Source: Candidatus Kaiserbacteria bacterium
GTDB lineage: Bacteria > Patescibacteriota > Minisyncoccia > Phycocordibacterales > UBA2100
Assembly: GCA_028286585.1 (NCBI GenBank)
Contig: JAQBRI010000009.1
Location: 28,010-92,009, forward strand
Direction of reading: 5' to 3'
Length of the DNA: 64,000 bases
This document shows, one piece after another, positions 1 through 64,000 of the stretch. The first letter of the stretch is position 1; each line of letters begins with the position of its first letter. The position numbers were made by a program, and so were the translations under genes. The notes beneath the pieces are model-generated. The model saw only the letters and a program-made list of their open reading frames with translations. It had not been told where the DNA came from and did not search any database.

Positions 1-1
1 T

Positions 2-415
2 TCTGCACAAACAACAGCAGTTGTAACAGAGGCAACTACAACTTCGGGTACAATCGTTACACAACCACAAGGCACTTCTACTACTGGTAGTACTCCCCCT
101 ACTCCAACTCCGACCCCTAAGCCAGTTTCAATATATAAGGATGGTAGTTTTACGGGCGACAACGTTGACGCTGTGTACGGTCCAATGCAGGTAACTGCAG
201 TCATTTCGGGTGGCAAACTGACCGCAGTAACCATACTAAAAAAGCCAACTGGCCGAGGTGAGACAGATCAGATCAATGGAGCGGCATTGCCTACGCTTGT
301 TCAAGAATCAATTACTGCACAAAGTGCGAATGTTGACGGAGTTTCTGGCGCAACACAATCATCTGACGGTTTTAAAAGCTCTCTAACTTCTGCTCTTGTA
401 AAGGCAAAAGCATAA
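2..415 (+). CDS. FMN-binding domain protein (5' partial, continues upstream of window); Thr/Pro-rich linker then FMN_bind-type domain with covalent-flavinylation motif
   Basis: Open frame from nt 2 with no stop before 415. C-terminal region has VDGVSGATQSSDGF, matching the (S/T)GAT flavinylation-site motif of FMN_bind (NqrC/RnfG-type) domains. Low-complexity TTTSGT..TPPTPTPTP linker typical of secreted/tethered proteins. Confidence 0.55.
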   Translation, partial: SAQTTAVVTEATTTSGTIVTQPQGTSTTGSTPPTPTPTPKPVSIYKDGSFTGDNVDAVYGPMQVTAVISGGKLTAVTILKKPTGRGETDQINGAALPTLVQESITAQSANVDGVSGATQSSDGFKSSLTSALVKAKA

Positions 416-428
416 TAACTGCAAAAGT

Positions 429-1967
429 TTGAAACAATTTATCACCATGTCTTATATCGATTTCTTTTTAAATAAGATAACGATGTACAGTCTGGTTTTG
501 TACTATCTGCTTACGCTTCTTGGTGTTGCAATAATCGAGAGTTTCTTACATATACTTTCGTATGATCCGCTCTACATTTTACTTTCTGCAATCTTTTTGA
601 GTGCAGTATGCTGGGGAACAAATCGCCTCTGCGCATACATCTGGAAGATTCCGGCAAACGCTGAGTCGTCGATCATCACGGCACTTATTATTGCGCTTAT
701 CGTAACGCCGGTTGCACCAATGATATCGTTTTTTCCGCTTCTTTGGATGGGAATATTGTCACAGGTAAGTAAATACATCCTTACGGTCCGCGGAAAGCAT
801 ATATTTAATCCGGTAGCTGTTGGAGTGGCACTGGTGGGCATATTGCTTGGCTCATACGCCTCATGGTGGGTTGGCGGGACAATCTATCTTATGCCGTTTG
901 TCATTATTGGCGGTCTGCTGATCGTTAGAAAAATTCATCGGTTTGATATGGTGCTGGTCTATATTGTTGTATCAATAGTCGTGGGACTTATTCCAACAAT
1001 TGTCCAAGCAGGTGACATTCCAAACATAGCGCTGCGTCTTGTAGAACACACGCCAATATTCTTTTTTGCCTTTATCATGCTCACTGAGCCGCTCACGACT
1101 CCGCCGCGAAGAGCTGCACGCATGACGTATGCAACAATTATTGCAGCACTTGCAGCACCATGGGTGCACTTTGGAGAGTTTATTTATTTCACTCCGGAAA
1201 CGGCACTCCTTGCCGGTAATGTTTTTTCATATTTTATGAGTTCCCCATTCAAAAAACTGGCAACTCTTACGCAAATCAACCAAATCTCACGCGGTACGTA
1301 CGAGTATGTATTTGATGCGCAGGCAAAATTTCTTCCTGGGCAATATGCAGAATGGACAATTCACACCAAACACGATGACTCACGCGGTAATCGACGATAC
1401 TTTACTATCGCATCCTCACCTGCCGAAGGCGATCTTCGTATTGGCGTCAAAGTCTACGACAAACCCAGCACCTACAAACAGTCGCTGATGCAGCTCAAAG
1501 TTGGTGACACGATTCTTGCTGGCAGTATCGCAGGAGATTTTACAATGCCGCATGATACAACTCAAAAAATAGCTTTCATTGCGGGCGGCATTGGCATCAC
1601 ACCATTTCGAAGTATGGTGCAGCATATGATTGATACGCAGCAAAAACGCGATGCAGTTCTTTTGTATTCAAATCGCTCGGAGGACGAAATTGCCTATTAC
1701 GACTTCTTTCAAAATGCCTCCAATGTCTTGTCTCCTTCGTTTCGAGTGATACATACGCTCACCGACCCAGGAATATCAAACACATGGAATGGTGAAAAAG
1801 GTTTTATCGATGGCGCATTTATCGAGCGCACCGTGCCAGACTACAAAGAAAGAAAGTTTTATATTTCGGGCCCGCAAGGAATGGTCTCGGCGTGTCTTTC
1901 GGCACTTCTTAAGTTAGGAGTACCTCGTACAAATATTCACACCGACTACTTTCCCGGCTTTGCATAA
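429..1967 (+). CDS. Polytopic membrane protein fused to C-terminal ferredoxin-NADP reductase-type FAD/NAD(P)-binding oxidoreductase module
   Basis: N-terminal ~300 aa are hydrophobic with about 7-8 predicted TM segments and several conserved His. The C-terminal half has RYFTIASSP (RxYS FAD-binding motif of the FNR superfamily) and GGIGITPFRSM (GGxGxxP NAD(P)-binding motif). Confidence 0.6.
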   Translation: MKQFITMSYIDFFLNKITMYSLVLYYLLTLLGVAIIESFLHILSYDPLYILLSAIFLSAVCWGTNRLCAYIWKIPANAESSIITALIIALIVTPVAPMISFFPLLWMGILSQVSKYILTVRGKHIFNPVAVGVALVGILLGSYASWWVGGTIYLMPFVIIGGLLIVRKIHRFDMVLVYIVVSIVVGLIPTIVQAGDIPNIALRLVEHTPIFFFAFIMLTEPLTTPPRRAARMTYATIIAALAAPWVHFGEFIYFTPETALLAGNVFSYFMSSPFKKLATLTQINQISRGTYEYVFDAQAKFLPGQYAEWTIHTKHDDSRGNRRYFTIASSPAEGDLRIGVKVYDKPSTYKQSLMQLKVGDTILAGSIAGDFTMPHDTTQKIAFIAGGIGITPFRSMVQHMIDTQQKRDAVLLYSNRSEDEIAYYDFFQNASNVLSPSFRVIHTLTDPGISNTWNGEKGFIDGAFIERTVPDYKERKFYISGPQGMVSACLSALLKLGVPRTNIHTDYFPGFA

Positions 1968-1985
1968 TACATTTGCTTAACTGTA

Positions 1986-2648
1986 TTAGTGAACCATTCC
2001 CGGCAGCATCATGCGCGGTATTACTCCTTGCGGCTGTCCTCCGTTTACACATTCTTGATTGATGAAATCACGAGTGAGCGGGCCCATAAATCCAGTTGGG
2101 GTCGTAATACCAAATTTTGCTTGGAATCGCATCACAGCACTCTTGGTAACAGGACCAAAGTAACCGGTAATGGCGCTTTTTGGAAATACTGGATCATTTT
2201 CAAAAATGATCTGTTGTAATCTTTTTATATCTTCTCCCTGCATTCCGATTCCTATGGCGCGATCAAATTGTTTGCATTGAAAAGCTGCCGGGACAACCGG
2301 AGGCATTGCGTCTGCGACAGCCGGGGTCGAAGTACCTATTCCGCCAAGCGCCATCACTTGCTGAACAAGAGCGGAAAGCTGTTTTTTAAGAATATCAATT
2401 TGAGAAAGGAGAACATTAATCTGCGTCGTTGTTGCGGAAACTGGAGTTGTCGAAGCGGTCGATGTTGCAAGCGTGAGCGTTGTCGAGGCCGTAATAGTGT
2501 CTGTCGCTACTGTTGTCTGTGCCCACGTGTGACCAGGTAGTACTATCGCAGAAATAATCACTAGTAAAGAAAGTGTTGCATGAATTTTGCTTTGCATATA
2601 CGTAAGTATACCTCTTGCCGCGCCATTTGGTATACTGATACATATCAA
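1986..2648 (-). CDS. Secreted Thr-rich protein with coiled segment and C-terminal peptidoglycan-binding (PG_binding_1-like) domain
   Basis: Signal peptide-like N-terminus (MQSKIHATLSLLVIISAIVLPGHTWAQT), TAST-rich low complexity, and C-terminal motif ITGYFGPVTKSAVMRFQAKFGITTPTGFMGPLT typical of PG-binding domain. Confidence 0.5.
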   Translation of the reverse strand: MICISIPNGAARGILTYMQSKIHATLSLLVIISAIVLPGHTWAQTTVATDTITASTTLTLATSTASTTPVSATTTQINVLLSQIDILKKQLSALVQQVMALGGIGTSTPAVADAMPPVVPAAFQCKQFDRAIGIGMQGEDIKRLQQIIFENDPVFPKSAITGYFGPVTKSAVMRFQAKFGITTPTGFMGPLTRDFINQECVNGGQPQGVIPRMMLPGMVH

Positions 2649-2664
2649 TTAACCTTTTCTTTGT

Positions 2665-3432
2665 ATGATTTCAACACAAATTCTCCTGGGTATCGGTATT
2701 GTAGTCGTTTTGTATGCAATGAGCTGTATTCGAATTTTGCAGCAGTATCAGCGTGGCGTCATCTTTACGCTCGGTAAATTTACCGGAGTGCGAGATGCTG
2801 GGTTTCAATTACTTTTTACTCCATTCCAAACGATGACTCGTATATCGCTTCGCACCGTCACAATGCAAATTCCATCACAAAAAATAATTACAAAAGATAA
2901 CGTATCGATAGATATTGCAGCAGTCGCTTATTACAAAATTTCTGATCCAGAAAAGTCAGTTATAGCGATCGAAGACGTATACGGTGCAATCAATCAAATC
3001 AGTCAAACAACCGTTCGCAACGTAATTGGCCGATTCAGTCTTGATCAGCTGCTTGCAGAAACGGGCAAAATAAATGAACAGATCAAAACAGTTATCGATG
3101 TACATACCGAGGCGTGGGGCGTTTCGGTTACTGCGGTAGAAATAAAAGACATAACTCTTCCCGACAACATGCAGCGTGCCATGGCCAAAGAAGCCGAGGC
3201 AGAGCGTGAGCGCCGAGCAAAGATTGTTGCAGCCGAAGGAGAGTTTCAGGCTGCGAGTAAACTTGCCGATGCCGCAGACGTGATTAGTAAGCACCCTGTT
3301 GCACTGCAGCTGCGAACGCTCCAGACGATGGCAGAAATCGCAACAGAGAAAAATTCTACTATTATCTTCCCTGCTCAATTTATGAGTACGGTACAAGATG
3401 CATTTGCGACAATCGCAAAGGACCAAAAGTAG
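2665..3432 (+). CDS. SPFH/band-7 (stomatin/prohibitin/HflC-like) membrane protein
   Basis: N-terminal TM helix, then QRGVIFTLGKF..AVAYYKISDPEKSV..AMAKEAEAERERRAKIVAAEGE typical of SPFH domain plus coiled-coil. Confidence 0.8.
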   Translation: MISTQILLGIGIVVVLYAMSCIRILQQYQRGVIFTLGKFTGVRDAGFQLLFTPFQTMTRISLRTVTMQIPSQKIITKDNVSIDIAAVAYYKISDPEKSVIAIEDVYGAINQISQTTVRNVIGRFSLDQLLAETGKINEQIKTVIDVHTEAWGVSVTAVEIKDITLPDNMQRAMAKEAEAERERRAKIVAAEGEFQAASKLADAADVISKHPVALQLRTLQTMAEIATEKNSTIIFPAQFMSTVQDAFATIAKDQK

Positions 3433-3445
3433 TTGTCATTATCAA

Positions 3446-3474
3446 GCCCCGCACTTCGCGGGGCTTTTTGTTTT
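3446..3474 (+). terminator. Rho-independent terminator after SPFH gene
   Basis: GCCCCGC-acttc-GCGGGGC stem-loop followed by TTTTTGTTTT. Confidence 0.7.
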
Positions 3475-3535
3475 GTAGACGCGTCATACAGAATGCGCTA
3501 GTATCAAAAGAGGAACTGTAAAGTGGAGTATATTC

Positions 3536-3931
3536 ATGCGTATCCGTGTAAACAAAGACCAAAGAGATGCGAGCAATATTTTGGCTCTCCGGCTTACCGA
3601 AATGGGATATTTAATATTCCCCGTCGCGCCGTGGTATCGCAGGCACCATCTCGATCGCATCGCTATTTCAAAGTCGCAACAGCAATTTTTCTTTGTCTTT
3701 CGTCCGATGCGAAACGGAACAATTACGGTACGGCCATATAGCTATCACGGCAACGCCCCAATCCGTGACATGGTAAAGTCGCTCGGTATGGAGCAAACGA
3801 TCCGCTGCTGGAATCGCGCCCTTCCCAAGCTGAAAGATGGTGAGACGTGGTCAACATATCTTTCAAAAAGCGATGTTGTTACGTACTCGAGAATCATGGG
3901 CATGAGTCCGAGTGTGCGCAAAGCTGCATAA
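3536..3931 (+). CDS. Hypothetical protein (131 aa)
   Basis: ORF with upstream AAGAGGAA-like purine-rich tract, followed by terminator; no recognisable motifs. Confidence 0.35.
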   Translation: MRIRVNKDQRDASNILALRLTEMGYLIFPVAPWYRRHHLDRIAISKSQQQFFFVFRPMRNGTITVRPYSYHGNAPIRDMVKSLGMEQTIRCWNRALPKLKDGETWSTYLSKSDVVTYSRIMGMSPSVRKAA

Positions 3932-3938
3932 CTTACAA

Positions 3939-3959
3939 GCGGGAACCTTCCCGCTTTTT
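3939..3959 (+). terminator. Rho-independent terminator
   Basis: GCGGGAA-cc-TTCCCGC hairpin followed by TTTTT. Confidence 0.65.
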
Positions 3960-4065
3960 GACTGTATTTCGAAATTACAAATGTAATACTTTGAATATGT
4001 ATCCGAAACGTAAATATGATATAATTACTTATAACAAGTTTTATTAGTTTCTAAATAATGTTTTT

Positions 4066-4608
4066 ATGTCACAAACGAACCTATACACCGTTACTATTCC
4101 GCCAATGATAAAAGGACTTACTGCCCTTTCAACCATTCTTGATAAAGCCGAAAGCTTTGCTGAGGCTCACAAGCTTAGCTGGATGTCATTTGACGAGGCA
4201 CTTCTGAATGATCGTATTGTATTTACTCAGTTTCCATTTGTACGCCAAGTACAGCTCGCATGTGATCATGCAAAGGGCGGTGCAGGACGGCTTGCACAAG
4301 TCGAGGTACCAAAGCATGAGGATACAGAAAAGACTTTTGCAGAACTAAAAGCTCGCATCGCAAAGACTCTCGAGTTTGTACAAAGCATCAAGCCAGAACA
4401 AGTAATTGGCAAAGAAGACATCAGCGTTACATTGGCATTTTTCCCAGACAAATACCTCACCGGTTTTGACTATGCTATCGAATACCTCATGCCAAACTTT
4501 ATGTTCCACCTTACTACTGCATACTCAATCCTCCGCAAAAATGGAATGGAGATTGGTAAAGTCGACTTTGTCGGTACAATGCCATTTAAAGAACTAGCAA
4601 AAGCATAA
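4066..4608 (+). CDS. DUF1993-like conserved hypothetical protein
   Basis: N-terminus MSQTNLYTVTIPPMIKGLTALSTILDKAESFAEAHK resembles the conserved start of DUF1993 family proteins (about 170-180 aa); this is recalled from memory, not verified. Confidence 0.4.
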   Translation: MSQTNLYTVTIPPMIKGLTALSTILDKAESFAEAHKLSWMSFDEALLNDRIVFTQFPFVRQVQLACDHAKGGAGRLAQVEVPKHEDTEKTFAELKARIAKTLEFVQSIKPEQVIGKEDISVTLAFFPDKYLTGFDYAIEYLMPNFMFHLTTAYSILRKNGMEIGKVDFVGTMPFKELAKA

Positions 4609-4610
4609 TC

Positions 4611-5360
4611 ATGGACGCACTCAAAATTCAAAACGTAACCAAGACCTATAACAACGGAGTTGTTGCTCTTAAAAACACAACCCTCACGATTCCAGCGGGT
4701 GACTTTTTTGCACTCCTTGGCCCAAACGGTGCTGGCAAAACCACGCTCATTGGTATCGCCTCTGGTCTCGTCAACAAAACAAGCGGCAGCGTCGAAGTGT
4801 TTGGCTACGATACAGACAAGCAAACAGAAATGGCAAAAACCCAAATCGGACTTGTAGGACAAGAAATAAACTTTAATCCATTTGAGAAACCAATCGATAT
4901 CGTTGTAAACCAGGGCGGCTATTATGGAATACCACGCGATGTTGCTATTCCTCGTGCAGAAACATTACTCAAAGACCTCGGACTTGGTGAAAAAATGAAC
5001 GATAAGGCAATGGCGCTCTCTGGAGGAATGAAGCGCCGACTCATGATCGCACGCGCATTGATTCACAAACCAAAATTTTTGATACTTGATGAACCTACAG
5101 CCGGAGTCGACGTTGAATTGCGTCGCGGCATGTGGGACTACCTCAAGCGTCTTACGACCGACGGCGTCACCATCCTTCTCACAACGCATTATCTCGAAGA
5201 AGCAGAGCAGCTTGCAAAGCATGTGGCTATCATTCGCAAGGGTGAGATTGTAGCCAACGGCACCATGGACGAAATTCTAGCGCTCGGCAAAGACACGTAT
5301 ACTGCAGGAGACTTTAATGGAGGACGCCTTGAGCAAGTCTTTATCGAACTAACCAAATAA
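4611..5360 (+). CDS. ABC transporter ATP-binding protein
   Basis: Walker A GPNGAGKTT, ABC signature LSGGMKRR, Walker B FLILDEPTAGVD, H-loop TTHYLEEA. Confidence 0.9.
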   Translation: MDALKIQNVTKTYNNGVVALKNTTLTIPAGDFFALLGPNGAGKTTLIGIASGLVNKTSGSVEVFGYDTDKQTEMAKTQIGLVGQEINFNPFEKPIDIVVNQGGYYGIPRDVAIPRAETLLKDLGLGEKMNDKAMALSGGMKRRLMIARALIHKPKFLILDEPTAGVDVELRRGMWDYLKRLTTDGVTILLTTHYLEEAEQLAKHVAIIRKGEIVANGTMDEILALGKDTYTAGDFNGGRLEQVFIELTK

Positions 5361-5365
5361 GTATC

Positions 5366-6148
5366 ATGACACCATATCAACTCTGGACATCGTTCTATAC
5401 AATGCTTCGCAAAGATGTCGTCCGCATGTTTCGTATTTGGGTACAGACATTTTTGCCTTCTGTCATCACCTCGACACTCTACTTTGTCGTCTTTGGTACC
5501 GTTCTTGGATCACGCATTGGTACCATGGGCGGAGTAAAGTACATGGAATTTGTCGTGCCAGGACTTGTGATGCTCGCGATCGTTACGACGTCTTATGCAA
5601 ACACCTCATTCACATTTTTCTCCTCTAAATTCTTTGCTCGTTCAATCGACGAAATCCTCGTCTCACCTACCCCACCTTGGCTTATGATCGCTGGATTTGT
5701 AAGTGGCGGGATTGTCCGCGGCGTACTCGTTGGTTCGATCGTGCTCGCCGTATCGCTCTTTTTCACGGGGCTTGGAATTTCGATTCACAGTCTTTTGATT
5801 ATGCTTGGATTCGCCGTACTTACCTCGCTCGTGTTTGCACTTGCTGGACTGGTAAACGGAATTTACGCTAAATCAATTGATGGCATTAACATTGTTCCGA
5901 CATTTATTCTCACGCCGCTTGTATACCTTGGCGGAGTATTCTATTCGGTACATTCACTTCCAGCAGCATGGCAGCCGGTGGTCTATATAAACCCAATATT
6001 TTATCTCATCAATGGTTTTCGCTATGGCTTTATGGGTGTTGCAGATATTCCTATCGCTGTCTCACTTGCTGTTCTTGCGGCACTGGTTGTGTTACTGGTT
6101 GGAATCAACTGGTACCTTATTCGCACTGGCCTAGGACTAAAACAATAA
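5366..6148 (+). CDS. ABC-2 type transporter permease
   Basis: About 6 TM segments, immediately downstream of the ABC ATPase (5-bp spacer); ABC-2 permease-like hydrophobic profile. Confidence 0.75.
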   Translation: MTPYQLWTSFYTMLRKDVVRMFRIWVQTFLPSVITSTLYFVVFGTVLGSRIGTMGGVKYMEFVVPGLVMLAIVTTSYANTSFTFFSSKFFARSIDEILVSPTPPWLMIAGFVSGGIVRGVLVGSIVLAVSLFFTGLGISIHSLLIMLGFAVLTSLVFALAGLVNGIYAKSIDGINIVPTFILTPLVYLGGVFYSVHSLPAAWQPVVYINPIFYLINGFRYGFMGVADIPIAVSLAVLAALVVLLVGINWYLIRTGLGLKQ

Positions 6149-6158
6149 CTCTACAAAT

Positions 6159-6482
6159 ATGCCCGAAAAACCAAAGATAATTCAATTTCCTACTGAGCGC
6201 ACAAAAGAAGGACGCGAAAAAACAGCTGCTCGAAAAGAGGCCGTGCAAAATATACTTCTTTCTATTTCACCAAGCGCAATGCAACAACAAATGATACCGG
6301 GTAGTGCCGAAATATACACGAGAGAATTCGCCCAAATGAGTGAAGCCGAACTAGAGCAGTGGGTCGACGAATATTGTATTGATAAACCACTCGACTCTGC
6401 TGGACGAACATTCGATGATCAGGCACGAATAATGATCGGCGCAACCGAATACTTGCTACGACAGGCACAGAAAAATCAATAG
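6159..6482 (+). CDS. Hypothetical protein (107 aa)
   Basis: ORF tightly spaced after permease; no motifs recognised. Confidence 0.3.
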   Translation: MPEKPKIIQFPTERTKEGREKTAARKEAVQNILLSISPSAMQQQMIPGSAEIYTREFAQMSEAELEQWVDEYCIDKPLDSAGRTFDDQARIMIGATEYLLRQAQKNQ

Positions 6483-6484
6483 GG

Positions 6485-6997
6485 CTACCTCTCCAGATCA
6501 ATCCAATGATACTTAAGCCCGTTCCATTCACGGTCTTCTTTGTTCACCACATGCGTAAATTGTTCCTCATATCGAGGAAAGAAAGAATCTCCTTCTTTAT
6601 CATCATCAATCAGTGTGAGATATAGCTTGTCGACAAGCGGCAATGCTTGCGCGTAGACCTGCCCACCACCGATAACGAATATTTCGCTGTTCTCCATAGT
6701 TTTTGCGAGCTCAATTCCCTCTTTTACAGAATGGACCACATGCACATCAGGGTACGACCATGCTGAGTCGCGAGTGATTACAATGTTCGGCCTGTCTGGC
6801 AATGCCTTATGAAGATAGCTAACGATCGAATCGAATGTTTTTCGTCCCATAATCACAGGGTGTCCTTTTGTTAGTTGTTTAAACCGCTTCAGATCATCTG
6901 GGATGTGCCACAAGAGCTGATTATCCTTTCCAAGCACATGATTATGCACGCGACCATTTCCCACTGCTACAACGATACTGATTTTTGGTTTGTTCAT
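6485..6997 (-). CDS. folA: Dihydrofolate reductase
   Basis: ISIVVAVGNGRVHNHVLGKDNQLLWHIPDDLKRFKQLTKGHPVIMGRKTFDSI matches the DHFR N-terminal signature; about 170 aa. Confidence 0.85.
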   Translation of the reverse strand: MNKPKISIVVAVGNGRVHNHVLGKDNQLLWHIPDDLKRFKQLTKGHPVIMGRKTFDSIVSYLHKALPDRPNIVITRDSAWSYPDVHVVHSVKEGIELAKTMENSEIFVIGGGQVYAQALPLVDKLYLTLIDDDKEGDSFFPRYEEQFTHVVNKEDREWNGLKYHWIDLER

Positions 6998-6999
6998 AT

Positions 7000-7707
7000 T
7001 TATTTTGTTTTTAACACGTGTTCAAACAAAGGAGCATATACATCCTCTGCAATATCAATCGCCAGTTCGCTTTTATCAACTGTATCAACATATTCAATCG
7101 TAGCACTTGTAATTATCGCAAGTGGCTGTTGCTCCTTCCCCTCTCCCATTTCAAGAACGGCAGCGGTTGCAAGTGCATCAGCTACATCGGTACGCGATAA
7201 TTTAAGAAGGCGACCAAATATATCCGGGGTTTCGCGGTAGTCGCGTACACCCTTAAACCCGGCATAACCAAGCGCAACTCCTACCACTCCGGCACGTAGA
7301 GGAAATAGTCGACTGTCAGTAATCAATATTCCCAAATTTTGAATGTTGTAATGTTTTTTTAATTCACTACGCAGGCCTTCTGCTGCAATGTAACTATCCT
7401 TAGGAAGTAAAATTAATTTGCCGTCTGCATTCGACTCGTCTACTCCGGCCGAGCACATAACCATTCCATCTTTAATGGTGAGCCACGTGTACTTGGTGCG
7501 CAAAACGAATTCACTCTCTTCTGCAATAATTGCTTCGCGCTCCTCTGGTGAACTACATTCTCGAACCCGCCCTTCGGCAAGAGCGACGATTTTTGAAGTG
7601 ACCACCACAATCGATCCATCTTCTAACTTTGGGATATATTCAGTAATAAACGAGAATAAATCTTCGGATTCCTTAAAAATACGTGTTTTAACAGGTTCTA
7701 TATTCAT
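7000..7707 (-). CDS. CofE-family (F420-0:gamma-glutamyl ligase-like) protein; possible alternative folylpolyglutamate synthase (FolC2-type)
   Basis: GSIVVVTSKIVALAEGRV and CSAGVDESNADGKLILLP resemble CofE family motifs (VVTSKIVSKAEGR, AGIDESN). Immediately adjacent to folA in a folate/dTMP cluster. Confidence 0.55.
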   Translation of the reverse strand: MNIEPVKTRIFKESEDLFSFITEYIPKLEDGSIVVVTSKIVALAEGRVRECSSPEEREAIIAEESEFVLRTKYTWLTIKDGMVMCSAGVDESNADGKLILLPKDSYIAAEGLRSELKKHYNIQNLGILITDSRLFPLRAGVVGVALGYAGFKGVRDYRETPDIFGRLLKLSRTDVADALATAAVLEMGEGKEQQPLAIITSATIEYVDTVDKSELAIDIAEDVYAPLFEHVLKTK

Positions 7708-7737
7708 AGTTTGGGCAAGTTTGCATAGTATATCATT

Positions 7738-8433
7738 TTGAAAATCTTACGATATAATTGCCTAATGGGAATTAACGCCGGCATTTTTGGGGACAAAACA
7801 AGCCTAAAAGATAGATACATTCCGGATCACAAAAAGCTCGGTGAACTTGTAAAACATTGGAAAAAGTTGGGGCTCAAAATTGTGCTTACATCAGGTACCT
7901 ACGACCTCTTTCATGTGGGTCATGCCGAATATCTCGAGCGGGCAAAAGATCTTGGCGATCTCTTGATCGTGGGAGTTGATAGTGACGCAAAGGTACGAGA
8001 GCGTAAAGGTCCTCACAGGCCAGTTGTGCCCGAAGAAGAGCGCGTGCGAATACTTTCACACCTGCGCCATGTTGATGCGATCACGCTCAAACCCGCAAAG
8101 GCAAGACCAAATTCGCTTATACGACTCATCAAGCCCGACGTGCTCGTGCTCTCAAAAAGTACCAAACACGACCCAAAATACATTGCAGAAAAACAACAGT
8201 ATTGCGGATCGATTGTACTGCTGCCTCCGCAGGCAGAAACATCTACAAGTGCAAAGGTGCGTCTTTTGCACGTAAGCGGCGCAGACAAGTTTGCAAAAGA
8301 ACTCGTCCCAAAGCTCTCAACTCTTGTCGAACTCAAACTCATGGATGGATCTCAGTCGCTTGCTCGCGCTATCGCTGCTGACATGCCAAAAATAATGGAA
8401 GATATCTTGCATGAACTCAATAACAAAAAGTAA
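7738..8433 (+). CDS. Cytidylyl/adenylyltransferase-family nucleotidyltransferase (RfaE domain II-like, HxGH motif)
   Basis: KIVLTSGTYDLFHVGHAEYLERAKDLGDLLIVGVDSDAKVRERKG ... KPDVLVL closely parallels D-beta-D-heptose-1-P adenylyltransferase/glycerol-3-P cytidylyltransferase core (CFDxxHxGH). Confidence 0.65.
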   Translation: MKILRYNCLMGINAGIFGDKTSLKDRYIPDHKKLGELVKHWKKLGLKIVLTSGTYDLFHVGHAEYLERAKDLGDLLIVGVDSDAKVRERKGPHRPVVPEEERVRILSHLRHVDAITLKPAKARPNSLIRLIKPDVLVLSKSTKHDPKYIAEKQQYCGSIVLLPPQAETSTSAKVRLLHVSGADKFAKELVPKLSTLVELKLMDGSQSLARAIAADMPKIMEDILHELNNKK

Positions 8434-9265
8434 TGAAAGTGTAATCGTTGCGTACGTACCAGTACTCCACGAAGGGTACCTGCGCTTTTTTCAAAAAAAC
8501 CCGGGTGTAAAAAAAATCTACATTTTGGGTGAGGAAATCATTGCAGATTACAAACCGCTTACAAAAGATATCCGCCAAATTCCCCCAGCGACGATGCAGG
8601 GCCTTGTAACAGCGCTCGGTATCTTTGACTCTGTTGAAGTTTTAGACAAAGATATGGCGCGATCTTTTAATACAAGAGACTTCATCATAATACTTCCTGA
8701 CGAAGACGTAAGTCGCGATGTCGCAGCAGTCTATTTTCCAGACGCAAAAATTCAGTTTGATTCAATATTTTTAATGTGGGACAGGCACAACGCGCTTGCC
8801 GAAAGACCAGTCGTACCAGACGAGCAAATTACTCGAGATGCATTTCATAAACAAATCTTGGAGCAAGCCCAAACCGAGTCCGAAAAATCATCAGACATTT
8901 GGCGGCATGTTGGAGCGGCAATTGTAAAGAATGGAAAGCTTTTGCTCACCGGACACAACGAACACGTTCCTTCGGCACATTCTCAATATGCCCATGGTGA
9001 TCCTCGAAATAACTTTTCAAAAGGTGAATACATAGAATATTCAACAGCGCTTCATGCCGAAGCCGGACTCATTGCAACGGCAGCGAGCCAAGGTATCTCA
9101 CTTGAAGGATCTGACATGTACGTAACAGTATTTCCCTGCCCGCCGTGCGCAAAACTTATCGCGTATGCTGGTATAAAAACATTGTATTGCACGGGAGGAT
9201 ATGCGGTACTCGACGGACAAGATATTCTAAAAAGCCGTAATGTAAAAATAATTTTTGTAGAATAA
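8411..9265 (+). CDS. dCMP deaminase-family protein with about 150-aa N-terminal extension
   Basis: C-terminal HAEAGLIA...TVFPCPPCAKLI is the H(A/C)E...PCxxC zinc-binding signature of CMP/dCMP deaminases. Overlaps upstream gene by 23 bp. Confidence 0.75.
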   Translation: MNSITKSNESVIVAYVPVLHEGYLRFFQKNPGVKKIYILGEEIIADYKPLTKDIRQIPPATMQGLVTALGIFDSVEVLDKDMARSFNTRDFIIILPDEDVSRDVAAVYFPDAKIQFDSIFLMWDRHNALAERPVVPDEQITRDAFHKQILEQAQTESEKSSDIWRHVGAAIVKNGKLLLTGHNEHVPSAHSQYAHGDPRNNFSKGEYIEYSTALHAEAGLIATAASQGISLEGSDMYVTVFPCPPCAKLIAYAGIKTLYCTGGYAVLDGQDILKSRNVKIIFVE

Positions 9266-9266
9266 A

Positions 9267-9288
9267 AGCCGGCAATTGTGCCGGCTTT
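9267..9288 (+). terminator. Putative terminator hairpin after dCMP deaminase
   Basis: AGCCGGCA-attg-TGCCGGCT stem-loop followed by short TTT run. Confidence 0.45.
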
Positions 9289-9325
9289 CGTGTTGATGAT
9301 CAAAGATCAGAATTTGTGAGTATTG

Positions 9326-9934
9326 CTAGGCGCCGATTTCAGGGAAGAGAAAATCTTTTCCGCCGCGGCCGCGGAGTTCGTTGCGATGATCAAGAAGGCG
9401 TGCGTAATTCTTCTCGCGATCACTAGCGTCTTTCGCGAGTGGCACGCGGTACTCCGCGTCGCCATGTGGCTGAATGATATTGATGTGAATATGCGGAATC
9501 GTACCTGCGTGGTAAAGCGGATCACCGAAGCGCATGAGAATACCGCCGCCCCTCAAATCAAACTGTTTAACGGCACAAGAAAATAAAAATCCGATGCATA
9601 TCCAATCGCTGTCGGTGAGCTCCCCAACATCGGTGATGTGTTCGTCCGGGACGATCAGAAACATATGCCTTGTCTCCTTGGCGGGGAAATCATTCTTCCG
9701 AAGTTTCCAGTCCCCTGCGGCAAGTATGTCCGACCCTCCTTGTTTACAAAAAGGACAATGTCGTCTCGGATCGATGAGCGCCTTGATCGTCGAGCTGAAC
9801 TGGTCGAAGCTTCGACACCCCATAAGGTACTTCATGTTCGTGCTGAGACTCTGTATCCCAGCAAACTCGTTCGGCAAAGCAAAAAGTTCGGTAAATACTT
9901 CGCATGACATCTTACATCTCCATGACCATGTCAC
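9326..9934 (-). CDS. HIT-superfamily protein, GalT/Ap4A-phosphorylase branch (paralog 1)
   Basis: CPFCKQ zinc-knuckle plus IPHIHINIIQP (HxHxN/Q variant of the HIT motif); clear similarity to adjacent paralog (MRFGDP..H.H). Confidence 0.5.
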   Translation of the reverse strand: MTWSWRCKMSCEVFTELFALPNEFAGIQSLSTNMKYLMGCRSFDQFSSTIKALIDPRRHCPFCKQGGSDILAAGDWKLRKNDFPAKETRHMFLIVPDEHITDVGELTDSDWICIGFLFSCAVKQFDLRGGGILMRFGDPLYHAGTIPHIHINIIQPHGDAEYRVPLAKDASDREKNYARLLDHRNELRGRGGKDFLFPEIGA

Positions 9935-9981
9935 CCATCTGTGACTACGGCGATACTATCCCAAATCTGTCTTTTTCGCAA

Positions 9982-10440
9982 TTACTTCTTTGATTTTCCA
10001 ATCTTCACTCGTACTGGTTCATAATCAGGACTTTCTATATCCGGCTCGATAAGTTGTGCATGAAGATGTCTAACTGTTCCTCCCGATTTTTCTGGTTCTC
10101 CAAATCTCATCGCAATGCCTCCCCCTGTAATATTTCTCTCTTTTATCGCCCAGCGAAAATGCTCCATTAGTTCGGCATATGCTTCGGGAGATAGTTCATC
10201 GATCGCTTCGACATGATTTTTTGTGATAGCTAAAAGATGGTTTTTTGTATGCTCATATGGCCATTGATTATCTGTGAGTATCCAAAACTCTCCTTCTCTC
10301 AAAATAGGTTTTTTATGATAGCGAGCGAGATATTCCGGACAAAACGGACAAACTCCGTCTTCTACGATTATGTTCATAACCGCCCGCTGTTCATCCAGTC
10401 GTGCGTTATCCAAATTAACAAAAGCCTTTTCATTTGCCAT
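9982..10440 (-). CDS. HIT-superfamily protein, GalT/Ap4A-phosphorylase branch (paralog 2)
   Basis: VCPFCPEY zinc-knuckle, WILTDNQWPYE, and VRHLHAQLIEP (HxHxQ, the GalT/Apa2-type nucleotidyl-transfer motif). Confidence 0.55.
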   Translation of the reverse strand: MANEKAFVNLDNARLDEQRAVMNIIVEDGVCPFCPEYLARYHKKPILREGEFWILTDNQWPYEHTKNHLLAITKNHVEAIDELSPEAYAELMEHFRWAIKERNITGGGIAMRFGEPEKSGGTVRHLHAQLIEPDIESPDYEPVRVKIGKSKK

Positions 10441-10442
10441 AC

Positions 10443-11327
10443 TTATACAGCGACCGGAATGTCTTTCATTCCAGGATGTGGTTCATAGTCACTCAATTCA
10501 AAATCTTCTGAACGATATGCAAAGATGTCATCTTTTTTGTTGATCATCGTAACAGTTGGCAGTCGCAAAGGGGCGCGAGTAAGGAGCTCCTCCACGTTTG
10601 GAATCTGGTCGACATAAATATGCGCATCCGAAAAACTATGTACAAATTCGTGCGGAATTGTGTTTGTTACGTGTGCTAACATCATCAAAAGCGCGCTGTA
10701 TTGGATCATGTTTGAAGGCACTCCCACCGGAAAGTCAGCCGAGCGCTGAAACATGTGGAGCGTCAGTTTATTGTCGATAATTCTAAAGTGCATCCATCCA
10801 TGGCACGGCGCCACAACCACCTTTTGCTGTTTGCCAGTGCCGCGAATAATGTACTGTGGAATCCATGGCGAAATAAAGTGCGTTCGCAAATGCGGAAATT
10901 CGATCATCTGCTCGATAATATTTTTGATTTGGTTATAACTTTCGCCTTCGGCTGTTGGAAAATCATGAAATGCCGCACCATACGATCCGGGTCCTAAGTC
11001 TCCTACCGCAAGTCCGCGTTTTGCAGCTTTTTCAGGTGTACCCCACGGAGTCCAAAATTTACATCCATATGACTCAAGCCCTTCGAGCGTGCGTTCACCA
11101 TTTATAAACGCGCAAATTTCTCCAATAGAGCCTTTCCAAAAACCTTTTACGCTTCGCTCGGTAATCATCGGAAATCCGTTCTCAAGCTTAAAATGCATCG
11201 GAGGAGGAGCAATAACAGTAAGCGCATCCACTCCTTGCTGACTCGAAACCCGTTCGCCATGTTTGAGAATATATTCCAAATTGTCGCGATACTGCGTGTC
11301 TGGTGTTCGCTCTTCAAATGGCTTCAT
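10443..11327 (-). CDS. thyA: Thymidylate synthase (start placed at internal Met; ORF track extends to 11588)
   Basis: PCHGWMHFRI...LHMFQRSADFPVGVPSNMIQYSALLMMLAHVT matches ThyA active-site Cys and QRSxD..GxPFN motifs. The extra 87 N-terminal codons of the 381-aa ORF overlap the divergent dut gene and lack ThyA similarity. Confidence 0.85.
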   Translation of the reverse strand: MKPFEERTPDTQYRDNLEYILKHGERVSSQQGVDALTVIAPPPMHFKLENGFPMITERSVKGFWKGSIGEICAFINGERTLEGLESYGCKFWTPWGTPEKAAKRGLAVGDLGPGSYGAAFHDFPTAEGESYNQIKNIIEQMIEFPHLRTHFISPWIPQYIIRGTGKQQKVVVAPCHGWMHFRIIDNKLTLHMFQRSADFPVGVPSNMIQYSALLMMLAHVTNTIPHEFVHSFSDAHIYVDQIPNVEELLTRAPLRLPTVTMINKKDDIFAYRSEDFELSDYEPHPGMKDIPVAV

Positions 11328-11390
11328 ACGAGCAGTATAACAGAGTGAATCTGCCGTGCCAGGGACTCCAGAAAATGATAGGATTCGGGT

Positions 11391-11819
11391 ATGAAGTTGC
11401 AAATCCGGCGCCTCGACAAAACGCTCCCACTTCCAGAATATAAAACCGAAGGCGCGGCGGGGATCGATTTGTATGTTCGCGAGAAAACGCAAATTCCCGC
11501 TCGCAGCATTGCAGTTGTACCACTTAATGTATCCATAAAGCCGCCAACAGAGCATTTTGTTCTTCTTGCGCCACGTTCCTCGCTTCACAAGCGTGGGCTT
11601 ATGTTTGCAAACAGCGTTGGCATCATGGACGAGGATTATTGCGGTGATGATGACGAGTATAGAGCTATTTTATATAACTTTACAGACTCGGATGTACTTG
11701 TTGCCCGAGGCGACAGAATTGCGCAGGCGGTCATACTTCCTCGCGAAAAGGTTGCTATCGAAGAAGTCGAATCTATGGAAAGTGTGAGTCGTGGCGGCAT
11801 TGGCTCAACGGGTATATAA
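11391..11819 (+). CDS. dut: dUTP diphosphatase
   Basis: Motifs AAGIDLY, PRSSL, GIMDEDYCGD, SRGGIGSTG are the five dUTPase motifs. Confidence 0.9.
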   Translation: MKLQIRRLDKTLPLPEYKTEGAAGIDLYVREKTQIPARSIAVVPLNVSIKPPTEHFVLLAPRSSLHKRGLMFANSVGIMDEDYCGDDDEYRAILYNFTDSDVLVARGDRIAQAVILPREKVAIEEVESMESVSRGGIGSTGI

Positions 11820-11926
11820 TCTAGCGTATGATTTAATTTCGCACATAGTGATTTCTTTTACTACTTTACAACTAGCGTCGCATTTTAAAGGACAGTTACG
11901 CGACGTGATTTTGTCAAAATCAACCT

Positions 11927-13195
11927 ATGAACGACTACTCACACATTCAAAAACAAGACGAAGAGGTATTTGCATCACTTTTGGGCGAAGAAACACGCGA
12001 GCGAGAAGGTATCGAATTAATCCCTTCAGAAAATTACGTTTCAAAAGCAGTGCGCGAAGCCAACAGTTCGATTTTTACTAACAAATATTCCGAAGGCTAT
12101 CCGGGCAAACGCTATTACGGTGGGCAATTCTATACTGACATCGTCGAAAATCTTGCGATCGATCGTGCCAAGCAACTTTTTGGTGCACAATTTGTAAACG
12201 TACAACCGCACTCGGGAGCAAACGCAAACATTGCGATGTATTTTGCTTTGCTTGAACCAGGTGACACCATCTTGGGAATGGATCTTTCGCATGGCGGGCA
12301 CCTTACACATGGTCATCCTGTCACCTATCTCACCAAGATTTTTAAATTCATCCGCTACAAAATGAAGGACGTAGAAACGGGTGAAATTGATTATGACGAA
12401 ATGCGAGCAACTGCACTCGAACATAAACCAAAGATTATTCTTGCTGGATATTCTGCATATCCGCGCGAACTCGATTATGCAAAAATAGCAGCTATCGCAC
12501 ACGAAGTCGGAGCATACGCAGTGATGGATATGGCACACATTGCTGGGCTTATTGCCGGTGGTGTGATGAAAAATCCATTTGATTATGGGTTTGATGTCAT
12601 GACTACAACTACACACAAAACCTTGCGAGGACCTCGCGGCGGCATGATCCTTACTTACAACAATCCCGAGATTGCCAAAAAAATAGATAAATCAGTTTTT
12701 CCAGGTCTCCAGGGAGGTCCGCTTATGAATACAATCGCTGCAAAGGCAGTGTGTTTTGGCGAAGCGCTCAAGCCGTCGTTCAAAACATATGCTGCTCGCA
12801 TTCTCGAAAACGCAAAAGCAATGGAGACAGTTTTCAAAGCAAAAAATATTCGCATGCTGACTGGTGGAACAAGTAGTCATCTTATTCTCGCAGACGTTTT
12901 TGGATCACTTCAAGTCACCGGCAAAGAAGCAGAGAACTTGCTGGATTCTGTCGGTATTACGCTCAACAAAAATGCAATTGCTGATGATGTTCGCGGGCCA
13001 ATGGATCCTTCGGGAATCCGTTTTGGTACTCCGGCAATTACTACGCGCGGATTTGGCACAAAGGAATGCGCGCGAGTAGCAGAACTCATGATCGACACTC
13101 TCACAAACCGCGAAGACAAGACCAAACTCGAAGAAATACACAGCGAAATAAAATCTCTCTGCGAAGCATTCCCTATTCCCGATTCGTTCACATAA
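11927..13195 (+). CDS. glyA: Serine hydroxymethyltransferase
   Basis: SHMT hallmarks: GGHLTHGH, TTTTHKTLRGPRGGMIL (PLP-Lys region), 422 aa. Confidence 0.9.
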   Translation: MNDYSHIQKQDEEVFASLLGEETREREGIELIPSENYVSKAVREANSSIFTNKYSEGYPGKRYYGGQFYTDIVENLAIDRAKQLFGAQFVNVQPHSGANANIAMYFALLEPGDTILGMDLSHGGHLTHGHPVTYLTKIFKFIRYKMKDVETGEIDYDEMRATALEHKPKIILAGYSAYPRELDYAKIAAIAHEVGAYAVMDMAHIAGLIAGGVMKNPFDYGFDVMTTTTHKTLRGPRGGMILTYNNPEIAKKIDKSVFPGLQGGPLMNTIAAKAVCFGEALKPSFKTYAARILENAKAMETVFKAKNIRMLTGGTSSHLILADVFGSLQVTGKEAENLLDSVGITLNKNAIADDVRGPMDPSGIRFGTPAITTRGFGTKECARVAELMIDTLTNREDKTKLEEIHSEIKSLCEAFPIPDSFT

Positions 13196-13312
13196 CCTTG
13201 GTTTGATTTATTGCCTCAACTGCTACCTCTGTACGCATTCTAACGACCGTTACAATGCGTACAGATTGTCATTTCATATGCGTGGCGAAGTAATCAGTAT
13301 TCAGCTATACTA

Positions 13313-13954
13313 ATGAACATGTTTACTACCGTTCTGTCGCTACTTCAAATCCCACACACTTCCCTAGCACATATCGTAACACTCATCGGTTATCCAGGTA
13401 TATTTGCTGCTATTTTTGCCGAAACAGGAGTCTTTTTTGGTTTTTTCTTGCCAGGATCTAGTCTTTTGTTTACGGCAGGTCTTCTTGCTTCGAAAGGAGT
13501 ATTTAATATTTGGGTCCTTTTTACTGTTGCATCTGTTGCAGCAATTTTGGGAGACAACGCAGGATACTGGTTTGGTTCAACTGTCGGTCACCAGCTGTAT
13601 AACCGTGCAGACTCGCGTTTTTTCAAAAAGAAATATTTGCTTGAAGCACATGCTTTTTATCAAAAATATGGATTACAAACTATTGTGCTTGCCCGCTTCA
13701 TTCCTGTAATTCGTACGTTTGTTCCGATCGTGGCAGGTATCGCAGAAATGGATTACAAACGATTCTTCTTGTACAACGTATTTGGTGGTTTTTTGTGGGC
13801 TGGTGGAATGTGTGTAGCCGGATATTATTTGGGCAAACATGTCCCATGGGTATCCACCTACCTTACTCCGATCATTTTGGTGATCATATTTATATCGATA
13901 CTTCCAGTTCTTGTGCAGTTTTACAAACAGTCTCGGACAAAATCACATTCTTAA
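13313..13954 (+). CDS. DedA/SNARE-associated family membrane protein
   Basis: Multi-TM; VLARFIPVIRTFVPIVAGI matches the DedA signature region. Confidence 0.7.
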   Translation: MNMFTTVLSLLQIPHTSLAHIVTLIGYPGIFAAIFAETGVFFGFFLPGSSLLFTAGLLASKGVFNIWVLFTVASVAAILGDNAGYWFGSTVGHQLYNRADSRFFKKKYLLEAHAFYQKYGLQTIVLARFIPVIRTFVPIVAGIAEMDYKRFFLYNVFGGFLWAGGMCVAGYYLGKHVPWVSTYLTPIILVIIFISILPVLVQFYKQSRTKSHS

Positions 13955-14007
13955 AGATTTGGAATTTAAGTATCGAAGCTTTTTCGTAATGCACAAGAGA
14001 AAATTTG

Positions 14008-14817
14008 TTATTGCTCGAGAAGCGCCAGCCCTCCGTACAACCCCCCATCATCTTTGAGCTGTGAGTGTATGAGTCGCGGTATCGTTGGGAATTTATGCAT
14101 AAGTAGTTTTAAGTGTTCCGTTACACTCTCAACAGATATTCCAATTTCATTAAACATGGATCCACCCAAGACGATAGTGTCTGGAGACCACTCGAGTATC
14201 ATGTTGTGCACCCCAATCGCAGTAATGCGTGCAAGATCTTCCCATACTGGAGAATCTTTGCCCAGATCGCGCGGATGCATTCCATATTTTTTGTGAATAG
14301 CTGAGCCGGATACGAGTTCTTCAAATGTTTCAAGACTATCGCCATGCGAAAGATACTGACCGCCTATTTCAAATCCTTCAGTTGAGCGGTCGATATGTCC
14401 GTCAATAATTCGCACTCCATTTACTCCAGTCGAAATGGTAAGATACGCCATGATCGCACTTCCTACACCTGCTCCATATTTATTTTCACCAAGCCCAACC
14501 AGCGCCGTATCATTCTCAAGCGTGACCGTACACTCAAGCGCTTGCGCCAAATCATCTGCCAGCGGCTTACCGATCCATTCCATGAGATGCTCTGCTGTTG
14601 CAAGTGAGCGCTTATCATGAGAAAGCACACCAGGTACCCCCGCAACAAAGCGATCAATTGCTCCGCCTTCTGCAAGTTGTTTTGCCATTTGAACTATCAA
14701 TTCCAAACCCTGTTCATATTGCTGAGGTGTTTCAACATGCGTTGAACTGATCGATGTGTGCGCATTTGAAGCAACGCGCATTTTTGTTCCTCCAATATCA
14801 GCAAGGATTGCACGCAT
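14008..14817 (-). CDS. ROK/BadF-type sugar kinase (glucokinase-like)
   Basis: ILADIGGTKMRVA N-terminal ATPase phosphate-1 motif and GVPGV; actin-fold sugar kinase size (269 aa). Adjacent to PGI/PMI. Confidence 0.6.
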   Translation of the reverse strand: MRAILADIGGTKMRVASNAHTSISSTHVETPQQYEQGLELIVQMAKQLAEGGAIDRFVAGVPGVLSHDKRSLATAEHLMEWIGKPLADDLAQALECTVTLENDTALVGLGENKYGAGVGSAIMAYLTISTGVNGVRIIDGHIDRSTEGFEIGGQYLSHGDSLETFEELVSGSAIHKKYGMHPRDLGKDSPVWEDLARITAIGVHNMILEWSPDTIVLGGSMFNEIGISVESVTEHLKLLMHKFPTIPRLIHSQLKDDGGLYGGLALLEQ

Positions 14818-14818
14818 A

Positions 14819-15799
14819 TTATTCGGACATACGTTTTTTAAACTCAGCTATAAGCGGCGTTTGAGGGAATGGTACTCCATAGCCTGTCGCAAGCTCTCGC
14901 GCAACTGCATCCCCCAGTAATATCGTTTTAAACGCCTTACTAAAGCCGGTATCCGATAACTCTACCGTATACACCCCGATACCTTTTTCGATGAGCATCT
15001 GGCTTGCAACCTGCATACGCTTTTGTATGCGCGGATTGTCATTTGGGTCCGCAAAAATGACAACGCCCATGGAATCTGTGATTTTACTCGTACTTTCTGT
15101 AACATCAAATCCGGATAAATCATTGTGACAAAGCTCTGGGCAGACATCAATAAATGCCGGTACCTTTGTTGTTTCATTAAAATGTACTTTCCAAATATAA
15201 GAGAGCGGCGTGTTTACGTTCGAAGCCCAAATAAGTGGTATTTTGTTTTTGAGAAAAAGTGCAATCGTATTTACTGTGTCTTGATGAGGAAAAAGATCTT
15301 CACGTACACCGGCAAGCAAAATTTCTTGTTGCAATGCATCATCTTCTAGTATCAATGCCAACGCCCGCATTCCAAAACCAATCGCAAGACGAGGCTCAAG
15401 TCCGATTTCTGGAAGAATAACGAGCGGTATGTTATGAGTGCGAGCAAAATCAGCCAACTCGCCACCTGTCGTGATAGCGGCAAGCGAGCATCCGCGTACC
15501 AAGGCCTCAGCAGCTGCATCCAAAATTTCTTCGGTATTACCAGAATACGAACTCAAAATAACTAATGTATCCTTGGGATCATATATTCCTGAGTCATACA
15601 TATACACTGGGAGTCCATAATCACGATGAATGCTCAGTTCGGGTTGATTATCAAAATTTTTGACAAGCCATGCCGGCAAATGCGACCCTCCCATACCGCA
15701 AACAATTGTATGTGGTTTATGCTGCAAAAAATGGCTTCTTTCAACCTTTAACTCAGTTGTGAATTGAGATTGAAATTGTATGTGTAAATCTTCATGCAT
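14819..15799 (-). CDS. Bifunctional phosphoglucose/phosphomannose isomerase (SIS domain, archaeal/CPR type)
   Basis: SIS-domain profile (IVCGMGGSHLPA, SYSGNTEE) and about 326 aa typical of PGI/PMI family. Confidence 0.65.
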   Translation of the reverse strand: MHEDLHIQFQSQFTTELKVERSHFLQHKPHTIVCGMGGSHLPAWLVKNFDNQPELSIHRDYGLPVYMYDSGIYDPKDTLVILSSYSGNTEEILDAAAEALVRGCSLAAITTGGELADFARTHNIPLVILPEIGLEPRLAIGFGMRALALILEDDALQQEILLAGVREDLFPHQDTVNTIALFLKNKIPLIWASNVNTPLSYIWKVHFNETTKVPAFIDVCPELCHNDLSGFDVTESTSKITDSMGVVIFADPNDNPRIQKRMQVASQMLIEKGIGVYTVELSDTGFSKAFKTILLGDAVARELATGYGVPFPQTPLIAEFKKRMSE

Positions 15800-15843
15800 T
15801 TAATAATTGTACCATATTTTAGTATTTCAAAAACAGCGCCGTA

Positions 15844-17802
15844 TTATTTTTTTAAGTGCAGCATGCATTCCAAATATGCTTGTACTGTAAGTACATATGC
15901 CGCATGTGTCCACGCGAGCGGCGTTGCTCCTACCTGTTCGCCAGTGTAGGGATTTAACTGTTCAGACAGCACTCCCGAAGGCTGCGCGTGCAATACAACC
16001 CAATCAAAAATATCAGTAGCCTTTTTCATGTCTGCAATATTTTCTGCACTACGAATGATATATTCTGCATACCACAAAGTGGTGAGTACCCATGGATTTC
16101 CTGGAGCTGTGCTATCGATACGAAAATATTCATCATTCTCAAATCGTGCAACGCCTCCTGCAAGAATATTTTTTGTAAGTATTTTGATAGAAGTATTCCA
16201 CGCTCGAATCATGCGATCATCATGTACATCAAGTACTTCAAATTTCATAAGTCCATACACGCTCGAAATATCAACGGTACGATCGTATTCCATTTTTTCA
16301 CCAGTGTGAGTAATCATATTTATGAACACACCCTTTTCCTCATCCCACAAGTGTTCAAGAATCGCCGCTCGTATTTCATGTGCGACCGTCAGATACTGTA
16401 CTTCCAAATCCGATTTACCCAATATTTTTGCCATTTCGCTTGCGGCAACGAGAGCGCCATACACACTTGCGCTCGTGTATGTACTAGTTCCTCGTTTGCG
16501 CTCCCATAAATCATATGAAGGAAATGGCAGGTGTGTTCTCCCATCACGATAATGGATCATAAATTCAGCGGGCTTTTTTACCAGCACATCAAACATTGCT
16601 TCCAAAAACTCCAAATCACGACTCTGTTGAAAGTGATTGTAGAGCGCGACGACAACAATCGCCGTTTCGTCCTCTTGTATCGGAAGCTGCGGATGTCCGT
16701 CTTTGATCCATGGGTGCCACGAAGAGCCAAACGATCCGTCTGCCCAAAACTTATGCAAAAAATATCCATCTGCCGATATTACGCGTGCACAAAATTTAAA
16801 GAATCGTTTTGCTGCACTGGTGTCACCTACAATATCCAGCATGGTTGCCGCATATGCTGCGTCACGCGGCCATACATATGCATATGTATCGTATCCCCAC
16901 TGCAGCATGTCGGAATCAAGCGAGGCGATGATTCCGCCCTGACCATCGAGATGGGCGCGAACATACATTAATGATTTGGTATAGAGTTGAGATTGTACAG
17001 AAGACAATTTTGAAAGATCGGTCGTGTATGTCTTGATCCATGCGCGCCAATATTCGCGCGTACTTAACACAATGTGTGAAGCAGTTTTTTGTCGCACACT
17101 ATGATCAAGCGCACGTGCCTCATGAATTGAGTGTGCTGCAAGAAGCCAGTAATGACATACTCGTGATTGCCCTACAGCATATTGACCATAAAATCCTATT
17201 ACAGAGTCCGCGGGTCCATGTTCAATAGCGTTTTGTGACAGCATGCCATCATCACAATCTCGGTGTGTACCTTCTTGATTGTTATATCCTGCGCGCCCTG
17301 TCGCATAATCCTGAAATTGTTCGCCGTCCAAATTACCTGACATTAAAAAAGCTCGTTTGTCTTTGTAGTGCACGATTGAATGCGATTCAGGATCAAAAAA
17401 GGCAGTATCTCCGCCATGAGCTTTGTATATTTCAAACTGCTGCCCAAAATACAATTTGATTTCGCGGATACGGTCTGCACCGTTCGTGACTCGTACGCGC
17501 CGTACAAACACCGGTTGTTCATTATAAATAATATCGGTAAATAATAGTTCTATTTGTAGGTTATTATTTCGGGCAATGATACTTGAAGCAAGTGCATTAT
17601 TTTCGCAGGTGACGACGACGCTCCAATCAGGGTCTGATATCCAACTCATCACTCCTTCAACCCATACACCAACGCGATGCAAATAATGTCCGCGTACATG
17701 ATCCTCTTGTCCCACATGCGGATAATAAATATCCCGCACCTGGCCGACACTATCAAGTGCGACGGCAAGTTCGCCATTGGAAAGTATCATAGAGCGAGAC
17801 AT
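15844..17802 (-). CDS. Glycoside hydrolase family 15 (glucoamylase/glucodextranase-like) with N-terminal beta-domain
   Basis: GYDTYAYVWPRDAAYAATML and other (alpha/alpha)6-barrel GH15 motifs; 652 aa matches bacterial GH15 with N-domain. Confidence 0.75.
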   Translation of the reverse strand: MSRSMILSNGELAVALDSVGQVRDIYYPHVGQEDHVRGHYLHRVGVWVEGVMSWISDPDWSVVVTCENNALASSIIARNNNLQIELLFTDIIYNEQPVFVRRVRVTNGADRIREIKLYFGQQFEIYKAHGGDTAFFDPESHSIVHYKDKRAFLMSGNLDGEQFQDYATGRAGYNNQEGTHRDCDDGMLSQNAIEHGPADSVIGFYGQYAVGQSRVCHYWLLAAHSIHEARALDHSVRQKTASHIVLSTREYWRAWIKTYTTDLSKLSSVQSQLYTKSLMYVRAHLDGQGGIIASLDSDMLQWGYDTYAYVWPRDAAYAATMLDIVGDTSAAKRFFKFCARVISADGYFLHKFWADGSFGSSWHPWIKDGHPQLPIQEDETAIVVVALYNHFQQSRDLEFLEAMFDVLVKKPAEFMIHYRDGRTHLPFPSYDLWERKRGTSTYTSASVYGALVAASEMAKILGKSDLEVQYLTVAHEIRAAILEHLWDEEKGVFINMITHTGEKMEYDRTVDISSVYGLMKFEVLDVHDDRMIRAWNTSIKILTKNILAGGVARFENDEYFRIDSTAPGNPWVLTTLWYAEYIIRSAENIADMKKATDIFDWVVLHAQPSGVLSEQLNPYTGEQVGATPLAWTHAAYVLTVQAYLECMLHLKK

Positions 17803-17846
17803 AATATGATTATTGTAACATCATAAAATTACGATATAGTGTTCGT

Positions 17847-18335
17847 ATGAATACGCCTCCTTCGCATTACACAGATGATCATCGCATTACGAGCGAAGAC
17901 TTGTTTAACGCTAGCTCATACGAGGAATTAGCACAAATTGCACTGGGCGAACTCAAGTCTCTTGGAAATGCAGTCTCAATTGTCTGCGGACCAATAACGA
18001 CAGGCGGCCGCGGATCGATCAAGGACAACGTTGCGGTATTTGGAGCAACCATCAAAAAATTATCCGAAACGAATATATTGTTTAACCAGGTGCCCTACGA
18101 GGGCTCAATCGCACGCCTACGGCAAATATGGCACAACGAAGGCAACACCGGATACTGTATGCCAATACTTGATGTGTTTTATGCCCAACTCTTTGAGAGC
18201 GGCAATATTACCAAAGCATATTTTATTCCAGGCTGGGAATCATCATTTGGTGCACGTTGGGAACATAACGAAATGAAATTACATGGAGTAGAAATCGTGT
18301 ACCTTACCGACGAATGGATCGATAGTATTATATAA
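17847..18335 (+). CDS. Hypothetical protein (162 aa)
   Basis: ORF between divergent GH15 and GH57 genes; no recognised motifs. Confidence 0.35.
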   Translation: MNTPPSHYTDDHRITSEDLFNASSYEELAQIALGELKSLGNAVSIVCGPITTGGRGSIKDNVAVFGATIKKLSETNILFNQVPYEGSIARLRQIWHNEGNTGYCMPILDVFYAQLFESGNITKAYFIPGWESSFGARWEHNEMKLHGVEIVYLTDEWIDSII

Positions 18336-18342
18336 AAACTAT

Positions 18343-19536
18343 TTATTTTGCCCGCTCAACACGAAGCCTGAGATCCGAGAGTGCATTCATGTACGCAATG
18401 TATGCGTCATATGGTGATTCATAGGGAGAAAAATATGCGTGCACATCGCCGTCATTCGCATATTTGGTACACATATAGTAAAAGTGATCCGACGTCTGCA
18501 TTCGGCGCCAATCTTCGAGGATGCGACCGTCGTTTGCCAAGAGTACACCATCTTCAAGTGCATACACCGCATCAATTGCCGCACGCTGTAGCGGATTTCC
18601 TGTCCACGCAGACAAATCGCGGTCGGTGTCTGCCCACGTCACGATGTCTGGCATATCGATTTCATCTTTTGTATCAAAACTGCGCGAAACTTCGGATGGA
18701 GTCATAAATGTAATTCCTGGATTTTTGGCAACCTCTTGCGGCAGTGCCTCCAAAAAGTGAAAGATGCCAGTGTCCTCCCACTGGTGCTCACCAAACGTCT
18801 CATAGTCCATAAACAAATTTACAGTGTCTCCCGGCGCTTCACCAAGCCAAGCACCAAATTTTTCACTCGTGAGCGGCCATTCAGCCCAGTCTTGTGATGA
18901 AAAACGAAATGCGACATCATCAGAAAGTTTATAATTTTTAAGCAGTAGCTTTATCCGATTTGCTCCGACCGGTTTATATACATAATTTGGACTGCGCCAT
19001 CCCAAAACTGGATCCCATCCTTCTGCAAGAATAGTTTCATACCCGTTCTTGTCGGCCCAATGTGCCAAATCATTGCGATATGACAGTTCAGTGTTACGAA
19101 ATGTTCGTGGCCATACGCCAAAAAGTCGGCGTACAAGCTCGCGGTGCTTTGCTACCTGACGCTCAAACTCGGGCTGTGAATAAAAGAAGGAGAGCGAATG
19201 GTAATATGTCTCGCCAAGTACTTCGACTTGTCCTGTATCAATGACGCGCTTAAACAAATCAAGCGCTTCAGGGACATATTGCTCCAGCTGCTCGAGCGCA
19301 ATGCCAGAAAAAGAAAATGACACGTGCATTTCCGGATGCCGCTGCAAGAGCTTGAGCAATAACGACGTCGCAGGAATGTATGATTTGCGGGCAACTTTTT
19401 CGACAATACGTCGATTGTTCAAATCGGTCTCACTTCGATCATTAAAATACTCAGTATCGTGCCCAATATCAAATACTCGGTACTTTTTTACACGATAGGG
19501 TTGGTGAACTTGAAAATAAAAACAAAGTGCCTTCAT
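18343..19536 (-). CDS. Glycoside hydrolase family 57 protein (alpha-glucan processing)
   Basis: N-terminal ALCFYFQVHQPYR (FHQP motif hallmark of GH57), about 397 aa. Confidence 0.7.
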   Translation of the reverse strand: MKALCFYFQVHQPYRVKKYRVFDIGHDTEYFNDRSETDLNNRRIVEKVARKSYIPATSLLLKLLQRHPEMHVSFSFSGIALEQLEQYVPEALDLFKRVIDTGQVEVLGETYYHSLSFFYSQPEFERQVAKHRELVRRLFGVWPRTFRNTELSYRNDLAHWADKNGYETILAEGWDPVLGWRSPNYVYKPVGANRIKLLLKNYKLSDDVAFRFSSQDWAEWPLTSEKFGAWLGEAPGDTVNLFMDYETFGEHQWEDTGIFHFLEALPQEVAKNPGITFMTPSEVSRSFDTKDEIDMPDIVTWADTDRDLSAWTGNPLQRAAIDAVYALEDGVLLANDGRILEDWRRMQTSDHFYYMCTKYANDGDVHAYFSPYESPYDAYIAYMNALSDLRLRVERAK

Positions 19537-19542
19537 GTCCGC

Positions 19543-20802
19543 TTATTGTACACCACTCTCACTTACTTCACGTATGATTCTATCCACATTTTGTGCCGCA
19601 CGATCCCATGTAATGCTTAATGCTTCGTTTTGTGCATAATCACTCAGCGTAGCGTGGAGCATCGGGTGCTCAATTACTGCCAAAATCTTGTTTGCCATCT
19701 CATCCGTGTCCCAAAAGTCTACTTTAAGTGCATGAAAGACGACTTCCGAGACGCCAGACTGCTTGGAAATAAGAACAGGGGTCCCCAATCGCATTGCCTC
19801 AAGCGGAGTGATTCCAAATGGCTCGGAAACAGATGGCATAACAAATAAATCGGCGACAGCGTATGCCATAGTCCGATCATCCCCTTGCAAAAAACCTGTA
19901 AACAGAACATTTTGCCCAATACCGAGCGCCGCAGACATTTCCATAACAGACCGATCCATATCACCCGAGCCAGAAATAACAAAAATAACCTTTTTGTTTT
20001 GCTGCAGTACTCGGGCAGCAGCCTTAAGAAAGTAGTCTGGGCCTTTTTGAAGCGTAATGCGTCCCAAAAACAGCACGATCGAATAGCCCGACGCCTTGAG
20101 TGCGCGCAAGCTTGCAATACCAGGTAGTGCCTTTGGCATTGTTGTTTCGTCGATTCCGTTATGTACAACCACTATTTTGTTTGGATCGATTCCGTAGTAT
20201 TTGACGATAATATCTTTGGTCAGTTGTGATACCGCTATTACCCTATCTGCTGTTTGCATACCGAGTTTCTCAAGTTCAAATACAACCGGGTTAACACCAT
20301 CAATACCACCACACCTGTCTACTTCTGTTGCATGCACGTGCGCAATGAGTGGACGCCCGGTAATACGTTTTGCCTCGATTCCTGCACCAAACGAAAGCCA
20401 ATCATGTGCATATATGACATCACATTCCTCAGATTTTGCGATTTCTCCCGCCTGCAATGAATAGCGCAATACTTGTCCCAACAAATCCTCACCATAGATA
20501 TTTGCATCAACGACAGTGCCGTTACTCAATGTTACCTTCCCCGATCGCGAGGTGTACGGAGTAATGGTCGAAGATATACCGATAGTCCTGATACTTTTGC
20601 CGCTTATTTCTTCTACTGAGTATTCGACACTGTCGGCAAAAAGTATTTTTGCAAAAGCAGATTCAACAGGCAGTTTTTTTGGCATGACAAACGTAACATC
20701 CATTCCTCGCGATGTAAGAGCCCGAGTCAGTCCCAAGCATGCGACGCCTAATCCTCCGCTATTAAACGGAGGAAATTCCCAGCCAAACATTAGTATGCGC
20801 AT
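19543..20802 (-). CDS. Glycosyltransferase (GT-B, glycogen/alpha-glucan synthase-like)
   Basis: Start at MRILMFGWEFPPFNSGGLGVACLGLTRAL, the KIAxVxxEyxPxxKTGGLGDV-type N-terminal motif of glycogen synthase-like GT-B enzymes. The ORF track's extra 13 codons are likely non-coding. Confidence 0.65.
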   Translation of the reverse strand: MRILMFGWEFPPFNSGGLGVACLGLTRALTSRGMDVTFVMPKKLPVESAFAKILFADSVEYSVEEISGKSIRTIGISSTITPYTSRSGKVTLSNGTVVDANIYGEDLLGQVLRYSLQAGEIAKSEECDVIYAHDWLSFGAGIEAKRITGRPLIAHVHATEVDRCGGIDGVNPVVFELEKLGMQTADRVIAVSQLTKDIIVKYYGIDPNKIVVVHNGIDETTMPKALPGIASLRALKASGYSIVLFLGRITLQKGPDYFLKAAARVLQQNKKVIFVISGSGDMDRSVMEMSAALGIGQNVLFTGFLQGDDRTMAYAVADLFVMPSVSEPFGITPLEAMRLGTPVLISKQSGVSEVVFHALKVDFWDTDEMANKILAVIEHPMLHATLSDYAQNEALSITWDRAAQNVDRIIREVSESGVQ

Positions 20803-20888
20803 AGTAGTAGTGATAGGTAATCCCCAACCCGATTTTACCATGTATCTGCATCGCGCTGTCTATCCTATCCACTCTTTTCAGACTATTA

Positions 20889-21389
20889 TTATCGAGTGAC
20901 GCAAATCGGCGTCGGACTAGCCGAAACAGCAGTCTCACTCGCCGCTCCAGGCGCACAAACAGTAACTCGACCATTTGTGTCTACAGAAACCGTATAGCCC
21001 GTGCTTGGTGTAGTAGGCGCCGACGGATCGACTGGCAGCGTTGGAATGTATGTTGGTACCAAACAGTTGGTAGCAAGATCGGTATGTCCTGAAACTGTTG
21101 TTCCACCCGCATCTATGACAGATGCTGTGGCTCCAAGCGCTGGACATCCTCCAGTTGAAGCAAAAATACCTTTATTATCTGCTATTCGCTGCCCAATCGC
21201 GTTCAAAATTGCATTTACACTACTGGTTCTGTCTGTATTACGAGCCTGTGCAAATTGTCGCGCCGGATTAATCGCAATAATTACTATTGTTGCCAATATC
21301 GCAATGATGCCAATAACAACTAAAATTTCTATTAAAGTAAAACCACTCTGCGCTTGCGCGCTTTTAAACCGTTTTGTAACGGACCCCAT
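20889..21389 (-). CDS. Type IV pilin (prepilin with class-III signal; candidate major pilin)
   Basis: KRFKSAQAQSGFTLIEILVVIGIIAILATIVI is a prepilin leader with G/FTLIE cleavage-methylation site; Cys pair near C-terminus. Confidence 0.8.
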   Translation of the reverse strand: MGSVTKRFKSAQAQSGFTLIEILVVIGIIAILATIVIIAINPARQFAQARNTDRTSSVNAILNAIGQRIADNKGIFASTGGCPALGATASVIDAGGTTVSGHTDLATNCLVPTYIPTLPVDPSAPTTPSTGYTVSVDTNGRVTVCAPGAASETAVSASPTPICVTR

Positions 21390-21473
21390 ATTTTTATATC
21401 GTTACTAATAATATCTATAGTGTAGCAGTCGCTTCAAAATATTTGTGAGGTGACTTACACATGTGTTAATAAC

Positions 21474-21515
21474 TTATAAACAAAAGCCCACTAGAGCGAG
21501 CTTTCGCCATAGTGG
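21474..21515 (-). terminator. Rho-independent terminator downstream of the 21527-22015 gene (minus strand)
   Basis: CCCACTA...TAGTGGG stem with inner GCGA/TCGC pairing; on the minus strand followed by TTTTGTTTAT. Confidence 0.5.
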
Positions 21516-21526
21516 GTAAATCAAAT

Positions 21527-22015
21527 CTATAAAATGTGAGTCCATAATTCCTCGGATTCGTCGTTACTTACAACACGCTTGAGCAGCGTCGGTTTTTTAC
21601 CGTCGAGACATGCACGAAACACATCATCTCCCGATTTGAACCGTATCTCGGCCGGATCCAAATTAACCTTCTCGACATAGTGCAAACTGAGGCAAATTTT
21701 CCTTCCATCATCGACCGCAAGCACAACGCCCGTACCGTTGGCCTCGACTGAAACTTTAAATCGAGTGGCGACGTACGAAAGCAGCGCAAAACCCATCGAG
21801 TAATCATTCGTTTTTCGCAAACCCAGAATCGTCATTCCCATGTTTGCAATCGTGCGCGATGGAAAGTCGGTCAGCGGACAAAAAGGAGCGACTTCATCCT
21901 TTTCGATAACAGCCTGATCAACTATTCTGCATACGTACACGCCGCCACTATAGTACGTATAATTGGTGCAATCCTTGCATGCAGATACAAGTCCGACAAT
22001 CTTTGGCGTCGACAT
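21527..22015 (-). CDS. Cys-rich cytoplasmic hypothetical protein embedded in pilus locus
   Basis: 162 aa, N-terminal CKDC..C.....C-like cysteine cluster (SACKDCTNYTYYSGGVYVC), no TM; own terminator. Confidence 0.4.
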   Translation of the reverse strand: MSTPKIVGLVSACKDCTNYTYYSGGVYVCRIVDQAVIEKDEVAPFCPLTDFPSRTIANMGMTILGLRKTNDYSMGFALLSYVATRFKVSVEANGTGVVLAVDDGRKICLSLHYVEKVNLDPAEIRFKSGDDVFRACLDGKKPTLLKRVVSNDESEELWTHIL

Positions 22016-22126
22016 AATGGTATCTCTCTGTTGGCCCTACCAGACACGAATGTGGGCTAGTAACACATGTCCTACCGAGACAGTACACAACCAGTACCAA
22101 ATAGTCAACGATTATATGTCTTTGGT

Positions 22127-22525
22127 TTAAAATGCCGCAGTGTTCAGAATTTGCATATGCAGGGTAAGCGTCACGTAAGATTTTCTATGACTAATTGCAT
22201 TTCCCTCTTTTGCCATAGTGATAATAATAATCTTGTTACCCTCGTGAACAATTGAAACGATGGTACAGGCGTGATTACTGTTTAGAATTACATTTTGATT
22301 ATGTACTGTATATGTTGATGGGTCTGCTGCTGTTGCGATGATTCTTAGTGCAATATCTATGCATCCTTGTGATTCCATTTGTGCATCACGATACTGTTCA
22401 CTTGTCAGTACATCGGCCCTGGCAAACCAGCCTGAAAATCCCACGGTAACCATAAGCGTAAGCAATATCGCACTGATAATTAGAACTGATATGAGTGCAA
22501 TAAAACCTCTATTTTCTTTTTTCAT
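22127..22525 (-). CDS. Pilus minor pilin/PilX-like protein (N-terminal hydrophobic anchor)
   Basis: MKKENRGFIALISVLIISAILLTLMV: PilX/GspK-like N-terminus lacking the canonical Glu5; position within the pilin operon. Confidence 0.5.
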   Translation of the reverse strand: MKKENRGFIALISVLIISAILLTLMVTVGFSGWFARADVLTSEQYRDAQMESQGCIDIALRIIATAADPSTYTVHNQNVILNSNHACTIVSIVHEGNKIIIITMAKEGNAISHRKSYVTLTLHMQILNTAAF

Positions 22526-22526
22526 A

Positions 22527-23009
22527 TTATTGATTCAATATGGAATGAAGATAAAATAATCGAGATACCATATGTCCATCACTAGTGGTCGCACTGGCGA
22601 CAAACTCTCCATCGAGGACGTCGAACGATTCATCTGAATTTGAAATTTTTGCATGCGTAAATGTAAGATCTTGCACAGAGATAGTGTCTGCATTAAGAAT
22701 GTGTGGATCATTACCGCCATCGATGATCAGATTTCCACCGGTACTATATATATTTGTTTCCGTTCCGGCGTCATCAACAACATTCAATGAAGCGCCCTGT
22801 GTCTGGGGAGCCGAAATAATTGATGATGATTGTACGATATAGGTTATTTTTGAAACAATAAAATCGCCTTCTTCCACTAAAAGAGCGATACTCTGATTGC
22901 GTACTTGTGATTCAAATAGTGAATAGAGCGCAACAATTACACCTCCCATAAGTATCGAATAAAGTGCTAAATACATAACAACTTCTATCAAGGTAAATCC
23001 CCGCCTCAT
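22527..23009 (-). CDS. Prepilin-type N-terminal cleavage/methylation domain protein (minor pilin)
   Basis: MRRGFTLIEVVMYLALYSILMGGVIV: class-III signal peptide with G/FTLIE. Confidence 0.75.
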   Translation of the reverse strand: MRRGFTLIEVVMYLALYSILMGGVIVALYSLFESQVRNQSIALLVEEGDFIVSKITYIVQSSSIISAPQTQGASLNVVDDAGTETNIYSTGGNLIIDGGNDPHILNADTISVQDLTFTHAKISNSDESFDVLDGEFVASATTSDGHMVSRLFYLHSILNQ

Positions 23010-24526
23010 AATCCGGCATGTATATCGCTGATAAATCCCCCACTTGCACTCGATCCGACATAGAGCGTGTTTTGTTCACAATCAATAGCGCGACCGTTTC
23101 CAGGTAAAGCGATGGTAGCAACACGATGTGGAGCGATTTGTAGTAAATCACTATCCACTTGTAACGATTGTCCCGTAGTGGTAAGTAAAAAAGCGTATTG
23201 TGGACGAACGATCATACCGATAATACTGCTGCTTGCTGTGGCAGTTGATATAACCATTGGCGTGCTGCGATCAATGGTGTTAAGAGTGTACAAATCCGGT
23301 GCTCCTGCAGCAAAAGTGAGTCCAAGGTATGTGGTAGTTCCAATTACGTTCACGCTGCTGCCGTTTCCCCAACCCTTGTTGTCATACACATTGTACTGAC
23401 TCACAAGCGTAGGATTAGTTGGATCATTAACATCAAGAATCAACAATTCGTGCGTCGAACTGTCTGTTGCTATATAGGCATAGCCGCGGCGTACATCAAT
23501 GTCACTTACTCCGGCACCGACAACATATCCACCCACCCATCTTGGATGCAGCGGATCGTGCACGTCTATAATATTAAACTCGGGACCGCCTGCAGATTTT
23601 GTAAGACCGAGATACACATAGCCACCAATCAAAATAATAGTTTTTCCAACTGCCTGGCCGCCGCTACCGTTGAGAAATGGAGTGCTACTGGTAGGTATTG
23701 TGAAATTGGCTACCACTGTAGGATTTACGGGATTTGTAATTGCTAGTACCTGCAACTGGGCGCAGCTGGCTGACGTATGACATGTTTTAAAGTTTGCCGC
23801 GTGACCATTCGCTGCAAACACATACGAACCATTTGAGGCGATATTTTCGAGTCCATCAATACTGGAAGAATTTGTGTCAATTCCGCCTTTGTAAATCCAA
23901 TTATTTGGATCTTGCACGTCAACGACAAAGAATGAATCGTTAAGCTTGTTGCTAGTCGTTCCTACCGCGATAGACATGATGCCTCGATAGACATCCACAC
24001 TGGTTACTGGATTCGATGTTGAATACGTATGTCCCGCCGGTTGCGTTGGGGGCAGCAGGTCACCAATACTTATTTTATGATTATTAATGCTTGCATGTGC
24101 CCAGTTTCCGCCAAGCGCTCCACAAGTATCATATGACAGAGCATTCATGTAGTCGGTAAGGGCAGATACCATGGTAACTGTCTGCAAAGCCCCACCACGA
24201 TCACTCCACGACACCTTTGTGGTCGCCAAGCGCACTGCGTATGGATCATACGATGAATCTCCAATTGTAAGAGTAGAGGTAAATACTCCATCGGAGGATG
24301 TTGCGAGATTAGCAAGAGATCTTTCATCTGCATGCGCAGCAACTTGTGCATTTTCAAGCATTGTTTCAGCGTGCACAATAGCTTGGTTGTGCATAGTACC
24401 TGATAACAGTATCGATTGTCCTTCGTACGATATCAAAGCCATTGAACCTACCGTGCATGAAATTATTGCAAGCGCTATGACTATCTCGATTGTGGAAAAT
24501 GCCCTCGAATAGACTAGCGACTCCAT
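23006..24526 (-). CDS. Large pilin-like protein with LVIVD-type beta-propeller repeats (PilY1/tip-adhesin analog candidate)
   Basis: N-terminal FSTIEIVIALAIIS pseudopilin-like hydrophobic segment; repeated motifs YVYLG...FNIIDVHDPLHPRWVGGY, LLILDVNDPTNPTLVSQY, FFVVDVQDPNNW resemble LVIVD repeats. Confidence 0.5.
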   Translation of the reverse strand: MESLVYSRAFSTIEIVIALAIISCTVGSMALISYEGQSILLSGTMHNQAIVHAETMLENAQVAAHADERSLANLATSSDGVFTSTLTIGDSSYDPYAVRLATTKVSWSDRGGALQTVTMVSALTDYMNALSYDTCGALGGNWAHASINNHKISIGDLLPPTQPAGHTYSTSNPVTSVDVYRGIMSIAVGTTSNKLNDSFFVVDVQDPNNWIYKGGIDTNSSSIDGLENIASNGSYVFAANGHAANFKTCHTSASCAQLQVLAITNPVNPTVVANFTIPTSSTPFLNGSGGQAVGKTIILIGGYVYLGLTKSAGGPEFNIIDVHDPLHPRWVGGYVVGAGVSDIDVRRGYAYIATDSSTHELLILDVNDPTNPTLVSQYNVYDNKGWGNGSSVNVIGTTTYLGLTFAAGAPDLYTLNTIDRSTPMVISTATASSSIIGMIVRPQYAFLLTTTGQSLQVDSDLLQIAPHRVATIALPGNGRAIDCEQNTLYVGSSASGGFISDIHAGL

Positions 24527-24966
24527 AGTATTCGTCCAATGCTGCTAATTGTAATAGTAGCTGTCTTTCCAAATGAATCAGTAAGTAAAAAATTGCCCGA
24601 TGTTGCGACTGATCCGGAAAGAGAGGCGAATACCACTTCTGACAAACCTGTATATGTGGTGTGTTCACTCTTTTCAAAAGAAACCGAATATGATCCATCA
24701 CTATCTGCATATGAATTACCTTGAAAAACTACAATTTGATTTTGTGTGACGGCTACGCCATGAGCAGGAGAAATGTCGCAAGCACCGCTACAGACTCCCT
24801 GCATTGAAAGAGCACGCGCATGTTCGAAAAGAGTCACAAGCCTTTCCCTATCAGAGCGCAATTCTACACTTCGATATTCTCCAATGGAGGCTGCTATTGT
24901 TAGCCCGCCAATGATGAGTAACAAGGCTATTACAATAATAATTTCAATGATAGAAAAACCCCGCAT
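24514..24966 (-). CDS. Prepilin-type N-terminal cleavage/methylation domain protein (minor pilin)
   Basis: MRGFSIIEIIIVIALLLIIGGLTIA class-III signal. Confidence 0.75.
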   Translation of the reverse strand: MRGFSIIEIIIVIALLLIIGGLTIAASIGEYRSVELRSDRERLVTLFEHARALSMQGVCSGACDISPAHGVAVTQNQIVVFQGNSYADSDGSYSVSFEKSEHTTYTGLSEVVFASLSGSVATSGNFLLTDSFGKTATITISSIGRILWSR

Positions 24967-24967
24967 A

Positions 24968-26035
24968 TTAATGATTGCTAATGCTTTGTGTCAGCTGATA
25001 AATGGGAGTAATTATCGAAAGTGCAATAAACTCGACAATACTTCCCATCACAAGCATGAGGAGCGGCTCGATAAGCGTAGTAAGATTTTTGGTCATCTCT
25101 TTTACTTCTTGTTCATAATTTTCTGATATGTAACCAAAACTTTCTTGGAGTCGCCCTGTCATTTCACCAGAATGGATAATATGTACAAACATTGATGGGA
25201 ACAACCGAGGATGATGCGAAAGAGCATCTGCAACAGTGCTGCCCTCTTCTACACCAACTGCGATGAATGAAATAACATGCCTATACTGTGCAGATCCTGT
25301 CGTCGTACTAATAAGTTTTAAAACAGCTGCAGCTTGTATGCCGCTTAATAATAATGCACTGCCAGTGCGCGCAATTAGAGATAATTCGTAGCTTTGTAAT
25401 AGACCACCAATTATTGGTACGCGAAAAAGTATCCGTTCAAACAAATGTCTAAAAAATGGGACTCTTATGCACATTCCAAATACAACTAAACAGACAACTG
25501 CACCAAAAATTGCAATGTACCAATCGTGGATCAAAAAATCTGATACTCCTATTAAAATGCGGGTGGAAAGCGGCAATACGGTGTGAACACTTTTAAATAT
25601 CGGTGTAAGTTTTGGGAAAAGATAGACTGCCAAAAATAGGGATATGCACATCGTTGCGAGAATAATGATGATTGGATAGATAAGTGCGGCAATTACAGTA
25701 TTACGTAATTCTGCACGTTTTTTAAGCTCATCGGACACATATATAAGCGACTGATGCAGCGAACCTGACTCCTCTCCTATCTTCACCAGATTGATCGTCA
25801 GTGGAATAAATACTTTTGGAAACTTTTGCAAAGCCTGGGAAAATCGTATGCCATGCTGCACTTCGTGGAGGAGTGTTGTAATAATATATTTTGTATTTTT
25901 TGAGCTCTCCGAAAAACCTATCATCTTTAAAACTTCTCCTAATGGAATTCCAGCACGTAACATCATTGCAATACGTTTAAAAAGTACAACTTGCTGCTTG
26001 TTAGACAAACGCAGCATGTATGGCTTATCATTCAT
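24968..26035 (-). CDS. pilC: Type IV pilus assembly platform protein PilC / GspF family
   Basis: 355 aa, three TM segments with two cytoplasmic GspF-type domains (LLxxGxPLxEAL-like: LRAGIPLGEVLK; SGIQAAAVLK). Confidence 0.8.
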   Translation of the reverse strand: MNDKPYMLRLSNKQQVVLFKRIAMMLRAGIPLGEVLKMIGFSESSKNTKYIITTLLHEVQHGIRFSQALQKFPKVFIPLTINLVKIGEESGSLHQSLIYVSDELKKRAELRNTVIAALIYPIIIILATMCISLFLAVYLFPKLTPIFKSVHTVLPLSTRILIGVSDFLIHDWYIAIFGAVVCLVVFGMCIRVPFFRHLFERILFRVPIIGGLLQSYELSLIARTGSALLLSGIQAAAVLKLISTTTGSAQYRHVISFIAVGVEEGSTVADALSHHPRLFPSMFVHIIHSGEMTGRLQESFGYISENYEQEVKEMTKNLTTLIEPLLMLVMGSIVEFIALSIITPIYQLTQSISNH

Positions 26036-27359
26036 GCGTAAGTCGAAGCGTTTCTTCGAGCGTGGTAATTCCCTGTCGTGCTTTGAGGAGTGCGTCAGTA
26101 ATCATAATTTCCATTCCTTGCTTACATGCTTGGATACGTATTTCATCAGCGCTCGCGCGCATAACAATGCGCTCCCGAATTACTTCATCGATCTGCAATA
26201 ATTCATATACGCCAATGCGCCCTCTGTATCCAGTTCCAATACATTCTCCACAGCCACGTCCCCGATAAAACTGGGGATTGGTGTGCAATAACGAAAGTGG
26301 AGTAAGTTTTGAGACTTGTAATAATTCTGAATCCGTCAATGCTATTTTTTCACGGCAACCAATACAAATTTTTCGTACCAGTCGCTGTCCTATGACGAGG
26401 GTAACTGTAGACGCAATCAAATATGGCTCTACGTCCATATCAAGAAGACGCACGATGGTTGCCGCCGCATCGTTCGTATGAATACTCGACAAGACAAGGT
26501 GCCCAGTGAGCGCAGTATTTACAGCAAGCCGTGCGGTCTCTGTATCACGCACTTCTCCAACCATTACAATATCCGGATCTTGCCGCACGACTGCACGGAG
26601 TCCAGTTCCAAAAGTGAAGCCAATGGCGGGATTTACTTGGATTTGCCGAACTCCATGTATTGAATATTCTATCGGATCTTCAAGTGTAATAATTGATACA
26701 TCAGGCGTATTCAGTTGTGAAATCAAGGTGTACAACGTTGTCGTTTTGCCCGAACCTGTAGGACCTGTCGCAAGTATCATGCCATGTGTACGAGCGAGTG
26801 CGCGCTGTATTATTTGCTGCTGCAGATTACTAAAACCCAATTCGGGAAGACCATTAGCATTATTCATATTAGTGAGTAATCGCAATACAGCATTTTCGCC
26901 ACAATAGGTGGGTGTAATCGATACTCGCACGTCTACAATTATCGGTAGGGTTGTAGATTGTTTTATGTGAATAATTTCAGAGCGAAATCGCCCATCATGC
27001 GGCATGTAATGCTCATCGATGCGCAAACCTGCCATAACCTTTATGCGCGATATCACTTCGGAGTGTAATCCGATTGGTATGGTGTAGACATCTTGCAGTA
27101 TTCCATCGATACGCATGCGCACCATGACTATTCCATCACGCGGATCAATATGTACGTCGGACACCTTTGCAAAATATCCGTGAGATATCAATGCATCAAT
27201 AATTTTGATTGCTGAATTACCTATAATTTTTGTTATGTCCACGGGTCCGCTCTCTCGCGTAGGAATTTGCGTCGTATCAAAACAAAAAACACCCTCGGTA
27301 GGTGTTTCAGACGTGCTTTTTGCACGCGTAACAAACGCATGGAGACCCCGAATATCCAT
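26028..27359 (-). CDS. pilB: Type IV pilus assembly ATPase PilB / GspE family
   Basis: Walker A GPTGSGKTT, Asp box, His box, and tetracysteine motif CIGCRE...CGECIGTGYRGR characteristic of GspE/PilB; overlaps pilC by 8 bp. Confidence 0.9.
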   Translation of the reverse strand: MDIRGLHAFVTRAKSTSETPTEGVFCFDTTQIPTRESGPVDITKIIGNSAIKIIDALISHGYFAKVSDVHIDPRDGIVMVRMRIDGILQDVYTIPIGLHSEVISRIKVMAGLRIDEHYMPHDGRFRSEIIHIKQSTTLPIIVDVRVSITPTYCGENAVLRLLTNMNNANGLPELGFSNLQQQIIQRALARTHGMILATGPTGSGKTTTLYTLISQLNTPDVSIITLEDPIEYSIHGVRQIQVNPAIGFTFGTGLRAVVRQDPDIVMVGEVRDTETARLAVNTALTGHLVLSSIHTNDAAATIVRLLDMDVEPYLIASTVTLVIGQRLVRKICIGCREKIALTDSELLQVSKLTPLSLLHTNPQFYRGRGCGECIGTGYRGRIGVYELLQIDEVIRERIVMRASADEIRIQACKQGMEIMITDALLKARQGITTLEETLRLTHE

Positions 27360-27441
27360 GGGTTAATTTTAGCTCACACTGACGACCCGTAAAGTTTTTC
27401 AAGTGGATAACTATTGATAACTATTACTAGATATTCAATCC

Positions 27442-27541
27442 GTACCTAACCTTCGCGGTCGCGAAGGTTAGGTACATAGCATACACATTCACGATTGTGA
27501 ATGTGTATCGAATGAATTTATTAATCAACTATATTGATTAA
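27442..27541. promoter_or_regulatory. Divergent control region with three inverted repeats (34-bp perfect palindrome, 12-bp-arm palindrome, 8-bp-arm AT-rich palindrome)
   Basis: GTACCTAACCTTCGCG-gt-CGCGAAGGTTAGGTAC (27442-27475); ATACACATTCAC-gatt-GTGAATGTGTAT (27481-27508); TTAATCAA-ctata-TTGATTAA (27521-27541). Located between pilB (minus) and the FAD-oxidase gene (plus). Confidence 0.6.
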
Positions 27542-29224
27542 TTGATTTGCGTTAATTATTGTTATACTTGGAGTATGTTATTGAAAGAAGCTTTGCAAAA
27601 AATAATTCAGGGAGATGTTGTTGATGATCAAGAGTCAATAAAAAAGTACAGTCGTGACACCAGTATCTTCGAGAGAAGTCCAAAAGTTGTCGTGTTTCCA
27701 AAAAAAGCTGCTGATGTTCAGGCAGTTGTTGCGTATGTGCACGAAGCAAAACAGCGTGGAGAAGATATTTCTCTTGCCGGAAGGTCCGCTGGCACCGACA
27801 TGACAGGAGGCCCGCTCACAAAAGATATTGCACTGGTCTTTACAAAATACATGAATACTATTGGTACGATCGGGCTAAATACTGCAACAGCAGAGCCTGG
27901 TGTGTATTATCGCGATTACGAAAAGGCTACGCTTGCGGCAACAGGAATGATTACACCTTCTTACCCTGCCTCGCGCGAACTCTGTGCTATTGGTGGAATG
28001 GTTTCGAACAACTCAGGAGGTGAACTTACACTCAAATATGGCAAAACCAACAAATACGTTCGCTCATTAAATGTAGTACTTTCCGACGGAAGCAAAACTA
28101 CCATCAAGCCCCTCAGTCGCGTTGAGCTGTCCCAGCGGAAAGCACGGCAAGATCTGGAAGGTTCTATATATAGAGAGATCTCGGACCTATTGGATGCAAA
28201 CCGAACAGAAATTGAAGCGGCACGTCCTACAGTGAGCAAAAACTCTGCCGGGTACGCGTTGTGGAATGTTATAGACTCACAAAACGAAACGTTTGACCTC
28301 ACACAGCTTGTTGTAGGTTCACAAGGCACGCTCGCAATGGTAACCGAGGCAACACTTGGTCTTGTTAAAACAGCTGATCATCGGGCAATGTTGATTGTAT
28401 TTTTGTCAGACATTGCACTTTTGCCAGAAATCGTTGGGCGCGTTCTTAAGTACAATCCAGAATCATTTGAGTCCTATGACGACCAAACATTCAAACTTGC
28501 CGTGCGGTTTATTCCACAAATCGTTGGGCATTTTGGCTTACTACAAATGATTAAACTTGGATTCGCATTTATTCCCGAGGCCTGGATGGCGCTTACAGGA
28601 GGAGTGCCCAAGCTCGTTTTGATGGCAGAATTTGCAGAAAGCACTGCAGCGGAAGCTCTTGCAAAAGCAGTTGCTGCTCGCGCTGCACTCCACAACCTAT
28701 CTCTTAAAACCAAGATCGCACGATCGGAAACTGAAACCGCAAAGTATTGGACCATCCGACGAGAAAGCTTTGCACTTTTGCGAAAGAATTTGCACGGACT
28801 GTACGCGGCACCGTTTATTGACGATATTGTGGTACATCCTGCCGACTACCCTACTTTTTTGCCCGAACTTAATCTTATACTCGATCAACATAAACTTCTT
28901 TATACAATTGCGGGGCATATTGGAGATGGAAACTTTCATATCATTCCGCTTATGGATTTATCAAAAGAATCTCAGCGAAATGAAATAATCGAACTGCAGC
29001 CAAAGGTGTACGAACTTGTTGCCAAATACAAAGGCTCTACAACGGGCGAACATAATGACGGTATTATTCGGACTCCTTACCTTAAGTATATGTTTACACC
29101 AGCGATGCTCGATTTGTTTACACAAGTAAAAAAGATATTTGATCCACTTAATATATTTAATCCTGGGAAAAAAGTGGGCGGGACCATCGAGGACATTAAG
29201 TCGTCGATGATAACTCATACATAG
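27542..29224 (+). CDS. FAD-linked oxidase (GlcD/D-lactate dehydrogenase-like FAD-binding PCMH-type oxidoreductase)
   Basis: N-terminal FAD_binding_4-like region (GRSAGTDMTGG), C-terminal FAD-oxidase_C region (GHIGDGNFH, GEHNDG). True start possibly at Met 27575. Confidence 0.7.
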   Translation: MICVNYCYTWSMLLKEALQKIIQGDVVDDQESIKKYSRDTSIFERSPKVVVFPKKAADVQAVVAYVHEAKQRGEDISLAGRSAGTDMTGGPLTKDIALVFTKYMNTIGTIGLNTATAEPGVYYRDYEKATLAATGMITPSYPASRELCAIGGMVSNNSGGELTLKYGKTNKYVRSLNVVLSDGSKTTIKPLSRVELSQRKARQDLEGSIYREISDLLDANRTEIEAARPTVSKNSAGYALWNVIDSQNETFDLTQLVVGSQGTLAMVTEATLGLVKTADHRAMLIVFLSDIALLPEIVGRVLKYNPESFESYDDQTFKLAVRFIPQIVGHFGLLQMIKLGFAFIPEAWMALTGGVPKLVLMAEFAESTAAEALAKAVAARAALHNLSLKTKIARSETETAKYWTIRRESFALLRKNLHGLYAAPFIDDIVVHPADYPTFLPELNLILDQHKLLYTIAGHIGDGNFHIIPLMDLSKESQRNEIIELQPKVYELVAKYKGSTTGEHNDGIIRTPYLKYMFTPAMLDLFTQVKKIFDPLNIFNPGKKVGGTIEDIKSSMITHT

Positions 29225-29286
29225 TCGAAAAAGGAGTGTTCACAACTCTCCTTTCAAAAGTTGACAAATAAGCTATACTGGGTTGT

Positions 29287-29793
29287 ATGGAAATGATATC
29301 AACATCAACTACTCGGGAAGAACCAATCAATACAGACTTTTTACTGAAAGTTGTACAGCCGGCACTCACCGGCCTTATTGATGGCTCTGTTTCGACGCTT
29401 GCGCCTATTTTTGCCGCAGCATACGCAACACACAACCCGCATACGGCGTTCATTATTGGTGTATCTGCAGGCGTTGGAGCTGGTATTAGTATGGCTTTTG
29501 CAGAAGCACTTTCTGATACAGGCAAAGAAACGGGTCGCGGCCACCCAGTAATTCGCGGTGCAATCGTTGGTGTAATGACACTAATTGGTGGCATCCTGCA
29601 CACGCTTCCCTTTTTGATTCCACATATTACGACCGCGCTCTATGTTGCCTTTGCCGTTGTCGGAGTTGAACTTATCGCAATTGCATACCTCCGTTATCAC
29701 TTCTTTAAACTGAGTTTTTGGTCTTCGGTTGTACAAGTTGTACTAGGAGGAGGATTGGTACTTGCTGCCGGACTTCTTATCGGAAGCGCATAA
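29287..29793 (+). CDS. VIT1/CCC1-family-like membrane protein
   Basis: ALTGLIDGSVSTLAPIFAAAYA resembles the VIT-family AxLGxNDGxVSTxSLxxGVAxA motif; about 5 TM segments. Confidence 0.5.
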   Translation: MEMISTSTTREEPINTDFLLKVVQPALTGLIDGSVSTLAPIFAAAYATHNPHTAFIIGVSAGVGAGISMAFAEALSDTGKETGRGHPVIRGAIVGVMTLIGGILHTLPFLIPHITTALYVAFAVVGVELIAIAYLRYHFFKLSFWSSVVQVVLGGGLVLAAGLLIGSA

Positions 29794-29854
29794 CCATTGA
29801 CATATCTAGTGCGAAGACTATCCTGAATAAGGACTACTAAATCGAGGGGCAATA

Positions 29855-30319
29855 ATGAAACAGGCCACAATGGTTCTCGTTTTTAACGAAGATAGAAGCC
29901 ATGTTCTTTTGGGCTACAAGAAAACGGGGGAAATCGGGCAATGCACGATCAATGGCCCTGGCGGCAAAAACGAACCGGGCGAAACAGCAGAAGACTGTAT
30001 TGTGCGCGAGACCCGCGAGGAAATTGGAATTCACCTAGACAAGCAGACGCTTGTTCGCGTTGGTACTGTCATTTCGTTTGTGGCAGATATTCCAGATTTC
30101 GAAGTCACGATCTTTCATGCCGGCAAGTACGAAGGTACGCCCCAAGAAACAGATGAGATGATCCCCGAGTGGCACGACGTGTGTAAAGTTCCATTCGATC
30201 GCATGCTCGAAGGCGACCGTGACTGGTTTCCGAGAGCAATGCAAGGAGAACCATTTCGCGCGCATGTCTATTACAAAGAACGTGTGCGATTCCACCAAAG
30301 AACTGAATTTGCTACATAA
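29855..30319 (+). CDS. NUDIX hydrolase (MutT-like)
   Basis: Nudix box GGKNEPGETAEDCIVRETREEIGI (GX5EX7REUXEEXGU). Confidence 0.85.
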   Translation: MKQATMVLVFNEDRSHVLLGYKKTGEIGQCTINGPGGKNEPGETAEDCIVRETREEIGIHLDKQTLVRVGTVISFVADIPDFEVTIFHAGKYEGTPQETDEMIPEWHDVCKVPFDRMLEGDRDWFPRAMQGEPFRAHVYYKERVRFHQRTEFAT

Positions 30320-30320
30320 C

Positions 30321-30352
30321 AAAAAAGGCCCGCACACGTGCGGGCCCAATTC
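30321..30352. terminator. Bidirectional terminator hairpin between convergent NUDIX and SET genes
   Basis: AAAAAA-GGCCCGCA-cacg-TGCGGGCC palindrome; the A-run upstream gives a T-run for the minus-strand transcript. Confidence 0.65.
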
Positions 30353-30373
30353 ATAATTGGCTTTTTATACTTT

Positions 30374-30796
30374 TTACACCGGACCTCCCTGGTGTTTTTT
30401 TGCCTTGCATCTACACCCTGCATCTTTGAGAAACTGATCAAAATATTCCTCGCCATAATCATAACCAAGCTCATCCCCTGCTTTTATATTTTTGATGGCA
30501 TGAATAATGATCCGATCTTTTTCGTCGATCTCCGTTTCGCAATTTGGATCGCAGGAGTGATTGATATATCGGGCAAGGTTGCCGCGCTTTGAACCATCGA
30601 TTGTCCACTTTTCATCTATCTCAAATAAATACCGAGTTGAGAGTTTATTCGCCTGGGGTGTAGGAATCTTGTCTCCCGTATATTCAATAACAAAGTCCCC
30701 TTTCTTAAATGGAACCAATGTAAACAACCCTAGACCTGCGCCGGGTGCCGAGCGTTTTACCTCAAACTTATCTGATAGTTTATTTTTTGATGACAT
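30374..30796 (-). CDS. SET-domain protein (putative protein-lysine methyltransferase)
   Basis: RYINHSCDPNCE (NHSCxPN pseudoknot motif) and GDELGYDYG (ELxxDY) are canonical SET-domain signatures; C-terminal Cys cluster (post-SET-like CRCKAKKHQG). Confidence 0.75.
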   Translation of the reverse strand: MSSKNKLSDKFEVKRSAPGAGLGLFTLVPFKKGDFVIEYTGDKIPTPQANKLSTRYLFEIDEKWTIDGSKRGNLARYINHSCDPNCETEIDEKDRIIIHAIKNIKAGDELGYDYGEEYFDQFLKDAGCRCKAKKHQGGPV

Positions 30797-30841
30797 TGCG
30801 GAGTACTATATCATAAAGCTTTTATATGGCATACTGGCGAT

Positions 30842-32095
30842 ATGAAGAAAGTATCCACCGAAAGCTACAAGGGCGTACGTGACTTTTATCCAGAAGATCA
30901 GTTTATCCAGAGATACCTTTTTGAGCATATGGAGCGTGTGTGTGAGCTCTTTGGCTACGAGGAATACAATGCCTCGATCCTTGAACCCACCGAGATGTAT
31001 CGTGCAAAAACGAGTGAAGAAATTATTAACGAAGAGACATACTCGTTTATAGATCGTGGAGATCGTGAGGTAACCCTGCGACCCGAAATGACCCCAACGG
31101 TCGCACGTATGATTGCGGGTAAATCACGCGAGATTCCATTCCCTGCACGATGGTATTCGATACAGAACTTTTTTCGATATCAAAAGCCCCAGCACGGCCG
31201 TTTGCGCGAATTTTGGCAGCTTAATGCCGATCTTATTGGAGTATCAGGAGTAGAAGCTGATGCTGAAATAATTGCCGTGGCGCACGACTTGGTACGAAGC
31301 TTTGGTGCAGAAGAGCGAGACTTTGAAATCCGCGTATCCGACCGAAGACTTGTTGATTCAATTTTTGAAGCTGCAGGGGTTACACCAGAGTTGCGTGCAC
31401 CAATCACCCGTCTTTTGGACAGACGCGCTAAACTAGAAAACTTTGCCGATGAATTAACTACGCTCGTTGGCGACAAGGGGCTAGCACTTACTCTAATTGA
31501 CCAGATCGACAGAACCACCTCGAGCGCATACCTGGAAGAATTGCGACTATTACTTGCGCAAATGGGAGTTGGTAACATGATCGTAGACACCAAGATCACT
31601 CGCGGATTCGACTATTATACGGGCATGGTGTTTGAGGTATTCGATACCGATCCTGCTAACCGCCGTTCAATGATGGGTGGCGGACGCTATGATAATCTTT
31701 TGAGCATGTTTGGCGGAGAATCCATTCCTGCTGTGGGATTTGCCATGGGCGATGTTGTTGCAAAAGACTTTTTGGAAGCACACAATCTGCTACCAGCATA
31801 TGCTCCAGCAACTGAAGTTATGCTCGCTGTTGTCGAGAAGGACTCGCTTAGTCATGCACTTCGTCTTGCTCACGATCTTCGCCGCGAAGATGTCTGTGTA
31901 TCAGTCAACTTTTCAGGTAAGCGTGTAGGTGATCAAATCCGTCATGCCGATAAAATGAAAATCCCATTTGTAATCGCAGTTGGAACAGAAGAGCGAACAA
32001 CCGGCAGATATACACTCAAAACACTTTCTACTGGTGTAGAAATTACATTGCCAGCAGACAGAATAGCGGAGCACTTGTTTGGAGCTCTTGGATAA
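30842..32095 (+). CDS. hisS: Histidyl-tRNA synthetase
   Basis: Class II aaRS motifs (LRPEMT, GFDYYTGMVFEV, GGGRYDNL) plus C-terminal anticodon-binding domain (IPFVIAVGTEE). Confidence 0.85.
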   Translation: MKKVSTESYKGVRDFYPEDQFIQRYLFEHMERVCELFGYEEYNASILEPTEMYRAKTSEEIINEETYSFIDRGDREVTLRPEMTPTVARMIAGKSREIPFPARWYSIQNFFRYQKPQHGRLREFWQLNADLIGVSGVEADAEIIAVAHDLVRSFGAEERDFEIRVSDRRLVDSIFEAAGVTPELRAPITRLLDRRAKLENFADELTTLVGDKGLALTLIDQIDRTTSSAYLEELRLLLAQMGVGNMIVDTKITRGFDYYTGMVFEVFDTDPANRRSMMGGGRYDNLLSMFGGESIPAVGFAMGDVVAKDFLEAHNLLPAYAPATEVMLAVVEKDSLSHALRLAHDLRREDVCVSVNFSGKRVGDQIRHADKMKIPFVIAVGTEERTTGRYTLKTLSTGVEITLPADRIAEHLFGALG

Positions 32096-32130
32096 ATAAA
32101 ACCAATGTTGTTGGTTTTAAAAAAATAATT

Positions 32131-32709
32131 ATGCGAATCATAACTTTCGACATCGAAACGGCTAATTTCTTTTCCGACGTAAACTCAAACGATCCGGCTG
32201 ATCTTACGCTAGCTATCATTTGTATTCACGATTCAGAAACTGATTCATATTCAAGTTACCTAGAATCAGAATTGCCGCAGCTGTGGCCTATTCTTGAACG
32301 CGCTGACTTGCTGGTTGGATACAACTCGGATCATTTTGATATTCCCCTTTTAAATAAATATTACCCAGGGGACTTAACCCGAATGAAAAGTATCGATATT
32401 ATGAAAGAAATGCAAATGGTTACGGGCCGCAGATATAGACTTGATGCGGTCGCCGAAGGCACGTTGGGCAAAAAGAAAACTGCCGGAAAAGGCGGACAAT
32501 CGGTCATCTGGTGGCGCGAGGGCAAAATAAATGAAGTACGTGATTACTGCCTCAAAGACGTTGAACTGACAAAAAAACTATTTGACTATGCACTAGAAAA
32601 AGGCTCGCTTAAATATAAGGAGCTTGGCAAGTCGCACGAGGTAAAACTTGATATCAGTAAATGGCTTGCTCCGAAATCGAGCGCGATGACCTTCACACTT
32701 GGGTTTTAA
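32131..32709 (+). CDS. 3'-5' exonuclease, DEDDy type (RNase D/WRN-exo-like)
   Basis: Exo I FDIETA, Exo II YNSDHFDIPLL, Exo III YCLKDVELTKKLF (YxxxD). Confidence 0.7.
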   Translation: MRIITFDIETANFFSDVNSNDPADLTLAIICIHDSETDSYSSYLESELPQLWPILERADLLVGYNSDHFDIPLLNKYYPGDLTRMKSIDIMKEMQMVTGRRYRLDAVAEGTLGKKKTAGKGGQSVIWWREGKINEVRDYCLKDVELTKKLFDYALEKGSLKYKELGKSHEVKLDISKWLAPKSSAMTFTLGF

Positions 32710-32828
32710 AATTCTCGAGACATAGTGTTTACAAAGACTCTCGGAGCACGACGGTGCGAGAGGGAGCTGATTTTTCAGCAGAAAAATACAGCGTTCTTTG
32801 GAAACAGTATGTTGAGAGAATTAACGTC

Positions 32829-32904
32829 TGGTGCTTGGGGCCGGGGTCGAACCGGCGACCCTTCCCTCTTCAGGGGAATGCTCTACCAACTGAGCTACCC
32901 AAGC
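32829..32904 (-). tRNA. tRNA-Phe (anticodon GAA), CCA encoded
   Basis: Reverse complement folds as GCTTGGG/CCCAAGC acceptor, GCTC/GAGC D-stem, TTCCC-CTGAAGA-GGGAA anticodon arm (U33-GAA-G37), GCCGG-TTCGACC-CCGGC T-arm, ACCA 3' end; 76 nt. Confidence 0.9.
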
Positions 32905-32939
32905 ATGTGAGGCATTCTATCACAGCGAGATTATTATTT

Positions 32940-33344
32940 CTATCTAACCGAGCTGGTTCCATTTTCGGAACTGGTTGCAAGCTTCTGTGCTGCCGTATGC
33001 AGTACCGATTGCATTTGTTTGACCATATCCTCAAAGCCTGTGAATTTACTTTGGGTTTGCGTGTTTAGGGTCTTGGCTTGCTGGTACATCGTAATCATAC
33101 CGTCGACGGTACCGCTAAAATACGTTAAATAAATCCAAATCGGAGCGCCGAGAAAAATAATATACATGATTACTTTGAGTACACCGCCTATAAACGATGC
33201 ACGGCGCATCGAATGAAGTAGTTGATTGTTCTCCTTGGTTAGGCGATCAATATCGCGCAGCATGTCATATTGGCCGGGCTCTGTGAGGATTACCATACAC
33301 TCAAGTATACTCGCTTTATGCACGCGCACACCAGCCTTATCCAC
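32940..33344 (-). CDS. Hypothetical small membrane protein
   Basis: ORF between two tRNA genes; one strongly hydrophobic segment (FIGGVLKVIMYIIFLGAPIWIYL). Confidence 0.35.
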   Translation of the reverse strand: MDKAGVRVHKASILECMVILTEPGQYDMLRDIDRLTKENNQLLHSMRRASFIGGVLKVIMYIIFLGAPIWIYLTYFSGTVDGMITMYQQAKTLNTQTQSKFTGFEDMVKQMQSVLHTAAQKLATSSENGTSSVR

Positions 33345-33366
33345 GGCTCGTGCCGACCATATTAAT

Positions 33367-33441
33367 TGGTGCCCTTGGCGGGAATCGAACCTACATCTAC
33401 CCCTTAGGACGGGGCTGTTCTATCCATTGAACTACAAGGGC
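33367..33441 (-). tRNA. tRNA-Arg (anticodon CCU), CCA encoded
   Basis: Reverse complement: GCCCTTG/CAAGGGC acceptor, GTTC/GAAC D-stem, GCCCC-GTCCTAA-GGGGT anticodon arm (U33-CCU-A37), GTAGG-TTCGATT-CCCGC T-arm (one mismatch), ACCA; 75 nt. Confidence 0.75.
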
Positions 33442-33452
33442 GAGAGCAGCAC

Positions 33453-33692
33453 CTAGAGGTGCAAAAGCTCTTTAATTTTTTCCTGATCGTAGCCAACGAT
33501 GATTTCATCATCGATACAAATGACAGGAACACCCATTTGGCTGCTCTTATCGATCATTTCTTTCCTTTTTTCGAGATTGGTGGACACATTGTAGTCCTCG
33601 TACGCAATGTTATTTTCGGTAAAATATTCCTTTGCCATATGACAAAAATGGCATGTTGGCGTTGAATAAATGGTGACGGTAGGTTGTGACAT
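33453..33692 (-). CDS. Glutaredoxin-like protein (NrdH/Grx family, CxxC)
   Basis: VTIYSTPTCHFCHMAKEYF: thioredoxin-fold CxxC active site at the canonical position; 79 aa. Confidence 0.75.
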   Translation of the reverse strand: MSQPTVTIYSTPTCHFCHMAKEYFTENNIAYEDYNVSTNLEKRKEMIDKSSQMGVPVICIDDEIIVGYDQEKIKELLHL

Positions 33693-33809
33693 ACGATCAA
33701 TAGATAATTAATAAGTCTGTATAGTGTAGCACAAAGGCACCGAGGTTTTCAATGCAAAACAAGTCTCCATATTCGGAGACTTGTTTTGCAACCCACTATT
33801 ATCCAACAA

Positions 33810-34454
33810 TTATTGTGTTTTGAAGGATGTTGGCCATGTCACTTGGACATTGCCGTTTGCGTCTCTTGTGTAGATCACATAATAGTATGTGGTATTTGAG
33901 GCCAAGTTCGAAATGGTAACGTCTTGTACGTTTTTGAGTGATGTGTCGGTGCTTGCTGCGCTGCCGTTGACGGTAACATCATTTGAGTTCTCGGTCATAA
34001 CGAGAGGTGAAGTACTGTAATAAACGGTTCCCTGCGCTGGCTTGTTGGTCTGCCAATGAATAATCGCATATCCCTGTCCTGTAGTGCTTACAGTAGCATT
34101 AGAGATAATAGGAGCACTTGTGATATTGGTAGTGCCTCCCATCTGCGTGTTAATTAGGCCGAGGGTAAGCGGGCCAACCCGACCTACTGCAGGAAGTCCA
34201 TTTCGCGTTTGAAAACGAGAAACTGCCGAAGCCGTTAAAGATCCAAAATAACCGGTAACCAACCCTTGTGGGTAAAGTGACGAATCTGCTGCGAGAAATG
34301 TCTGGAGTGAAGAAACATCACTACCACTCATTCCAACATCCAGCTGGCGAGTGAGCGTATCAGCATATGCATACGACGATAGAGCAACTATCATTGCTAC
34401 TCCGAACAAGGTCGAGAGTATTGTGGTTCGTTGAGAAATACTGTTTGTTTTCAT
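33810..34454 (-). CDS. Secreted protein with peptidoglycan-binding domain and C-terminal FN3-like beta domain
   Basis: Signal peptide, LVTGYFGSLTASAVSRFQTRNGLPAVG (PG_binding_1-like), C-terminal region with FN3-like strand pattern (TVYYSTS...NTTYYYVIYTRD). Confidence 0.5.
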   Translation of the reverse strand: MKTNSISQRTTILSTLFGVAMIVALSSYAYADTLTRQLDVGMSGSDVSSLQTFLAADSSLYPQGLVTGYFGSLTASAVSRFQTRNGLPAVGRVGPLTLGLINTQMGGTTNITSAPIISNATVSTTGQGYAIIHWQTNKPAQGTVYYSTSPLVMTENSNDVTVNGSAASTDTSLKNVQDVTISNLASNTTYYYVIYTRDANGNVQVTWPTSFKTQ

Positions 34455-34476
34455 ATTATTATATTAATTGAATAAA

Positions 34477-34689
34477 TTACAAGACGTATGGAACATGTTG
34501 TGTTTCATCGGTCTCATATTGTGAAGACGGCCGAGATACGTTCTCATGACAACCATTTACATTTACTGTATCAATTGCACTACAACTGCAATAAGGACAA
34601 GGATCAAAAGTAAATGGATGAGGTTGCCACCCACATGGAACCCAAAGCCCAAGAGCCAAAGAACTAAAAGTACAACCGCTATAGTCCAA
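34477..34689 (-). CDS. Possible small Cys-rich peptide (70 aa) - speculative
   Basis: ORF with 7 Cys (CTF, PCGW, CPYCSCSA, GCHE); lies in a 280-bp gap between genes. Confidence 0.15.
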   Translation of the reverse strand: MDYSGCTFSSLALGLWVPCGWQPHPFTFDPCPYCSCSAIDTVNVNGCHENVSRPSSQYETDETQHVPYVL

Positions 34690-34741
34690 AGCATAAAAGT
34701 ATATGATTAATTAATAATATGAACGGATTGAAGTATTAAAT

Positions 34742-35293
34742 CTATTTTCCCAGAATCAGATCGAGCGCCTTGCTTGGCACGGTGTTGTATCCCATATAAA
34801 AGATTACGAGGTTATCTTTGGTATAAATATGGACCATCGATCCCCATGCATTTTGCTGGGAGTTCTTGCTATACATCGCGCGAAGCTTAAGAGCATCTGC
34901 CGAGGCAAGAGAATTATTTGGATACTCAAAGATTTGGATATTATCACCATGAACAGTAAAGAGTGTTCCTGGTACAGAAAGATTGGTTTTGTGAACCGTC
35001 ATAACTGGATTGAGATTCAAACCGTTTTGCTGCAACTGTGTCAGTAATGCTTGTGTTCCTGGTCCAACAACAACTTGCTGTTTTTGAGTACTTTCTACAG
35101 ACTGCACTCCTAGCGGGTTTGCGACGATGTTTAATACAAGCACTATGGCGGAGACCGCGATTACAAGACTCACCAATGCTGCATACAGAATAATGTTTCG
35201 TCGTACAAGTATCGATTCTCTGAATTGACCAAAAAAGGTATCCCGCCGACCTATCGCAAGAGTGGATAGTTTGATTGGTAGTGCTTTTGCCAT
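34742..35293 (-). CDS. Hypothetical membrane-anchored protein
   Basis: Start placed at MAKALPIKL; single TM (IILYAALVSLVIAVSAIVLVLNIV) then about 130-aa extracytoplasmic domain. Confidence 0.4.
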   Translation of the reverse strand: MAKALPIKLSTLAIGRRDTFFGQFRESILVRRNIILYAALVSLVIAVSAIVLVLNIVANPLGVQSVESTQKQQVVVGPGTQALLTQLQQNGLNLNPVMTVHKTNLSVPGTLFTVHGDNIQIFEYPNNSLASADALKLRAMYSKNSQQNAWGSMVHIYTKDNLVIFYMGYNTVPSKALDLILGK

Positions 35294-35446
35294 AAGAATT
35301 AAATATAGAGTTGGAAGATTTTGCCAATAACGACAGTCGACCTCTATCTGTAACCTATGTCGGATCAAACACAAATACATTACAAGATGATTCTTGGTTA
35401 ACTTGCATATCTTATTTATTTCGGTACTCTCACACTCAGTCTTGGT

Positions 35447-36067
35447 ATGAATTTAGGTCTTTGGCACATAGGGAGCCTACACATGGGGAAAGACAAGAAA
35501 GCTGAGCAGCGGAGGCTCGCGATCATTGGAGCTCGAAAACAGCTCGCTGAAGGTACATGGCCAAAGGTAATGACCGTATTTGAGTATTTGAACCCAAAAG
35601 CACCGCGAACGCCTGCCGAGGAATTCGCGCGACTCAAGTCATTCTACGAACATGCAGCTTTGCCAAATATGACTGTCTTCGTCGACCTGCTAAGCTTTGC
35701 GGAAAAAGAGCATAACGTGACGATATCGTACAACCTGAGTATGTGCTGGCGTCACCTTCCCGAGAATGCGCCGCCAGAATCTATTACTACAGAAGAGGCA
35801 ATGGCGTTTTTGTCCTGTCCAGATGTTTTGGTAGGAACTCGCAATGGAAGTGAAGGCGCGGCAGTTTGGCTCAGGCATTTCTCTGAAGCAATCCCTAAGA
35901 TAGCGCCGGAGCCTATCCAGGTATGGGATAAAATTTTCGGCGAGGCCGTTGAACTTCTCAAAAAGCAGCCACGTAAAGTAAGCATTGAAGATATTGTCAA
36001 TGCGGTGTTTTTAGGTGAGGACGAGGATTTAAATTTCCTTAAGTCCTCCAAGCCCACGATACAATAA
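35447..36067 (+). CDS. Hypothetical protein (206 aa)
   Basis: ORF followed by strong terminator; no recognised motifs. Confidence 0.4.
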   Translation: MNLGLWHIGSLHMGKDKKAEQRRLAIIGARKQLAEGTWPKVMTVFEYLNPKAPRTPAEEFARLKSFYEHAALPNMTVFVDLLSFAEKEHNVTISYNLSMCWRHLPENAPPESITTEEAMAFLSCPDVLVGTRNGSEGAAVWLRHFSEAIPKIAPEPIQVWDKIFGEAVELLKKQPRKVSIEDIVNAVFLGEDEDLNFLKSSKPTIQ

Positions 36068-36071
36068 AACA

Positions 36072-36108
36072 CGCCGCCAACTCCGAGGAGCTGGCGGCGC
36101 ATTTTTAT
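36072..36108 (+). terminator. Rho-independent terminator
   Basis: CGCCGCCA-ACTCC-gag-GGAGC-TGGCGGCG long hairpin followed by ATTTTTAT. Confidence 0.7.
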
Positions 36109-36145
36109 GTAACATTGATTACTTAAAACAAATTCTTTTTGGAAC

Positions 36146-36562
36146 TTAGAACATGCTCATTACCGCTGCAAGAATCATCAAACATCCGAGTGATCCTACA
36201 GCCATAATTCCAAATTTTGTAACGATCCACTTTGGCTCAGTGCCTCCAAAAAGAATTGCACTTACCTGTGTTGGTACAACAAAACCTAACCAGAAAAATC
36301 CTGCGAGTCCATAGATATTCCAGTCGGTTGGAAATCCGGTAAGCAAAATTGCGAATACCGTTGATGTCACTATAGTTACAAGAAACTGGCCCACAAGCAG
36401 CTTCCACATTCCCTTCATCATTTCCTTTTGCTCTTCTGGCGTATGCTTTTCAAACCCATGCATGGTTCCCCACATCTTGCCAAATATCGGACCATACCAA
36501 ATTGCTCCAAAAATAAACTGCAGCACTGTTGCGATAAGAATCGCCATATATGGTAAAGCCAT
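36146..36562 (-). CDS. DUF1761-like small membrane protein
   Basis: MALPYMAILIATVLQFIFGAIWYGPIFGKMW matches the DUF1761 N-terminal consensus (..FxLGxxWYxPxxFGKxW) as recalled from memory; 4 TM. Confidence 0.45.
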   Translation of the reverse strand: MALPYMAILIATVLQFIFGAIWYGPIFGKMWGTMHGFEKHTPEEQKEMMKGMWKLLVGQFLVTIVTSTVFAILLTGFPTDWNIYGLAGFFWLGFVVPTQVSAILFGGTEPKWIVTKFGIMAVGSLGCLMILAAVMSMF

Positions 36563-36618
36563 AATTTACAATTATATTATTTCCCTTATTAGTATGCCCT
36601 CAGTATATACCACAAATA

Positions 36619-38154
36619 TTAGCCCTCAGAATCAACATCTTTGATTGTTTGGTCGATATAGGTCTGTGCATGTATCAGACGTTCCTGCACCTTTTTTATA
36701 TATGCAGCATCCTCTGGAGCAAGCGTAGTCGCAGCATTACTCTTTTCGAGATCATTCTTTTGCTGTTCCAGTCCCTGTTTAATATTCAAGAGCTTTTCGT
36801 GCGTATCATTTTTAACTTTTTTTACTTCTTCGCTCATGTCTTTGCTGCGTAGTTTTTCGGAGCGACGTAAACGATTCCAGAGGACGAAGTTCATCAACAA
36901 GGAGAGAAGCGAGAGGAGTAATGCTGCCGGTAGTTCGAGTGATCCGTAATTAAATGTCCGAACTTGATCGAAGAAATTCGACTGTGCCGTATGCGCTATC
37001 GGCACCACAAAAGATAATTGATCGGAATCTGCGTAATTACCCGCATTATCAAACACTCGAAGGACTGCGGTATGCGTGCCGACCGACGATGTAACTGGAA
37101 TTCGGACAAAACCGCTTGCAAACTGTGCCTGAGATAATGTGTCAGTTGTCGTACCATCAATCAGCACCTGGTAGGTATTGATACCAGCATATGCATCCTC
37201 TGCGCTTGCCTGAATAAAGAGCGCACTACTTGTTGCATCATACGTAATGAGGGAATTAAGTACTGGAGCAGATGTGTCGATTTGGAGACGATATGACTTG
37301 ACACTACTCCAGCCGGCAGGCGTATGTGCACGAATATTAAAATACCAAACACCATCATTCACTGGATCAAATGTTTTTATTGAAATAGGCGAGTGATACA
37401 CCGCGGTTGGAATTTTACCGCTAGTTTGACTTAATTCTGCCTGCACTGAATCGATGTCACTTGAGACGGTCCATGATATTGCTGGAGACGCATTTGCATA
37501 CCAAACGCTTTCAGATGGATGCGTTGGTGATGAAATATCAATTGTTGTCGTCTCAGCTGCTGGCTTTACTGTACTTTTGACCGGTAGAACCGTTGGCTTA
37601 ACAACAGGAGAAGCAGGCGCCTTGGTTGCTGCTTCAGAAATACTAATGGTCGAGCTTTGTGATGAGCGAAGCACGTCGGTACCAAGACCATCGTTTGCGC
37701 GGACAGCACCGCCCACAACTGACACCGCAGCGCTACCGGCAGATTTTGCACGCAGCGTGACATTGAAAAGCCGTCCGTTTGTACCCTGATAACCCGGTGA
37801 TGGCACGCCGCCGTTAAACGTCACGCCGCCGTTACCGTCGGATGCTGGAGCGTCAATCCAAAGCGTGAACAAAGAAACATCTTTATTTATTGAAACAAGA
37901 TCGAACTTATCTCGTGGATATATAAGTGTGCCTTCTCCGCTATTTATTGCAACTCCTTCGCTATTAACGACAATACCCAAAGTCACAGTTGAACCAATAG
38001 TGATCGAACTTGCGCTAGGGACTATTGAGAGAATCGCAGCATACGACTGTGATGTACCGAGTACAGATAGTAGCAATACAAAAAATAAAATGCGTCCTGA
38101 AATATTAAAGCGTTGCATATTTTTTGCGGCGATATTGTAGCCAGATAAAAACAA
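36619..38154 (-). CDS. Membrane-anchored surface protein with N-terminal cohesin-like domain, Ig-like/FN3-like middle region, C-terminal TM and coiled-coil cytoplasmic tail
   Basis: Signal peptide. LSIVPSASSITIGSTVTLGIVVNSEGVAINSGEGTLIYPRDKFDLVSIN...GRLFNVTLRAKSAGSAAVSV follows the strand/Gly pattern of cohesin domains; this is visual recognition only. C-terminal LELPAALLLSLLSLLMNFVLW TM plus charged coiled coil. Confidence 0.45.
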   Translation of the reverse strand: MFLSGYNIAAKNMQRFNISGRILFFVLLLSVLGTSQSYAAILSIVPSASSITIGSTVTLGIVVNSEGVAINSGEGTLIYPRDKFDLVSINKDVSLFTLWIDAPASDGNGGVTFNGGVPSPGYQGTNGRLFNVTLRAKSAGSAAVSVVGGAVRANDGLGTDVLRSSQSSTISISEAATKAPASPVVKPTVLPVKSTVKPAAETTTIDISSPTHPSESVWYANASPAISWTVSSDIDSVQAELSQTSGKIPTAVYHSPISIKTFDPVNDGVWYFNIRAHTPAGWSSVKSYRLQIDTSAPVLNSLITYDATSSALFIQASAEDAYAGINTYQVLIDGTTTDTLSQAQFASGFVRIPVTSSVGTHTAVLRVFDNAGNYADSDQLSFVVPIAHTAQSNFFDQVRTFNYGSLELPAALLLSLLSLLMNFVLWNRLRRSEKLRSKDMSEEVKKVKNDTHEKLLNIKQGLEQQKNDLEKSNAATTLAPEDAAYIKKVQERLIHAQTYIDQTIKDVDSEG

Positions 38155-38974
38155 TCACCAACAAAATGAGTATAACACCTCCAATCAATACAAATTGCGT
38201 AGAAGATTGGGGAGAATATATTATTTTTACAACACTGTTTCCCGCGACATCAGTGGCGCGTACTCGTAACTCCGACATTCGTGTCTGATCAAGGAGCACG
38301 TAGTAACGGTCTGCGCGCACATACTCGTTTGAACCTTCTTGCACTTCATAGTACGCAATACCGCTACCACTATCTTGTGCAAAAAACGTCAGGAAATACT
38401 GATTGTTAAATAATGAAGGATCACGTCCTACTTCCACCGTAACAAACTCAGGTGGTGTCGTATCACTGAGTACGGACGATGTTGCGGTCGTGCTACTTTC
38501 AATACTAATACTTTGTGTAAATGGTTGTACTGCTACAGGTGTTCCTGAGCCATTGTCACTATATGCAACAACTTTGTTTGCAGAAAGTGTAATGTTTCCA
38601 GACGCCGCAACATGAGCAGTAAACGAAAAAAGAATTTTATCTTGATGAGCGGCAATACCTGTCTGCACACCTCCCAAAAAGTCGATAGTATGCGTATTAA
38701 CAACAAAATGCGGTGTGTCCGGCCACAGTGTCATAACAGACCCTCCGGTAGTTACAGAGTCAACTGATACATTCTGCGGAATCGAAAGAGAGCCTTCTAT
38801 TGCATTGATTGCATCATTATCGGTCGCAATATGAACCTCCGCTGTAAATTTCTGTCCGATGGCAGGAACTGATGGATTGAGCATTACCGTGAGATGCGCA
38901 GCATACGCGCTTGTTGGCAGCCGAAAGCTTAAGAATAAAAGAGCGAGAAATAGAGAGGTTAGATATTTTTTCAT
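38105..38974 (-). CDS. Membrane-anchored surface protein with cohesin-like domain (C-terminal TM anchor)
   Basis: Signal peptide. LTVMLNPSVPAIGQKFTAEVHIATDNDAINAIEGSLSIPQNVSVDSV...ILFSFTAHVAASGNITLSANKVVA is cohesin-like. C-terminal FVLIGGVILILLVIVFIWLQYRRKKY stop-transfer anchor. Confidence 0.45.
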   Translation of the reverse strand: MKKYLTSLFLALLFLSFRLPTSAYAAHLTVMLNPSVPAIGQKFTAEVHIATDNDAINAIEGSLSIPQNVSVDSVTTGGSVMTLWPDTPHFVVNTHTIDFLGGVQTGIAAHQDKILFSFTAHVAASGNITLSANKVVAYSDNGSGTPVAVQPFTQSISIESSTTATSSVLSDTTPPEFVTVEVGRDPSLFNNQYFLTFFAQDSGSGIAYYEVQEGSNEYVRADRYYVLLDQTRMSELRVRATDVAGNSVVKIIYSPQSSTQFVLIGGVILILLVIVFIWLQYRRKKYATL

Positions 38975-38992
38975 AGTGATAGTAAGTCGGAA

Positions 38993-41900
38993 TTATTTCT
39001 TCCAATGATACAGCAATATTGAGAAGTCGACTGAATCTACCTTTCCGTCGTGATTGAGGTCGACTTTATTATTTTTAAAAGGTGGCTTCGTCTTCCAATA
39101 TGCGAGAAGTATTGAGAAATCGATTCCATTCACTTTTCCATCTCCGTTGATATCGCCAATCACTTCAGTTGTAGCTGCTGGGGTAGCCACAGGTGGAGAA
39201 TTATCTCCTCCGCCTCCCCCACCTCCTCCACCTCCGCCACCGCCACCTCCATTACCTGGGTTTTGTACGGGAGCAGCAATTGCAGTAAATGACTGACTTG
39301 CACTTGATGATGCTGATCCATATTGTACTGCTACATGGAACCAATACGTTCCAATAACGGGAACAGTTGAAGAAAGTGTTGTATCAAAGTTCGCACCAGG
39401 CTGAATCAGTTTTGCTGCAGTTGAACTAAAAATATCATCACCACCTCCACAAGAATTGGTTGCAGAGTCGGTAACACACCACGTGTATTGATATTCGTAT
39501 GCTATAGAACCTTCGTTTGTTATACGCACTGCTGTGGCAATGCTTGGTACCGTCAATCCACTAAAACTCTGGATCAGAACTTGTGCTGGCGCTCCCGGTG
39601 TTGCACTCACAGGAATTGTTGTCGTGCCTCGTCCAACAAGATTTTTTGCTGATATACGGAAATCATATGAATTATTGTTGGATAGACTAGTTACCATGGT
39701 TGTTGGTGTCGTACTAATACCGTCAGAAAATATAGACCATGTTCCGCCCGAAGAAAGTTTGTATTCAACTACGTAATCAGTCACAGGTGAACCACCGTTT
39801 GATATTGGCGCCGACCATGAAAGGTTGATACTGCTGTCTTGTACAATTGCGGCGAGGTTTATTGGGGCACCGGGCACACTTGCTGGCGTCGCAGCATTAC
39901 TTGTACCGGAGCTGGTACTCGTGCCAACTGCGTTTGTTGCAGTGACAGTAAATGTGTATGTTGTTCCGTTTGTGAGGCCTTGTATAGTAGCTGAAGTTCC
40001 ATTTGTTGTAGTACTAAATACTCCACCATTTGAAGTGACGGTATAGCTTGTTATAGGAGATCCTCCATTAAAACCGGGCGCAGACCACGTAAGATTTACA
40101 CTACTGTCTGCAATTGCTGCAGCAAGATTTGTTGGCGCGTCAGGAACTGTAGCTGGGGTGACCGAATTCGTTGCGGCTGATGAAATACTTGTTCCAATTG
40201 CGTTGGTTGCCGTCACTGTAAACGTGTAGGCTGTTCCGTTTGTTAAACCAGTTACCGTTATTGGTGAACTTCCGCCAGTTGCGGTGAAGTTGCCGATATT
40301 TGAAGTAACGGTATAAGACGTAATTGCAGAGCCACCGGTAAATGATGGTGGGCTAAATGTAATAGTCGCAGTACCGTCACCGCCAACTGCCGCTACGCTC
40401 GTTGGTGCACTTGGCCCACCTGCAGGTACAACCGAATTACTTGTTCCAGAACTAGTACTTGTTCCAACATTGTTTGTTGCAGTTACTGTAAAGGTGTACG
40501 TTGTTCCATTCACGAGTCCAGTAATAGTGATCGGTGAACTTCCACCTGTTGCAGTAAATCCTCCTGTATTTGATGACACGGTGTAGTTAGTTATTGCAGC
40601 ACCGCCGTTACTAACGGGCGGTGTAAAGGAAACAGTTGCTTGGCCGTTTCCAGCAACTGCAGAAATCGAAGTGGGTGCATCAGGTACTGTGGCAGGAGTA
40701 ACGGAGTTACTTGTACCCGATGAAGTACTCGTTCCAATACTATTTGTTGCAGTGACAGTAAATGTGTATGTCGTGCCATTTGTGAGACCAGTAATTGTAA
40801 TTGGTGAAGAGCCACCTGTTGCCGTAAATCCTCCTGTATTTGATGACACGGTATAGTTTGTTATTGCAGCGCCGCCGTTACTTACAGGCGGAGTAAATGT
40901 AATTGTTGCTTGGCCGTTACCACCAACGGCAGAAATACCAGTCGGAGAATTAGGAACAGTTCCTGGTATTACTGAATTACTTGCGGATGATGCGGTACTT
41001 GTTCCTGCAGCATTCGTAGCAGTGACTGTAAATGTGTACGTAGTTCCGTTGGTAAGACCGGTCACAGTGATCGGAGAAGAACCACCTGTTGCGGTAAGGC
41101 CGCCACTACTTGATGTGACAGTGTAACTCGTAACGGCAGCTCCTCCATTATTTACTGGTGGAGTAAATGTAATTGTTGCCTGACCATTACCGCTAACTGC
41201 GGTCACGCTTGTCGGCGCGTTTGGCGTCGTCGCGGGAACAACGGTGTTACTTGTGCCCGATGGCGTACTGGTTCCAACTGCATTTGTGGCAGTCACAGTA
41301 AATGTGTAGGTTGTTCCATTTGTAAGACCGGTAATTGTAATTGGTGAAGATCCGCCGCTCGCGGTGAAGCCGCCGGTGTTTGATGACACGGTGTAGTTAG
41401 TTATTGCAGAACCGTTGTTACTTCCCGGTGTAAAGGAAACCGTAGCTTGACCATTACCGCTTACTGCCGTGACAGCAGTAGGTGCATTAGGAACAGTAAC
41501 AGGAGTAACTGAGTTACTTGCGGACGACGCAGTACTGGTTCCAACATTGTTTGATGCTGTTACGGTAAATGTGTAGGTTGTACCGTTAGTAAGGCCAGTA
41601 ATTGTAATTGGGGAGCCGCCGCCTGTTGCAGTAAAGCCGCCGGTGTTTGATGACACGGTGTAGTTAGTTATTGCAGATCCCCCGTTACTGACTGGCGGAG
41701 TAAATGTGATTGTTGCTTGGCCGTTTCCAGCAACTGCAGAAACGCTTGTTGGGGCACCCGGTGCAGTCGCAGGTGTCACAGAATTGCTTAGTGTCGAGGA
41801 GGTACTTGTGCCAACGCCATTAGTTGCAGTAACGGTAAATGTGTATGCGGTGCCATTGGTAAGACCGGTCACAGTGATTGGTGAGCCACTTCCGCTTGCT

Positions 41901-44900
41901 GTAAACCCGCCTGAGTTTGATGTCACCGTGTACGTTGTGATTGCAGCACCACCGTTACTAACAGGCGGAGTAAATGTAATTGTTGCTTGGCCGTTACCTG
42001 CTGTAGCGACTGCTCCCGTAGGTGCATTTGGAACAGTTGCTGGTGTCACAGAATTGCTTAGTGTCGAGGAGGTACTTGTGCCAACGCCATTAGTTGCAGT
42101 AACGGTAAATGTGTATGCGGTGCCATTGGTAAGACCGGTCACAGTAAGTGGAGAACTGATACCAGTGACATTAAAGCCGCCAATGTTTGATGTGACCGTG
42201 TAGTTTGTAATCGCAGAACCGTTGTTACTTCCTGGTGTAAAGGTAATTGTTGCCTGACCATTTCCACCAACTGCAGTAACGCTTGTTGGAGCACTCGGGA
42301 CACCTGCCGGCGTGATTGAATTGCTTATTCCCGAAGATGTACTTGTTCCTGCAGAATTATTTGCAGTTACAGTAAACGCATAGACTACTCCGTTTGAGAG
42401 ACCGGTCACTGTGATTGGTGAAGAACCACCTGTTGCAGTAAAGCCTCCAACATTTGAAGTAACAGTGTACGTTGTGATTGCAGCACCGCCATTACTTACG
42501 GGTGGAGTAAACGAAATTGTTGCCTGCGTATCCCCTCGCACTGCTGTCACACTTGTCGGAGCATCTGGAATTGTTGCTGGAGTGACCGATGCGCTCGCAC
42601 TCGAACTAGCACTCGTTCCAACTGAGTTAGTAGCAGTTACTGTAAATGTATATGCCGTTCCGTTTGTTAAACCAGTTACCGTGATTGGTGAAGATCCGCC
42701 GGTTGCAGTAAAGCCACCTGTGTTTGAAGACACTGTATATGTTGTGATTGCAGCGCCACCGTTACTTACAGGCGGAGTAAAGGTTACGGTCACTTCTCCA
42801 TTGCCTCTCGTGACGGTTCCTATTGTCGGCGCGTTCGGAGTAGTAGCAGGAACAACCGTGTTACTCGTTGCCGATGCGGTACTTGTTCCTGCTGAGTTAG
42901 TTCCCGTTACGGTAAAGGTGTACGTTGTTCCATTTGTGAGACCAGTAATTGTAATTGGCGAAGATCCGCCGGTTGCAGTAAAGCCACCTGTGTTTGATGA
43001 GACCGTGTACGTTGTGATTGCAGATCCCCCATTACTTACAGGTGGTGTAAAGGAAACAGTTGCTTGACCATTTCCAGCGACTGCAGAAACGCTAGTTGGG
43101 GCACCCGGTGCAGTCGCCGGAGTTATTGTATTACTGGTGCCAGAATTTGTACTCGTACCGATTGCGTTTGTTTCGGTGACAGTAAATGTGTATGCCGTTC
43201 CGTTTGTTAAACCTGTTACAGTTATTGGTGAAGAGCCACCAGTTGCAGTGAAGCCGCCGGTGTTTGATGAGACTGTATAGATCGAAATACTTGAACCATT
43301 GTTATTGCCAGGTGTAAACGAAATTGTTGCTTGGCCATTTCCGGCAACTGCGGTTACGCTTGTTGGAGCACTCGGGACTCCCGCAGGTGTGATAGCATTA
43401 CTCGTACCAGAGGCGGTACTTGTTCCCGCCGAGTTAGTAGCAGTTACTGTAAAAGTATAAATCGTACCGTTGGTAAGACCGGTTATTGTAATCGGTGAAG
43501 ATCCACCAGTTGCTGTGAGGCCTCCCACATTTGATGAGACTGTGTATGTTGTTACAGCAGAGCCGCCGTTATTCACTGGCGGAGTAAACGATATGGTAGC
43601 CTGCGTGTCGCCGCGAACTGCGCTAACACTTGTCGGCGCGTCCGGTACTGTAGCTGGTGTCACCGAACTACTAGCACTCGAACTTGCGCTCGTTCCAACC
43701 GCATTTGTTGCGGTTACTGTAAACGTGTACGCTGTGCCATTCGTTAGACCTATTAGTGTTATTGGTGAAGAGCCGCCAGATGTTGTAAAGCCGCCTGTGT
43801 TTGATGAGACGGTGTAAAGAGTAATTGGTGAACCGCCTGTATTTCCTGGTGTAAAAGAAATGGTTACCTGCCCATTACCCGCCGTCCCTATTACACTAGT
43901 AGGTGCATCAGGAATTGTCGCCGGTGTCGCAGAATTTGTTGCGTTCGAGGCCGTACTCGTACCAACTGAGTTAGTAGCAGTTACTGTAAATGTGTATGCC
44001 GTTCCGTTTGTTAAACCTGTTACAGTTATTGGTGAACTACCACCTGTTGCAGTGAATCCTCCTGTGTTTGATGTAACGGTGTAGCCAGTTATTGCAGAAC
44101 CTCCGTTACTTACGGGTGGTGTAAATGTAATTGTTGCCTGAGTGTTACCACGTGTCGCGGTTCCTATAGTTGGTGCGTCTGGCACAGTTGCAGGAACCAC
44201 ACTATTACTTGTACTTGATGGAGTACTCGTTCCCAACGCACTACTTGCCGTCACTGTAAACGTGTACGTTGTTCCGTTCACAAGTCCAGTTATTGTAATT
44301 GGTGAAGAGCCACCTGTTGCAGTGAATCCCCCAGTGTTTGATGAGACCGTGTACGTTGTGATTGCAGATCCCCCATTACTTACTGGTGGTGTAAACGTAA
44401 TTGTTGCTTGGCCATTACCGCCGGTTGCAGTGACACTAGTTGGGGCACCCGGTGCAGTCGCCGGTATCACACTGTTACTAGCAATTGACGCAGTGCTTGT
44501 ACCAACGGCGTTCGTTGCCGTAACTGTAAACGAATAGGAAATTCCATTGGTAAGGCCGGTCACAACAATTGGTGAGCCACTTCCCGTTCCAGTAAAGCCG
44601 CCAACGTTTGAAGTAACCGTGTACGTTGTGATAGCAGAGCCGCCGTTATTCACTGGCGGAGTAAACGATACAGTAGCTTGAGTATCACCGCGAACTGCAC
44701 TCACGCCGGTTGGCGCACCTGGCACTGTTGCAGGAACAACACTATTACTCGTTCCCGAAGGAGAGCTTGTACCAGCGGAATTAGTAGCAGTTACCGTGAA
44801 TGTGTACGTTGTGCCATTAACAAGTCCGGTAATCGTAATCGGAGAACTTCCGCCGGTTGCGGTAAAACCGCCGGTGTTTGAAGACACTGTATATGTTGTG

Positions 44901-47900
44901 ATTGCAGTGCCACCATTACTGACTGGAGGAGTAAATGTGATTGTTGCTTGGCCGTTACCACGTGTTGCCGTTCCTATAGTTGGTGCACCAGGCGCTGTAG
45001 CTGGTGTTACTGCATTACTAGTACCCGAAGAAATACTGGTACCTGACGCGTTCGTTGCCGTTACTGTAAATGTGTACGTTGTTCCATTTGTGAGACCAGT
45101 AATTGTGATTGGTGAGCTGCCGCCGGTTGCGGTAAAACCGCCGGTGTTTGATGAGACAGTATAATTTGTAATTGGTGAGCCTCCCGAATTTACTGGAGGT
45201 GCAAAAGTAATAGTTGCTTGTCCATTTCCGGGAACTGCCGTAACACTCGTCGGCGCATTTGGTACCGTTTGATAATTTAAATATGCATAAGTAGTTCCCG
45301 GCGTAATCGCCCAAACTGGCGAAACAAAATCCCAGTTTGTATATGTCGCCTGGGTCTTCAATGCAGTAGTAGTTGTACCTGTCATTCCTGCCGGATCGGC
45401 ACCATTACCAACACCATTACTTTTGCCAGATGTAACGTTGTCCCAATAATCAGATACGTAAGATCCACCGATTGGATTTCCAACAATGCCTCCCACATAT
45501 TGAAGTGCCGCAGCACCAGTTGCTCCTGAGGCGCCCGCGGCGCCTCCTGTTCCTCCTGTTCCTGCAGCGCCTCCTGTTCCACCTGTTGCACCACTCGTTT
45601 TGGTGCCTGTCGGCACACCTGTTGCGTATGTATTTGTAATCACCGCATTATTACTTCCAAACAATCCTCCAGCATACGCGTTTCCGCCAGCACCTCCGGC
45701 GCCGCCTGTTGCACCCGTACCATTTACACCAGCCACTCCGCCTCCTGCTGCTCCGGCGTTTCCGCCAGCACCTCCTATCGCACCGGTTCCCGGAGTTCCG
45801 GCCGTAATAGTGACGTTTCCACGTGCGTAAGTATTTGTTATAACTCCCGTGTTCTGACCAACAAGTCCTCCGCCTGTCACATCACCTCCAACACCTCCTG
45901 TGCCGCCAGTTCCTCCAGTGGCTCCTGCACCACCGTTTCCAGATCCACCCGATCCACCAACGCCTCCGTTTCCGCCCTTTCCGCCGACCGCACCATTGCC
46001 TCCGTTGCCTCCTGTTATGCTTACGTTTCCGGATGAATAACTCGTATTAAAAGTTCCGGTCGCAAGATCTGCTCCCATAAGCCCGCCCGCAAATGATGCG
46101 CCGCCGGCACCACCATTTCCTCCTGCTACAGAAGCACCACCTGCGCCACCGGCAAGTGTTCCGCCTGCGCCACCTGTACTAACGGTACCCGAGAGTCCTG
46201 CGGAGGCACCAGCGCCACCAACAAGTGAGACATTTCCTGATGACCACGAAGAGAGCACAGTACTTCCCGAAGCGTTTTGTCCGACAAGTCCGCCAGCATA
46301 TGCTGCGCCTCCGGCGCCTCCCGCCGCAGTTGCACCCATTGCTCCGCCTATACCACCTGCGCCGGTTGGACCACCCGCGCCGCCGTTTCCTCCGACACCA
46401 CCTGCACCACCTACGCCGCCAGCAGAGCCGTTTACGTTCACGGCTCCAGTTCCATATGAAGTAGAAATCGTTCCGCCATTATTTTGTCCAACAAAACCAC
46501 CGCCATACGCGATACCTCCAACACCTCCTGCAGTACGTGCGCCAGCAATGCCGCCAGTTCCGCCAGTTCCCGCAACAATTCCTGCGCCGCCCGCCGCACC
46601 ATTTCCTCCCAATCCGCCAACGCCTCCTGCGCCGCCGGTTACCGTAACAGAACTGTTTGCATATGAATCTTTAATCGTTCGCCCAGTATTGTTATATCCA
46701 TTAAATCCACCCGCGTATGCAATACCTCCAACACCAGCCGCGCCCGCTGAACCGCCCGCGCCGCCTGTCGCACCATTTGCAGCCGTTGCGATTCCGCCGG
46801 CAACTCCAGCGCCGCCAGTTCCTCCAACACCTCCTGCACCAGCCGAACCCAAAACTGTTGTTGACGCGTAGGACCCCGAAAGCACGGTTCCATCATTAAA
46901 GCCAATGAGTCCGCCCGTATAAAGAACTCCTCCAGAAACTGCTGCGCCGCCTGCACCACCTGCACCACCAACTCCGGCTGCTCCAGGTAATCCTCCTATG
47001 CCTCCTGTACCACCGGACCCGCCGACTCCACTCGTGCCAGTAACAGATGCGCCAATTGCATAACTTGTTGCAATAGTATTAAGCGCATTCACGTTGTTAC
47101 CAATGAGTCCGCCCGAGTAGGACGCGCCACCAATTCCTCCAGCACCTCCTGTTCCGCCAGTGCCTCCAACATGTGCACTTGTTCCGAGACTTCCATCGCC
47201 GCCCGCGCCGCCTGTCGCACCAGTTGCACCGTTTTTAGCAATCGAAACAACACTACCTAATGCAAACGAATTTAAAACAACTCCGATTGCGGTATTGTGT
47301 GCAATGAGTCCTCCAACATATGCTGCACCTCCTGCTCCTCCTGCTCCTCCTGCTCCACCCGAGGCGGCAGTACTACCCGATACACTTCCAGAAGCACCTC
47401 CCGCAGCTCCCGCTCCCGGTGTTCCTGCAGTGCCACTCGTTGAAGTAGCATTTCCTGTCGCGTATGAATTTCCTTGAATCGTACCAAAGTTAAAAGCGAC
47501 AAGTCCGCCGGCATATGCTGCACCGCCCACGCCGGTAGCGCCACCCAAGCCGCCGGTTCCTCCGATTGATCCAGATCCACCGGCGCCACCAATCACTCCC
47601 GCCGCGCCATTACCGCTGGTGCCGCCATTTGCAATAACATTGTCAGTTGAATAACTTGAAGTAATGATGAGGTTGTTACTCGCGGTAGCACTGGTGCGCC
47701 CTACCAACCCACCGGCATATGCAGCACCGCCAGCTCCCGACGTACCTCCACCGCCCGTTGCAGCACCAACTGCCGCGGATCCGCTGGTGCCAGAGGCTCC
47801 TGCGCTTCCTCCATTTCCTCCTGTGCCACTTGTCGAGGTTACAATATTGCCTGTTGCATATGAAGTAAGAACGTTATTGGCCCCGGTTGTCGCACCAGTA

Positions 47901-50900
47901 AATCCAGCTAATCCTCCTGCGTTACCGTCGCCTCCTGCTCCGCCAATTCCGCCGGCACCTCCCGCGCCGCCAACAGAACTTGCTGCACCATTTGCACCAA
48001 CTCCTCCTGTGTTTCCAGTGCTTCCAATACCACCCGTTGCGGAAACTGCTCCCGTTGCATAACTATTCACTATATCGCTTTGTCCCCCTGTTGTAACAAA
48101 ATTCAATCCAATCAAGCCGCCGGCAAAACCCGAACCGCCGGCTGCAGCAAGCACAGCGCCACCGCCAGCACCTCCTGCAACTGTTGTTCTAGATGCGCCA
48201 CCATTTCCGGACGTTCCTGCTGTTCCCGCATTTCCGCCGGTTGAAGAAGCATTCCCAGTAGCATAATCAAAACTATAATTTACGATTCCAGAAGTAACAT
48301 TAGTGTACCCAACCAAACCACCTGCGTTACCATCGCCTCCGATACCTGCCGAACCGCCAAGTGCTCCTGCCGAACCTGCATGAGTTACGGTTCCGGTTGA
48401 ACCATCACCTCCCACACCACCTGCTCCACCAGTGCCTCCAGTTCCGCCGGTGACCGTAGCATTTCCCGTTGCATATGAATTAAGTATTTGTAATGTTTGT
48501 GTAGTTGCATTTATACGTCCAACGAGTCCTCCGCCATACGTCACACCACCTGCACCACCGGCACCTCCTGCACCACCTGCAGCTGCAATACCACTTGCAA
48601 TTGTGCTACCACTCGTGCCTCCTGCTCCTCCCACTCCTCCCGTTCCTCCAGTACCTCCCGTGACTGAAAAAGAAATCGAGGAGTACGAATTATTCTGAAT
48701 TGTTCCAAGGTTATCACCAACAAGTCCACCATAACTACGAGCGCTTCCGGCGCCTCCTGCACCTCCTGCAGTTCCTGTACCTCCGGCAAAGGCGCCTACT
48801 CCAGTTCCGCCCGCACCGCCAATTCCGCCGGTTCCTGCCGTTTGCTCAGTTCCCGAAATCGCGATCGTATCAGAATACGATGTTGTAATAATTCCGGCAG
48901 CACTATTAAATCCCGCAAGACCTCCAACAAATGTACCGCCGCCCGCGCCTCCTACGCCTCCAACTCCGCCGGCACCTCCTGCACTTCCAGCTGCAAGTCC
49001 CGAGCCTCCAGCACCGCCATTTGCACCATTTCCCATTGCACCGCCCGCGACACTAATATTTCCTTTTCCAGATCCGGCATCAACACTTGCATACGACGCA
49101 ATAATTTCGGATGCGTTATTTCCTACAAGTCCACCGACATGAATCAAACTGGACGCGCCACCGGCTCCGCCTGCTGATCCCGCTGCACCACCACCCGCCG
49201 CTCCGCTTCTTCCAGCGGTTCCGTTTTGTCCTGCACCCCCAGTCACATTGAGTGCAGTCTTTGAATACGAAGTCTGAATAACTCCGATCGAATATCCCAC
49301 AAGACCACCGACATATACGCCGCCGCCAGCACCTCCTGCACCACCTGCGCCTGCAATACCATAAAGCGCTGTTCCTGTTCCAACTCCGCCCGCGCCGCCC
49401 TGCGCGCTTGCTCCGCCGGCACTCCCTGTCACGGTAACGGTTCCCGTTTGTGAGTATGAATTAGTAATTGTTCCAACAAAGTTTTGTCCAACGAGTCCGC
49501 CGGCCTGCAGTGCACCAGCAACGAGTCCGCCGCCAGCACCTCCGGCACCGCCCACTCCGCCAGTACCACCTAAGTGGTTGGTCGCGAGTGTTCCATCGCC
49601 GCCCGCACCACCGACACCTCCTGCACCACCTGACCCACCAGTTGCATTCACATCGGATGTTGCATATGAATTATTTATAATTCCAGCAACGGTATTGTTT
49701 CTTCCTACCAAACCGCCTACGTTAACTGCTCCGGCCACACCGCCAGAAGCACCTGCGCCGCCCGCTGCTGCTGTGCCAGCTGAAATATTTCCCGAAGCTC
49801 CTGCAGTACCTCCAGCGCCCGCGGCACCACCGGCACCAGAAAAAGCACTTACTGCTCCTGTTGTATGAAAACTGCTTTGAATTGTGGTTGGACTGTCTCC
49901 CACCAAACCTCCCGTATAGTTAACTCCTCCACCTCCACCGACTGCTCCATTACCACCAGCACCCCCAAGAGACGCGGACCCTCCTGCACCACCGGCACCA
50001 CCAGAGCCCGATGCTCCACCTGCTCCCGATGTTCCTCGGATAATTCCTGTTGAACTTGATGTCGCAATATTTCCTCCAGAAGCTGCTGCTGCTGCGACAA
50101 GGCCACCTGCGTAGGATGCGCCGCCCAATCCAGCAGCTCCACCAGTTGCACCCGCTCCTCCCGCCGAGGCTGTACCGCCAGCACCTCCGGCGCCGCCATT
50201 TCCTGCAGCACCGCCCACTCCGGCAAGGACAGTCACGTTACCTGATGTAAATGAATTTCCAATAAAAACGTTTGTGTTTGTAAATCCAAGGAGTCCACCT
50301 CCGTTTGCAAATCCTCCTGCGCCTCCAATTCCTCCTACTGCTCCCGCGCCGCCCGTTATAGAATTTGTTACCCCGCTTCCGCCCGCGCCACCTACTGCAC
50401 CTGCACCGCCCGCTCCGCCCGTTACTGTTATGTTTCCTGAAGCGCGAGAATTATTTATCGACTGTCCAGTTCCCGAGTTAAATCCTTCGAGTCCGCCTGC
50501 GTATGCACCAAAGTTAAGTGCTCCGCCGCCTCCGCCCGCGCCACCAGTTCCACCGACTGCTCCATTTGTACCGGCAACTGCCGCACCGCCCGCACCACCG
50601 CTGCCTTCTGTAATAGTGACATCGTCGGATGATGACAATGATTCAATAATCACATCTGCAAGCGAATTGAGTCCGATAGCTCCGCCACTATAGATTGGTC
50701 CGGCAACACCACCCGCGCCTCCGGTTCCACCAGTTCCATTTCTTCCACTTCCCGATCCGCCCGCGCCGCCAGTTCCGCCAGTTCCCCCAACACCACCCGA
50801 ACCGCCAAGAGTTACAGTAATTGTTCCTCCACTACTTGAAGAGGAGGCAATATTTCCATTACCTTGTCCTGCGAGACCGCCAATATATACCACGCCACCT

Positions 50901-53900
50901 CCGCCGCCGGTACCTCCAGTTCCTGCTACTCCGCCTGCATGCCCTCCTGTTCCCAATGTTCCGTCTCCGCCATTTCCACCTGCGCCTCCCGTTCCGCCAC
51001 TTCTTCCGCTTGCGGTAAGACTACCAATAACGATGTCATTAATAAGGACTCCTGAGTTATCGCCAACAAGTCCACCGATGTATTCGGCACCGCCAACTCC
51101 ACCGATACCTCCGGTCCCTCCCGTTGCACCGGTGCCTCCGGCAATATTTCCCGAAGCACCAGCGGCACCTCCCGCTCCCGCGCCACCCGCGGCTCCTCCC
51201 ACAACACTAATAGAAGTAATTGTGTATGTTACGTCTCGAATGATTCCAGTATTGAAACCCATGATGCCTCCGCCCGCAGCAAGTCCGCCGGTACCACCGG
51301 CACCTCCTGCGCCGCCCGCTCCACCAATTGCTCCGGCTGTACTGCCGCCGGCACCACCCACTCCACCTGTGACGCCAGTACCTCCGGCACCTCCCGTTGA
51401 AGAAATAGTTCCAGTAGTATTTGGAAGACTGATTGTTGTTCCTAGGACACTATCGTTACCAATCACTCCTCCTGCGTATGACGCACCACCGACTCCTCCT
51501 GCACCTGATGTAATTCCCGCAGCTCCTGCAACACCAGCGCCCGATGTTCCAGGAGTTCCGGCAAGTCCACCATTTCCCGCAGCTCCGCCAAGAGCAACAG
51601 CATTGCCCGCAGCATATGAATCAGGACTTACGACCGCTGCATTAAATCCAACAAGGCCGCCCGCAGCGGCAAGTCCTCCGGCTTCGCCACTCAATCCGGC
51701 GACACCTCCCGTTGTACCAGCCGATCCGCCGGCAAACGCACCCGAAGAATTTCCTCCGTTTCCGGTTGTCGCTCCCGCCGCTCCTACTCCACCGGTTGCA
51801 AGTGCGTTACCTGATGCGTGCGAACCATTTTGAATTATTCCGTTTGTCGTATTAAAACCGACGAGTCCGCCCGCGTACGCAAGACCTGCGGCGTTTGATG
51901 CTGCAGCACTAGCCGAAGTATTTCCTCCAGCGCCGCCTGTTGTACCAGCTCCACCATTTCCTCCGCTGCCGCCGGCACCTCCCGCCCCGCCCGTCGCTGA
52001 GGCATTGCCTGTTGCGTACGAACCATTAATTACTCCACTACTATTTCCCGCGAGTCCTCCTGCGTACGCTGCCTTACCCAAAGCAACAGCAGCGCCTGCG
52101 CCGCCCGCAGCACCAGTGCCTCCGACACCTCCGTTACCACCGCTTCCAGTTACACCCGCGGTTGAAGTTGCGTTAATAGTCGCGTGTGATCCCAAAATGA
52201 CACCGCTTGTTGAATTGTTTGCGACGAGTCCGCCGGCGTATGCAAACCCGCCAAGCGAAACACTTGTTCCGCCAACTCCACCAACTCCGCCCAAAGCACC
52301 ACTTCCACCTGTGCCCCCTGCTCCACCATTTGCGCCTATTCCACTTGCTCCACCTTGTGAGATTACAGAACCGGATTCTATATATGCATTTATTATTGTC
52401 GAAGTATTCAAGCCGACGAGACCACCAGCAAACGAGTCCCCACCCGCGCCAGCAGTTCCCCCTGTTGCACCCACCGCACCAACATGTGATGACCCTCCTG
52501 CTGATCCGTTTCCAGCAACACCCGCTGCTCCACCATTTTTTCCAGTTGATCCGGTTGCAACAATACTTCCGGACGCGTATGAATTTATTATTTCGTTTAA
52601 GTTGTTACCCACGAGTCCGCCCGCGTATGCAATAGCACCAGCGCCACCGTTTCCGCCAAGTCCACCTGCTGCTGCAGTACCCGAGTTAAACGTTGCAGTT
52701 GTAGCGCCTCCCGCACCACCTGCACCAGCATTTCCTGGCGTGCCTCCTACAGATGTGACATTGCCCGTTGAGTATGAAGTGGTTCGAATGATACCGCCGT
52801 TTTGTCCGACAAGACCTCCAGCCGTACTGATACCACCCGCGCCACCGTTGCCTCCGGTCGCTCCAACTCCACCAATCGCATTTGTTCCGCCGGTGCCTCC
52901 TGCACCACCCACTCCGCCAATGCCACCAGTTCCTCCGGTTACTGTCGTGCTACCGACCGCATAACTTGTAGTGACTGTTCCCAATGAAATGATACCAACG
53001 AGTCCTCCACCAAATGCGGCACCTCCTGCACCTCCCGTTCCACCCAATGCTCCAGCTCCACCTGTTGTACTTGCTGCTCCAGTTCCACCGGCACCTCCTG
53101 CACCTCCAATTCCGCCCGTGCCTCCAAGAGAATTAACGGTGCCCGTTGCGTAGGAAGTTAAAATTTCTCCAGTCGTCAAAAATCCAACCAAGCCTCCAAC
53201 ATACGCAATACCTCCGACAGCTCCTGTTCCTCCGGTAATGCCGGCCAAACTTGTACCACCCGCGCCACCTGCTGCTGCAGCACCGCCCGCGCCTGCTGTG
53301 CCGCTCACGTTCCCTGTTGAAAAATCATTGGTCAATGTTGATCCAGTGTTGTTTCCTACAAATCCGCCCGCATACACAATACCCCCCGCTGTTGCGGTAC
53401 CCGCAGCTCCGGCAAGTGCACCGGTGCCGCCCGCACCCCCTGCTCCTGCTGCACCTCCTGCGCCCGCAACACCTGTAACTGATCCAATAGTGTAATTACT
53501 ATCAGTAATTGTGAGTGCATTATTTCCAGCAAGTCCTCCAACATACAGAATTGCACCTGCTCCTCCAATACCACCCGCAAGACCGGCGAGTCCGGTGAGT
53601 CCTGTAACTCCGTTTGCTCCGGCACCTCCTGCGCCGCCGGTTCCATTTACAATATTTTGTGCACTCGATGTTTGAATGATTCCTGTATTACTTCCCACGA
53701 GTCCGCCGGCATATGTTGAAAGCACGTTTGCAGATCCGCCGGTGCCCGATGCACCGCCCGCACCTGACGTTCCACTTGAACCTTTGGTACCGCCCGCGCC
53801 TCCCGTGCCGCCAACTCCACCCGTGCCGCCAACAACAGTCACTAATCCAGTATTTGAAAAAGATGAAATAATTATTCCCGAGTTAAGACCAACAAGTCCT

Positions 53901-56818
53901 CCCGAATATGCTGCGCCTCCTGCGCCGCCTGCTGCTCCTCCTCCGCCTGTTCCTCCTATGTGTGCAGTTCCAAGAGATGCGTCACCTCCAGTTCCACCAA
54001 CTTGTCCAACTTTTCCCGTTGACCCAGTTGCAGTAACGGCGCCTGTCGCAAAGACCGCTGTTGTCGTACCAGTAATAATACCGCCAAGGTTATTTTGTCC
54101 AACGAGTCCGCCCGCATATGCTATAGCACCTGCTCCACCTACTCCGCCTGCACCACCAGTTGCTGCAGTGAGCGTAGTTGCAACAGCAGAAGCGCCGGCA
54201 GTTGCGCCAGCCGAACCATTGCCCGGTGTTCCTCCGGTTGATTGCACGACGCCTGTTGCGTTACTGCCCGTTTGAATTATTCCCAAGTTGTTTCCGACAA
54301 GTCCTCCGACATACGAAACACCGCCGGCTCCACCTGTGCCGCCGGCGCCTCCTGCTCCACCAATTGCAGCACCGCCTCCAGCACCACCTACGCCCGCAGT
54401 GCCGGCTGCTCCGCCCAATCCGCCGGTTCCGGTTACTGTTCCTGTTGCGGTAACAGAAGTCAGGATTCCTGCATTCACCCATCCGGCAAGGCCACCAACA
54501 TAATCAATACCTCCCGCTGCTGCAAGACCAACAGCTCCGCCTGCGCCTCCAATACCTGTTCCAGCATTAGCACCTCCGGCACCACTATTTCCAGAAGCAC
54601 CTCCTGCGCCTCCCGTTCCTATAACATTTACACCACTCGTTGCAGCTGTAATATTTCCTTGTTGAGAATAACCAACGACTCCACCAACGTAGACTGTTCC
54701 TCCCAATGCTGCCGCATTCGAAACACTTGCTCCGCCCGCGCCTGCCGTAGTCGCGCCGCTCGTTGTGTTTCCGCCTGCTGCCGCATTACCTGCTGCGCCT
54801 CCTGCACCTCCTACACCTGTTACATTTCCAGAAACACTTACGTTTGAAATCGTACCAATGTTGTATCCGACCAGTCCTCCCACATACATAGTTGCTGCAG
54901 CAGTTCCTGCCGTACCGGTTCCTCCAGCAGTTGGTGTCGTACCTGCAGTTCCAGCAGTTCCAGCGGTACCGGCAACACCCGCCGTACTTGTTGCACTAAT
55001 CAACTCGCCCGAGAGAATAACGTTTTTGATAGTGTTGTTAGAAAAACCAAAAAGACCAACATAGTTGAGCGTTGTCGTACTTATAAAAAGATTACTGATG
55101 GTAAAGTTTGCACCATCAAAGATTCCACTAAAGTTGGTTGTGTTATCGCCTATCGGCACAAAGCCTGCACCCAAGTTCCATCCCGATGTTACCGTCGCAT
55201 TAATATTATTATTAAGTTTGTATGAGTTGGTAAGTCCGGTTCGAATACCCTGCAAACCATATACGTCGTACGTAATAAAAGGATCGGTACTCACGCCAAT
55301 GCCGGTATATCGTCTAAAGGTTCCCGCTGTTACCGAAAAGTTTCCCGTCGCAGCAAATGTATTGGTGCCGGGATTGTTTGCAACAAAAGTTGCGGCTGAT
55401 GATTGCACATAATTTCCCGACAAACCTCCAGCGTTCGAAATCGTAAGACTCGCATTTTGTGTAATGGTACCAGTGTAGCCGGCGATCGTGAGCGATCCAA
55501 TAGTAAAAGCAGTATCAATGTTTGATGCGTTTGATCCTGTATCAAATATCACATCGGTGTTTACATCAGGAGTAGAAGCACCGGACGCGCCGTTAGATGT
55601 TGCCGACCAGCTTCCGGTCGAGCTCCACAAAGCGCCCGAAGCACCAACCCAGTATCGTGTCGTCGGGTCGACGACATAATCAATATCAACATTTCCAATA
55701 ATCTTAAGATCAAACTCGTCGGTCGGAGTTTGAAGATTGGTCAAAAGAATACGGTACTTTCCATCATGATCAATTGCATCAAACGTGCCGACAAGTACAC
55801 CATCAAGTGTGTACACTTCTACGCGCACCGATGCACCATCGTGTGACCGAGCATACAACGTAATGTCTTTTGTATTGTCGAGCAGCTGTGCAAACGTAAC
55901 GCGCACAAACTGTCCGTCAGAAATATTTGCATACTGCTGGTCTTGCGATTGCAAGAGTGGATACACATCGCCAATTGTATTTTTGTTTGCATCAAGTTGC
56001 AGTGCCTTCGAAATATAAATAATGGTAAATGTCTGAGTCGACAAGTGCGGCACGATCCACGCAACATGATCTATGTATCCGTTACCATCGTCATCAAACG
56101 ATTGAAACTCCATAACTTGATTTGCATTGTTCTGCCAATTTATTTTTATCTGATCTTCTTGACCAACCTTAAATATTTCTGGAATAGCAGTTCGCACCGG
56201 TACGTTCAAGATTGGTGTTATTTCATTTTCAAGATCCGCGACAGATACGACAACTGTCTTGCCATTGTCGTTTGTGTGTTCGGTGATCGTAGGCACCTGC
56301 ACCAGAATCGGTAACGCAAGATCCGAAGTCGATGCAGTATTTTGTGAATTTAAAAAAGTATCAGTCGACGTTGCTGTCAAAATTGCAGCACCACCTGAAC
56401 TAGTAAAAATATTTTGCACAGAACTCGATGCGCTGGTGTTATCAGAAATTATTTCTGTCGAAGATGCTTGAGTAAATGAAGTATCAGTTGAAGTTGCAAT
56501 ACTACTGCTCGCATTAATTACTTCACTTTGTAAACTATCGGTAGAAGTCGTTGCGGGGGGCTGTATTTTAGCATCACCCGAATCCTGTGAAACTTGGCTT
56601 CCCTGCCCAACCTGGTCGTCGGAGCTGGTAGCGACTGGCGCAGGAGTAGTCGCATCCTCTGTTGAAGTTACGATTACAGTATTTGTATCAGTGACAATTG
56701 GCGTTGCATCATCAGCATGCGTCGATACAACGTTTCCAAATAATATTCCAAGTACAAAAAAAACCCCTACAACAATTTGTAGCGGTAATCGGAATATTCT
56801 AAAAAATGGCTCAATCAC
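38993..56818 (-). CDS. Giant (5941 aa) cell-surface protein: signal-anchor, Ser/Thr-rich stalk, beta-rich N-domain, about 3200 aa of Gly-rich GLUG-like repeats, 21 fibronectin type III domains, unknown C-domain, poly-Gly linker, C-terminal type-I dockerin
   Basis: Single uninterrupted ORF with GTG start. Repeated YVGGLVG.N.G.I..SYATGNV..GG.GG.GGAGG units. FN3 units PNAPTSVTAV.GNGQATITFTPPVSNGG.AIT.YTVSSNTGGFTATGGSSPITITGLTNGTTYTFTVTATN repeated 19 times almost verbatim plus 2 divergent. C-terminus DINGDGKVNGIDFSILLAYWK...DLNHDGKVDSVDFSILLYHWKK is two calcium-binding dockerin repeats (DxNxDGxVNxxD). Preceded by 16 consecutive Gly. Confidence 0.85.
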   Translation of the reverse strand: MIEPFFRIFRLPLQIVVGVFFVLGILFGNVVSTHADDATPIVTDTNTVIVTSTEDATTPAPVATSSDDQVGQGSQVSQDSGDAKIQPPATTSTDSLQSEVINASSSIATSTDTSFTQASSTEIISDNTSASSSVQNIFTSSGGAAILTATSTDTFLNSQNTASTSDLALPILVQVPTITEHTNDNGKTVVVSVADLENEITPILNVPVRTAIPEIFKVGQEDQIKINWQNNANQVMEFQSFDDDGNGYIDHVAWIVPHLSTQTFTIIYISKALQLDANKNTIGDVYPLLQSQDQQYANISDGQFVRVTFAQLLDNTKDITLYARSHDGASVRVEVYTLDGVLVGTFDAIDHDGKYRILLTNLQTPTDEFDLKIIGNVDIDYVVDPTTRYWVGASGALWSSTGSWSATSNGASGASTPDVNTDVIFDTGSNASNIDTAFTIGSLTIAGYTGTITQNASLTISNAGGLSGNYVQSSAATFVANNPGTNTFAATGNFSVTAGTFRRYTGIGVSTDPFITYDVYGLQGIRTGLTNSYKLNNNINATVTSGWNLGAGFVPIGDNTTNFSGIFDGANFTISNLFISTTTLNYVGLFGFSNNTIKNVILSGELISATSTAGVAGTAGTAGTAGTTPTAGGTGTAGTAAATMYVGGLVGYNIGTISNVSVSGNVTGVGGAGGAAGNAAAGGNTTSGATTAGAGGASVSNAAALGGTVYVGGVVGYSQQGNITAATSGVNVIGTGGAGGASGNSGAGGANAGTGIGGAGGAVGLAAAGGIDYVGGLAGWVNAGILTSVTATGTVTGTGGLGGAAGTAGVGGAGGGAAIGGAGGAGGTGGAGGVSYVGGLVGNNLGIIQTGSNATGVVQSTGGTPGNGSAGATAGASAVATTLTAATGGAGGVGGAGAIAYAGGLVGQNNLGGIITGTTTAVFATGAVTATGSTGKVGQVGGTGGDASLGTAHIGGTGGGGAAGGAGGAAYSGGLVGLNSGIIISSFSNTGLVTVVGGTGGVGGTGGAGGTKGSSGTSGAGGASGTGGSANVLSTYAGGLVGSNTGIIQTSSAQNIVNGTGGAGGAGANGVTGLTGLAGLAGGIGGAGAILYVGGLAGNNALTITDSNYTIGSVTGVAGAGGAAGAGGAGGTGALAGAAGTATAGGIVYAGGFVGNNTGSTLTNDFSTGNVSGTAGAGGAAAAGGAGGTSLAGITGGTGAVGGIAYVGGLVGFLTTGEILTSYATGTVNSLGGTGGIGGAGGAGGTGAASTTGGAGALGGTGGAGGAAFGGGLVGIISLGTVTTSYAVGSTTVTGGTGGIGGVGGAGGTGGTNAIGGVGATGGNGGAGGISTAGGLVGQNGGIIRTTSYSTGNVTSVGGTPGNAGAGGAGGATTATFNSGTAAAGGLGGNGGAGAIAYAGGLVGNNLNEIINSYASGSIVATGSTGKNGGAAGVAGNGSAGGSSHVGAVGATGGTAGAGGDSFAGGLVGLNTSTIINAYIESGSVISQGGASGIGANGGAGGTGGSGALGGVGGVGGTSVSLGGFAYAGGLVANNSTSGVILGSHATINATSTAGVTGSGGNGGVGGTGAAGGAGAAVALGKAAYAGGLAGNSSGVINGSYATGNASATGGAGGAGGSGGNGGAGTTGGAGGNTSASAAASNAAGLAYAGGLVGFNTTNGIIQNGSHASGNALATGGVGAAGATTGNGGNSSGAFAGGSAGTTGGVAGLSGEAGGLAAAGGLVGFNAAVVSPDSYAAGNAVALGGAAGNGGLAGTPGTSGAGVAGAAGITSGAGGVGGASYAGGVIGNDSVLGTTISLPNTTGTISSTGGAGGTGVTGGVGGAGGSTAGAIGGAGGAGGAGGTGGLAAGGGIMGFNTGIIRDVTYTITSISVVGGAAGGAGAGGAAGASGNIAGGTGATGGTGGIGGVGGAEYIGGLVGDNSGVLINDIVIGSLTASGRSGGTGGAGGNGGDGTLGTGGHAGGVAGTGGTGGGGGVVYIGGLAGQGNGNIASSSSSGGTITVTLGGSGGVGGTGGTGGAGGSGSGRNGTGGTGGAGGVAGPIYSGGAIGLNSLADVIIESLSSSDDVTITEGSGGAGGAAVAGTNGAVGGTGGAGGGGGALNFGAYAGGLEGFNSGTGQSINNSRASGNITVTGGAGGAGAVGGAGGSGVTNSITGGAGAVGGIGGAGGFANGGGLLGFTNTNVFIGNSFTSGNVTVLAGVGGAAGNGGAGGAGGTASAGGAGATGGAAGLGGASYAGGLVAAAAASGGNIATSSSTGIIRGTSGAGGASGSGGAGGAGGSASLGGAGGNGAVGGGGGVNYTGGLVGDSPTTIQSSFHTTGAVSAFSGAGGAAGAGGTAGASGNISAGTAAAGGAGASGGVAGAVNVGGLVGRNNTVAGIINNSYATSDVNATGGSGGAGGVGGAGGDGTLATNHLGGTGGVGGAGGAGGGLVAGALQAGGLVGQNFVGTITNSYSQTGTVTVTGSAGGASAQGGAGGVGTGTALYGIAGAGGAGGAGGGVYVGGLVGYSIGVIQTSYSKTALNVTGGAGQNGTAGRSGAAGGGAAGSAGGAGGASSLIHVGGLVGNNASEIIASYASVDAGSGKGNISVAGGAMGNGANGGAGGSGLAAGSAGGAGGVGGVGGAGGGTFVGGLAGFNSAAGIITTSYSDTIAISGTEQTAGTGGIGGAGGTGVGAFAGGTGTAGGAGGAGSARSYGGLVGDNLGTIQNNSYSSISFSVTGGTGGTGGVGGAGGTSGSTIASGIAAAGGAGGAGGAGGVTYGGGLVGRINATTQTLQILNSYATGNATVTGGTGGTGGAGGVGGDGSTGTVTHAGSAGALGGSAGIGGDGNAGGLVGYTNVTSGIVNYSFDYATGNASSTGGNAGTAGTSGNGGASRTTVAGGAGGGAVLAAAGGSGFAGGLIGLNFVTTGGQSDIVNSYATGAVSATGGIGSTGNTGGVGANGAASSVGGAGGAGGIGGAGGDGNAGGLAGFTGATTGANNVLTSYATGNIVTSTSGTGGNGGSAGASGTSGSAAVGAATGGGGTSGAGGAAYAGGLVGRTSATASNNLIITSSYSTDNVIANGGTSGNGAAGVIGGAGGSGSIGGTGGLGGATGVGGAAYAGGLVAFNFGTIQGNSYATGNATSTSGTAGTPGAGAAGGASGSVSGSTAASGGAGGAGGAGGAAYVGGLIAHNTAIGVVLNSFALGSVVSIAKNGATGATGGAGGDGSLGTSAHVGGTGGTGGAGGIGGASYSGGLIGNNVNALNTIATSYAIGASVTGTSGVGGSGGTGGIGGLPGAAGVGGAGGAGGAAVSGGVLYTGGLIGFNDGTVLSGSYASTTVLGSAGAGGVGGTGGAGVAGGIATAANGATGGAGGSAGAAGVGGIAYAGGFNGYNNTGRTIKDSYANSSVTVTGGAGGVGGLGGNGAAGGAGIVAGTGGTGGIAGARTAGGVGGIAYGGGFVGQNNGGTISTSYGTGAVNVNGSAGGVGGAGGVGGNGGAGGPTGAGGIGGAMGATAAGGAGGAAYAGGLVGQNASGSTVLSSWSSGNVSLVGGAGASAGLSGTVSTGGAGGTLAGGAGGASVAGGNGGAGGASFAGGLMGADLATGTFNTSYSSGNVSITGGNGGNGAVGGKGGNGGVGGSGGSGNGGAGATGGTGGTGGVGGDVTGGGLVGQNTGVITNTYARGNVTITAGTPGTGAIGGAGGNAGAAGGGVAGVNGTGATGGAGGAGGNAYAGGLFGSNNAVITNTYATGVPTGTKTSGATGGTGGAAGTGGTGGAAGASGATGAAALQYVGGIVGNPIGGSYVSDYWDNVTSGKSNGVGNGADPAGMTGTTTTALKTQATYTNWDFVSPVWAITPGTTYAYLNYQTVPNAPTSVTAVPGNGQATITFAPPVNSGGSPITNYTVSSNTGGFTATGGSSPITITGLTNGTTYTFTVTATNASGTSISSGTSNAVTPATAPGAPTIGTATRGNGQATITFTPPVSNGGTAITTYTVSSNTGGFTATGGSSPITITGLVNGTTYTFTVTATNSAGTSSPSGTSNSVVPATVPGAPTGVSAVRGDTQATVSFTPPVNNGGSAITTYTVTSNVGGFTGTGSGSPIVVTGLTNGISYSFTVTATNAVGTSTASIASNSVIPATAPGAPTSVTATGGNGQATITFTPPVSNGGSAITTYTVSSNTGGFTATGGSSPITITGLVNGTTYTFTVTASSALGTSTPSSTSNSVVPATVPDAPTIGTATRGNTQATITFTPPVSNGGSAITGYTVTSNTGGFTATGGSSPITVTGLTNGTAYTFTVTATNSVGTSTASNATNSATPATIPDAPTSVIGTAGNGQVTISFTPGNTGGSPITLYTVSSNTGGFTTSGGSSPITLIGLTNGTAYTFTVTATNAVGTSASSSASSSVTPATVPDAPTSVSAVRGDTQATISFTPPVNNGGSAVTTYTVSSNVGGLTATGGSSPITITGLTNGTIYTFTVTATNSAGTSTASGTSNAITPAGVPSAPTSVTAVAGNGQATISFTPGNNNGSSISIYTVSSNTGGFTATGGSSPITVTGLTNGTAYTFTVTETNAIGTSTNSGTSNTITPATAPGAPTSVSAVAGNGQATVSFTPPVSNGGSAITTYTVSSNTGGFTATGGSSPITITGLTNGTTYTFTVTGTNSAGTSTASATSNTVVPATTPNAPTIGTVTRGNGEVTVTFTPPVSNGGAAITTYTVSSNTGGFTATGGSSPITVTGLTNGTAYTFTVTATNSVGTSASSSASASVTPATIPDAPTSVTAVRGDTQATISFTPPVSNGGAAITTYTVTSNVGGFTATGGSSPITVTGLSNGVVYAFTVTANNSAGTSTSSGISNSITPAGVPSAPTSVTAVGGNGQATITFTPGSNNGSAITNYTVTSNIGGFNVTGISSPLTVTGLTNGTAYTFTVTATNGVGTSTSSTLSNSVTPATVPNAPTGAVATAGNGQATITFTPPVSNGGAAITTYTVTSNSGGFTASGSGSPITVTGLTNGTAYTFTVTATNGVGTSTSSTLSNSVTPATAPGAPTSVSAVAGNGQATITFTPPVSNGGSAITNYTVSSNTGGFTATGGGSPITITGLTNGTTYTFTVTASNNVGTSTASSASNSVTPVTVPNAPTAVTAVSGNGQATVSFTPGSNNGSAITNYTVSSNTGGFTASGGSSPITITGLTNGTTYTFTVTATNAVGTSTPSGTSNTVVPATTPNAPTSVTAVSGNGQATITFTPPVNNGGAAVTSYTVTSSSGGLTATGGSSPITVTGLTNGTTYTFTVTATNAAGTSTASSASNSVIPGTVPNSPTGISAVGGNGQATITFTPPVSNGGAAITNYTVSSNTGGFTATGGSSPITITGLTNGTTYTFTVTATNSIGTSTSSGTSNSVTPATVPDAPTSISAVAGNGQATVSFTPPVSNGGAAITNYTVSSNTGGFTATGGSSPITITGLVNGTTYTFTVTATNNVGTSTSSGTSNSVVPAGGPSAPTSVAAVGGDGTATITFSPPSFTGGSAITSYTVTSNIGNFTATGGSSPITVTGLTNGTAYTFTVTATNAIGTSISSAATNSVTPATVPDAPTNLAAAIADSSVNLTWSAPGFNGGSPITSYTVTSNGGVFSTTTNGTSATIQGLTNGTTYTFTVTATNAVGTSTSSGTSNAATPASVPGAPINLAAIVQDSSINLSWSAPISNGGSPVTDYVVEYKLSSGGTWSIFSDGISTTPTTMVTSLSNNNSYDFRISAKNLVGRGTTTIPVSATPGAPAQVLIQSFSGLTVPSIATAVRITNEGSIAYEYQYTWCVTDSATNSCGGGDDIFSSTAAKLIQPGANFDTTLSSTVPVIGTYWFHVAVQYGSASSSASQSFTAIAAPVQNPGNGGGGGGGGGGGGGGGDNSPPVATPAATTEVIGDINGDGKVNGIDFSILLAYWKTKPPFKNNKVDLNHDGKVDSVDFSILLYHWKK
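39205..39252 (-). repeat. (GGN)16 simple repeat encoding a poly-Gly linker before the dockerin
   Basis: Plus strand cctccgcctcccccacctcctccacctccgccaccgccacctcc; protein GNGGGGGGGGGGGGGGGGDN. Confidence 0.8.
39700..45265 (-). repeat. Tandem array of about 20 near-identical repeats of about 270-285 bp, each encoding one FN3 domain
   Basis: DNA visibly repeats: the triplet sequence ...gtaactgtaaatgtgtacgttgttccatttgtgagaccagtaattgtaattggtgaagagccacc... recurs at about 275-bp spacing through the region. Confidence 0.85.
45400..55000 (-). repeat. Degenerate tandem repeats (about 180-210 bp units) encoding Gly-rich GLUG-like modules; extreme strand compositional skew (coding strand GGN-rich)
   Basis: Plus strand is dominated by CCNCC/GCNCC runs (antisense of GGN codons), generating many spurious Pro/Ala-rich plus-strand ORFs. 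Confidence 0.8.
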
Positions 56819-56953
56819 TGGGTAATTATACTATGTACCCTGCCCTAGATAGGGGGTCAAATGTTGATAAGTGTATAAGTCCTAATGCACCTTCTCTACG
56901 CCTTTTTGTATTCGTTCCAAACAGTAGTTGTTGGGCTTGTCTAACTAGTCGGA

Positions 56954-57439
56954 TCAATCAACCTCCTCATTGTCGAGCGACAAATCTTTGCTGTTTTCAG
57001 AAATTTGAGCCGATGTTCGTAGGTACCCGATAAGGTCTCGAGTCGCTACATTTGCGATTAGCGGCTTCATTGCGAGCTTCATTAACTTTTCGATTCTAAA
57101 GATGCCATCTTCTCCTTTTTCGGTAAGAGCAAGTACCCGCTCACGCCGGTCTTCACCCTGAGAAACTTTTATCCATTTGTTTTTCTCCATCGAAATAATC
57201 GCTCTACTTACTAGTGATGGCTGTACTCCAAGCGCTGCTGCAACTTCGCTCGCGCGCATACTTGTGTGTGAGTGCGAAAGAATACCAAGGATGGCCCATT
57301 CCAAATTCGTAAGACCTTGCGGCTTGAGGACCTCGGCACTCACCTGCTTGAACACTCGATACCCTTTCGCCTGGATAAGACCAATGTCGTACGTTGTGTG
57401 ATCTTTAAACAAAAGTGCGATATCAGAAAATATACCCAT
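56954..57439 (-). CDS. MarR-family transcriptional regulator
   Basis: Winged-HTH region LTNLEWAILGILSH...MRASEVAAALGVQPSLVSRAIISMEKNKWI typical of MarR; immediately upstream of the giant gene, same strand. Confidence 0.75.
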   Translation of the reverse strand: MGIFSDIALLFKDHTTYDIGLIQAKGYRVFKQVSAEVLKPQGLTNLEWAILGILSHSHTSMRASEVAAALGVQPSLVSRAIISMEKNKWIKVSQGEDRRERVLALTEKGEDGIFRIEKLMKLAMKPLIANVATRDLIGYLRTSAQISENSKDLSLDNEEVD

Positions 57440-57549
57440 AGAAATTTATTATACAGCATGTGCGTGAGTAATCTTTTTAATACAAAAACCCACAAGACCA
57501 GCCAAAGGCGATCTTGTGGATTTTTCTGCAAAAGAGAATATCAAAAACG

Positions 57550-57738
57550 TTAATGTCCAACCGAGAAGGCGAATGCAATCGCAAAAATTACGACGAACAC
57601 TGCAATTTCAACAAGTATAGCTACTATAATCAATCGCCAATACATTGCCCACATCATACCGATGAGAGTTTTGTTTGGATACTTTTCGACAAACTCTTTA
57701 AACGAAGGATTCAAACCGCCCAGATTCCACCAAGTCAT
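57550..57738 (-). CDS. Small membrane protein (62 aa)
   Basis: One strongly hydrophobic TM (LIIVAILVEIAVFVVIFAIAFAF); upstream of marR-like gene on the same strand. Confidence 0.35.
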   Translation of the reverse strand: MTWWNLGGLNPSFKEFVEKYPNKTLIGMMWAMYWRLIIVAILVEIAVFVVIFAIAFAFSVGH

Positions 57739-57877
57739 ACTGTATATATATTATGTTTCTAAATAAGAGCTAAACCAAAGTGCGTGAGCCATGCGACTCA
57801 CGTACGTATTGTGACATGTGTTTAGCGGATTGATTATATTTGTCCCCTATCTTATATGACAAATATATTTTTACACA

Positions 57878-58477
57878 CTATTTGACTGCCTGCTTTTTTA
57901 TTACGTACCTGCCAAAAAAAGCCAATGTACCTGTAAGTCCATTTACTAAAAGTAGATAGATAGGAAAAATAAGATTTGCCGGATCAAAAATTGTAGTCGA
58001 TATAACAGCAAGTCCAGATGCAAAAGCAATCAGCAGCCATTGAGTAGGTGCTTCCGACCAAGGATCCTTAAAAGCTTTTATAACAGTCGGGACCGCGGCC
58101 ATTGCATCTGCCAAGACTGCGAACAAAATTGCCAAAATCGGCTGCTGCGTTAGTAGCCAAGAAAACATCGCCAGTACTGCCAGAGCGGTGCATATCCATT
58201 CAAGCCGACCATATTTACCATATCCATAACCAAACAGACAAAGAATAACTACCGAACATGTACCGATAAAATCCCCTATCAAAAGTGCCAATGACCATGA
58301 TGCTCCAGAACTAAATTGAGCCAGGATGGAAATAAAAAGCAAAAGTGCCCACAGTGAAAATGAGAAAAAATTGGGACGAGTAGTGCCGTGCAAAATATCC
58401 TTAATGTATGGAATCACGGCCAACATTGCGATGAGACCTGCGACACTTCCAACTATTACATGCCAGTCGAAAATCAT
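57878..58477 (-). CDS. Hypothetical integral membrane protein (about 6 TM)
   Basis: 199 aa, multiple hydrophobic helices; 4-bp overlap with the upstream small gene. Confidence 0.45.
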   Translation of the reverse strand: MIFDWHVIVGSVAGLIAMLAVIPYIKDILHGTTRPNFFSFSLWALLLFISILAQFSSGASWSLALLIGDFIGTCSVVILCLFGYGYGKYGRLEWICTALAVLAMFSWLLTQQPILAILFAVLADAMAAVPTVIKAFKDPWSEAPTQWLLIAFASGLAVISTTIFDPANLIFPIYLLLVNGLTGTLAFFGRYVIKKQAVK

Positions 58478-58479
58478 AT

Positions 58480-58800
58480 TTATTCAACAACCTCTATCGG
58501 GTACACATCGGTTGCGGGCTCTTCGTATGGATGAACTTCTTTAATTGCCTTTAAGATGCCCTTTAGCTTTTCCTCCGAGCACACTGTCTCGATGCGCTCC
58601 TCTGCCGTTTTTTCAAGCTTTCCTACTTCGCCAACGGTTGGATTACTTCCTTCCCCTGGCATAAATTGGCCCGTACCTTTGATGGTGAACATGCAGTGCG
58701 TATAGTTGCCTATAACGCCGGCCCCCGCATTCCCCATCGCCTCTCGCAACTTGTCTGCATGCGATTCTGGAACATATACGACGATCTTAAACTTTTTCAT
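58480..58800 (-). CDS. Small conserved cytoplasmic protein (PII-like/Nif3-insert-like fold family, COG3323-type) - tentative
   Basis: KIVVYVPESHADKLREAM..AGAGVIGNYTHCMFTIKGTGQFMPGEGSNPTVGEVGKLEKTAEERIETVC..EVHPYEEPATDVYPI resembles a widespread about 105-aa family (..GAG.IGNY.HCSF...GTG.FRP..GANPFIGE.G.LE..EE.K.E..C...AHPYEEPA.DV.P.); recalled from memory. Confidence 0.35.
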   Translation of the reverse strand: MKKFKIVVYVPESHADKLREAMGNAGAGVIGNYTHCMFTIKGTGQFMPGEGSNPTVGEVGKLEKTAEERIETVCSEEKLKGILKAIKEVHPYEEPATDVYPIEVVE

Positions 58801-58920
58801 ATATCTCCATAGTAGCGCTTTTATCTGGATGTGGAAATGCCATTTTTAAAAAGTAGACAAGGGTGTCATCTAGGAGTACTGTTTTCTTAGGAATAAGTTC
58901 CTAACAGAAAGGCAATAGCA

Positions 58921-59655
58921 ATGAGTGACCTGGATCTCTCTGCCGAGCTGAACGCCTTCATTGAGAAGGTAGGTGTCAAAAACGGTTTCGAGCTCAGTAA
59001 CCTGCCCGAGAACGCGCTGTTCGAAATTCATACGCGGAACAGCGTGTACACCATCGTCGTCCTCGATCCTCAAAACGGCGCCATCGCGCTTATGGGCTCA
59101 CGGCCTGATTACAAGGAACCCGACATCTTTGCCTTTTTCGGTTCATCCTTTGGGATGAGCACGTCGGTAACCAGAGTCGGCTGGGTTGGCATCGGTCTTC
59201 ATTTCCGTATGCGATCACTGGATGGTGGACTTTTCACGACCACCGAGGTCAAGCATTTCGTAATGCTCAATGATCCAAGCAAGGCGCTCAGTATCAGAAA
59301 GAGGGCGGAAGCGAAACGTCCTGACGCCCTGATACCTGAGACCGAAGATGAACTAGCTCTGTGGCAAAAGAATTTCGATAAAGAGATCGAGTCCAACTTC
59401 GCAGGAGAATATCTTCCAATCGTGCAGAAGTGGCTTGCCAAGTTCTGCATAAATGGCAAATGCAGGGCGGCGACATTCTTCTTTGCAGCCAAAAGCGCCG
59501 GCAGGCTCAAAGAGGCACTTCTTCTTATGCCTCGTCACTACAAAGAGCATTGGATGTACAAGCATCCAGATATTTGCGGTGACTTGATAACACCATCGGA
59601 CACCTACCAGTGGGAAAAGGCTTACAAGGAAGCGGGCATTCCAGCTCCCTCGTAA
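58921..59655 (+). CDS. Hypothetical protein (244 aa), compositionally GC-richer than neighbours
   Basis: ORF with codon usage visibly richer in G/C-ending codons (ctg, gag, ttc, aac); followed by two strong terminators. Confidence 0.45.
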   Translation: MSDLDLSAELNAFIEKVGVKNGFELSNLPENALFEIHTRNSVYTIVVLDPQNGAIALMGSRPDYKEPDIFAFFGSSFGMSTSVTRVGWVGIGLHFRMRSLDGGLFTTTEVKHFVMLNDPSKALSIRKRAEAKRPDALIPETEDELALWQKNFDKEIESNFAGEYLPIVQKWLAKFCINGKCRAATFFFAAKSAGRLKEALLLMPRHYKEHWMYKHPDICGDLITPSDTYQWEKAYKEAGIPAPS

Positions 59656-59681
59656 CTTCAAACCCTGAATTGTGAACCTAG

Positions 59682-59713
59682 AATCCGCGCAAGAAATTGC
59701 GCGGATTATTTTT
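59682..59713 (+). terminator. Rho-independent terminator
   Basis: AATCCGCGC-aagaaatt-GCGCGGATT followed by ATTTTTG. Confidence 0.75.
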
Positions 59714-59913
59714 GTAATTATATGTAACTTGACAAGTGTTATACATATGTCATTATGAAATATATGAATCACTTAATGCGCAGAATTATTACATGTAATT
59801 CCACCTACTCCAGTGGGTTGTCTTTTGCTATGCAGAATGACAAAAACACCATGTTTATATTCAGCCGTGATTTCTCTACTCAATCGTAAAGCAAGACGAT
59901 ACCAAAATTAGAA

Positions 59914-59949
59914 AGACCTCGGCTGAATAAAAGCCGAGGTCTTTTATTT
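59914..59949 (+). terminator. Rho-independent terminator (second, 200 bp downstream)
   Basis: AGACCTCGGCT-gaataaa-AGCCGAGGTCT followed by TTTTATTT. Confidence 0.7.
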
Positions 59950-59989
59950 AGCAGAACAAAAATGCTCTTTCATATAAGGATATTCAAAG

Positions 59990-60571
59990 ATGAGCGACAT
60001 CGTATTTAGACAAGGTAAGCGTGTATTGCTTCGCCCATTGGAGCGAGCAGACATCCCTACCCTTCGGCGGTGGATGAATGATCCCGAGATAACCCAGTTC
60101 CTGATGCGAGCCTTTCCACTCATGGAAAAAGAGGAGGAGGAATGGATCGAGAACAAGCACATGAACCAGAATGATGTTGCTTTGGGAATCGTTACGGTTG
60201 AGAATAAGAAACTCATCGGCTCGATAGGACTCCACGGTATCAACTGGCAACATCGCACAGCAACAACTGGCACTGTACTTGGCGAAAAGGAATGTTGGGG
60301 AAAGGGTTACGGAACTGAAGCAAAAATGCTTCTGCTTGATTTTGCCTTCAATACCCTCGACCTGTACGGTGTTGTCTCTCGTGTTCTCTCCCACAACGGG
60401 CGCAGTCTCGCATATGGAAAAAAGTGCGGATACGAAGAAGTCGGCCGATTACCGCAATGGATACGCAGACAAAACGGTGAGCGGTGCGACGAAGTACTAC
60501 TCATCGTTACGCAAGAAAAGTGGGGGCCATTGTGGCAGGAATATCTAAAAAATAGAAAAGCTGCCGAATAA
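59990..60571 (+). CDS. GNAT-family N-acetyltransferase (RimL/RimJ-like)
   Basis: VLLRPLERADIPTLRRWMNDPEI N-terminal pattern and GKGYGTEA acetyl-CoA-binding loop (Q/RxxGxG/A). Confidence 0.75.
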   Translation: MSDIVFRQGKRVLLRPLERADIPTLRRWMNDPEITQFLMRAFPLMEKEEEEWIENKHMNQNDVALGIVTVENKKLIGSIGLHGINWQHRTATTGTVLGEKECWGKGYGTEAKMLLLDFAFNTLDLYGVVSRVLSHNGRSLAYGKKCGYEEVGRLPQWIRRQNGERCDEVLLIVTQEKWGPLWQEYLKNRKAAE

Positions 60572-60598
60572 GTACTTAGGGACGGTCACCACCGTCCC
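60569..60598 (+). terminator. Rho-independent terminator after GNAT gene
   Basis: GGGACGGT-cacc-ACCGTCCC followed by TTTTTTTATTT. Confidence 0.75.
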
Positions 60599-60628
60599 TT
60601 TTTTATTTCTTAATATTATATTTGGCAA

Positions 60629-62635
60629 TTACTCTAAAACTTCTTGAACGATTCCTTGTACAGAATCACCTTCTTCAGGAATTATAGGTTGATGACTTTT
60701 GTTGGTACTTTTTGGTAACAAAATTCTGCGTCCATCTTTTTTGTCATACATTTTAATAGTCACGTTATCACCAAGCAATGCAACTACCCTATCACCAGTT
60801 TCTCCTTTTTCCGCAAATCTACACAGAACCAGATCTCCATCATTTATGCCTGCCAAGTCCATAGAATCCCCGTTCGCACGCAGTATAAAGTAAGTGGCAC
60901 CTGCCCTAAGTTTCGACTTTGGAACCATTATTTCATCTTCAATATTTTCTTCTCCGAGCAAGGGACTTCCGCACGGTGCCGAACCCACGATCGGCACTTG
61001 AACCATTGCAACCGTAATTGGAGATTTTATAGGTTGATACTCGTTATCTGATAAAACCGCCTGCTTATCGGAAAACATTGACGAAAAATATTTTCTTAAT
61101 TCCTCATCCACAACATAAACAAATGTGCCTTTTATTCCTCGTGTTAACAATGTCTTATAGATATTTGTAATATATCCCTTGAGTTCTTCAGGGTCCGATA
61201 TTGATCTCTTCCCGTTAATATCTTTGTATTTCTTTTCATCAATAATAATGCGTTTTGCTATTGGATCATATGAAAATTCAGGTCCTATGATTACGCCGGT
61301 GTAATTTAGATCATATCCCTGTACAGTGTGAATACATCCAACTTCATTTAGAGAGTTTTTTGAATTAACCCAATCTATATTCGTGCTATTCCAGGTAAGT
61401 TGTAAGCCATCAATCTCGATATCATGACCCGGTTTGTTTCCTTTTGTTTTCCACGACCAGGCATATCCTGCAACGAGACGCGCTAATTTATGCTCTGCGT
61501 CCTTGGTTTTGATATCTTCAACCATATCGCGAATTGAGTCGTACATTTTAAATTCATAGTTTGAAAATCGAGGCTGTTCTACATGACGGCCTTCAAGTAA
61601 ATTGTCTACGAATCGCAAATAATCTTCACCTGCATTGATACGCATCTGGCTTACCAATTCAAACTCTTTTGCATCAAGTTTAGAAAAATCTGTAGCTTGT
61701 ACGTCTCCCGGGACGACATTTTGTTTTTTGTCGTAGAAGAATATTTGTTTTTTAGAGCACTTCATTACCCAATCAAGCTGTGTACCTTCCTTTGCCAGGC
61801 CTAACGCACGATTCGTTTGATCATAGGAGCCAAAGTTTGCTAGATTTACTCTTCGTCGAAGCCTATGTGCTTCATCAACAATAAGTAAATCATATTCTTT
61901 TTTCACAACATCACTCGGTCCAATCACCATTTCGACCCCAAGACCTGGAACTCTTTTTACTACTCTTTGTAGTGTTGCTCGTAAACCTGTCATTGGAACA
62001 ACAAGGGCAATCTTAAGATGACTTGTTTCCGAGGTTTCCTTAAGATGTTTGAGCAAATACATTGCGAGTATCGATTTACCAGTACCCGGATTACCATGGA
62101 CGATATGGGTCGAAACTTTATTTGCTTTTATACTTTCCTCGAGTGCTGTTGCAACTTCAAGCTGATCTTCTGTAAGTGCTTTATATGGAGAGTACTTAAA
62201 AAACTCACTGTTTTTTATCGAATGTAAATCTTCTTTAACGAGCCCGAGTTCTTGTAGTTTTGGCCATATAACATCCAATTTGGCTTGATATTTTTCCTTT
62301 TCGAAATAGTTATGATTTATTAAACCACCATTCCCATTTTGCAGTTTAAATACACCATCAGCAGAAACATATTGGATAAGTAAGGATTCGAAATCAAAGG
62401 CAGAGGAAAGATTAAATTCTTCATCTGTAAGTACGTGGATTCTTTTTAAGCGACGTCTATTCTCATTAAGGTCGTAATGTTGTTTACTTCTTGAGTAAAG
62501 AGTGGTCGTCTGTCCAATATACATCTCACTACCATTTTCTTGGATGTATACGACTGGCCAATTTAGGCCATAGTGAAAATCTCTGAGTTTATCAAAGTCT
62601 TTGCGATCAAAGGGGAAAGTTTTGATCTCTACCAT
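60629..62635 (-). CDS. Three-domain fusion: N-terminal GIY-YIG-like nuclease motif, central DUF2075/SF1-helicase-like P-loop ATPase, C-terminal UmuD/LexA-type S24 self-cleaving peptidase domain
   Basis: PVVYIQENGSEMYIGQTTTLYSRSKQH (GIY..YIG..R..H). HIVHGNPGTGKSILAMYLL (Walker A), LLIVDEAHRL (Walker B/DEAH-like), CIHTVQGYDLNYTGVIIGPEF (SF1 motif VI-like, typical of DUF2075). C-terminal SAPCGSPLLGEENIEDEIMVPKSKLRAGATYFILRANGDSMDLAGINDGDLVLCRF...VTIKMYDKKDGRRILLP aligns with UmuD (QCG/[50 protein letters not shown]...FTVKKLQ), including the Cys-Gly cleavage site, Ser (GDSM) and Lys (TIKMY) dyad. Confidence 0.65.
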   Translation of the reverse strand: MVEIKTFPFDRKDFDKLRDFHYGLNWPVVYIQENGSEMYIGQTTTLYSRSKQHYDLNENRRRLKRIHVLTDEEFNLSSAFDFESLLIQYVSADGVFKLQNGNGGLINHNYFEKEKYQAKLDVIWPKLQELGLVKEDLHSIKNSEFFKYSPYKALTEDQLEVATALEESIKANKVSTHIVHGNPGTGKSILAMYLLKHLKETSETSHLKIALVVPMTGLRATLQRVVKRVPGLGVEMVIGPSDVVKKEYDLLIVDEAHRLRRRVNLANFGSYDQTNRALGLAKEGTQLDWVMKCSKKQIFFYDKKQNVVPGDVQATDFSKLDAKEFELVSQMRINAGEDYLRFVDNLLEGRHVEQPRFSNYEFKMYDSIRDMVEDIKTKDAEHKLARLVAGYAWSWKTKGNKPGHDIEIDGLQLTWNSTNIDWVNSKNSLNEVGCIHTVQGYDLNYTGVIIGPEFSYDPIAKRIIIDEKKYKDINGKRSISDPEELKGYITNIYKTLLTRGIKGTFVYVVDEELRKYFSSMFSDKQAVLSDNEYQPIKSPITVAMVQVPIVGSAPCGSPLLGEENIEDEIMVPKSKLRAGATYFILRANGDSMDLAGINDGDLVLCRFAEKGETGDRVVALLGDNVTIKMYDKKDGRRILLPKSTNKSHQPIIPEEGDSVQGIVQEVLE

Positions 62636-62637
62636 AT

Positions 62638-63003
62638 CTACAACTGTGTATACTTTGTGTGCCGCCCTTTGGCCTTTGCTACCGGGTATTTCTCACCATT
62701 TTTCTTCATCTTTTTTTCAAGTGCATCAGAAATATCAATTTTAAGATCATTACACATTAGCAGTACCCAATAGAATACATCGGCTAACTCTTCGGCAACA
62801 TCTTCTTTATTTGTCTTTATGTGTGCCTCCATTTCTTCTTTATTTTTCCATTGAAAATGTTCCATGACTTCGGCAGCCTCTAAAACCAAGGAAATGGCTG
62901 TGTCTTTTGGGTTATGAAATTGTTTCCAATCACGAGCGTCACGAAATGAGACCACGAGCTTTTTGAGCTCCGCAAGGCTCTTTTGGGTCTTTTTTGTCGT
63001 CAT
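62638..63003 (-). CDS. MazG-like nucleoside triphosphate pyrophosphohydrolase
   Basis: LEAAEVMEHFQW and EELADVFYWVLLMCNDLKIDISDALEKKMKKNGEKYP are the EExxE...ExxD all-alpha NTP-PPase (MazG) motifs; 121 aa. Confidence 0.7.
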   Translation of the reverse strand: MTTKKTQKSLAELKKLVVSFRDARDWKQFHNPKDTAISLVLEAAEVMEHFQWKNKEEMEAHIKTNKEDVAEELADVFYWVLLMCNDLKIDISDALEKKMKKNGEKYPVAKAKGRHTKYTQL

Positions 63004-63076
63004 AGATAGTCAAATAATACTCTTTTTATGAGATAAAGCTAAAGTGTATTCATAATGATGACTGACCCTATTTCTC

Positions 63077-64000
63077 CTAGTATTTCGTACCGATATATAT
63101 ACCGTAGGTACCATAGCATTGATATCCGCCCTTGCCTTTGTGGGGGCGCATGGACGAGTCATGATTATTTCGAGTGAAGCGTTTACCACAAACACCGCAC
63201 TTAAAGATATACTTTAACCCTCCAGAAAAACGTTGCCCTTGTGGACGAAGTGTACGGACAGTCTGCATACGGGGCGCTCTCGGGGCTTTCTCCGGTTTGT
63301 TTGGATCAAACAAGTATCGATCTTCCGGTATTTCACCCGACTTCGACAGTTCAATCGGATACTGCGGTATAAATTTCACATCTGTATTTTCCAGCGTTTC
63401 CACCTTGTCGGAAATGAAGCTACGCATCCCAGGTGGATTGGTGCCTCCACTTTTGTTGTACGCAAAAAAATACTCACGTTCGCTCCCGTCCCTCTTCTGC
63501 ATGTACTTGAGCGAGTACGGCTCCACAGTGCGGTCCGCACCGTTATAGCGGAAGCGCAGAAGCGTTTGGGTACGTGCTGCGTGCATAATAGTAGCGCGAT
63601 GATCAGCATTGAAATAGGCGAATTGGGCGAAGCCGCTGTCAGAATATCCTGCGAACAGCAGTTCTAGATCTGTGGTAAATGCGATGATTGCATCCTCGAC
63701 ACCAATTAAGAATTCCTTGGCACACACCACAGACTTTGCCCATTCCTGCCGATAGTAGTCAAAACCGGTTTTCAACAGGATGCTTTTGAGTACAAAAGGA
63801 TTTCGAGAGAAGATTGTTTTTTGTATTAGCGTGCGCATCACTTCTCCCCTGTCGAGGCTGCCACCCAACTTCTGAATGGAGTAAGCATAGTCAAAAAGAT
63901 CTGGCGCGTGCTGGCGCTGCATCATACATTTCAGCTTTGTGGCGATAATCTCTTCGAGCTTCATACAGCGAATAGTGCATGCCACCTCTTCCGCATCCGA
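63077..64000 (-). CDS. AbiEii/DUF1814-like nucleotidyltransferase-family protein (3' portion; ORF continues upstream beyond window end) with C-terminal Cys/His zinc-ribbon-like tail
   Basis: No stop between the listed Met (63985) and window end (SDAEE precedes it in frame). KLEEIIATKLKCMMQRQHAPDLFDYAYS resembles the conserved ExxxAEKLxAxxxR..xRDLYDL motif of AbiEii-type NTases. C-terminal CGVCGKRFTRNNHDSSMRPH. Confidence 0.35.
   Translation of the reverse strand, partial: SDAEEVACTIRCMKLEEIIATKLKCMMQRQHAPDLFDYAYSIQKLGGSLDRGEVMRTLIQKTIFSRNPFVLKSILLKTGFDYYRQEWAKSVVCAKEFLIGVEDAIIAFTTDLELLFAGYSDSGFAQFAYFNADHRATIMHAARTQTLLRFRYNGADRTVEPYSLKYMQKRDGSEREYFFAYNKSGGTNPPGMRSFISDKVETLENTDVKFIPQYPIELSKSGEIPEDRYLFDPNKPEKAPRAPRMQTVRTLRPQGQRFSGGLKYIFKCGVCGKRFTRNNHDSSMRPHKGKGGYQCYGTYGIYIGTKY

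Follow-up and report, generated by a model that had tools for sequence, protein, structure and literature searches.

Three adjacent palindromes in the divergent pilB–oxidase spacer of a Candidatus Kaiserbacteria genome form a strain-specific block upstream of two putatively leaderless promoters

The spacer between the divergent genes of a PilB-type ATPase and a FAD-linked oxidase in a MAG of Candidatus Kaiserbacteria (CPR/Patescibacteria) carries three palindromes in a row, which we call P1, P2 and P3. They are a real and statistically striking, strain-specific curiosity, and they represent an instance of promoter-region inverted repeats rather than a new kind of system. We tentatively favor the reading that they form an accessory, lineage-specific element at the DNA level, that is, dyads to which proteins could bind and/or DNA prone to form cruciforms, located upstream of two promoters of putatively leaderless genes. 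That they are a functionless relic is nearly as likely. As judged from the orthologous loci, the conserved control elements of the pilB/oxidase pair are two -10 boxes and a TTATNCAC box, all of which lie outside of the palindromes.

The palindromes and their genomic setting

The window, that is, the whole stretch of 64 kb which was analyzed, contains on its minus strand a pilus operon whose first gene encodes a pilB-like T2SSE ATPase (26028–27359, minus strand). The operon further codes for PilC, a 150-aa protein, a LVIVD-repeat protein and pilins. The FAD-linked oxidase of 549 aa is encoded on the plus strand (27575–29224) and is 100% identical to the protein MDB5188197.1, whose gene is on a contig of 94,973 bp; to its right follow a VIT1-family and a NUDIX gene (plus strand), a SET-domain gene (minus strand) and the gene of the histidyl-tRNA synthetase. 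Hence the pilus ATPase gene and the oxidase gene diverge from a common spacer which holds all three palindromes, as the first-pass annotation had described. We assign the oxidase start to ATG 27575 and not to TTG 27542, as the homologs agree in length and in the N-terminus. This start gives a spacer of 215 nt, in which 32 nt separate the end of P3 from the ATG; P3 is therefore not just before the start codon, as had been assumed.

P1 (27442–27475) is a perfect palindrome of the sequence GTACCTAACCTTCGCG-gt-CGCGAAGGTTAGGTAC with a 16+2+16 architecture (arms 27442–27457 and 27460–27475). P2 (27481–27508), also perfect, has the sequence ATACACATTCAC-gatt-GTGAATGTGTAT and is of the 12+4+12 type (arms 27481–27492 and 27497–27508). 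The AT-rich palindrome P3 (27520–27542) reads ATTAATCAA-ctata-TTGATTAAT; it had been described as 8+5+8, and its arms are one base longer on either side of the same loop, that is, 9+5+9 (arms 27520–27528 and 27534–27542). The arms of P1 and P2 are 100% complementary, and over all three palindromes 37 of the 37 pairs are Watson–Crick pairs with no single G-T pair. Such exclusive Watson–Crick pairing fits a constraint on duplex DNA, or a recent origin, rather than a constraint on RNA alone. The sequences of P1, P2 and P3 are mutually unrelated.

The centers of the three palindromes are located at 27458.5, 27494.5 and 27531, and neighboring centers are 36 and 36.5 bp apart. Relative to the oxidase start (27575) the centers of P1, P2 and P3 are at -116.5, -80.5 and -44, and relative to the pilB start (27359) at -99.5, -135.5 and -172, respectively. 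In the oxidase promoter, P3 overlaps the UP/-35 zone; the palindrome has -10-like hexamers on both strands at its center.

To estimate how often palindromes of this kind arise by chance, the 215-nt spacer (27360–27574) was shuffled 5000 times with preservation of the dinucleotides. Arms of at least 16 nt were obtained in 0 of 5000 shuffled spacers and arms of at least 12 nt in 2 of 5000; thus P1 and P2 are clearly non-random and far beyond chance. Block shuffles of the whole window gave arms of 12 nt at most. Arms of at least 9 nt were found in 62 of 5000 shuffled spacers, and a 9-nt arm occurs in about 0.6–1.2% of local shuffles; P3 is only unlikely at the level of about 1% and lies within promoter-upstream DNA of about 80% A+T. 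P1 folds into a stem of 15 bp with a loop of 4 nt, and as a DNA hairpin it has a folding energy of -15.9 kcal/mol (z -8.6); for P1 and P2 together, folded as DNA, the z value is -9.4. Folded as RNA, the spacer reaches z values of -6.7 (plus strand) and -7.8 (minus strand), with very stable predicted hairpins on both strands. The independent Logan assembly of SRR13312974, whose underlying reads are possibly the same as those of the MAG, is base-for-base identical in this region. The palindromes are therefore not the quirk of one assembler.

None of the three palindromes is followed by a T-run, in line with the first-pass annotation, which had considered terminators unlikely for this reason. A terminator scan returned nothing at P1–P3, and both neighboring genes start here while no gene ends, so we rejected P1–P3 as terminators. 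Stable stem–loops of 9–16 bp come close in size to the true terminators of the window; unlike Rho-independent terminators, however, P1–P3 lack the T-run, have AT-rich outer stems and do not follow a gene end. The other intergenic perfect hairpins of the window are all found just 3′ of gene ends, and most of them consist of a GC-rich stem and a subsequent T-run; the relatives possess the same kind of terminator. Further perfect 9-nt hairpins at 2192, 15036 and 16872 are within long ORFs. P1–P3 are the only perfect hairpins of the window between two gene starts. The only other 16-nt perfect palindrome of the window, TGCAAAACAAGTCTCC-atattc-GGAGACTTGTTTTGCA at 33753–33790, is located just downstream of the minus-strand gene at 33810–34454 and thereby in a terminator position.

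The arms of P2 had also been compared, with low certainty, to CRP/FNR-family half-sites. The CRP consensus is TGTGA-N6-TCACA and the FNR consensus TTGAT-N4-ATCAA. No palindrome matches either of them: the TCAC/GTGA and ATCAA/TTGAT words within P2 and P3 are everted and have the wrong spacing, the spacer sequence that comes closest to the CRP consensus deviates from it at 4 of 10 positions, and FNR-like sequences with 8 of 10 matches are found at 27414 and 27542, outside of the palindromes. More generally, none of the palindromes matches the consensus sequences of CRP, FNR, Rex, Fur, LexA or parS. In Rfam no family was found at the gathering score or at E values up to 10.

We then consider the copy number. 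A second copy of any single arm, or of the block as such, is absent from the 64-kb window and 7.3 kb of adjacent contig as well as from the corresponding loci of the relatives, and no other gene of the window has one of the palindromes or a half-site upstream. The P1 core has 0 matches in the JGI metagenomes and in IMG/VR, and the P2 core has no match in IMG/VR. Plasmids and phages gave no significant match to the block. In 185,579 GTDB species genomes (596 Gb) the P1 core was matched only twice, by Thiobacillus-type palindromes of betaproteobacterial MAGs. These MAGs (Hydrogenophilales, Thiobacillaceae) share with P1 the 22-nt core TAACCTTCGCG-nn-CGCGAAGGTTA at L005 2445–2468 and 2661–2684 and at L006 3806–3829. 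The flanks of these palindromes are unrelated to those of P1, and both L005 copies are within a direct duplication of 216 bp; we judge the match to be due to chance, given how many terminators with a palindrome 596 Gb contain. As far as we searched, that is, in the window with the adjacent 7.3 kb, the relatives and the databases, a dispersed REP-like repeat, which the first-pass annotation had named as the alternative to an operator, is not supported. Look-alikes of a P2 12-mer at 39.9–45.1 kb are codons of the coding repeat of a giant gene and not palindromes. This giant ORF (5941 aa, 38993–56818, minus strand) contains a repeat of 270 nt (90 aa) around 39.9–45.1 kb and shows at 45–55 kb a sharp shift in composition, with a G+C content of 0.55–0.58 and a GC skew of about -0.3.

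No regulator gene was found next to the palindromes; a MarR gene at a distance of 30 kb is the nearest one, and the repeats upstream of this gene are unrelated to P1–P3. The MarR-family gene (56954–57439) is located just upstream of the giant ORF. Genes for a transposase, integrase, invertase or recombinase are absent from the 64-kb window. At the right end of the window there is a defense-like cluster (60629–63985, minus strand) with a Schlafen-type helicase fused to an S24 (LexA-like) peptidase domain (668 aa), a MazG-like protein and an AbiEii-like nucleotidyltransferase. As to a signature of foreign DNA, both short-palindrome avoidance and G+C content are unremarkable. The sole candidate for a small ORF in the spacer, a TTG ORF of 33 aa which runs through the hairpins, is taken as spurious.

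The spacer in related genomes and its conserved elements

The closest syntenic relative is represented by three samples (L001–L003). Its oxidase is 87% identical in protein, the flanking genes have about 75% DNA identity, and the arrangement of pilB and the oxidase gene is unchanged. Its spacer, however, has a length of 106 nt as compared to 215 nt here; it aligns to both ends of the window spacer and lacks about 109 nt at about 27426–27538. P1, P2 and most of P3 fall into this lineage-specific block of about 109 bp (27426–27538 in the alignment to the relative). The boundaries of the block are ambiguous, as any position of the gap in 27412–27540 gives equal identity. In more distant relatives P1–P3 are present neither upstream of pilB nor upstream of the oxidase gene; in these relatives the neighbors are different, or pilB and the oxidase gene are separated by two additional genes. 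In L017 (1848–3000), for example, the oxidase gene and the pilus operon are still divergent, with a 60-aa ORF and an inositol monophosphatase gene between them. Therefore the content of the pilB–oxidase spacer is evolutionarily fluid. In the same locus a hairpin without T-run is located directly upstream of the pilB box.

The first-pass annotation had proposed stacked operator sites for dimeric regulators and had named absence from orthologous intergenic regions as an argument against a regulatory role. This absence is what we find in the closest syntenic relative, and because the orthologous spacer lacks them, P1–P3 are not operators conserved for either the oxidase gene or the pilus operon. 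Likewise, the block is not needed for the expression of either gene, since the closest syntenic relative does without it. Of the properties which are generally expected of an operator, dyad symmetry at or near a promoter is present, with P3 centered 44 bp upstream of the oxidase ATG, and conservation in orthologous promoter regions is lacking in L001–L003 and in the remoter relatives.

The block was either gained in the lineage of the window or lost in the sister lineage; both directions are compatible with the alignments, in which the sole relative of the same synteny is about 75% identical in DNA and the remoter relatives have other neighbors. Two features around the block would fit a local rearrangement. 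A perfect tandem duplication of 10 bp, GATAACTATT x2 (27406–27425, plus strand), partly duplicates the conserved box described below; it adjoins this box and the block, and is present as a single copy in the closest relative. The block is further bordered by an imperfect direct repeat with indels, AACTATTGATAA (27409–27420) and AACTATATTGATTAA (27527–27541). We also considered an origin of P1 and P2 in situ. In an alignment with low gap costs the sequence CCGTGGATAACTT-ATACATATT of the relative pairs with the left arms; we rejected this origin, as the similarity is estimated to be at chance level for a comparison of 215 x 106 nt. In a relative with 80% oxidase identity we noticed another perfect palindrome, ATGTGTGACA-n-TGTCACACAT, of the 10+1+10 type (L004 1207–1227 = L015 279–299). 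It is located between a gene for an ECF-type sigma factor and a divergent 152-aa gene, is operator-like and is unrelated to P1–P3.

For pilB we predict a promoter on the minus strand (27366–27393) which consists of TTTACG, 16 nt, TAAAAT and 6 nt up to ATG 27359. The -10 box TAAAAT (27371–27366) ends 6 nt 5′ of the ATG, and a -10 box is found at the matching position in 4 of 5 orthologs (window, L001, L015 and L018). For the oxidase gene we predict an extended -10 element, TGtTATACT (27560–27568, plus strand), 6 nt upstream of ATG 27575. In all 8 distinct close orthologous upstream sequences, L017 among them, a TATAAT-like box precedes the oxidase ATG by 6–7 nt, and this box usually has a TG before it. 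The same geometry is seen at other genes. Across the 51 gene starts of the window TAnnnT occurs 16 times with a peak 6–9 nt 5′ of the start codon (in 15 genes if spacings of 5–9 nt are included), and Shine–Dalgarno-like motifs are rare, at 5 of the 51 starts. Examples of starts with TATAAT-like boxes are 17847, 27575, 29287 and 30842 on the plus strand and 15799, 27359, 30796, 56818 and 57439 on the minus strand. This suggests that leaderless mRNAs are widespread in this Kaiserbacteria genome. Because the conserved -10 boxes are 6 nt upstream of the ATGs, leaderless mRNAs are probable for pilB and the oxidase gene as well; these mRNAs would start at or beside the ATGs, outside of the palindromes. 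The palindromes would therefore probably reside in untranscribed spacer DNA and not in a 5′ leader, which disfavors the structured leader that had been offered as the other option.

A DnaA-box-like sequence is found 43 nt upstream of the pilB ATG. This box, TTATCCAC (= AGTTATCCAC; TT[A/G]TNCAC; 27403–27410, minus strand), is the sole conserved element of the central spacer. In 5 of 5 orthologous loci (window, L001, L015, L017 and L018) the TTATNCAC box is located 43–45 nt upstream of the pilB ATG, and it keeps this distance to pilB whatever gene sits upstream. TT[A/G]TNCAC is absent in a distant pilB (L022), and the TTATCCAC box is not enriched in the window. The TTATNCAC box is probably the actual cis-element that is conserved in the promoter of the pilus operon.

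There is in addition a weak promoter-like site on the minus strand (27528–27555) with TTAACG, 16 nt and TATAGT, matching in 9 of 12 positions, whose -10 element is the P3 loop. Promoter-like sites occur twice in this region, and 1.7 are expected from shuffles. If the site at 27528–27555 were used, P2 and P1 would become part of a pilB leader of about 160 nt.

Possible roles of the block

We suggest, with due reservation, that the block acts at the DNA level in the following way. A single-copy, non-coding block of about 109 bp would be lodged in the untranscribed spacer between back-to-back promoters. If it is active, it would act as double-stranded DNA, because both mRNAs probably start outside of it. 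The block could then offer dyad-symmetric sites to dimeric DNA-binding proteins and/or stretches of cruciform-prone DNA. It would do so at a place where divergent transcription builds up negative supercoiling; according to the twin-domain model negative supercoiling is expected between divergent promoters. Of the three palindromes, only P3 would be in a position to contact RNA polymerase, and P1 and P2 would be at upstream-activator distances from both gene starts. Such a block would be an accessory module and not the conserved control of the pilus operon. Any protein binding or cruciform extrusion would be a prediction of this reading, and so would the lack of transcription across the block.

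In favor of a DNA-level element, the palindromes are real, non-random and seen in a second assembly, have short spacers and exclusively Watson–Crick pairs, and are alone among the perfect hairpins of the window in their position between two gene starts. In their dyad symmetry, in their divergent location and in the position of P3 over the -35/UP zone they resemble the operators of divergent promoters of the TetR/tetO or MarR type. Unlike these operators, they have arms of 12–16 bp, much longer than usual half-sites (the 16-bp arms of P1 are far longer), no regulator gene is adjacent, the orthologous spacer does not conserve them, they do not recur and they match no consensus. The absence in the sister lineage, the lack of recurrence, of an adjacent regulator gene and of a consensus match count against the DNA-level element. 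Further, as the palindromes are mutually unrelated, each of them would require a protein of its own, in a type of genome with few regulators. A strain-specific DNA-binding role is possible.

The alternative of a cruciform finds a parallel in Escherichia coli, where promoter regions are enriched in inverted repeats with arms of at least 8 bp and spacers of at most 8 nt (PMC6060812). P1–P3 are like these cruciform-capable repeats in that they are perfect, have arms of at least 8 bp and spacers of at most 8 nt and are located in a promoter region; unlike them, they come three in a row, which is unusual.

The block might instead be the functionless relic of an indel, that is, left-over or inserted DNA which is tolerated between, and not inside, the core promoters. 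We regard this as possible, if somewhat doubtful. Such a relic could stem from the end of a mobile element that has decayed, from an intervening gene that was lost except for its 3′ region, or from inverted duplications by template switching. A relic would agree with the absence of the block from the closest relative, with its single copy, and with the variation of the spacer content among the relatives (L017). The imperfect direct repeat AACTATTGATAA/AACTATATTGATTAA and the 10-bp tandem duplication would be signs of local slippage or rearrangement, and the perfect arms fit a recent origin. However, three different, adjacent and perfect palindromes are hard to obtain neutrally. The block also lacks terminal inverted repeats and a clean target-site duplication, and the 64 kb contain no gene for a transposase, integrase or invertase. 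No donor sequence turned up in any collection searched, and the hairpins are unlike the terminators of the genome.

Less probable is an action at the RNA level, which we consider unlikely. Here the block would be transcribed, either from the distal pilB promoter centered on P3 or as a small unannotated RNA, and the hairpins of the leader of about 160 nt (two stable stem–loops) or of the small RNA would control stability, processing or read-through. The very stable RNA hairpins predicted for both strands agree with this, as does the sigma-70-like site at 27555–27528 (minus strand), which scores equal to the proximal pilB promoter. Yet promoter-like sites occur at the frequency found in shuffles, and the orthologs keep the geometry of the proximal -10 box and not that of the distal one. 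A small RNA would lack a T-run or any other terminator, and Rfam gave no match even at E values up to 10. Moreover, the stems have neither G-U pairs nor stable tetraloops, and the block has no homologs from which covariation could be read.

A further reading, which we hold to be quite improbable, is that the block is a recently acquired "hairpin cassette". It could then be low-copy insertional DNA of a kind so far unrecognized in CPR, or its palindromes could form cruciforms which absorb supercoils. In the latter case the palindromes, spaced by about 36 bp, would take up negative supercoils and couple or insulate the promoters of the pilus motor and the oxidase.

Very improbable is a dispersed repeat of the genome of the REP/BIME or MITE type. 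An intergenic cluster of palindromes of about 23–34 nt is superficially BIME-like, and the block behaves as an indel. But enterobacterial REP/BIME elements, which likewise form intergenic clusters of short palindromes, are imperfect, belong to families of hundreds of copies and are mostly found after the 3′ ends of genes, whereas here three unrelated perfect palindromes occur in a single copy between gene starts. The many intergenic copies that define REP/BIME elements are not found in the 64-kb window and 7.3 kb of adjacent contig, and there is no second copy in the related loci; the P1 core, with 0 occurrences in the JGI metagenomes and IMG/VR and 2 unrelated ones in 185,579 species genomes, adds to this. 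MITEs and other small non-autonomous insertions are comparable in that the block is non-coding, of about 110 bp, rich in structure and present or absent between relatives; unlike them, it lacks terminal inverted repeats as well as a clean target-site duplication, and neither further copies nor a cognate transposase were found.

Finally, terminators, a replication origin, a dif site or an invertible fimS-like switch of the pilus promoter, taken jointly, are the least credible readings. They could call on the stable hairpins, on the DnaA-box-like TTATCCAC nearby, on a local minimum of the cumulative GC skew at 26–30 kb, and on the fact that pilus operons are classic targets of phase variation. 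Both neighbors, however, start here and T-runs are missing. For an origin, DnaA boxes are not enriched (18 found versus 17 expected window-wide, with only one 8/9 box), the GC skew tracks gene orientation and is negative again after 56 kb, and the block is not conserved, whereas the distance of the TTATCCAC box to pilB is fixed. For a switch, the repeats are of the hairpin type with spacers of 2–5 nt, no long-range inverted repeats flank the promoter, and the window has no recombinase gene.

Significance

Type IV pili are central to the lifestyle of CPR/Patescibacteria, and to our knowledge almost nothing is known about transcription control in these bacteria. In this respect it would be useful to have a genuine regulatory module in front of pilB; P1–P3 are not this conserved module. 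If protein binding or cruciform extrusion proved true, the block would be a compact natural example of a newly acquired promoter-upstream architecture; otherwise it would be a curiosity. More general are two other results of this locus, the predicted leaderless promoter geometry, which is shared by both genes and by many others, and the conserved TTATNCAC box upstream of the pilus operon.

Follow-up and report, generated by a model that had tools for sequence, protein, structure and literature searches.

A conserved three-gene locus encoding a dockerin-tagged giant protein and two candidate cohesin membrane proteins in Patescibacteria

Gene layout and architecture of the giant protein

Three consecutive genes were identified on the minus strand of the window, that is, the whole 64,000-nucleotide stretch of Candidatus Kaiserbacteria DNA that was analysed. 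As the earlier note had described, open reading frames for a giant protein and for proteins of 289 and 511 aa were present at their reported positions and were tightly coupled. The genes and the parts of the giant protein were located as follows.

38993..56818, minus strand: giant gene, 5941 aa, GTG start (ORF list and translation)
56711..56818, minus strand: putative signal peptide of the giant, residues about 1-36 (hydropathy and sequence)
45449..54961, minus strand: Gly/Ala-rich GLUG-type repeats, residues about 620-3790 (Pfam Glug E=5.8e-5, motif counts, composition)
39599..45271, minus strand: 21 tandem FN3 domains, residues about 3850-5740 (Pfam fn3 E=1e-175, 21 stretches)
39266..39589, minus strand: Cys-domain, about 108 aa, residues 5744-5851, VRITNEG..YEYQYTWCV..NSCGGGDD (own HMM E=7e-53)
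39206..39250, minus strand: poly-glycine linker of 15 Gly between Cys-domain and dockerin (translation)
38996..39160, minus strand: type I dockerin, two 22-residue repeats (Pfam Dockerin_1)
38105..38974, minus strand: gene of the small candidate cohesin membrane protein, 289 aa (ORF list; NCBI JWO50_731)
36619..38118, minus strand: gene of the large candidate cohesin membrane protein, 499 aa from the ATG at 38118 (translation; JWO50_730, P0017)

An 18 nt spacer separated the stop codon of the giant gene from the ATG of the 289-aa gene, the 289-aa and 499-aa genes overlapped by 14 nt, and no convincing terminator was found between the three genes. For the large gene, an alternative TTG start at 38154 gives the 511-aa form (36619-38154, ORF list), while the NCBI version has 499 aa. 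The small and large proteins matched JWO50_731 and JWO50_730 of a Candidatus Kaiserbacteria MAG at 100%, and JWO50_731 is named 'hypothetical protein' in NCBI.

The giant protein consisted, in order, of a signal peptide, an N-terminal region, GLUG-type Gly-rich repeats, 21 FN3 domains, the Cys-domain, poly-Gly and the dockerin. Its computed mass was 538 kDa and not the 0.6 MDa previously given. The hydropathy analysis revealed a hydrophobic core at residues 4-22, and 'STHA↓DD' resembled a signal peptidase I site, suggesting that the signal peptide is cleaved. The GLUG-type region contained about 49 units of about 65 aa with 35% Gly (49 units by our own HMM), and this region accounted for the GC content of 0.55-0.58 and the GC skew of -0.3. 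The FN3 array showed a 90-aa period with a core-motif spacing of 89-90 aa. The Cys-domain had no match in Pfam. It had more than 150 homologues and always stood before the dockerin in relatives, and among the dockerin ORFs of related loci with this region intact, our own HMM detected it in essentially every one. The poly-Gly linker was likewise present in all related loci, with 4-20 Gly encoded by mixed GGN codons. According to the Pfam search, the giant contained FN3 and GLUG repeats and no catalytic domain, and it was the sole dockerin protein of the window. The giant may have a role in adhesion.

The C-terminal dockerin matched Pfam PF00404 (Dockerin_1) with 46.5 bits and E=4.4e-12 against a cut-off of 22.9, and it was also detected in the 2941-aa C-terminal fragment of the giant (E=1.2e-10). 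The two repeats were DINGDGKVNGID followed by FSILLAYWKT and DLNHDGKVDSVD followed by FSILLYHWKK. Each comprised an EF-hand-like loop (D1, N3, D5, G6, D12) and a putative helix containing 'DFSILL', and both agreed with the pattern of a dockerin repeat, in which a 12-residue calcium loop (D-x-N/D-x-D-G-x-hydrophobic-x-x-x-D) is followed by a helix. Only two EF-hand loops were found in all six frames of the window, at 39154 and 39061, and both lay in the dockerin. The repeat pattern was kept in at least 98 relatives, and the dockerins of relatives were 45-70% identical to that of the giant. These results bore out the earlier reading of the C-terminus as a canonical two-repeat type-I dockerin, including the sequence strings on which it was based.

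Candidate cohesin domains and membrane anchors of the downstream proteins

The two downstream genes encoded proteins of similar design, and their domains were assigned as follows.

38495..38902, minus strand: predicted cohesin domain of the 289-aa protein, residues about 25-160
38216..38467, minus strand: Ig-like domain of the 289-aa protein (DTTPPE...SGIAYYEV...AGN; DUF7743/OmpL47-barrel-like)
38135..38212, minus strand: C-terminal TM helix of the 289-aa protein, then 'YRRKKYATL' (hydropathy 255-273; AlphaFold2 helix 259-288)
37624..38037, minus strand: cohesin-like domain at residues about 28-165 in the 499-aa form of the large protein (homology)
36622..36948, minus strand: TM helix of the large protein (391-413) with its cytoplasmic tail (414-499) (hydropathy)

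The 289-aa protein was composed of a signal peptide, a cohesin, an Ig-like domain, a TM helix and a basic tail. Its AlphaFold2 model reached a pLDDT of 90, with helices at residues 2-17 and 259-288 that, together with hydropathy, supported the signal peptide and the C-terminal TM helix. In this model, the N-terminal domain is predicted to have the nine-stranded beta-sandwich (jelly-roll) fold of a cohesin. The Ig-like domain gave sub-threshold matches to DUF7743 (E=8e-4) and to NCBIfam barrel_OmpL47 (E=1.5e-5), and beta strands were modelled there.

The large protein contained a signal peptide, a cohesin, an extra domain, an Ig-like Big_13 domain (Pfam E=8.5e-7), a TM helix and a 90-aa charged cytoplasmic tail. 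Hydropathy supported the signal peptide and the C-terminal TM helix, and 'RLRRSEKLRSK' directly after this helix was consistent with the positive-inside rule. Its N-terminal domain shared 28% identity with the cohesin of the 289-aa protein (BLASTP, E=2e-7) and could also be aligned by profile to the small family. In the large family, 10 of 20 N-terminal domains matched Pfam Cohesin (best 1.8e-7), and homologues of the large protein are named 'cohesin domain-containing protein' in NCBI. Judged by this homology, the N-terminal domain is cohesin-like and a paralogue of the 289-aa cohesin. In the tail, 37% of the residues were charged and a single Pro was present, and comparable charged tails occurred throughout the large family (A2). 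The tail had been described as a cytoplasmic coiled coil. Its heptad pattern was weakly supported, so that a coiled coil is plausible.

The search of both window proteins against Pfam Cohesin PF00963 gave no match, even at E<=1, and no cohesin was found in either of them with NCBIfam or with phmmer against the PDB. At the family level, Pfam Cohesin was matched by 6 of 17 members, and the family profile matched solved cohesins at E=2e-4. The profile of the large-family N-terminal domain reached solved cohesins at E about 0.05, and the full-length profile of the large family retrieved only Ig-like domains from the PDB. The cohesin identity of the window proteins was thus derived from the fold and the family relatives, not from a direct HMM match. 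The earlier note had assigned a signal peptide, a cohesin-like domain and a TM anchor to each protein and had proposed the Pfam Cohesin search as a check. That search was negative for both. The cohesin of the 289-aa protein was nevertheless upheld by its predicted fold, and for the 511-aa protein the signal peptide, the TM anchor and a cohesin recognised through homology and the Pfam matches of its family were retained.

We also compared the two proteins with anchoring scaffoldins. No SLH domain was found in either of them (Pfam, NCBIfam), and in place of an SLH or sortase anchor, a TM helix serves as the anchor in both. Carbohydrate-active-enzyme cargo was absent from the window according to Pfam, and our own HMMs found repeat or unknown domains in the cargo of related loci. 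The presumed cognate dockerin is encoded in the same genome, directly upstream.

Conserved gene order and the proposed anchoring of the giant protein

In GTDB species-representative Patescibacteria, the order of dockerin gene, small cohesin and large cohesin was observed in 61 of 73 loci, or in 61 of 68 testable loci after leaving out five that were cut at a contig end. The intergenic gaps in syntenic loci were mostly -10 to +10 nt, and the same three-gene order occurred in metagenome contigs L001, L004-L006 and L008. Seven loci with a large cohesin lacked a dockerin gene within 10 kb, and in two loci a small cohesin occurred alone. In three loci (L039, L062 and L064), the small and large cohesin genes were fused in frame with a consistent topology. 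Dockerin-bearing homologues are named 'dockerin type I domain-containing' in NCBI. These results answered the synteny question posed at the outset in favour of adjacency of the dockerin and membrane-cohesin genes, and they make a cognate dockerin-cohesin pairing much more likely. It is probable that the two cohesin proteins work together as a pair.

Across the related loci, the C-terminal tag, consisting of the Cys-domain, poly-Gly and the dockerin, was constant, and the cargo ahead of it ranged from about 250 to more than 3300 aa and included GLUG+FN3, FN3-only and other classes. GLUG+FN3 giants were found in 11 loci; the usual cargo was small, about 330 aa, and a giant was present in some lineages only. 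A constant tag with variable cargo is the pattern expected of an anchoring tag. Furthermore, the signal peptides of the small cargo proteins had clear A-x-A sites for cleavage, and these proteins lacked any other anchor, which implies the need for one. The original framing as a giant-adhesin system was accordingly too narrow, since the conserved unit is a portable tag with two cohesin membrane proteins. Two small conserved genes upstream of small-cargo operons had no homologue near the window operon. Phase variation by slippage in G homopolymers, suggested by a frameshift in L004, was considered and rejected, as G runs were avoided in nearly all loci.

The dockerin and cohesin sequences were further analysed for signs of pairing. 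Strands 8-3-6-5 form the canonical dockerin-binding sheet of cohesins. Among 66 small cohesins, conservation was higher on strands 3, 5, 6 and 8 (0.56 vs 0.41, p=0.002), with the strand-to-sheet assignment assuming canonical cohesin topology. Covariation between dockerin and cohesin reached a maximum of 0.15, compared with 0.37 with a control Ig domain (normalised MI + APC, 66 pairs). A fused-chain AlphaFold2 prediction of dockerin and cohesin was an unreliable model, in which the dockerin had a pLDDT of 47-68 and formed strands instead of helices, with a pTM of 0.41. Sequence conservation of the dockerin was far above that of the cohesins, which is unusual for co-evolving specific pairs.

Taken as a whole, we consider it likely that the three genes are a conserved 'dock-and-display' operon of Patescibacteria (CPR), in which the dockerin tethers the giant to the membrane via one or both cohesins. 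The N-terminal signal peptide would direct the giant out of the cell, where nothing else would hold it, and the giant would carry as its C-terminal tag the Cys-domain, the flexible poly-Gly linker and the calcium-type type I dockerin. The two downstream genes would give type I membrane proteins, each exposing one cohesin and one or two Ig-like spacers outside and held by its C-terminal TM helix. The dockerin would then form a non-covalent plug in the cohesin of one or both proteins, its putative receptors, so that the 538-kDa GLUG/FN3 fibre would be tethered by its C-terminal end to the cytoplasmic membrane with its N-terminal region presumably pointing outward, and the larger cohesin protein would contribute the cytoplasmic helical tail.

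The points against such a lock include the missing Pfam Cohesin matches of the two window proteins, the weaker covariation and the poor fused-chain model described above, the loci with an incomplete set of the three genes, and the contrast in conservation between dockerin and cohesins. In addition, a single dockerin is encoded for two different cohesins, and a cohesin separated from the membrane by no more than one or two Ig domains would lie within or beneath the cell wall.

Three other explanations were weighed against membrane tethering in cis. The genes may encode co-expressed envelope components that are neighbours through a shared envelope structure, with no cohesin-dockerin lock. The cohesin-like domains would then be generic beta-sandwich modules with other ligands, for example carbohydrate, cell wall or host surfaces, and the dockerin would act in calcium binding or stabilisation or would have another partner. 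We regard this explanation as unlikely. Docking in trans would instead require that an uncleaved N-terminal signal-anchor holds the giant and that the dockerin plugs into the cohesins of a neighbour of the same species, resulting in cell-cell cohesion. The hydrophobic segment at residues 4-22, for which cleavage is only presumed, would allow such an arrangement, the flexible poly-Gly and terminal dockerin would suit a distal 'hook', and promiscuous pairing is possible with dockerins and cohesins that are conserved across lineages. However, the signal-peptidase site after the hydrophobic segment is a typical one, the small homologues of about 330 aa with A-x-A sites are too short to bridge cells, and co-operonic stoichiometric expression fits assembly in cis, making docking in trans very unlikely.

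The small cohesin protein could also be attached to the wall by a sortase, as in R. flavefaciens ScaE, so that the fibre would be wall-anchored. Its hydrophobic helix and the RRKK behind it look like the last part of a sorting signal, and a weak NCBIfam LPXTG_anchor match was obtained for the 289-aa protein (E=0.41). This match, however, reached 11.4 bits and remained below the cut-off of 15.9, no LPXTG-like motif was present, and the small-family alignment (A1) contained no conserved motif ahead of the TM helix. In addition, the large protein continues for 90 aa beyond its helix, which a sorting signal would not allow, and the helix is internal in the fused genes. Sortase anchoring is hardly credible on these grounds and was rejected.

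Beyond tethering of the giant in cis, a broader reading can be offered tentatively, and it is doubtful. The locus may represent a lineage-wide modular display system of Patescibacteria, in which a universal tag carries interchangeable secreted cargo from a 30-kDa single FN3 to half-megadalton GLUG/FN3 proteins, a two-subunit TM cohesin complex is the receptor, and the cytoplasmic tail of the larger subunit couples the fibre to the cell interior, either mechanically or informationally. If this display reading is true, the system would be a main route to an attachment apparatus in wall-poor, sortase-independent ultra-small cells.

Significance and comparison with known systems

CPR/Patescibacteria account for a large share of bacterial diversity, and a life attached to other cells is assumed for most of them. 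For the building and holding of their surface structures, the pairing, if real, would provide a simple calcium-dependent plug and socket that mounts very large proteins on the membrane. The tag would then flag displayed proteins in any CPR genome, and cohesin-dockerin biology would extend from enzyme assembly to the anchoring of surface fibres in an uncultivated lineage. The known cohesins would also gain a natural family of transmembrane receptors with one cohesin each, among them a natural fusion of two cohesins. Because the dockerin is conserved (45-70%) and the modules are short, the pair can easily be tested with recombinant proteins and without culture.

Very large or essential dockerin surface proteins have been reported in other ultra-small, host-dependent bacteria. 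Adhesion was suggested for the giant dockerin-bearing ORFs of Omnitrophota (PMC10066038; bioRxiv 10.1101/2023.11.21.568195) and for SEML1_0315, an essential dockerin protein of Southlakia, a Saccharibacterium (PMC10633639), and neither set of reports described a cognate cohesin partner or operon. The giant studied here resembles these proteins, although it carries one C-terminal tag, whereas the Omnitrophota proteins have many internal dockerin-like units. SEML1_0315 was rejected as a member of the same system, as it stands alone among unrelated genes and has no cohesin neighbours.

A close parallel in gene arrangement is CttA/ScaE of R. flavefaciens, in which a non-enzymatic surface protein with a C-terminal dockerin is encoded immediately upstream of its single-cohesin anchor, and CttA likewise has a module ahead of the dockerin. 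The present locus differs in its anchor, a TM helix lacking an LPXTG, whereas ScaE is linked to the wall by sortase. CttA is a cellulose-binding protein of a cellulosome system; in the present locus no carbohydrate-active domain was found, and the host is a member of the CPR. There are also two different cohesin proteins, and a poly-Gly linker takes the place of the rigid X-module. Clostridium (Acetivibrio) thermocellum OlpA and OlpC (PDB 3ul4, 4dh2) combine a single type I cohesin with an SLH surface anchor, which binds a wall polymer, and their cargo is enzymatic; the proteins described here have a TM helix and FN3/GLUG cargo, and the identity is about 12-15%. The glycoside-hydrolase toxin complexes of C. 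perfringens (2vo8, 2w1n, 2jh2, 2o4e) link soluble enzymes, and the cohesin-dockerin pair of Archaeoglobus fulgidus (2xdh) lies within one archaeal protein, whereas the pair proposed here would serve as a membrane anchor, in this case for a giant repeat protein.

Non-cellulosomal cohesin-dockerin anchoring is known, and its CPR version is apparently undescribed in the searched literature. The claim that co-operonic pairing with a giant protein was new stood to this extent for the CPR, and it was somewhat overstated, since cohesin-TM anchors have been proposed before and NCBI already names the homologues. Firmicutes proteins with a single cohesin and a C-terminal TM helix were proposed as non-SLH anchoring scaffoldins in H. 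luporum, C. cibarium and Lachnoclostridium sp. MSJ-17 (PMC11557425). These share the combination of cohesin and C-terminal TM helix with the proteins described here, and they were predicted from genomes only, including those of presumably non-cellulolytic organisms. Their partners are unclear or dispersed, whereas the Patescibacteria loci have two paired paralogues and, in about 90% of testable loci, a dockerin gene directly upstream.

Organization of the three-gene unit in the window

Three minus-strand open reading frames (ORFs) were found at the positions proposed in an earlier note on this DNA:

38993-56818, minus strand: giant gene, ORF of 5941 aa, GTG start
38105-38974, minus strand: small cohesin gene, ORF of 289 aa
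36619-38154, minus strand: large cohesin gene, ORF of 511 aa from a TTG start; NCBI starts it at the ATG at 38118, giving 499 aa

The giant stop codon and the small cohesin ATG were 18 nt apart, the two cohesin genes overlapped by 14 nt, and a simple scan found no convincing terminator between the three genes. The 289-aa and 511-aa proteins were 100% identical to JWO50_731 and JWO50_730, respectively, of a Candidatus Kaiserbacteria MAG, both annotated by NCBI as 'hypothetical protein'. A MarR-family regulator gene lay directly upstream of the giant gene (56954-57439, minus strand); a MarR gene also flanked the triad in the related locus L001 (L001:3790-4281), but on the other side and the opposite strand. 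A TATAAT box preceded the giant's GTG by ~7 nt, with TTGACC farther upstream (about 56826-56860, minus strand); such proximity suggested that the mRNA is nearly leaderless or that the true start codon lies elsewhere. Defence-like genes occurred upstream of the operon, namely a Schlafen-group-3 helicase fused to a Peptidase_S24 domain (60629-62635, minus strand) and a fragment matching the AbiEii toxin nucleotidyltransferase (63077-63985, minus strand). A few kb downstream of the cohesin genes, a small envelope protein with a PG_binding_1 peptidoglycan-binding domain and an FN3-like domain was encoded (33810-34454, minus strand).

The giant protein had a computed mass of 538 kDa and consisted of the following parts, from the N-terminus:

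hydrophobic signal sequence, then 'STHA|DD' (hydropathy and translation)
~600 residues without domain assignment
Gly/Ala-rich GLUG-type repeats, ~3,100 residues, ~49 units, 35% Gly (Pfam, motif counts and our own HMM)
21 FN3 domains with a 90-aa period (Pfam and motif spacing)
Cys-containing domain (Cys-domain) of 108 aa, without a Pfam match
15 glycines
C-terminal dockerin

The dockerin scored 46.5 bits in Pfam against a curated cut-off of 22.9, and each repeat carried a canonical EF-hand loop, with no other such loops in the window, confirming the two-repeat dockerin read from the sequence. The GC content was 0.55-0.58 at 46000-54000 vs. about 0.43-0.45 elsewhere, with a GC skew of around -0.3, and both were attributable to the GGN codons for Gly in the GLUG-type repeats, which are encoded on the minus strand.

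A Pfam Cohesin match, expected for both downstream proteins, was obtained for neither, even at E<=1, and NCBIfam and direct PDB sequence searches with the two proteins found no cohesin. In an alignment of 17 homologues of the 289-aa protein, six members matched Pfam Cohesin, and the three best PDB matches of the 17-sequence profile were R. flavefaciens scaffoldin cohesins (E=2e-4). AlphaFold2 run on this alignment gave a confident model (pLDDT 90), in which two beta domains (26-159 and 176-252) lay between a helix at the N-terminus and another at the C-terminus (259-288). The top Foldseek matches of the model in the PDB were almost all cohesins (best E 7e-9, target TM-score <=0.77). Based on the family profile, the model and the Foldseek matches, the predicted cohesin fold of the 289-aa protein was established in silico, as had been proposed.

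The N-terminal domain of the 511-aa protein was homologous to that of the 289-aa protein (28% identity, E=2e-7). Pfam Cohesin matched 10 of 20 N-domains in the large family (best 1.8e-7), the family's N-domain profile weakly matched the same solved cohesins as the small-family profile (E about 0.05), and NCBI names homologues 'cohesin domain-containing protein'. Paralogy, family Pfam matches, weak PDB profile matches and naming together suggested that this N-domain is nevertheless homologous and cohesin-like. Compared with the 289-aa protein, the 511-aa protein contained an extra domain of ~110 aa and, beyond the TM helix, a 90-aa charged tail; the proposed tail was thus present, and its coiled coil was only plausible.

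Conservation of the operon across Patescibacteria

Synteny in other genomes was the strongest evidence for the unit. The gene order was identical in the related loci L001, L004-L006 and L008, where the upstream gene ended in the Cys-domain, poly-Gly and dockerin (the "tag"). With the large-cohesin alignment as query, a scan of GTDB genomes, one for each species, yielded 73 loci, essentially all labelled Patescibacteria in their records (Kaiser-, Adler-, Nomura-, Falkow-, Wolfe-, Taylor- and Buchananbacteria, Paceibacterota and Parcubacteria). Many other records were labelled 'uncultured Candidatus Saccharibacteria', and a handful Gammaproteobacteria or Flavobacteriaceae (labels as given). Using custom HMMs for the dockerin, the Cys-domain and both cohesin types, we found that a dockerin ORF directly preceded the cohesin gene(s) in 61/73 loci, or 61 of the 68 testable loci once the 5 contig-end-cut loci among the 12 exceptions were set aside; the anticipated synteny in relatives therefore held. 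The small cohesin preceded the large one in 57 of these 61 loci, and gene gaps were mostly -10 to +10 nt. Seven loci with a large-type cohesin (L024, L025, with two in tandem, L044, L068, L071, L076 and L078) had no dockerin ORF found within their 10-kb flanks. The usual unit paired one dockerin with two cohesins, and the dockerins were far more conserved than the cohesins (45-70% vs. 25-59% identity).

In-frame fusions of the small and large cohesin genes occurred in three loci, which represent at least two lineages:

L039:1076-3538, ~800 aa, two cohesin domains
L062:9104-11473, ~800 aa, two cohesin domains
L064:7495-9876, ~800 aa, two cohesin domains

The TM helix and basic residues of the small protein led straight into the signal-like hydrophobic segment of the large protein, which is topologically consistent. 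The fusions suggested that the two cohesin proteins act together (Rosetta-stone evidence).

Cargo, the remainder of the dockerin-bearing protein, varied widely. Stop-to-stop ORF sizes ranged from 250 aa to >3,300 aa, eight being lower bounds where the ORF ran past the 10-kb flank. The dockerin ORFs as a whole comprised 11 GLUG+FN3 giants (the window's included), 12 FN3-only proteins and 45 whose N-terminal regions were of other kinds. Searching proteins with the last 199 residues of the giant returned >150 relatives, most of them ~325-340 aa long and composed of a cleavable signal peptide, a single FN3, the Cys-domain, poly-Gly and dockerin. The variable cargo and mostly short tag relatives indicated that the conserved unit is the tag plus the cohesin proteins, the giant being one recurrent kind of cargo.

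Several loci showed individual features. In L004 (8560-9115), a frameshift in a G8 homopolymer at the conserved CGGGDD motif split the dockerin gene. A phase-variation switch was rejected because nearly all other loci avoid G runs both at this motif and within the poly-Gly linker; the frameshift seems to be an isolated case, either a sequencing error or a pseudogene. In L082 (6001-7844), which is without a large cohesin, the dockerin read 'NLVDFSI...VVDFSI' instead of the usual 'NSVDFSI...SVDFSI' (positions 10-11 of each repeat), and GGTTESF and YRGDGAGT replaced the conserved GGVPGGF and YLNDGKGT in the following small cohesin, a possible specificity switch seen in one example. Type IV pilus genes (PilM-like, T2SSE/PilB ATPase; L082:9875-12984) lay 3-6 kb downstream of its dockerin-cohesin genes. 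Two conserved small genes, encoding a ~180-aa secreted protein and a ~205-aa protein with a C-terminal TM helix (57-74% identity between loci), preceded the small-cargo operon at L007:8768-9994, L008:1820-3042 and L082:4788-5991; no homologue of this pair was found beside the window's operon.

Proposed dockerin-cohesin pairing and anchoring

In an unpaired fused-chain AlphaFold2 design, the dockerin (pLDDT 47-68) was drawn as beta strands with a pTM of 0.41, and the model was unusable. Dockerin and cohesin columns (66 pairs) covaried less strongly than in the control comparison with an Ig domain, indicating that phylogeny dominated the signal. In canonical cohesins, the dockerin binds to a sheet made of strands 3, 5, 6 and 8. 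In a set of 66 small cohesins, these strands had a conservation of 0.56 vs. 0.41 for strands 1, 2, 4, 7 and 9 (one-sided Mann-Whitney p=0.002; strand-to-sheet assignment assuming canonical topology). Invariant residues were N57 and G61 in β3, W84 and P88 in β5, F99, G101 and G102 in β6, and NDGxGT in the β8-β9 loop. This pattern may be taken as indirect positive evidence for pairing.

The earlier structural reading was largely right regarding the dockerin, the cohesin fold of the 289-aa protein, the TM anchors and the adjoining genes, and we demonstrated the module identities, topology elements, operon structure and synteny. The anchoring mechanism is well motivated but unproven. We consider it probable that the giant would be secreted, that its C-terminal dockerin would plug into one or both membrane cohesins, and that the tethered fibre would point away from the cell; we infer the binding, receptor choice, fibre orientation and any adhesive role. 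We regard co-expressed envelope proteins without a cohesin-dockerin lock as an unlikely reading. Docking in trans, from cell to cell, appears less likely still. Sortase-type wall anchoring of the small cohesin protein is highly improbable, since NCBIfam and the family alignment revealed no LPXTG-type signal in the small or large cohesin protein.

Comparison with known systems

The closest known functional analogue of the proposed tethering by membrane cohesins is R. flavefaciens CttA-ScaE, in which an adjacent single-cohesin anchor holds a dockerin-bearing adhesin. The ScaE anchor is sortase-linked, whereas the window proteins carry a TM helix without an LPXTG-type signal. Cohesins and dockerins outside cellulosomes are well documented, with functions mostly unassigned (PMC5244752, PMC9012536). 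In a few Firmicutes, proteins that combine one cohesin with a C-terminal TM helix are proposed anchoring scaffoldins (PMC11557425). Giant ORFs bearing dockerins have been reported in Omnitrophota (PMC10066038; bioRxiv 10.1101/2023.11.21.568195). Southlakia has an essential dockerin protein (PMC10633639), which stands alone, whereas the window dockerin is followed by two cohesin genes. In open-access papers and preprints, we found no cognate cohesin operon described for Patescibacteria (CPR) or ultra-small bacteria, dockerins being mentioned in passing only, and a prior description is possible. The proposed cohesin-dockerin anchoring is of a known kind, and its CPR form would be a variant of it; what gives the finding value is how widely and uniformly the operon occurs in Patescibacteria and how readily the mechanism could be tested.

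Follow-up and report, generated by a model that had tools for sequence, protein, structure and literature searches.

An old, stably inherited FN3 array, the probable stalk of a giant surface protein from a bacterium labeled Candidatus Kaiserbacteria

Background

Is a long tandem array of FN3 domains in a giant bacterial surface protein the product of recent expansion, with a length that still varies between cells, or an old structure held together by selection? The array considered here lies in a window of 64,000 nucleotides (the whole stretch of DNA that was analyzed) from a Patescibacteria genome labeled Candidatus Kaiserbacteria. A sequence-only reading had described its units as near-identical at the protein and DNA levels, and had accordingly viewed it as recently expanded or evolving in concert, as a hotspot of copy-number change and as a likely site of assembly error. 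Here we examine the array, the protein that carries it, its counterparts in related genomes and the genes that adjoin it.

Results and discussion

Organization of the giant protein

The array is encoded within an ORF for a 5,941-residue protein (Table 1), whose GTG is the sole in-frame start candidate within the first 100 codons. The predicted protein comprises, in order, a signal peptide, an N-terminal β-module, GLUG repeats, the FN3 stalk, a β-sandwich, a poly-Gly stretch and a dockerin. Its N-terminus, as read from the sequence, resembles a Sec signal peptide (MIEPFFRIFRLPLQIVVGVFFVLGILFGNVVSTHA/DD). The N-terminal all-β module is conserved and common to many Patescibacteria surface proteins; residues 1-600 gave no match in Pfam or NCBIfam, including no recognized adhesive domain, and a fold search with an AF2 model of the module retrieved only weak, low-TM matches, whose possible jelly-roll or CBM6-like character we treat as a lead only. 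The GLUG region is dominated by Gly (35%) and Ala (17%) with 2.2% charged residues, has a GC content of 55-58% versus 44% for the background, and is built of repeats bearing a Y-x-G-G-L-V-G (GLUG) motif. A Pfam search with the entire Gly-rich region returned no match, and a 300-residue slice alone (residues 601-900) recovered the Glug family (PF07581; 27.3 bits versus a cut-off of 20.5); NCBIfam added nothing beyond Pfam for the giant protein. The β-rich domain of the C-terminal cassette contains two cysteines and is without a family assignment.

Table 1. Coordinates of the features described, numbered within the window
Feature	Position	Strand	Remarks
Giant surface protein ORF, 5,941 aa	38993..56818	-	GTG start; harbors the FN3 array
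Signal peptide, Ser/Thr-rich linker and N-terminal all-β module	55019..56818	-	
Gly/Ala-rich GLUG-repeat region, ~3,250 aa	45263..55018	-	~65-aa repeats
FN3 units 1-19	40145..45262	-	consensus type, 89-90 aa each
FN3 unit 20	39875..40144	-	divergent junction unit
FN3 unit 21	39590..39874	-	canonical Trp-containing FN3
C-terminal cassette	38993..39589	-	β-rich domain, Gly linker, dockerin
15-Gly linker	39205-39241	-	in C-terminal cassette
Type I dockerin	~39014-39157	-	C-terminal; PF00404
289-aa neighbor	38105..38974	-	immediately downstream of giant ORF; signal peptide, divergent cohesin-like domain, Ig-like domain, C-terminal TM helix
511-aa second syntenic neighbor	36619..38154	-	similar N-terminal motif, Big_13 Ig-like domain
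104-nt exact tract, unit 12	42042..42145	-	identical to 41772-41875
104-nt exact tract, partner copy, unit 13	41772..41875	-	
51-nt exact tract, U5/U8	43986..44036 / 43182-43232	-	
50-nt exact tract, U4/U9	44334-44383 / 42990-43039	-	
44-nt exact tract, U14/U15	41634-41677 / 41367-41410	-	
38-nt exact tracts, U3/U7, U9/U10 and U13/U17			38 nt each
35-nt exact tract, U1/U9			

Anatomy of the FN3 array

Unit segmentation resolves 21 head-to-tail FN3 domains between positions 39590 and 45262 on the minus strand, each of 89-90 residues apart from a final unit of ~95. TRF reports a period of 270 with 17.5 copies (score 1718, 69% matches), and a separate repeat search found 19 in-register copies at a spacing of 267/270, 60-78% identical to the reference copy. 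The Pfam fn3 profile (PF00041) matches 21 stretches (E 4.6e-179; 581.6 bits versus a cut-off of 25). An AF2 model of units 12-13 (pLDDT 93.7) is all-β with six predicted strands of at least three residues per domain, and its top Foldseek matches in the PDB are FnIII tandems (E 1.6e-12), consistent with the seven-stranded β-sandwich fold of the family. The earlier description of about 20 tandem repeats with one FN3 domain each is thus correct, with 21 units at a period of 267-270 nt; of the limits given for the array (39700-45265), the end holds and the start cuts into unit 21. Units 1-19 are rich in Thr (24%) and Ser (14%), have 1.0% charged residues, with none at all in nine of the 19, and retain 30 invariant positions out of 90.

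The last two units had been singled out as divergent and as a possible junction to the C-terminal domain, and comparison with relatives agrees on both counts. Units 20 and 21 show ~55% and ~33% protein identity, respectively, to units 1-19, and both are closer to their positional orthologs in other genomes (73-77%) than to internal units (33-59%). The ortholog of unit 20 is 73% identical; unit 21 invariably occurs together with the C-terminal cassette in relatives and is 77% identical to the last of 15 units in one of them (L002).

Divergence and age of the units

The codon alignment of units 1-19 gives a mean DNA identity of 69.1% (range 61-79%, maximum 78.9%) and a mean protein identity of 75.1% (range 64-89%); 31 of the 171 unit pairs reach 80% protein identity and none reaches 90%, which does not bear out the supposed near-identity. 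Adjacent units are 67-87% identical in protein, with two of 18 such pairs attaining 80%, and identity is flat across lags of 1-12 units along the array. The longest exact word common to two units has a median of 14 nt, while efficient RecA recombination usually needs ~20-30 bp and is strongly suppressed by ~30% divergence. Divergence at synonymous sites approaches saturation (pS 0.66 versus pN 0.17, dN/dS ~0.12), and the units are about as similar within the genome (69% in DNA) as between genomes (67%); arrays of this type have mean DNA identities of 66-76% across the family. Concerted evolution, understood as an excess of within-genome similarity together with lost positional orthology, is therefore not seen. 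A DNA identity below 85% had been set beforehand as counting against recent homogenization, which the observed 69% refutes. Because the units are only ~69% identical in DNA, the array is old and stably inherited rather than recently expanded.

Purifying selection has kept the units ~75% identical in protein while their DNA has drifted to ~69%. This conservation is real, since compositional constraint alone predicts, by arithmetic from unit composition, only ~13% identity. We also considered two further patterns. Active selection of synonymous differences (codon scrambling) as a brake on recombination was rejected in favor of plain saturation, as the same codon is used for identical amino acids more often than expected from random codon choice (44.6% versus 35.2%). 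A higher-order repeat of several units, suggested by the RGD-bearing units 3, 7 and 11, was likewise rejected, no lag being significant.

Traces of exchange and inheritance in relatives

Eight exact tracts of 35-104 nt are scattered through the array and look like gene-conversion patches; outside them unit identity drops to 62-74%, and nine unit pairs have runs of concordant sites at a global p<0.05 (exceeding at least 95% of permutation maxima). The longest tract, between units 12 and 13, which are otherwise 64% identical, contributes 71 consecutive concordant polymorphic sites, a run reached in 0 of 300 permutations. We regard it as a putative product of gene conversion, and nowhere else in the array is in-register recombination or an assembly loop a realistic worry. 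Among related arrays, one (L025) has undergone a whole-unit conversion that left its units 4 and 8 99.6% identical and did not alter copy number, and another (L015) has a unit pair at 100%. The few exact tracts here and occasional whole-unit conversion in relatives are the sole signs of exchange.

Such signs might be taken to mean that frequent short-tract gene conversion, rather than purifying selection, chiefly maintains the protein similarity of the units, and the significant runs in nine pairs, the above-random use of the same codons and the whole-unit event in L025 would all accord with this. However, conversion would homogenize synonymous sites too, and these have diverged almost to saturation, with low identity outside the tracts; moreover, units are as near to foreign units as to their paralogs, and orthologous units of sister species, which keep their positions, evolve with a dN/dS of 0.05-0.07. 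We consider frequent conversion a very improbable explanation, and prefer purifying selection as the force that keeps the units alike.

Related arrays, all taken from MAGs in which assembly errors are likewise possible, were compared between sister species within the family, the nearest level available; no same-species relative turned up in the genome and metagenome collections scanned, where nothing exceeded ~78% identity in the C-terminal cassette. One pair of sister arrays (L025 and L027) has 16 units and 4668 nt on either side, with a same-position identity of 88.8% versus 67.1% elsewhere (dS 0.97, dN/dS 0.07); a second (L028 and L031) shows 92.2% versus 69.7%, and a third (L010 and L049) has 27 units in both members. 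The units of sister genomes best match the same position in 14 of 16 and 11 of 14 cases. Thus, inheritance in this family preserves the arrays unit by unit, and their length is unchanged across sister species (dS ~1).

These results bear on the proposal of a recently expanded or actively homogenized array, in which RecA or slippage would vary fiber length between cells or strains, as in the Periscope Proteins (Whelan et al. 2021, PMC8201768). In its favor are the uniform length of the in-frame tandem units, a few exact tracts of up to 104 nt, copy numbers of 1-27 among distant relatives and occasional near-identical unit pairs in other genomes. Like the Periscope Proteins (Sgo_0707 SHIRT arrays, SasG, Rib/AlphaC), the FN3 array forms a long tandem stalk of similar folded domains on a bacterial surface, its adjacent domains are far more similar than the <50% identity usual in multidomain proteins (PMC8201768), and its repeat number differs among homologs. 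The Periscope screen sets its threshold for repeat identity at 80% or more and recognizes variation as a repeat number that differs among close strains (proteins at least 90% identical), and high DNA identity, which permits intragenic recombination, is invoked to explain the similar adjacent domains (PMC8201768). The 89-90-residue length of the FN3 repeats agrees with this screen, but their mean protein identity lies below its threshold, and the high DNA identity is absent by every measure above (mean, maximum, pS and common words). Whereas Periscope arrays combine highly identical DNA repeats with strain-level length variation, here synonymous sites are saturated, units show neither within-genome clustering nor an effect of adjacency, and sister arrays are equal in length. 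The copy-number hotspot is accordingly not supported, and we regard recent expansion or ongoing homogenization as extremely unlikely; the old, stably inherited array is the reading that we retain.

Reliability of the assembled array

The expectation that such repeats disturb short-read assembly proved right as regards fragmentation; collapse, by comparison, was not demonstrated. The k=31 Logan contig ends at the first repeated 31-mer (40569-40599), the array holds 25 repeated 31-mer blocks, and 14 related contigs terminate inside their own arrays. In addition, the 104-nt tract that units 12 and 13 share as neighbors makes a loop of 270 nt, and how many times it is traversed hinges on read length; this raises the question of whether the copy number or order of units in the window is an artifact. 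Against this, whole-unit collapse is unlikely because every unit differs from every other by at least 21% in DNA; further, the ORF is uninterrupted over 17.8 kb, and in sister genomes the assemblies of related arrays, 11-27 units long, are colinear. The Logan contig, an independent assembly that may share the reads of the window and hence is not necessarily independent data, matches it with 0 mismatches over 7194 nt and reproduces units 21 to 18 exactly. An artifact in copy number or order thus appears improbable.

The dockerin and its syntenic neighbors

No LPxTG or SLH anchor motif was seen in the giant protein. Its C-terminal dockerin (PF00404; 46.5 bits versus a cut-off of 22.9) displays the duplicated calcium-binding loop-helix, with two DxNxDGKV calcium loops in its sequence, DINGDGKVNGID and DLNHDGKVDSVD. 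A homolog of the 289-residue neighbor is encoded immediately downstream in 43 related loci, and one of the 511-residue neighbor is present in 63. Exact-protein look-ups with two neighboring gene products gave no match. Single-sequence searches with the 289-residue protein of the window gave no match to Pfam Cohesin; nevertheless, six of 16 members of its family match that profile (PF00963), three homologs carry precomputed PF00963 assignments, and the family profile matches the scaffoldin cohesins 5AOZ/5M2O (E 3.4e-4) over its first 57 positions only. We hence call this protein cohesin-like, an identity that rests on family members and not on its own sequence. We propose that the dockerin and the adjoining cohesin-like TM protein constitute the cell-surface anchor, for whose binding the synteny in 43 loci would be circumstantial evidence.

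Comparison with other tandem and giant proteins

FnIII neighbors in titin are typically 25-40% identical among themselves. The titin and other eukaryotic FnIII tandems (PDB 3LPW, 8BXR) are the best structural matches of the array and share its fold and head-to-tail arrangement. However, titin FnIII is ~25% identical to the modeled units 12-13 and its neighbors are much more divergent than the units here, which are 75% identical, almost charge-free and bacterial.

The giant protein also resembles the fibrillar adhesins and FA-like proteins (Monzon et al. 2021, PMC8286594): besides a signal peptide it has a distal module free of repeats, a stalk domain in many copies (here 21 FN3 domains) and a proposed anchoring end, and the stalk separates this end from the one that is putatively functional. 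In contrast to them, no recognized adhesive Pfam domain was found in it, and its proposed anchor is a dockerin-cohesin pair instead of LPxTG, SLH or a similar element; the main text of that study makes no mention of Patescibacteria, fn3, GLUG or dockerin. A further parallel is offered by non-cellulosomal cohesin-dockerin tethering and the dockerin-bearing giant proteins of Omnitrophota (bioRxiv 10.1101/2023.11.21.568195), which are likewise very large and extracellular, with dockerin modules and a proposed role in attachment. The Omnitrophota giants exceed 30,000 residues and have many dockerin and thrombospondin repeats with C-terminal TM regions, whereas the present protein carries one type I dockerin at its C-terminus besides GLUG repeats and an FN3 stalk, with the cohesin-like membrane protein encoded as a separate neighbor. 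Searches of the literature turned up no account of this CPR protein family, and the 5,941-residue protein is an ordinary kind of thing from an understudied lineage.

Proposed role of the stalk

Short Pro-rich linkers and the beads-on-a-string FN3 fold would make the array a semi-rigid spacer, which, with ~3.5-4 nm for an FN3 domain, could span ~70-80 nm if extended. Judging from architecture and synteny, the C-terminal dockerin would dock onto the membrane-anchored cohesin-like protein encoded directly downstream, and the FN3 array would then act as a cell-proximal stalk pushing the GLUG region and the N-terminal module off the cell. A role in setting fiber length is plausible: copy number would determine reach, and would change over deep species divergence (1-27 units), not between cells; nothing in the data suggests that it varies among cells or strains. 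Overall, we think it likely that the FN3 domains make up the stalk of this giant, secreted surface protein, in an old array of 19 consensus and two conserved junction domains that serves as a dockerin-tethered spacer between the GLUG region and the dockerin.

The strong conservation of the near-charge-free, Thr-rich surface suggests that the units may do more than serve as spacers. Compatibly with a stalk role, they could be functional modules, forming a glycosylated sheath or a multivalent binding surface, which would explain the near-consensus, almost uncharged and Thr-rich sequence in every unit and across species. The scarcity of charge, the invariant positions, the low dN/dS (0.05-0.12) and the high similarity of adjacent domains without matching DNA identity point this way, but the demands of folding or stability on a minimal FN3, if strong, could be explanation enough, and we hold functional modules to be possible though unlikely. 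Even more speculative, and somewhat less probable in our estimation, is a selection-maintained counterpart of the Periscope Proteins: ~75%-identical, near-charge-free (Thr/Ser/Gly-coated) FN3 arrays that outlast synonymous saturation, are conserved between species, present a surface with a sequence-specific job and belong to a fiber whose membrane tether is a dedicated, syntenic pair of cohesin and dockerin. If so, that job might be a glycosylated or hydrogen-bonding sheath, or multivalent contact with the envelope of a host cell, and the fiber would be an attachment organelle of CPR episymbionts without a description in the literature searched.

Conclusions

The FN3 array is not a hypervariable, contingency-like locus, which matters to anyone who would take it to mark phase variation, length variation or a collapsed assembly. 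It shows that purifying selection by itself can keep adjacent folded domains highly similar, with no need of the DNA identity that is usually invoked. The locus provides a well-delimited giant cell-surface fiber from an uncultivated, probably episymbiotic lineage, together with a testable hypothesis of how it may be tethered, through a dockerin and an adjacent cohesin-like membrane protein.

Array anatomy and the giant protein

Tandem Repeats Finder reports a single array (40430-45154, period 270, 17.5 copies, score 1718) with only 69% matches, and a repeat search recovers 19 copies in register, spaced at 267/270 nt and 60-78% identical to the reference copy. The array lies inside one ORF of 5,941 aa on the minus strand (38993-56818), whose translation, when cut at the conserved unit start P-x-[AS]-P-[TI], yields 21 units spanning 39590-45262 (89-90 aa each, the last ~95 aa; numbered U1-U21 from the N-terminal side). 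Pfam fn3 matches 21 stretches (E 4.6e-179), and an AlphaFold2 model of units 12-13 (pLDDT 93.7) has the FnIII tandems of titin and neogenin as its best PDB matches. Thus, the proposal from a sequence-only reading that tandem repeats here, ~20 in number and 270-285 bp long, each encode one FN3 domain is confirmed, with two corrections to its placement: the array is on the minus strand, and the start that had been assigned cuts unit 21.

Features of the giant protein and of the surrounding window
Feature	Position (strand)	Description
N-terminus		Sec-type signal peptide, predicted from sequence
Linker		Ser/Thr-rich, after the signal peptide
N-terminal module		conserved all-beta; common to many Patescibacteria surface proteins with differing C-terminal parts
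GLUG region	45263-55018 (-)	~3,250 aa; ~65-aa repeats with a Y-x-GGLVG (GLUG) motif; 35% G, 17% A, 2.2% charged
FN3 domains		21, after the GLUG region; then, at 38993-39589 (-), an unassigned beta-rich domain, a 15-Gly linker and a type I dockerin
FN3 units 1-19	40145-45262 (-)	consensus type
RGD in units 3, 7, 11	~44688-44690, 43611-43613, 42534-42536	aa 4043, 4402, 4761
Exact tract U12/U13	42042-42145 = 41772-41875	104 nt
Exact tract U5/U8		51 nt
Exact tract U4/U9		50 nt
Exact tract U14/U15		44 nt
Exact tracts U3/U7, U9/U10, U13/U17		38 nt each
Exact tract U1/U9		35 nt
15-glycine run	39205-39241 (-)	imperfect 9-nt DNA repeat (CTCCTCCAC), between C-terminal beta domain and dockerin
289-aa gene	38105-38974 (-)	first downstream of the dockerin-ending gene; signal peptide, cohesin-like domain, Ig-like domain (DUF7743), C-terminal TM helix then basic tail
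511-aa gene	36619-38154 (-)	second downstream of the dockerin-ending gene
tRNA-Phe(GAA)	32829-32904 (-)	with tRNA-Arg, the window's only Rfam/ARAGORN matches
tRNA-Arg(CCT)	33367-33441 (-)	
Helicase/peptidase gene	60629-62635 (-)	668 aa; Schlafen-group-3-like DNA/RNA helicase domain (PF09848, E 4e-67), C-terminal S24 (LexA-like) peptidase domain

A model of the N-terminal module gives weak, CBM-like fold matches; its database homologues are nearly all truncated proteins on short contigs. Units 1-19 contain 1.0% charged residues (none in 9 units), 24% Thr, 14% Ser and 14% Gly, a near charge-free composition that is unusual among FN3 domains, and Thr occupies their outward-facing strand positions (e.g. 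TYTFTVTAT). Elsewhere in the window, the Schlafen-like helicase/S24 fusion is unusual and might serve in defence or in a stress response.

Divergence of the units

The units had been described as near-identical, with only the two terminal ones divergent. The latter holds, units 20 and 21 showing ~55% and ~33% protein identity to the other units; the former does not. In a codon-aware alignment, units 1-19 share a mean of 69.1% identity in DNA (61.0-78.9%) and 75.1% in protein (64-89%), with protein identity of at least 80% in only 31 of 171 pairs and of at least 90% in none. This DNA mean falls below the 85% that the same reading had set as its limit for recent homogenisation, which by that standard is refuted. 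Synonymous sites differ in a proportion of 0.66 (Jukes-Cantor dS ~1.6), against a pN of 0.17 (dN/dS ~0.12), and where units agree in an amino acid they also agree in its codon in 44.6% of cases, against the 35.2% that random draws from the array's own codon usage predict. Therefore, synonymous sites are near saturation, while the protein is kept near the consensus. The GLUG region, with a GC content of 55-58% (background 44%) and a strong GC skew, contains no repeated 25-mer, and so is likewise an old, diverged repeat region.

Identity between units is flat along the array (67.7-69.7% at lags 1-12, none significant by permutation), which rules out an adjacency effect or a higher-order block. 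An RGD tripeptide (VRGDTQAT) recurs at the same position in three units, four units apart; given that the array has no higher-order periodicity, this spacing is probably coincidental.

Comparison with related arrays

With the non-repeat C-terminal cassette as query, 79 related loci were collected in species-representative genomes and another 80 in metagenomes, all of them Patescibacteria-type MAGs with cassette identity of 50-78%. Seven contigs with Patescibacteria-type cassettes (L030, L059, L074, L077, L078, L079 and L080) come from MAGs labelled as Flavobacteriaceae, Methanosarcinales, Gammaproteobacteria, Planctomycetota or Actinomycetes. L030 and L059 match the full cassette strongly, and for them misbinning or mislabelling is the probable cause; in the remaining five the match is confined to the query's FN3-unit part (43-60% over ~100 residues; 47% over 215 in L080), and these could be true FN3 proteins of the labelled phyla.

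Units of the window are 67% identical to those of other genomes and 69% to their own paralogues, and clear positional orthologues exist only for units 20 (73%) and 21 (77%). Mean DNA identity within arrays of this type is 66-76% across the family, so the window array is typical. Arrays of three sister-species pairs are compared in the table.

Arrays in three pairs of sister species
Loci	Units	Array length (nt)	Identity, same position	Identity, other position	Best match at same position	dS	dN/dS
L025 / L027	16 / 16	4668 / 4668	88.8%	67.1%	14/16	0.97	0.07
L028 / L031	14 / 14	4116 / 4113	92.2%	69.7%	11/14	0.97	0.05
L010 / L049	27 / 27	7269 / 7278	85.2%	74.3%	13/27	1.32	0.07

These comparisons are decisive: arrays of the family preserve both length and unit-by-unit identity over ~1 synonymous substitution per site, the opposite of a copy-number hotspot. 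The active length variation that had been suggested finds no support at this, the sister-species, level. Copy number does differ among distant relatives, fully captured arrays at deep divergence having 1, 3, 7, 11, 13, 14, 15, 16, 17 or 27 units. Slippage is more plausible at the imperfect DNA repeat encoding the 15-Gly linker than in the FN3 array; cassette matches in relatives span ~820-1240 nt against 879 nt here, and therefore some part of the cassette is length-variable.

Exchange between units and assembly

A GENECONV-style test, comparing concordant runs of polymorphic sites with 300 column permutations, found nine unit pairs with global p <0.05. Beyond their exact tracts, tract-sharing pairs return to 62-74% identity, and the tracts look like short gene-conversion patches. 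RecA-dependent recombination requires perfectly identical stretches of ~20-30 bp, and divergence as large as that in this array strongly reduces it; as the longest word shared between units has a median of 14 nt, only the few exact tracts are plausible substrates.

Isolated pairs of units with 96-100% identical DNA occur in three of the related loci, namely L025 (units 4/8), L015 (1/3, 100%) and L051 (2, 4, 7). The L025 pair (99.6%) is non-adjacent, the unit count equals that of its sister L027, and unit 4 finds its best match in unit 8 of L027; this indicates whole-unit conversion rather than expansion, or else an artefact of MAG assembly.

A Logan contig (k=31, SRR13312974) is identical to 33405-40598 across all 7194 nt, as an independent assembly, not necessarily of independent data, since its reads may be those behind the source MAG. 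It ends exactly in the array's first repeated 31-mer (40569-40599), and 14 related contigs end within their own arrays; these arrays therefore fragment short-read assemblies, and public short-read assemblies systematically fragment genes of this family. The expectation of assembly trouble is thus upheld as regards fragmentation. Collapse in the window is unlikely, because all units differ from one another by at least 21% in DNA, and the sole ambiguous spot is the tract shared by adjacent units 12 and 13.

Downstream genes and a proposed anchor

Homologues of the 289-aa and 511-aa genes are present in 43 and 63 related loci, respectively, and among the best-scoring matches listed they directly follow the dockerin gene. 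An NCBI entry identical to the downstream protein, from a Candidatus Kaiserbacteria MAG, is annotated as hypothetical (JWO50_731). Single-sequence searches gave no Cohesin match for the window's own 289-aa protein; in its family, precomputed PF00963 annotation is found on 3 homologues, Pfam Cohesin matches 6 of 16 members (best E 5.6e-6), and the family profile retrieves the Ruminococcus flavefaciens scaffoldin cohesins 5AOZ and 5M2O from the PDB (E 3.4e-4). This makes the 289-aa protein a candidate docking partner of the dockerin. We infer that the giant protein may be secreted and tethered through its dockerin to this putative membrane cohesin, in which case the FN3 array would form a cell-proximal stalk.

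Relation to known repeat proteins

The interpretation in the sequence-only reading amounts to a Periscope Protein, a class screened as repeats of >50 residues with identity of at least 80% and explained by high DNA identity leading to recombination, with strain-level length variation (PMC8201768). In the window array DNA identity is clearly too low for this and protein identity lies on average under the 80% threshold, and in the nearest comparison for this family, that of sister species, length is constant. The protein fits the looser plan of the fibrillar adhesins (PMC8286594), a stalk between a distal module and an anchor, although no recognised adhesive domain (Pfam and NCBIfam, aa 1-600) or standard anchor (LPxTG, SLH) was found in it. 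A literature search for a description of this Patescibacteria protein family found no paper; the Omnitrophota giant-gene preprint (bioRxiv 10.1101/2023.11.21.568195) concerns different dockerin-rich proteins.

Adjacent domains are usually <50% identical (PMC8201768), and adjacent FN3 units here, at 67-87% in protein, lie far above this. As such similarity is maintained without DNA identity, each unit is under selection at the level of its protein sequence. The array is old and selectively maintained, and would serve as the stalk of a giant CPR-bacterial surface protein.
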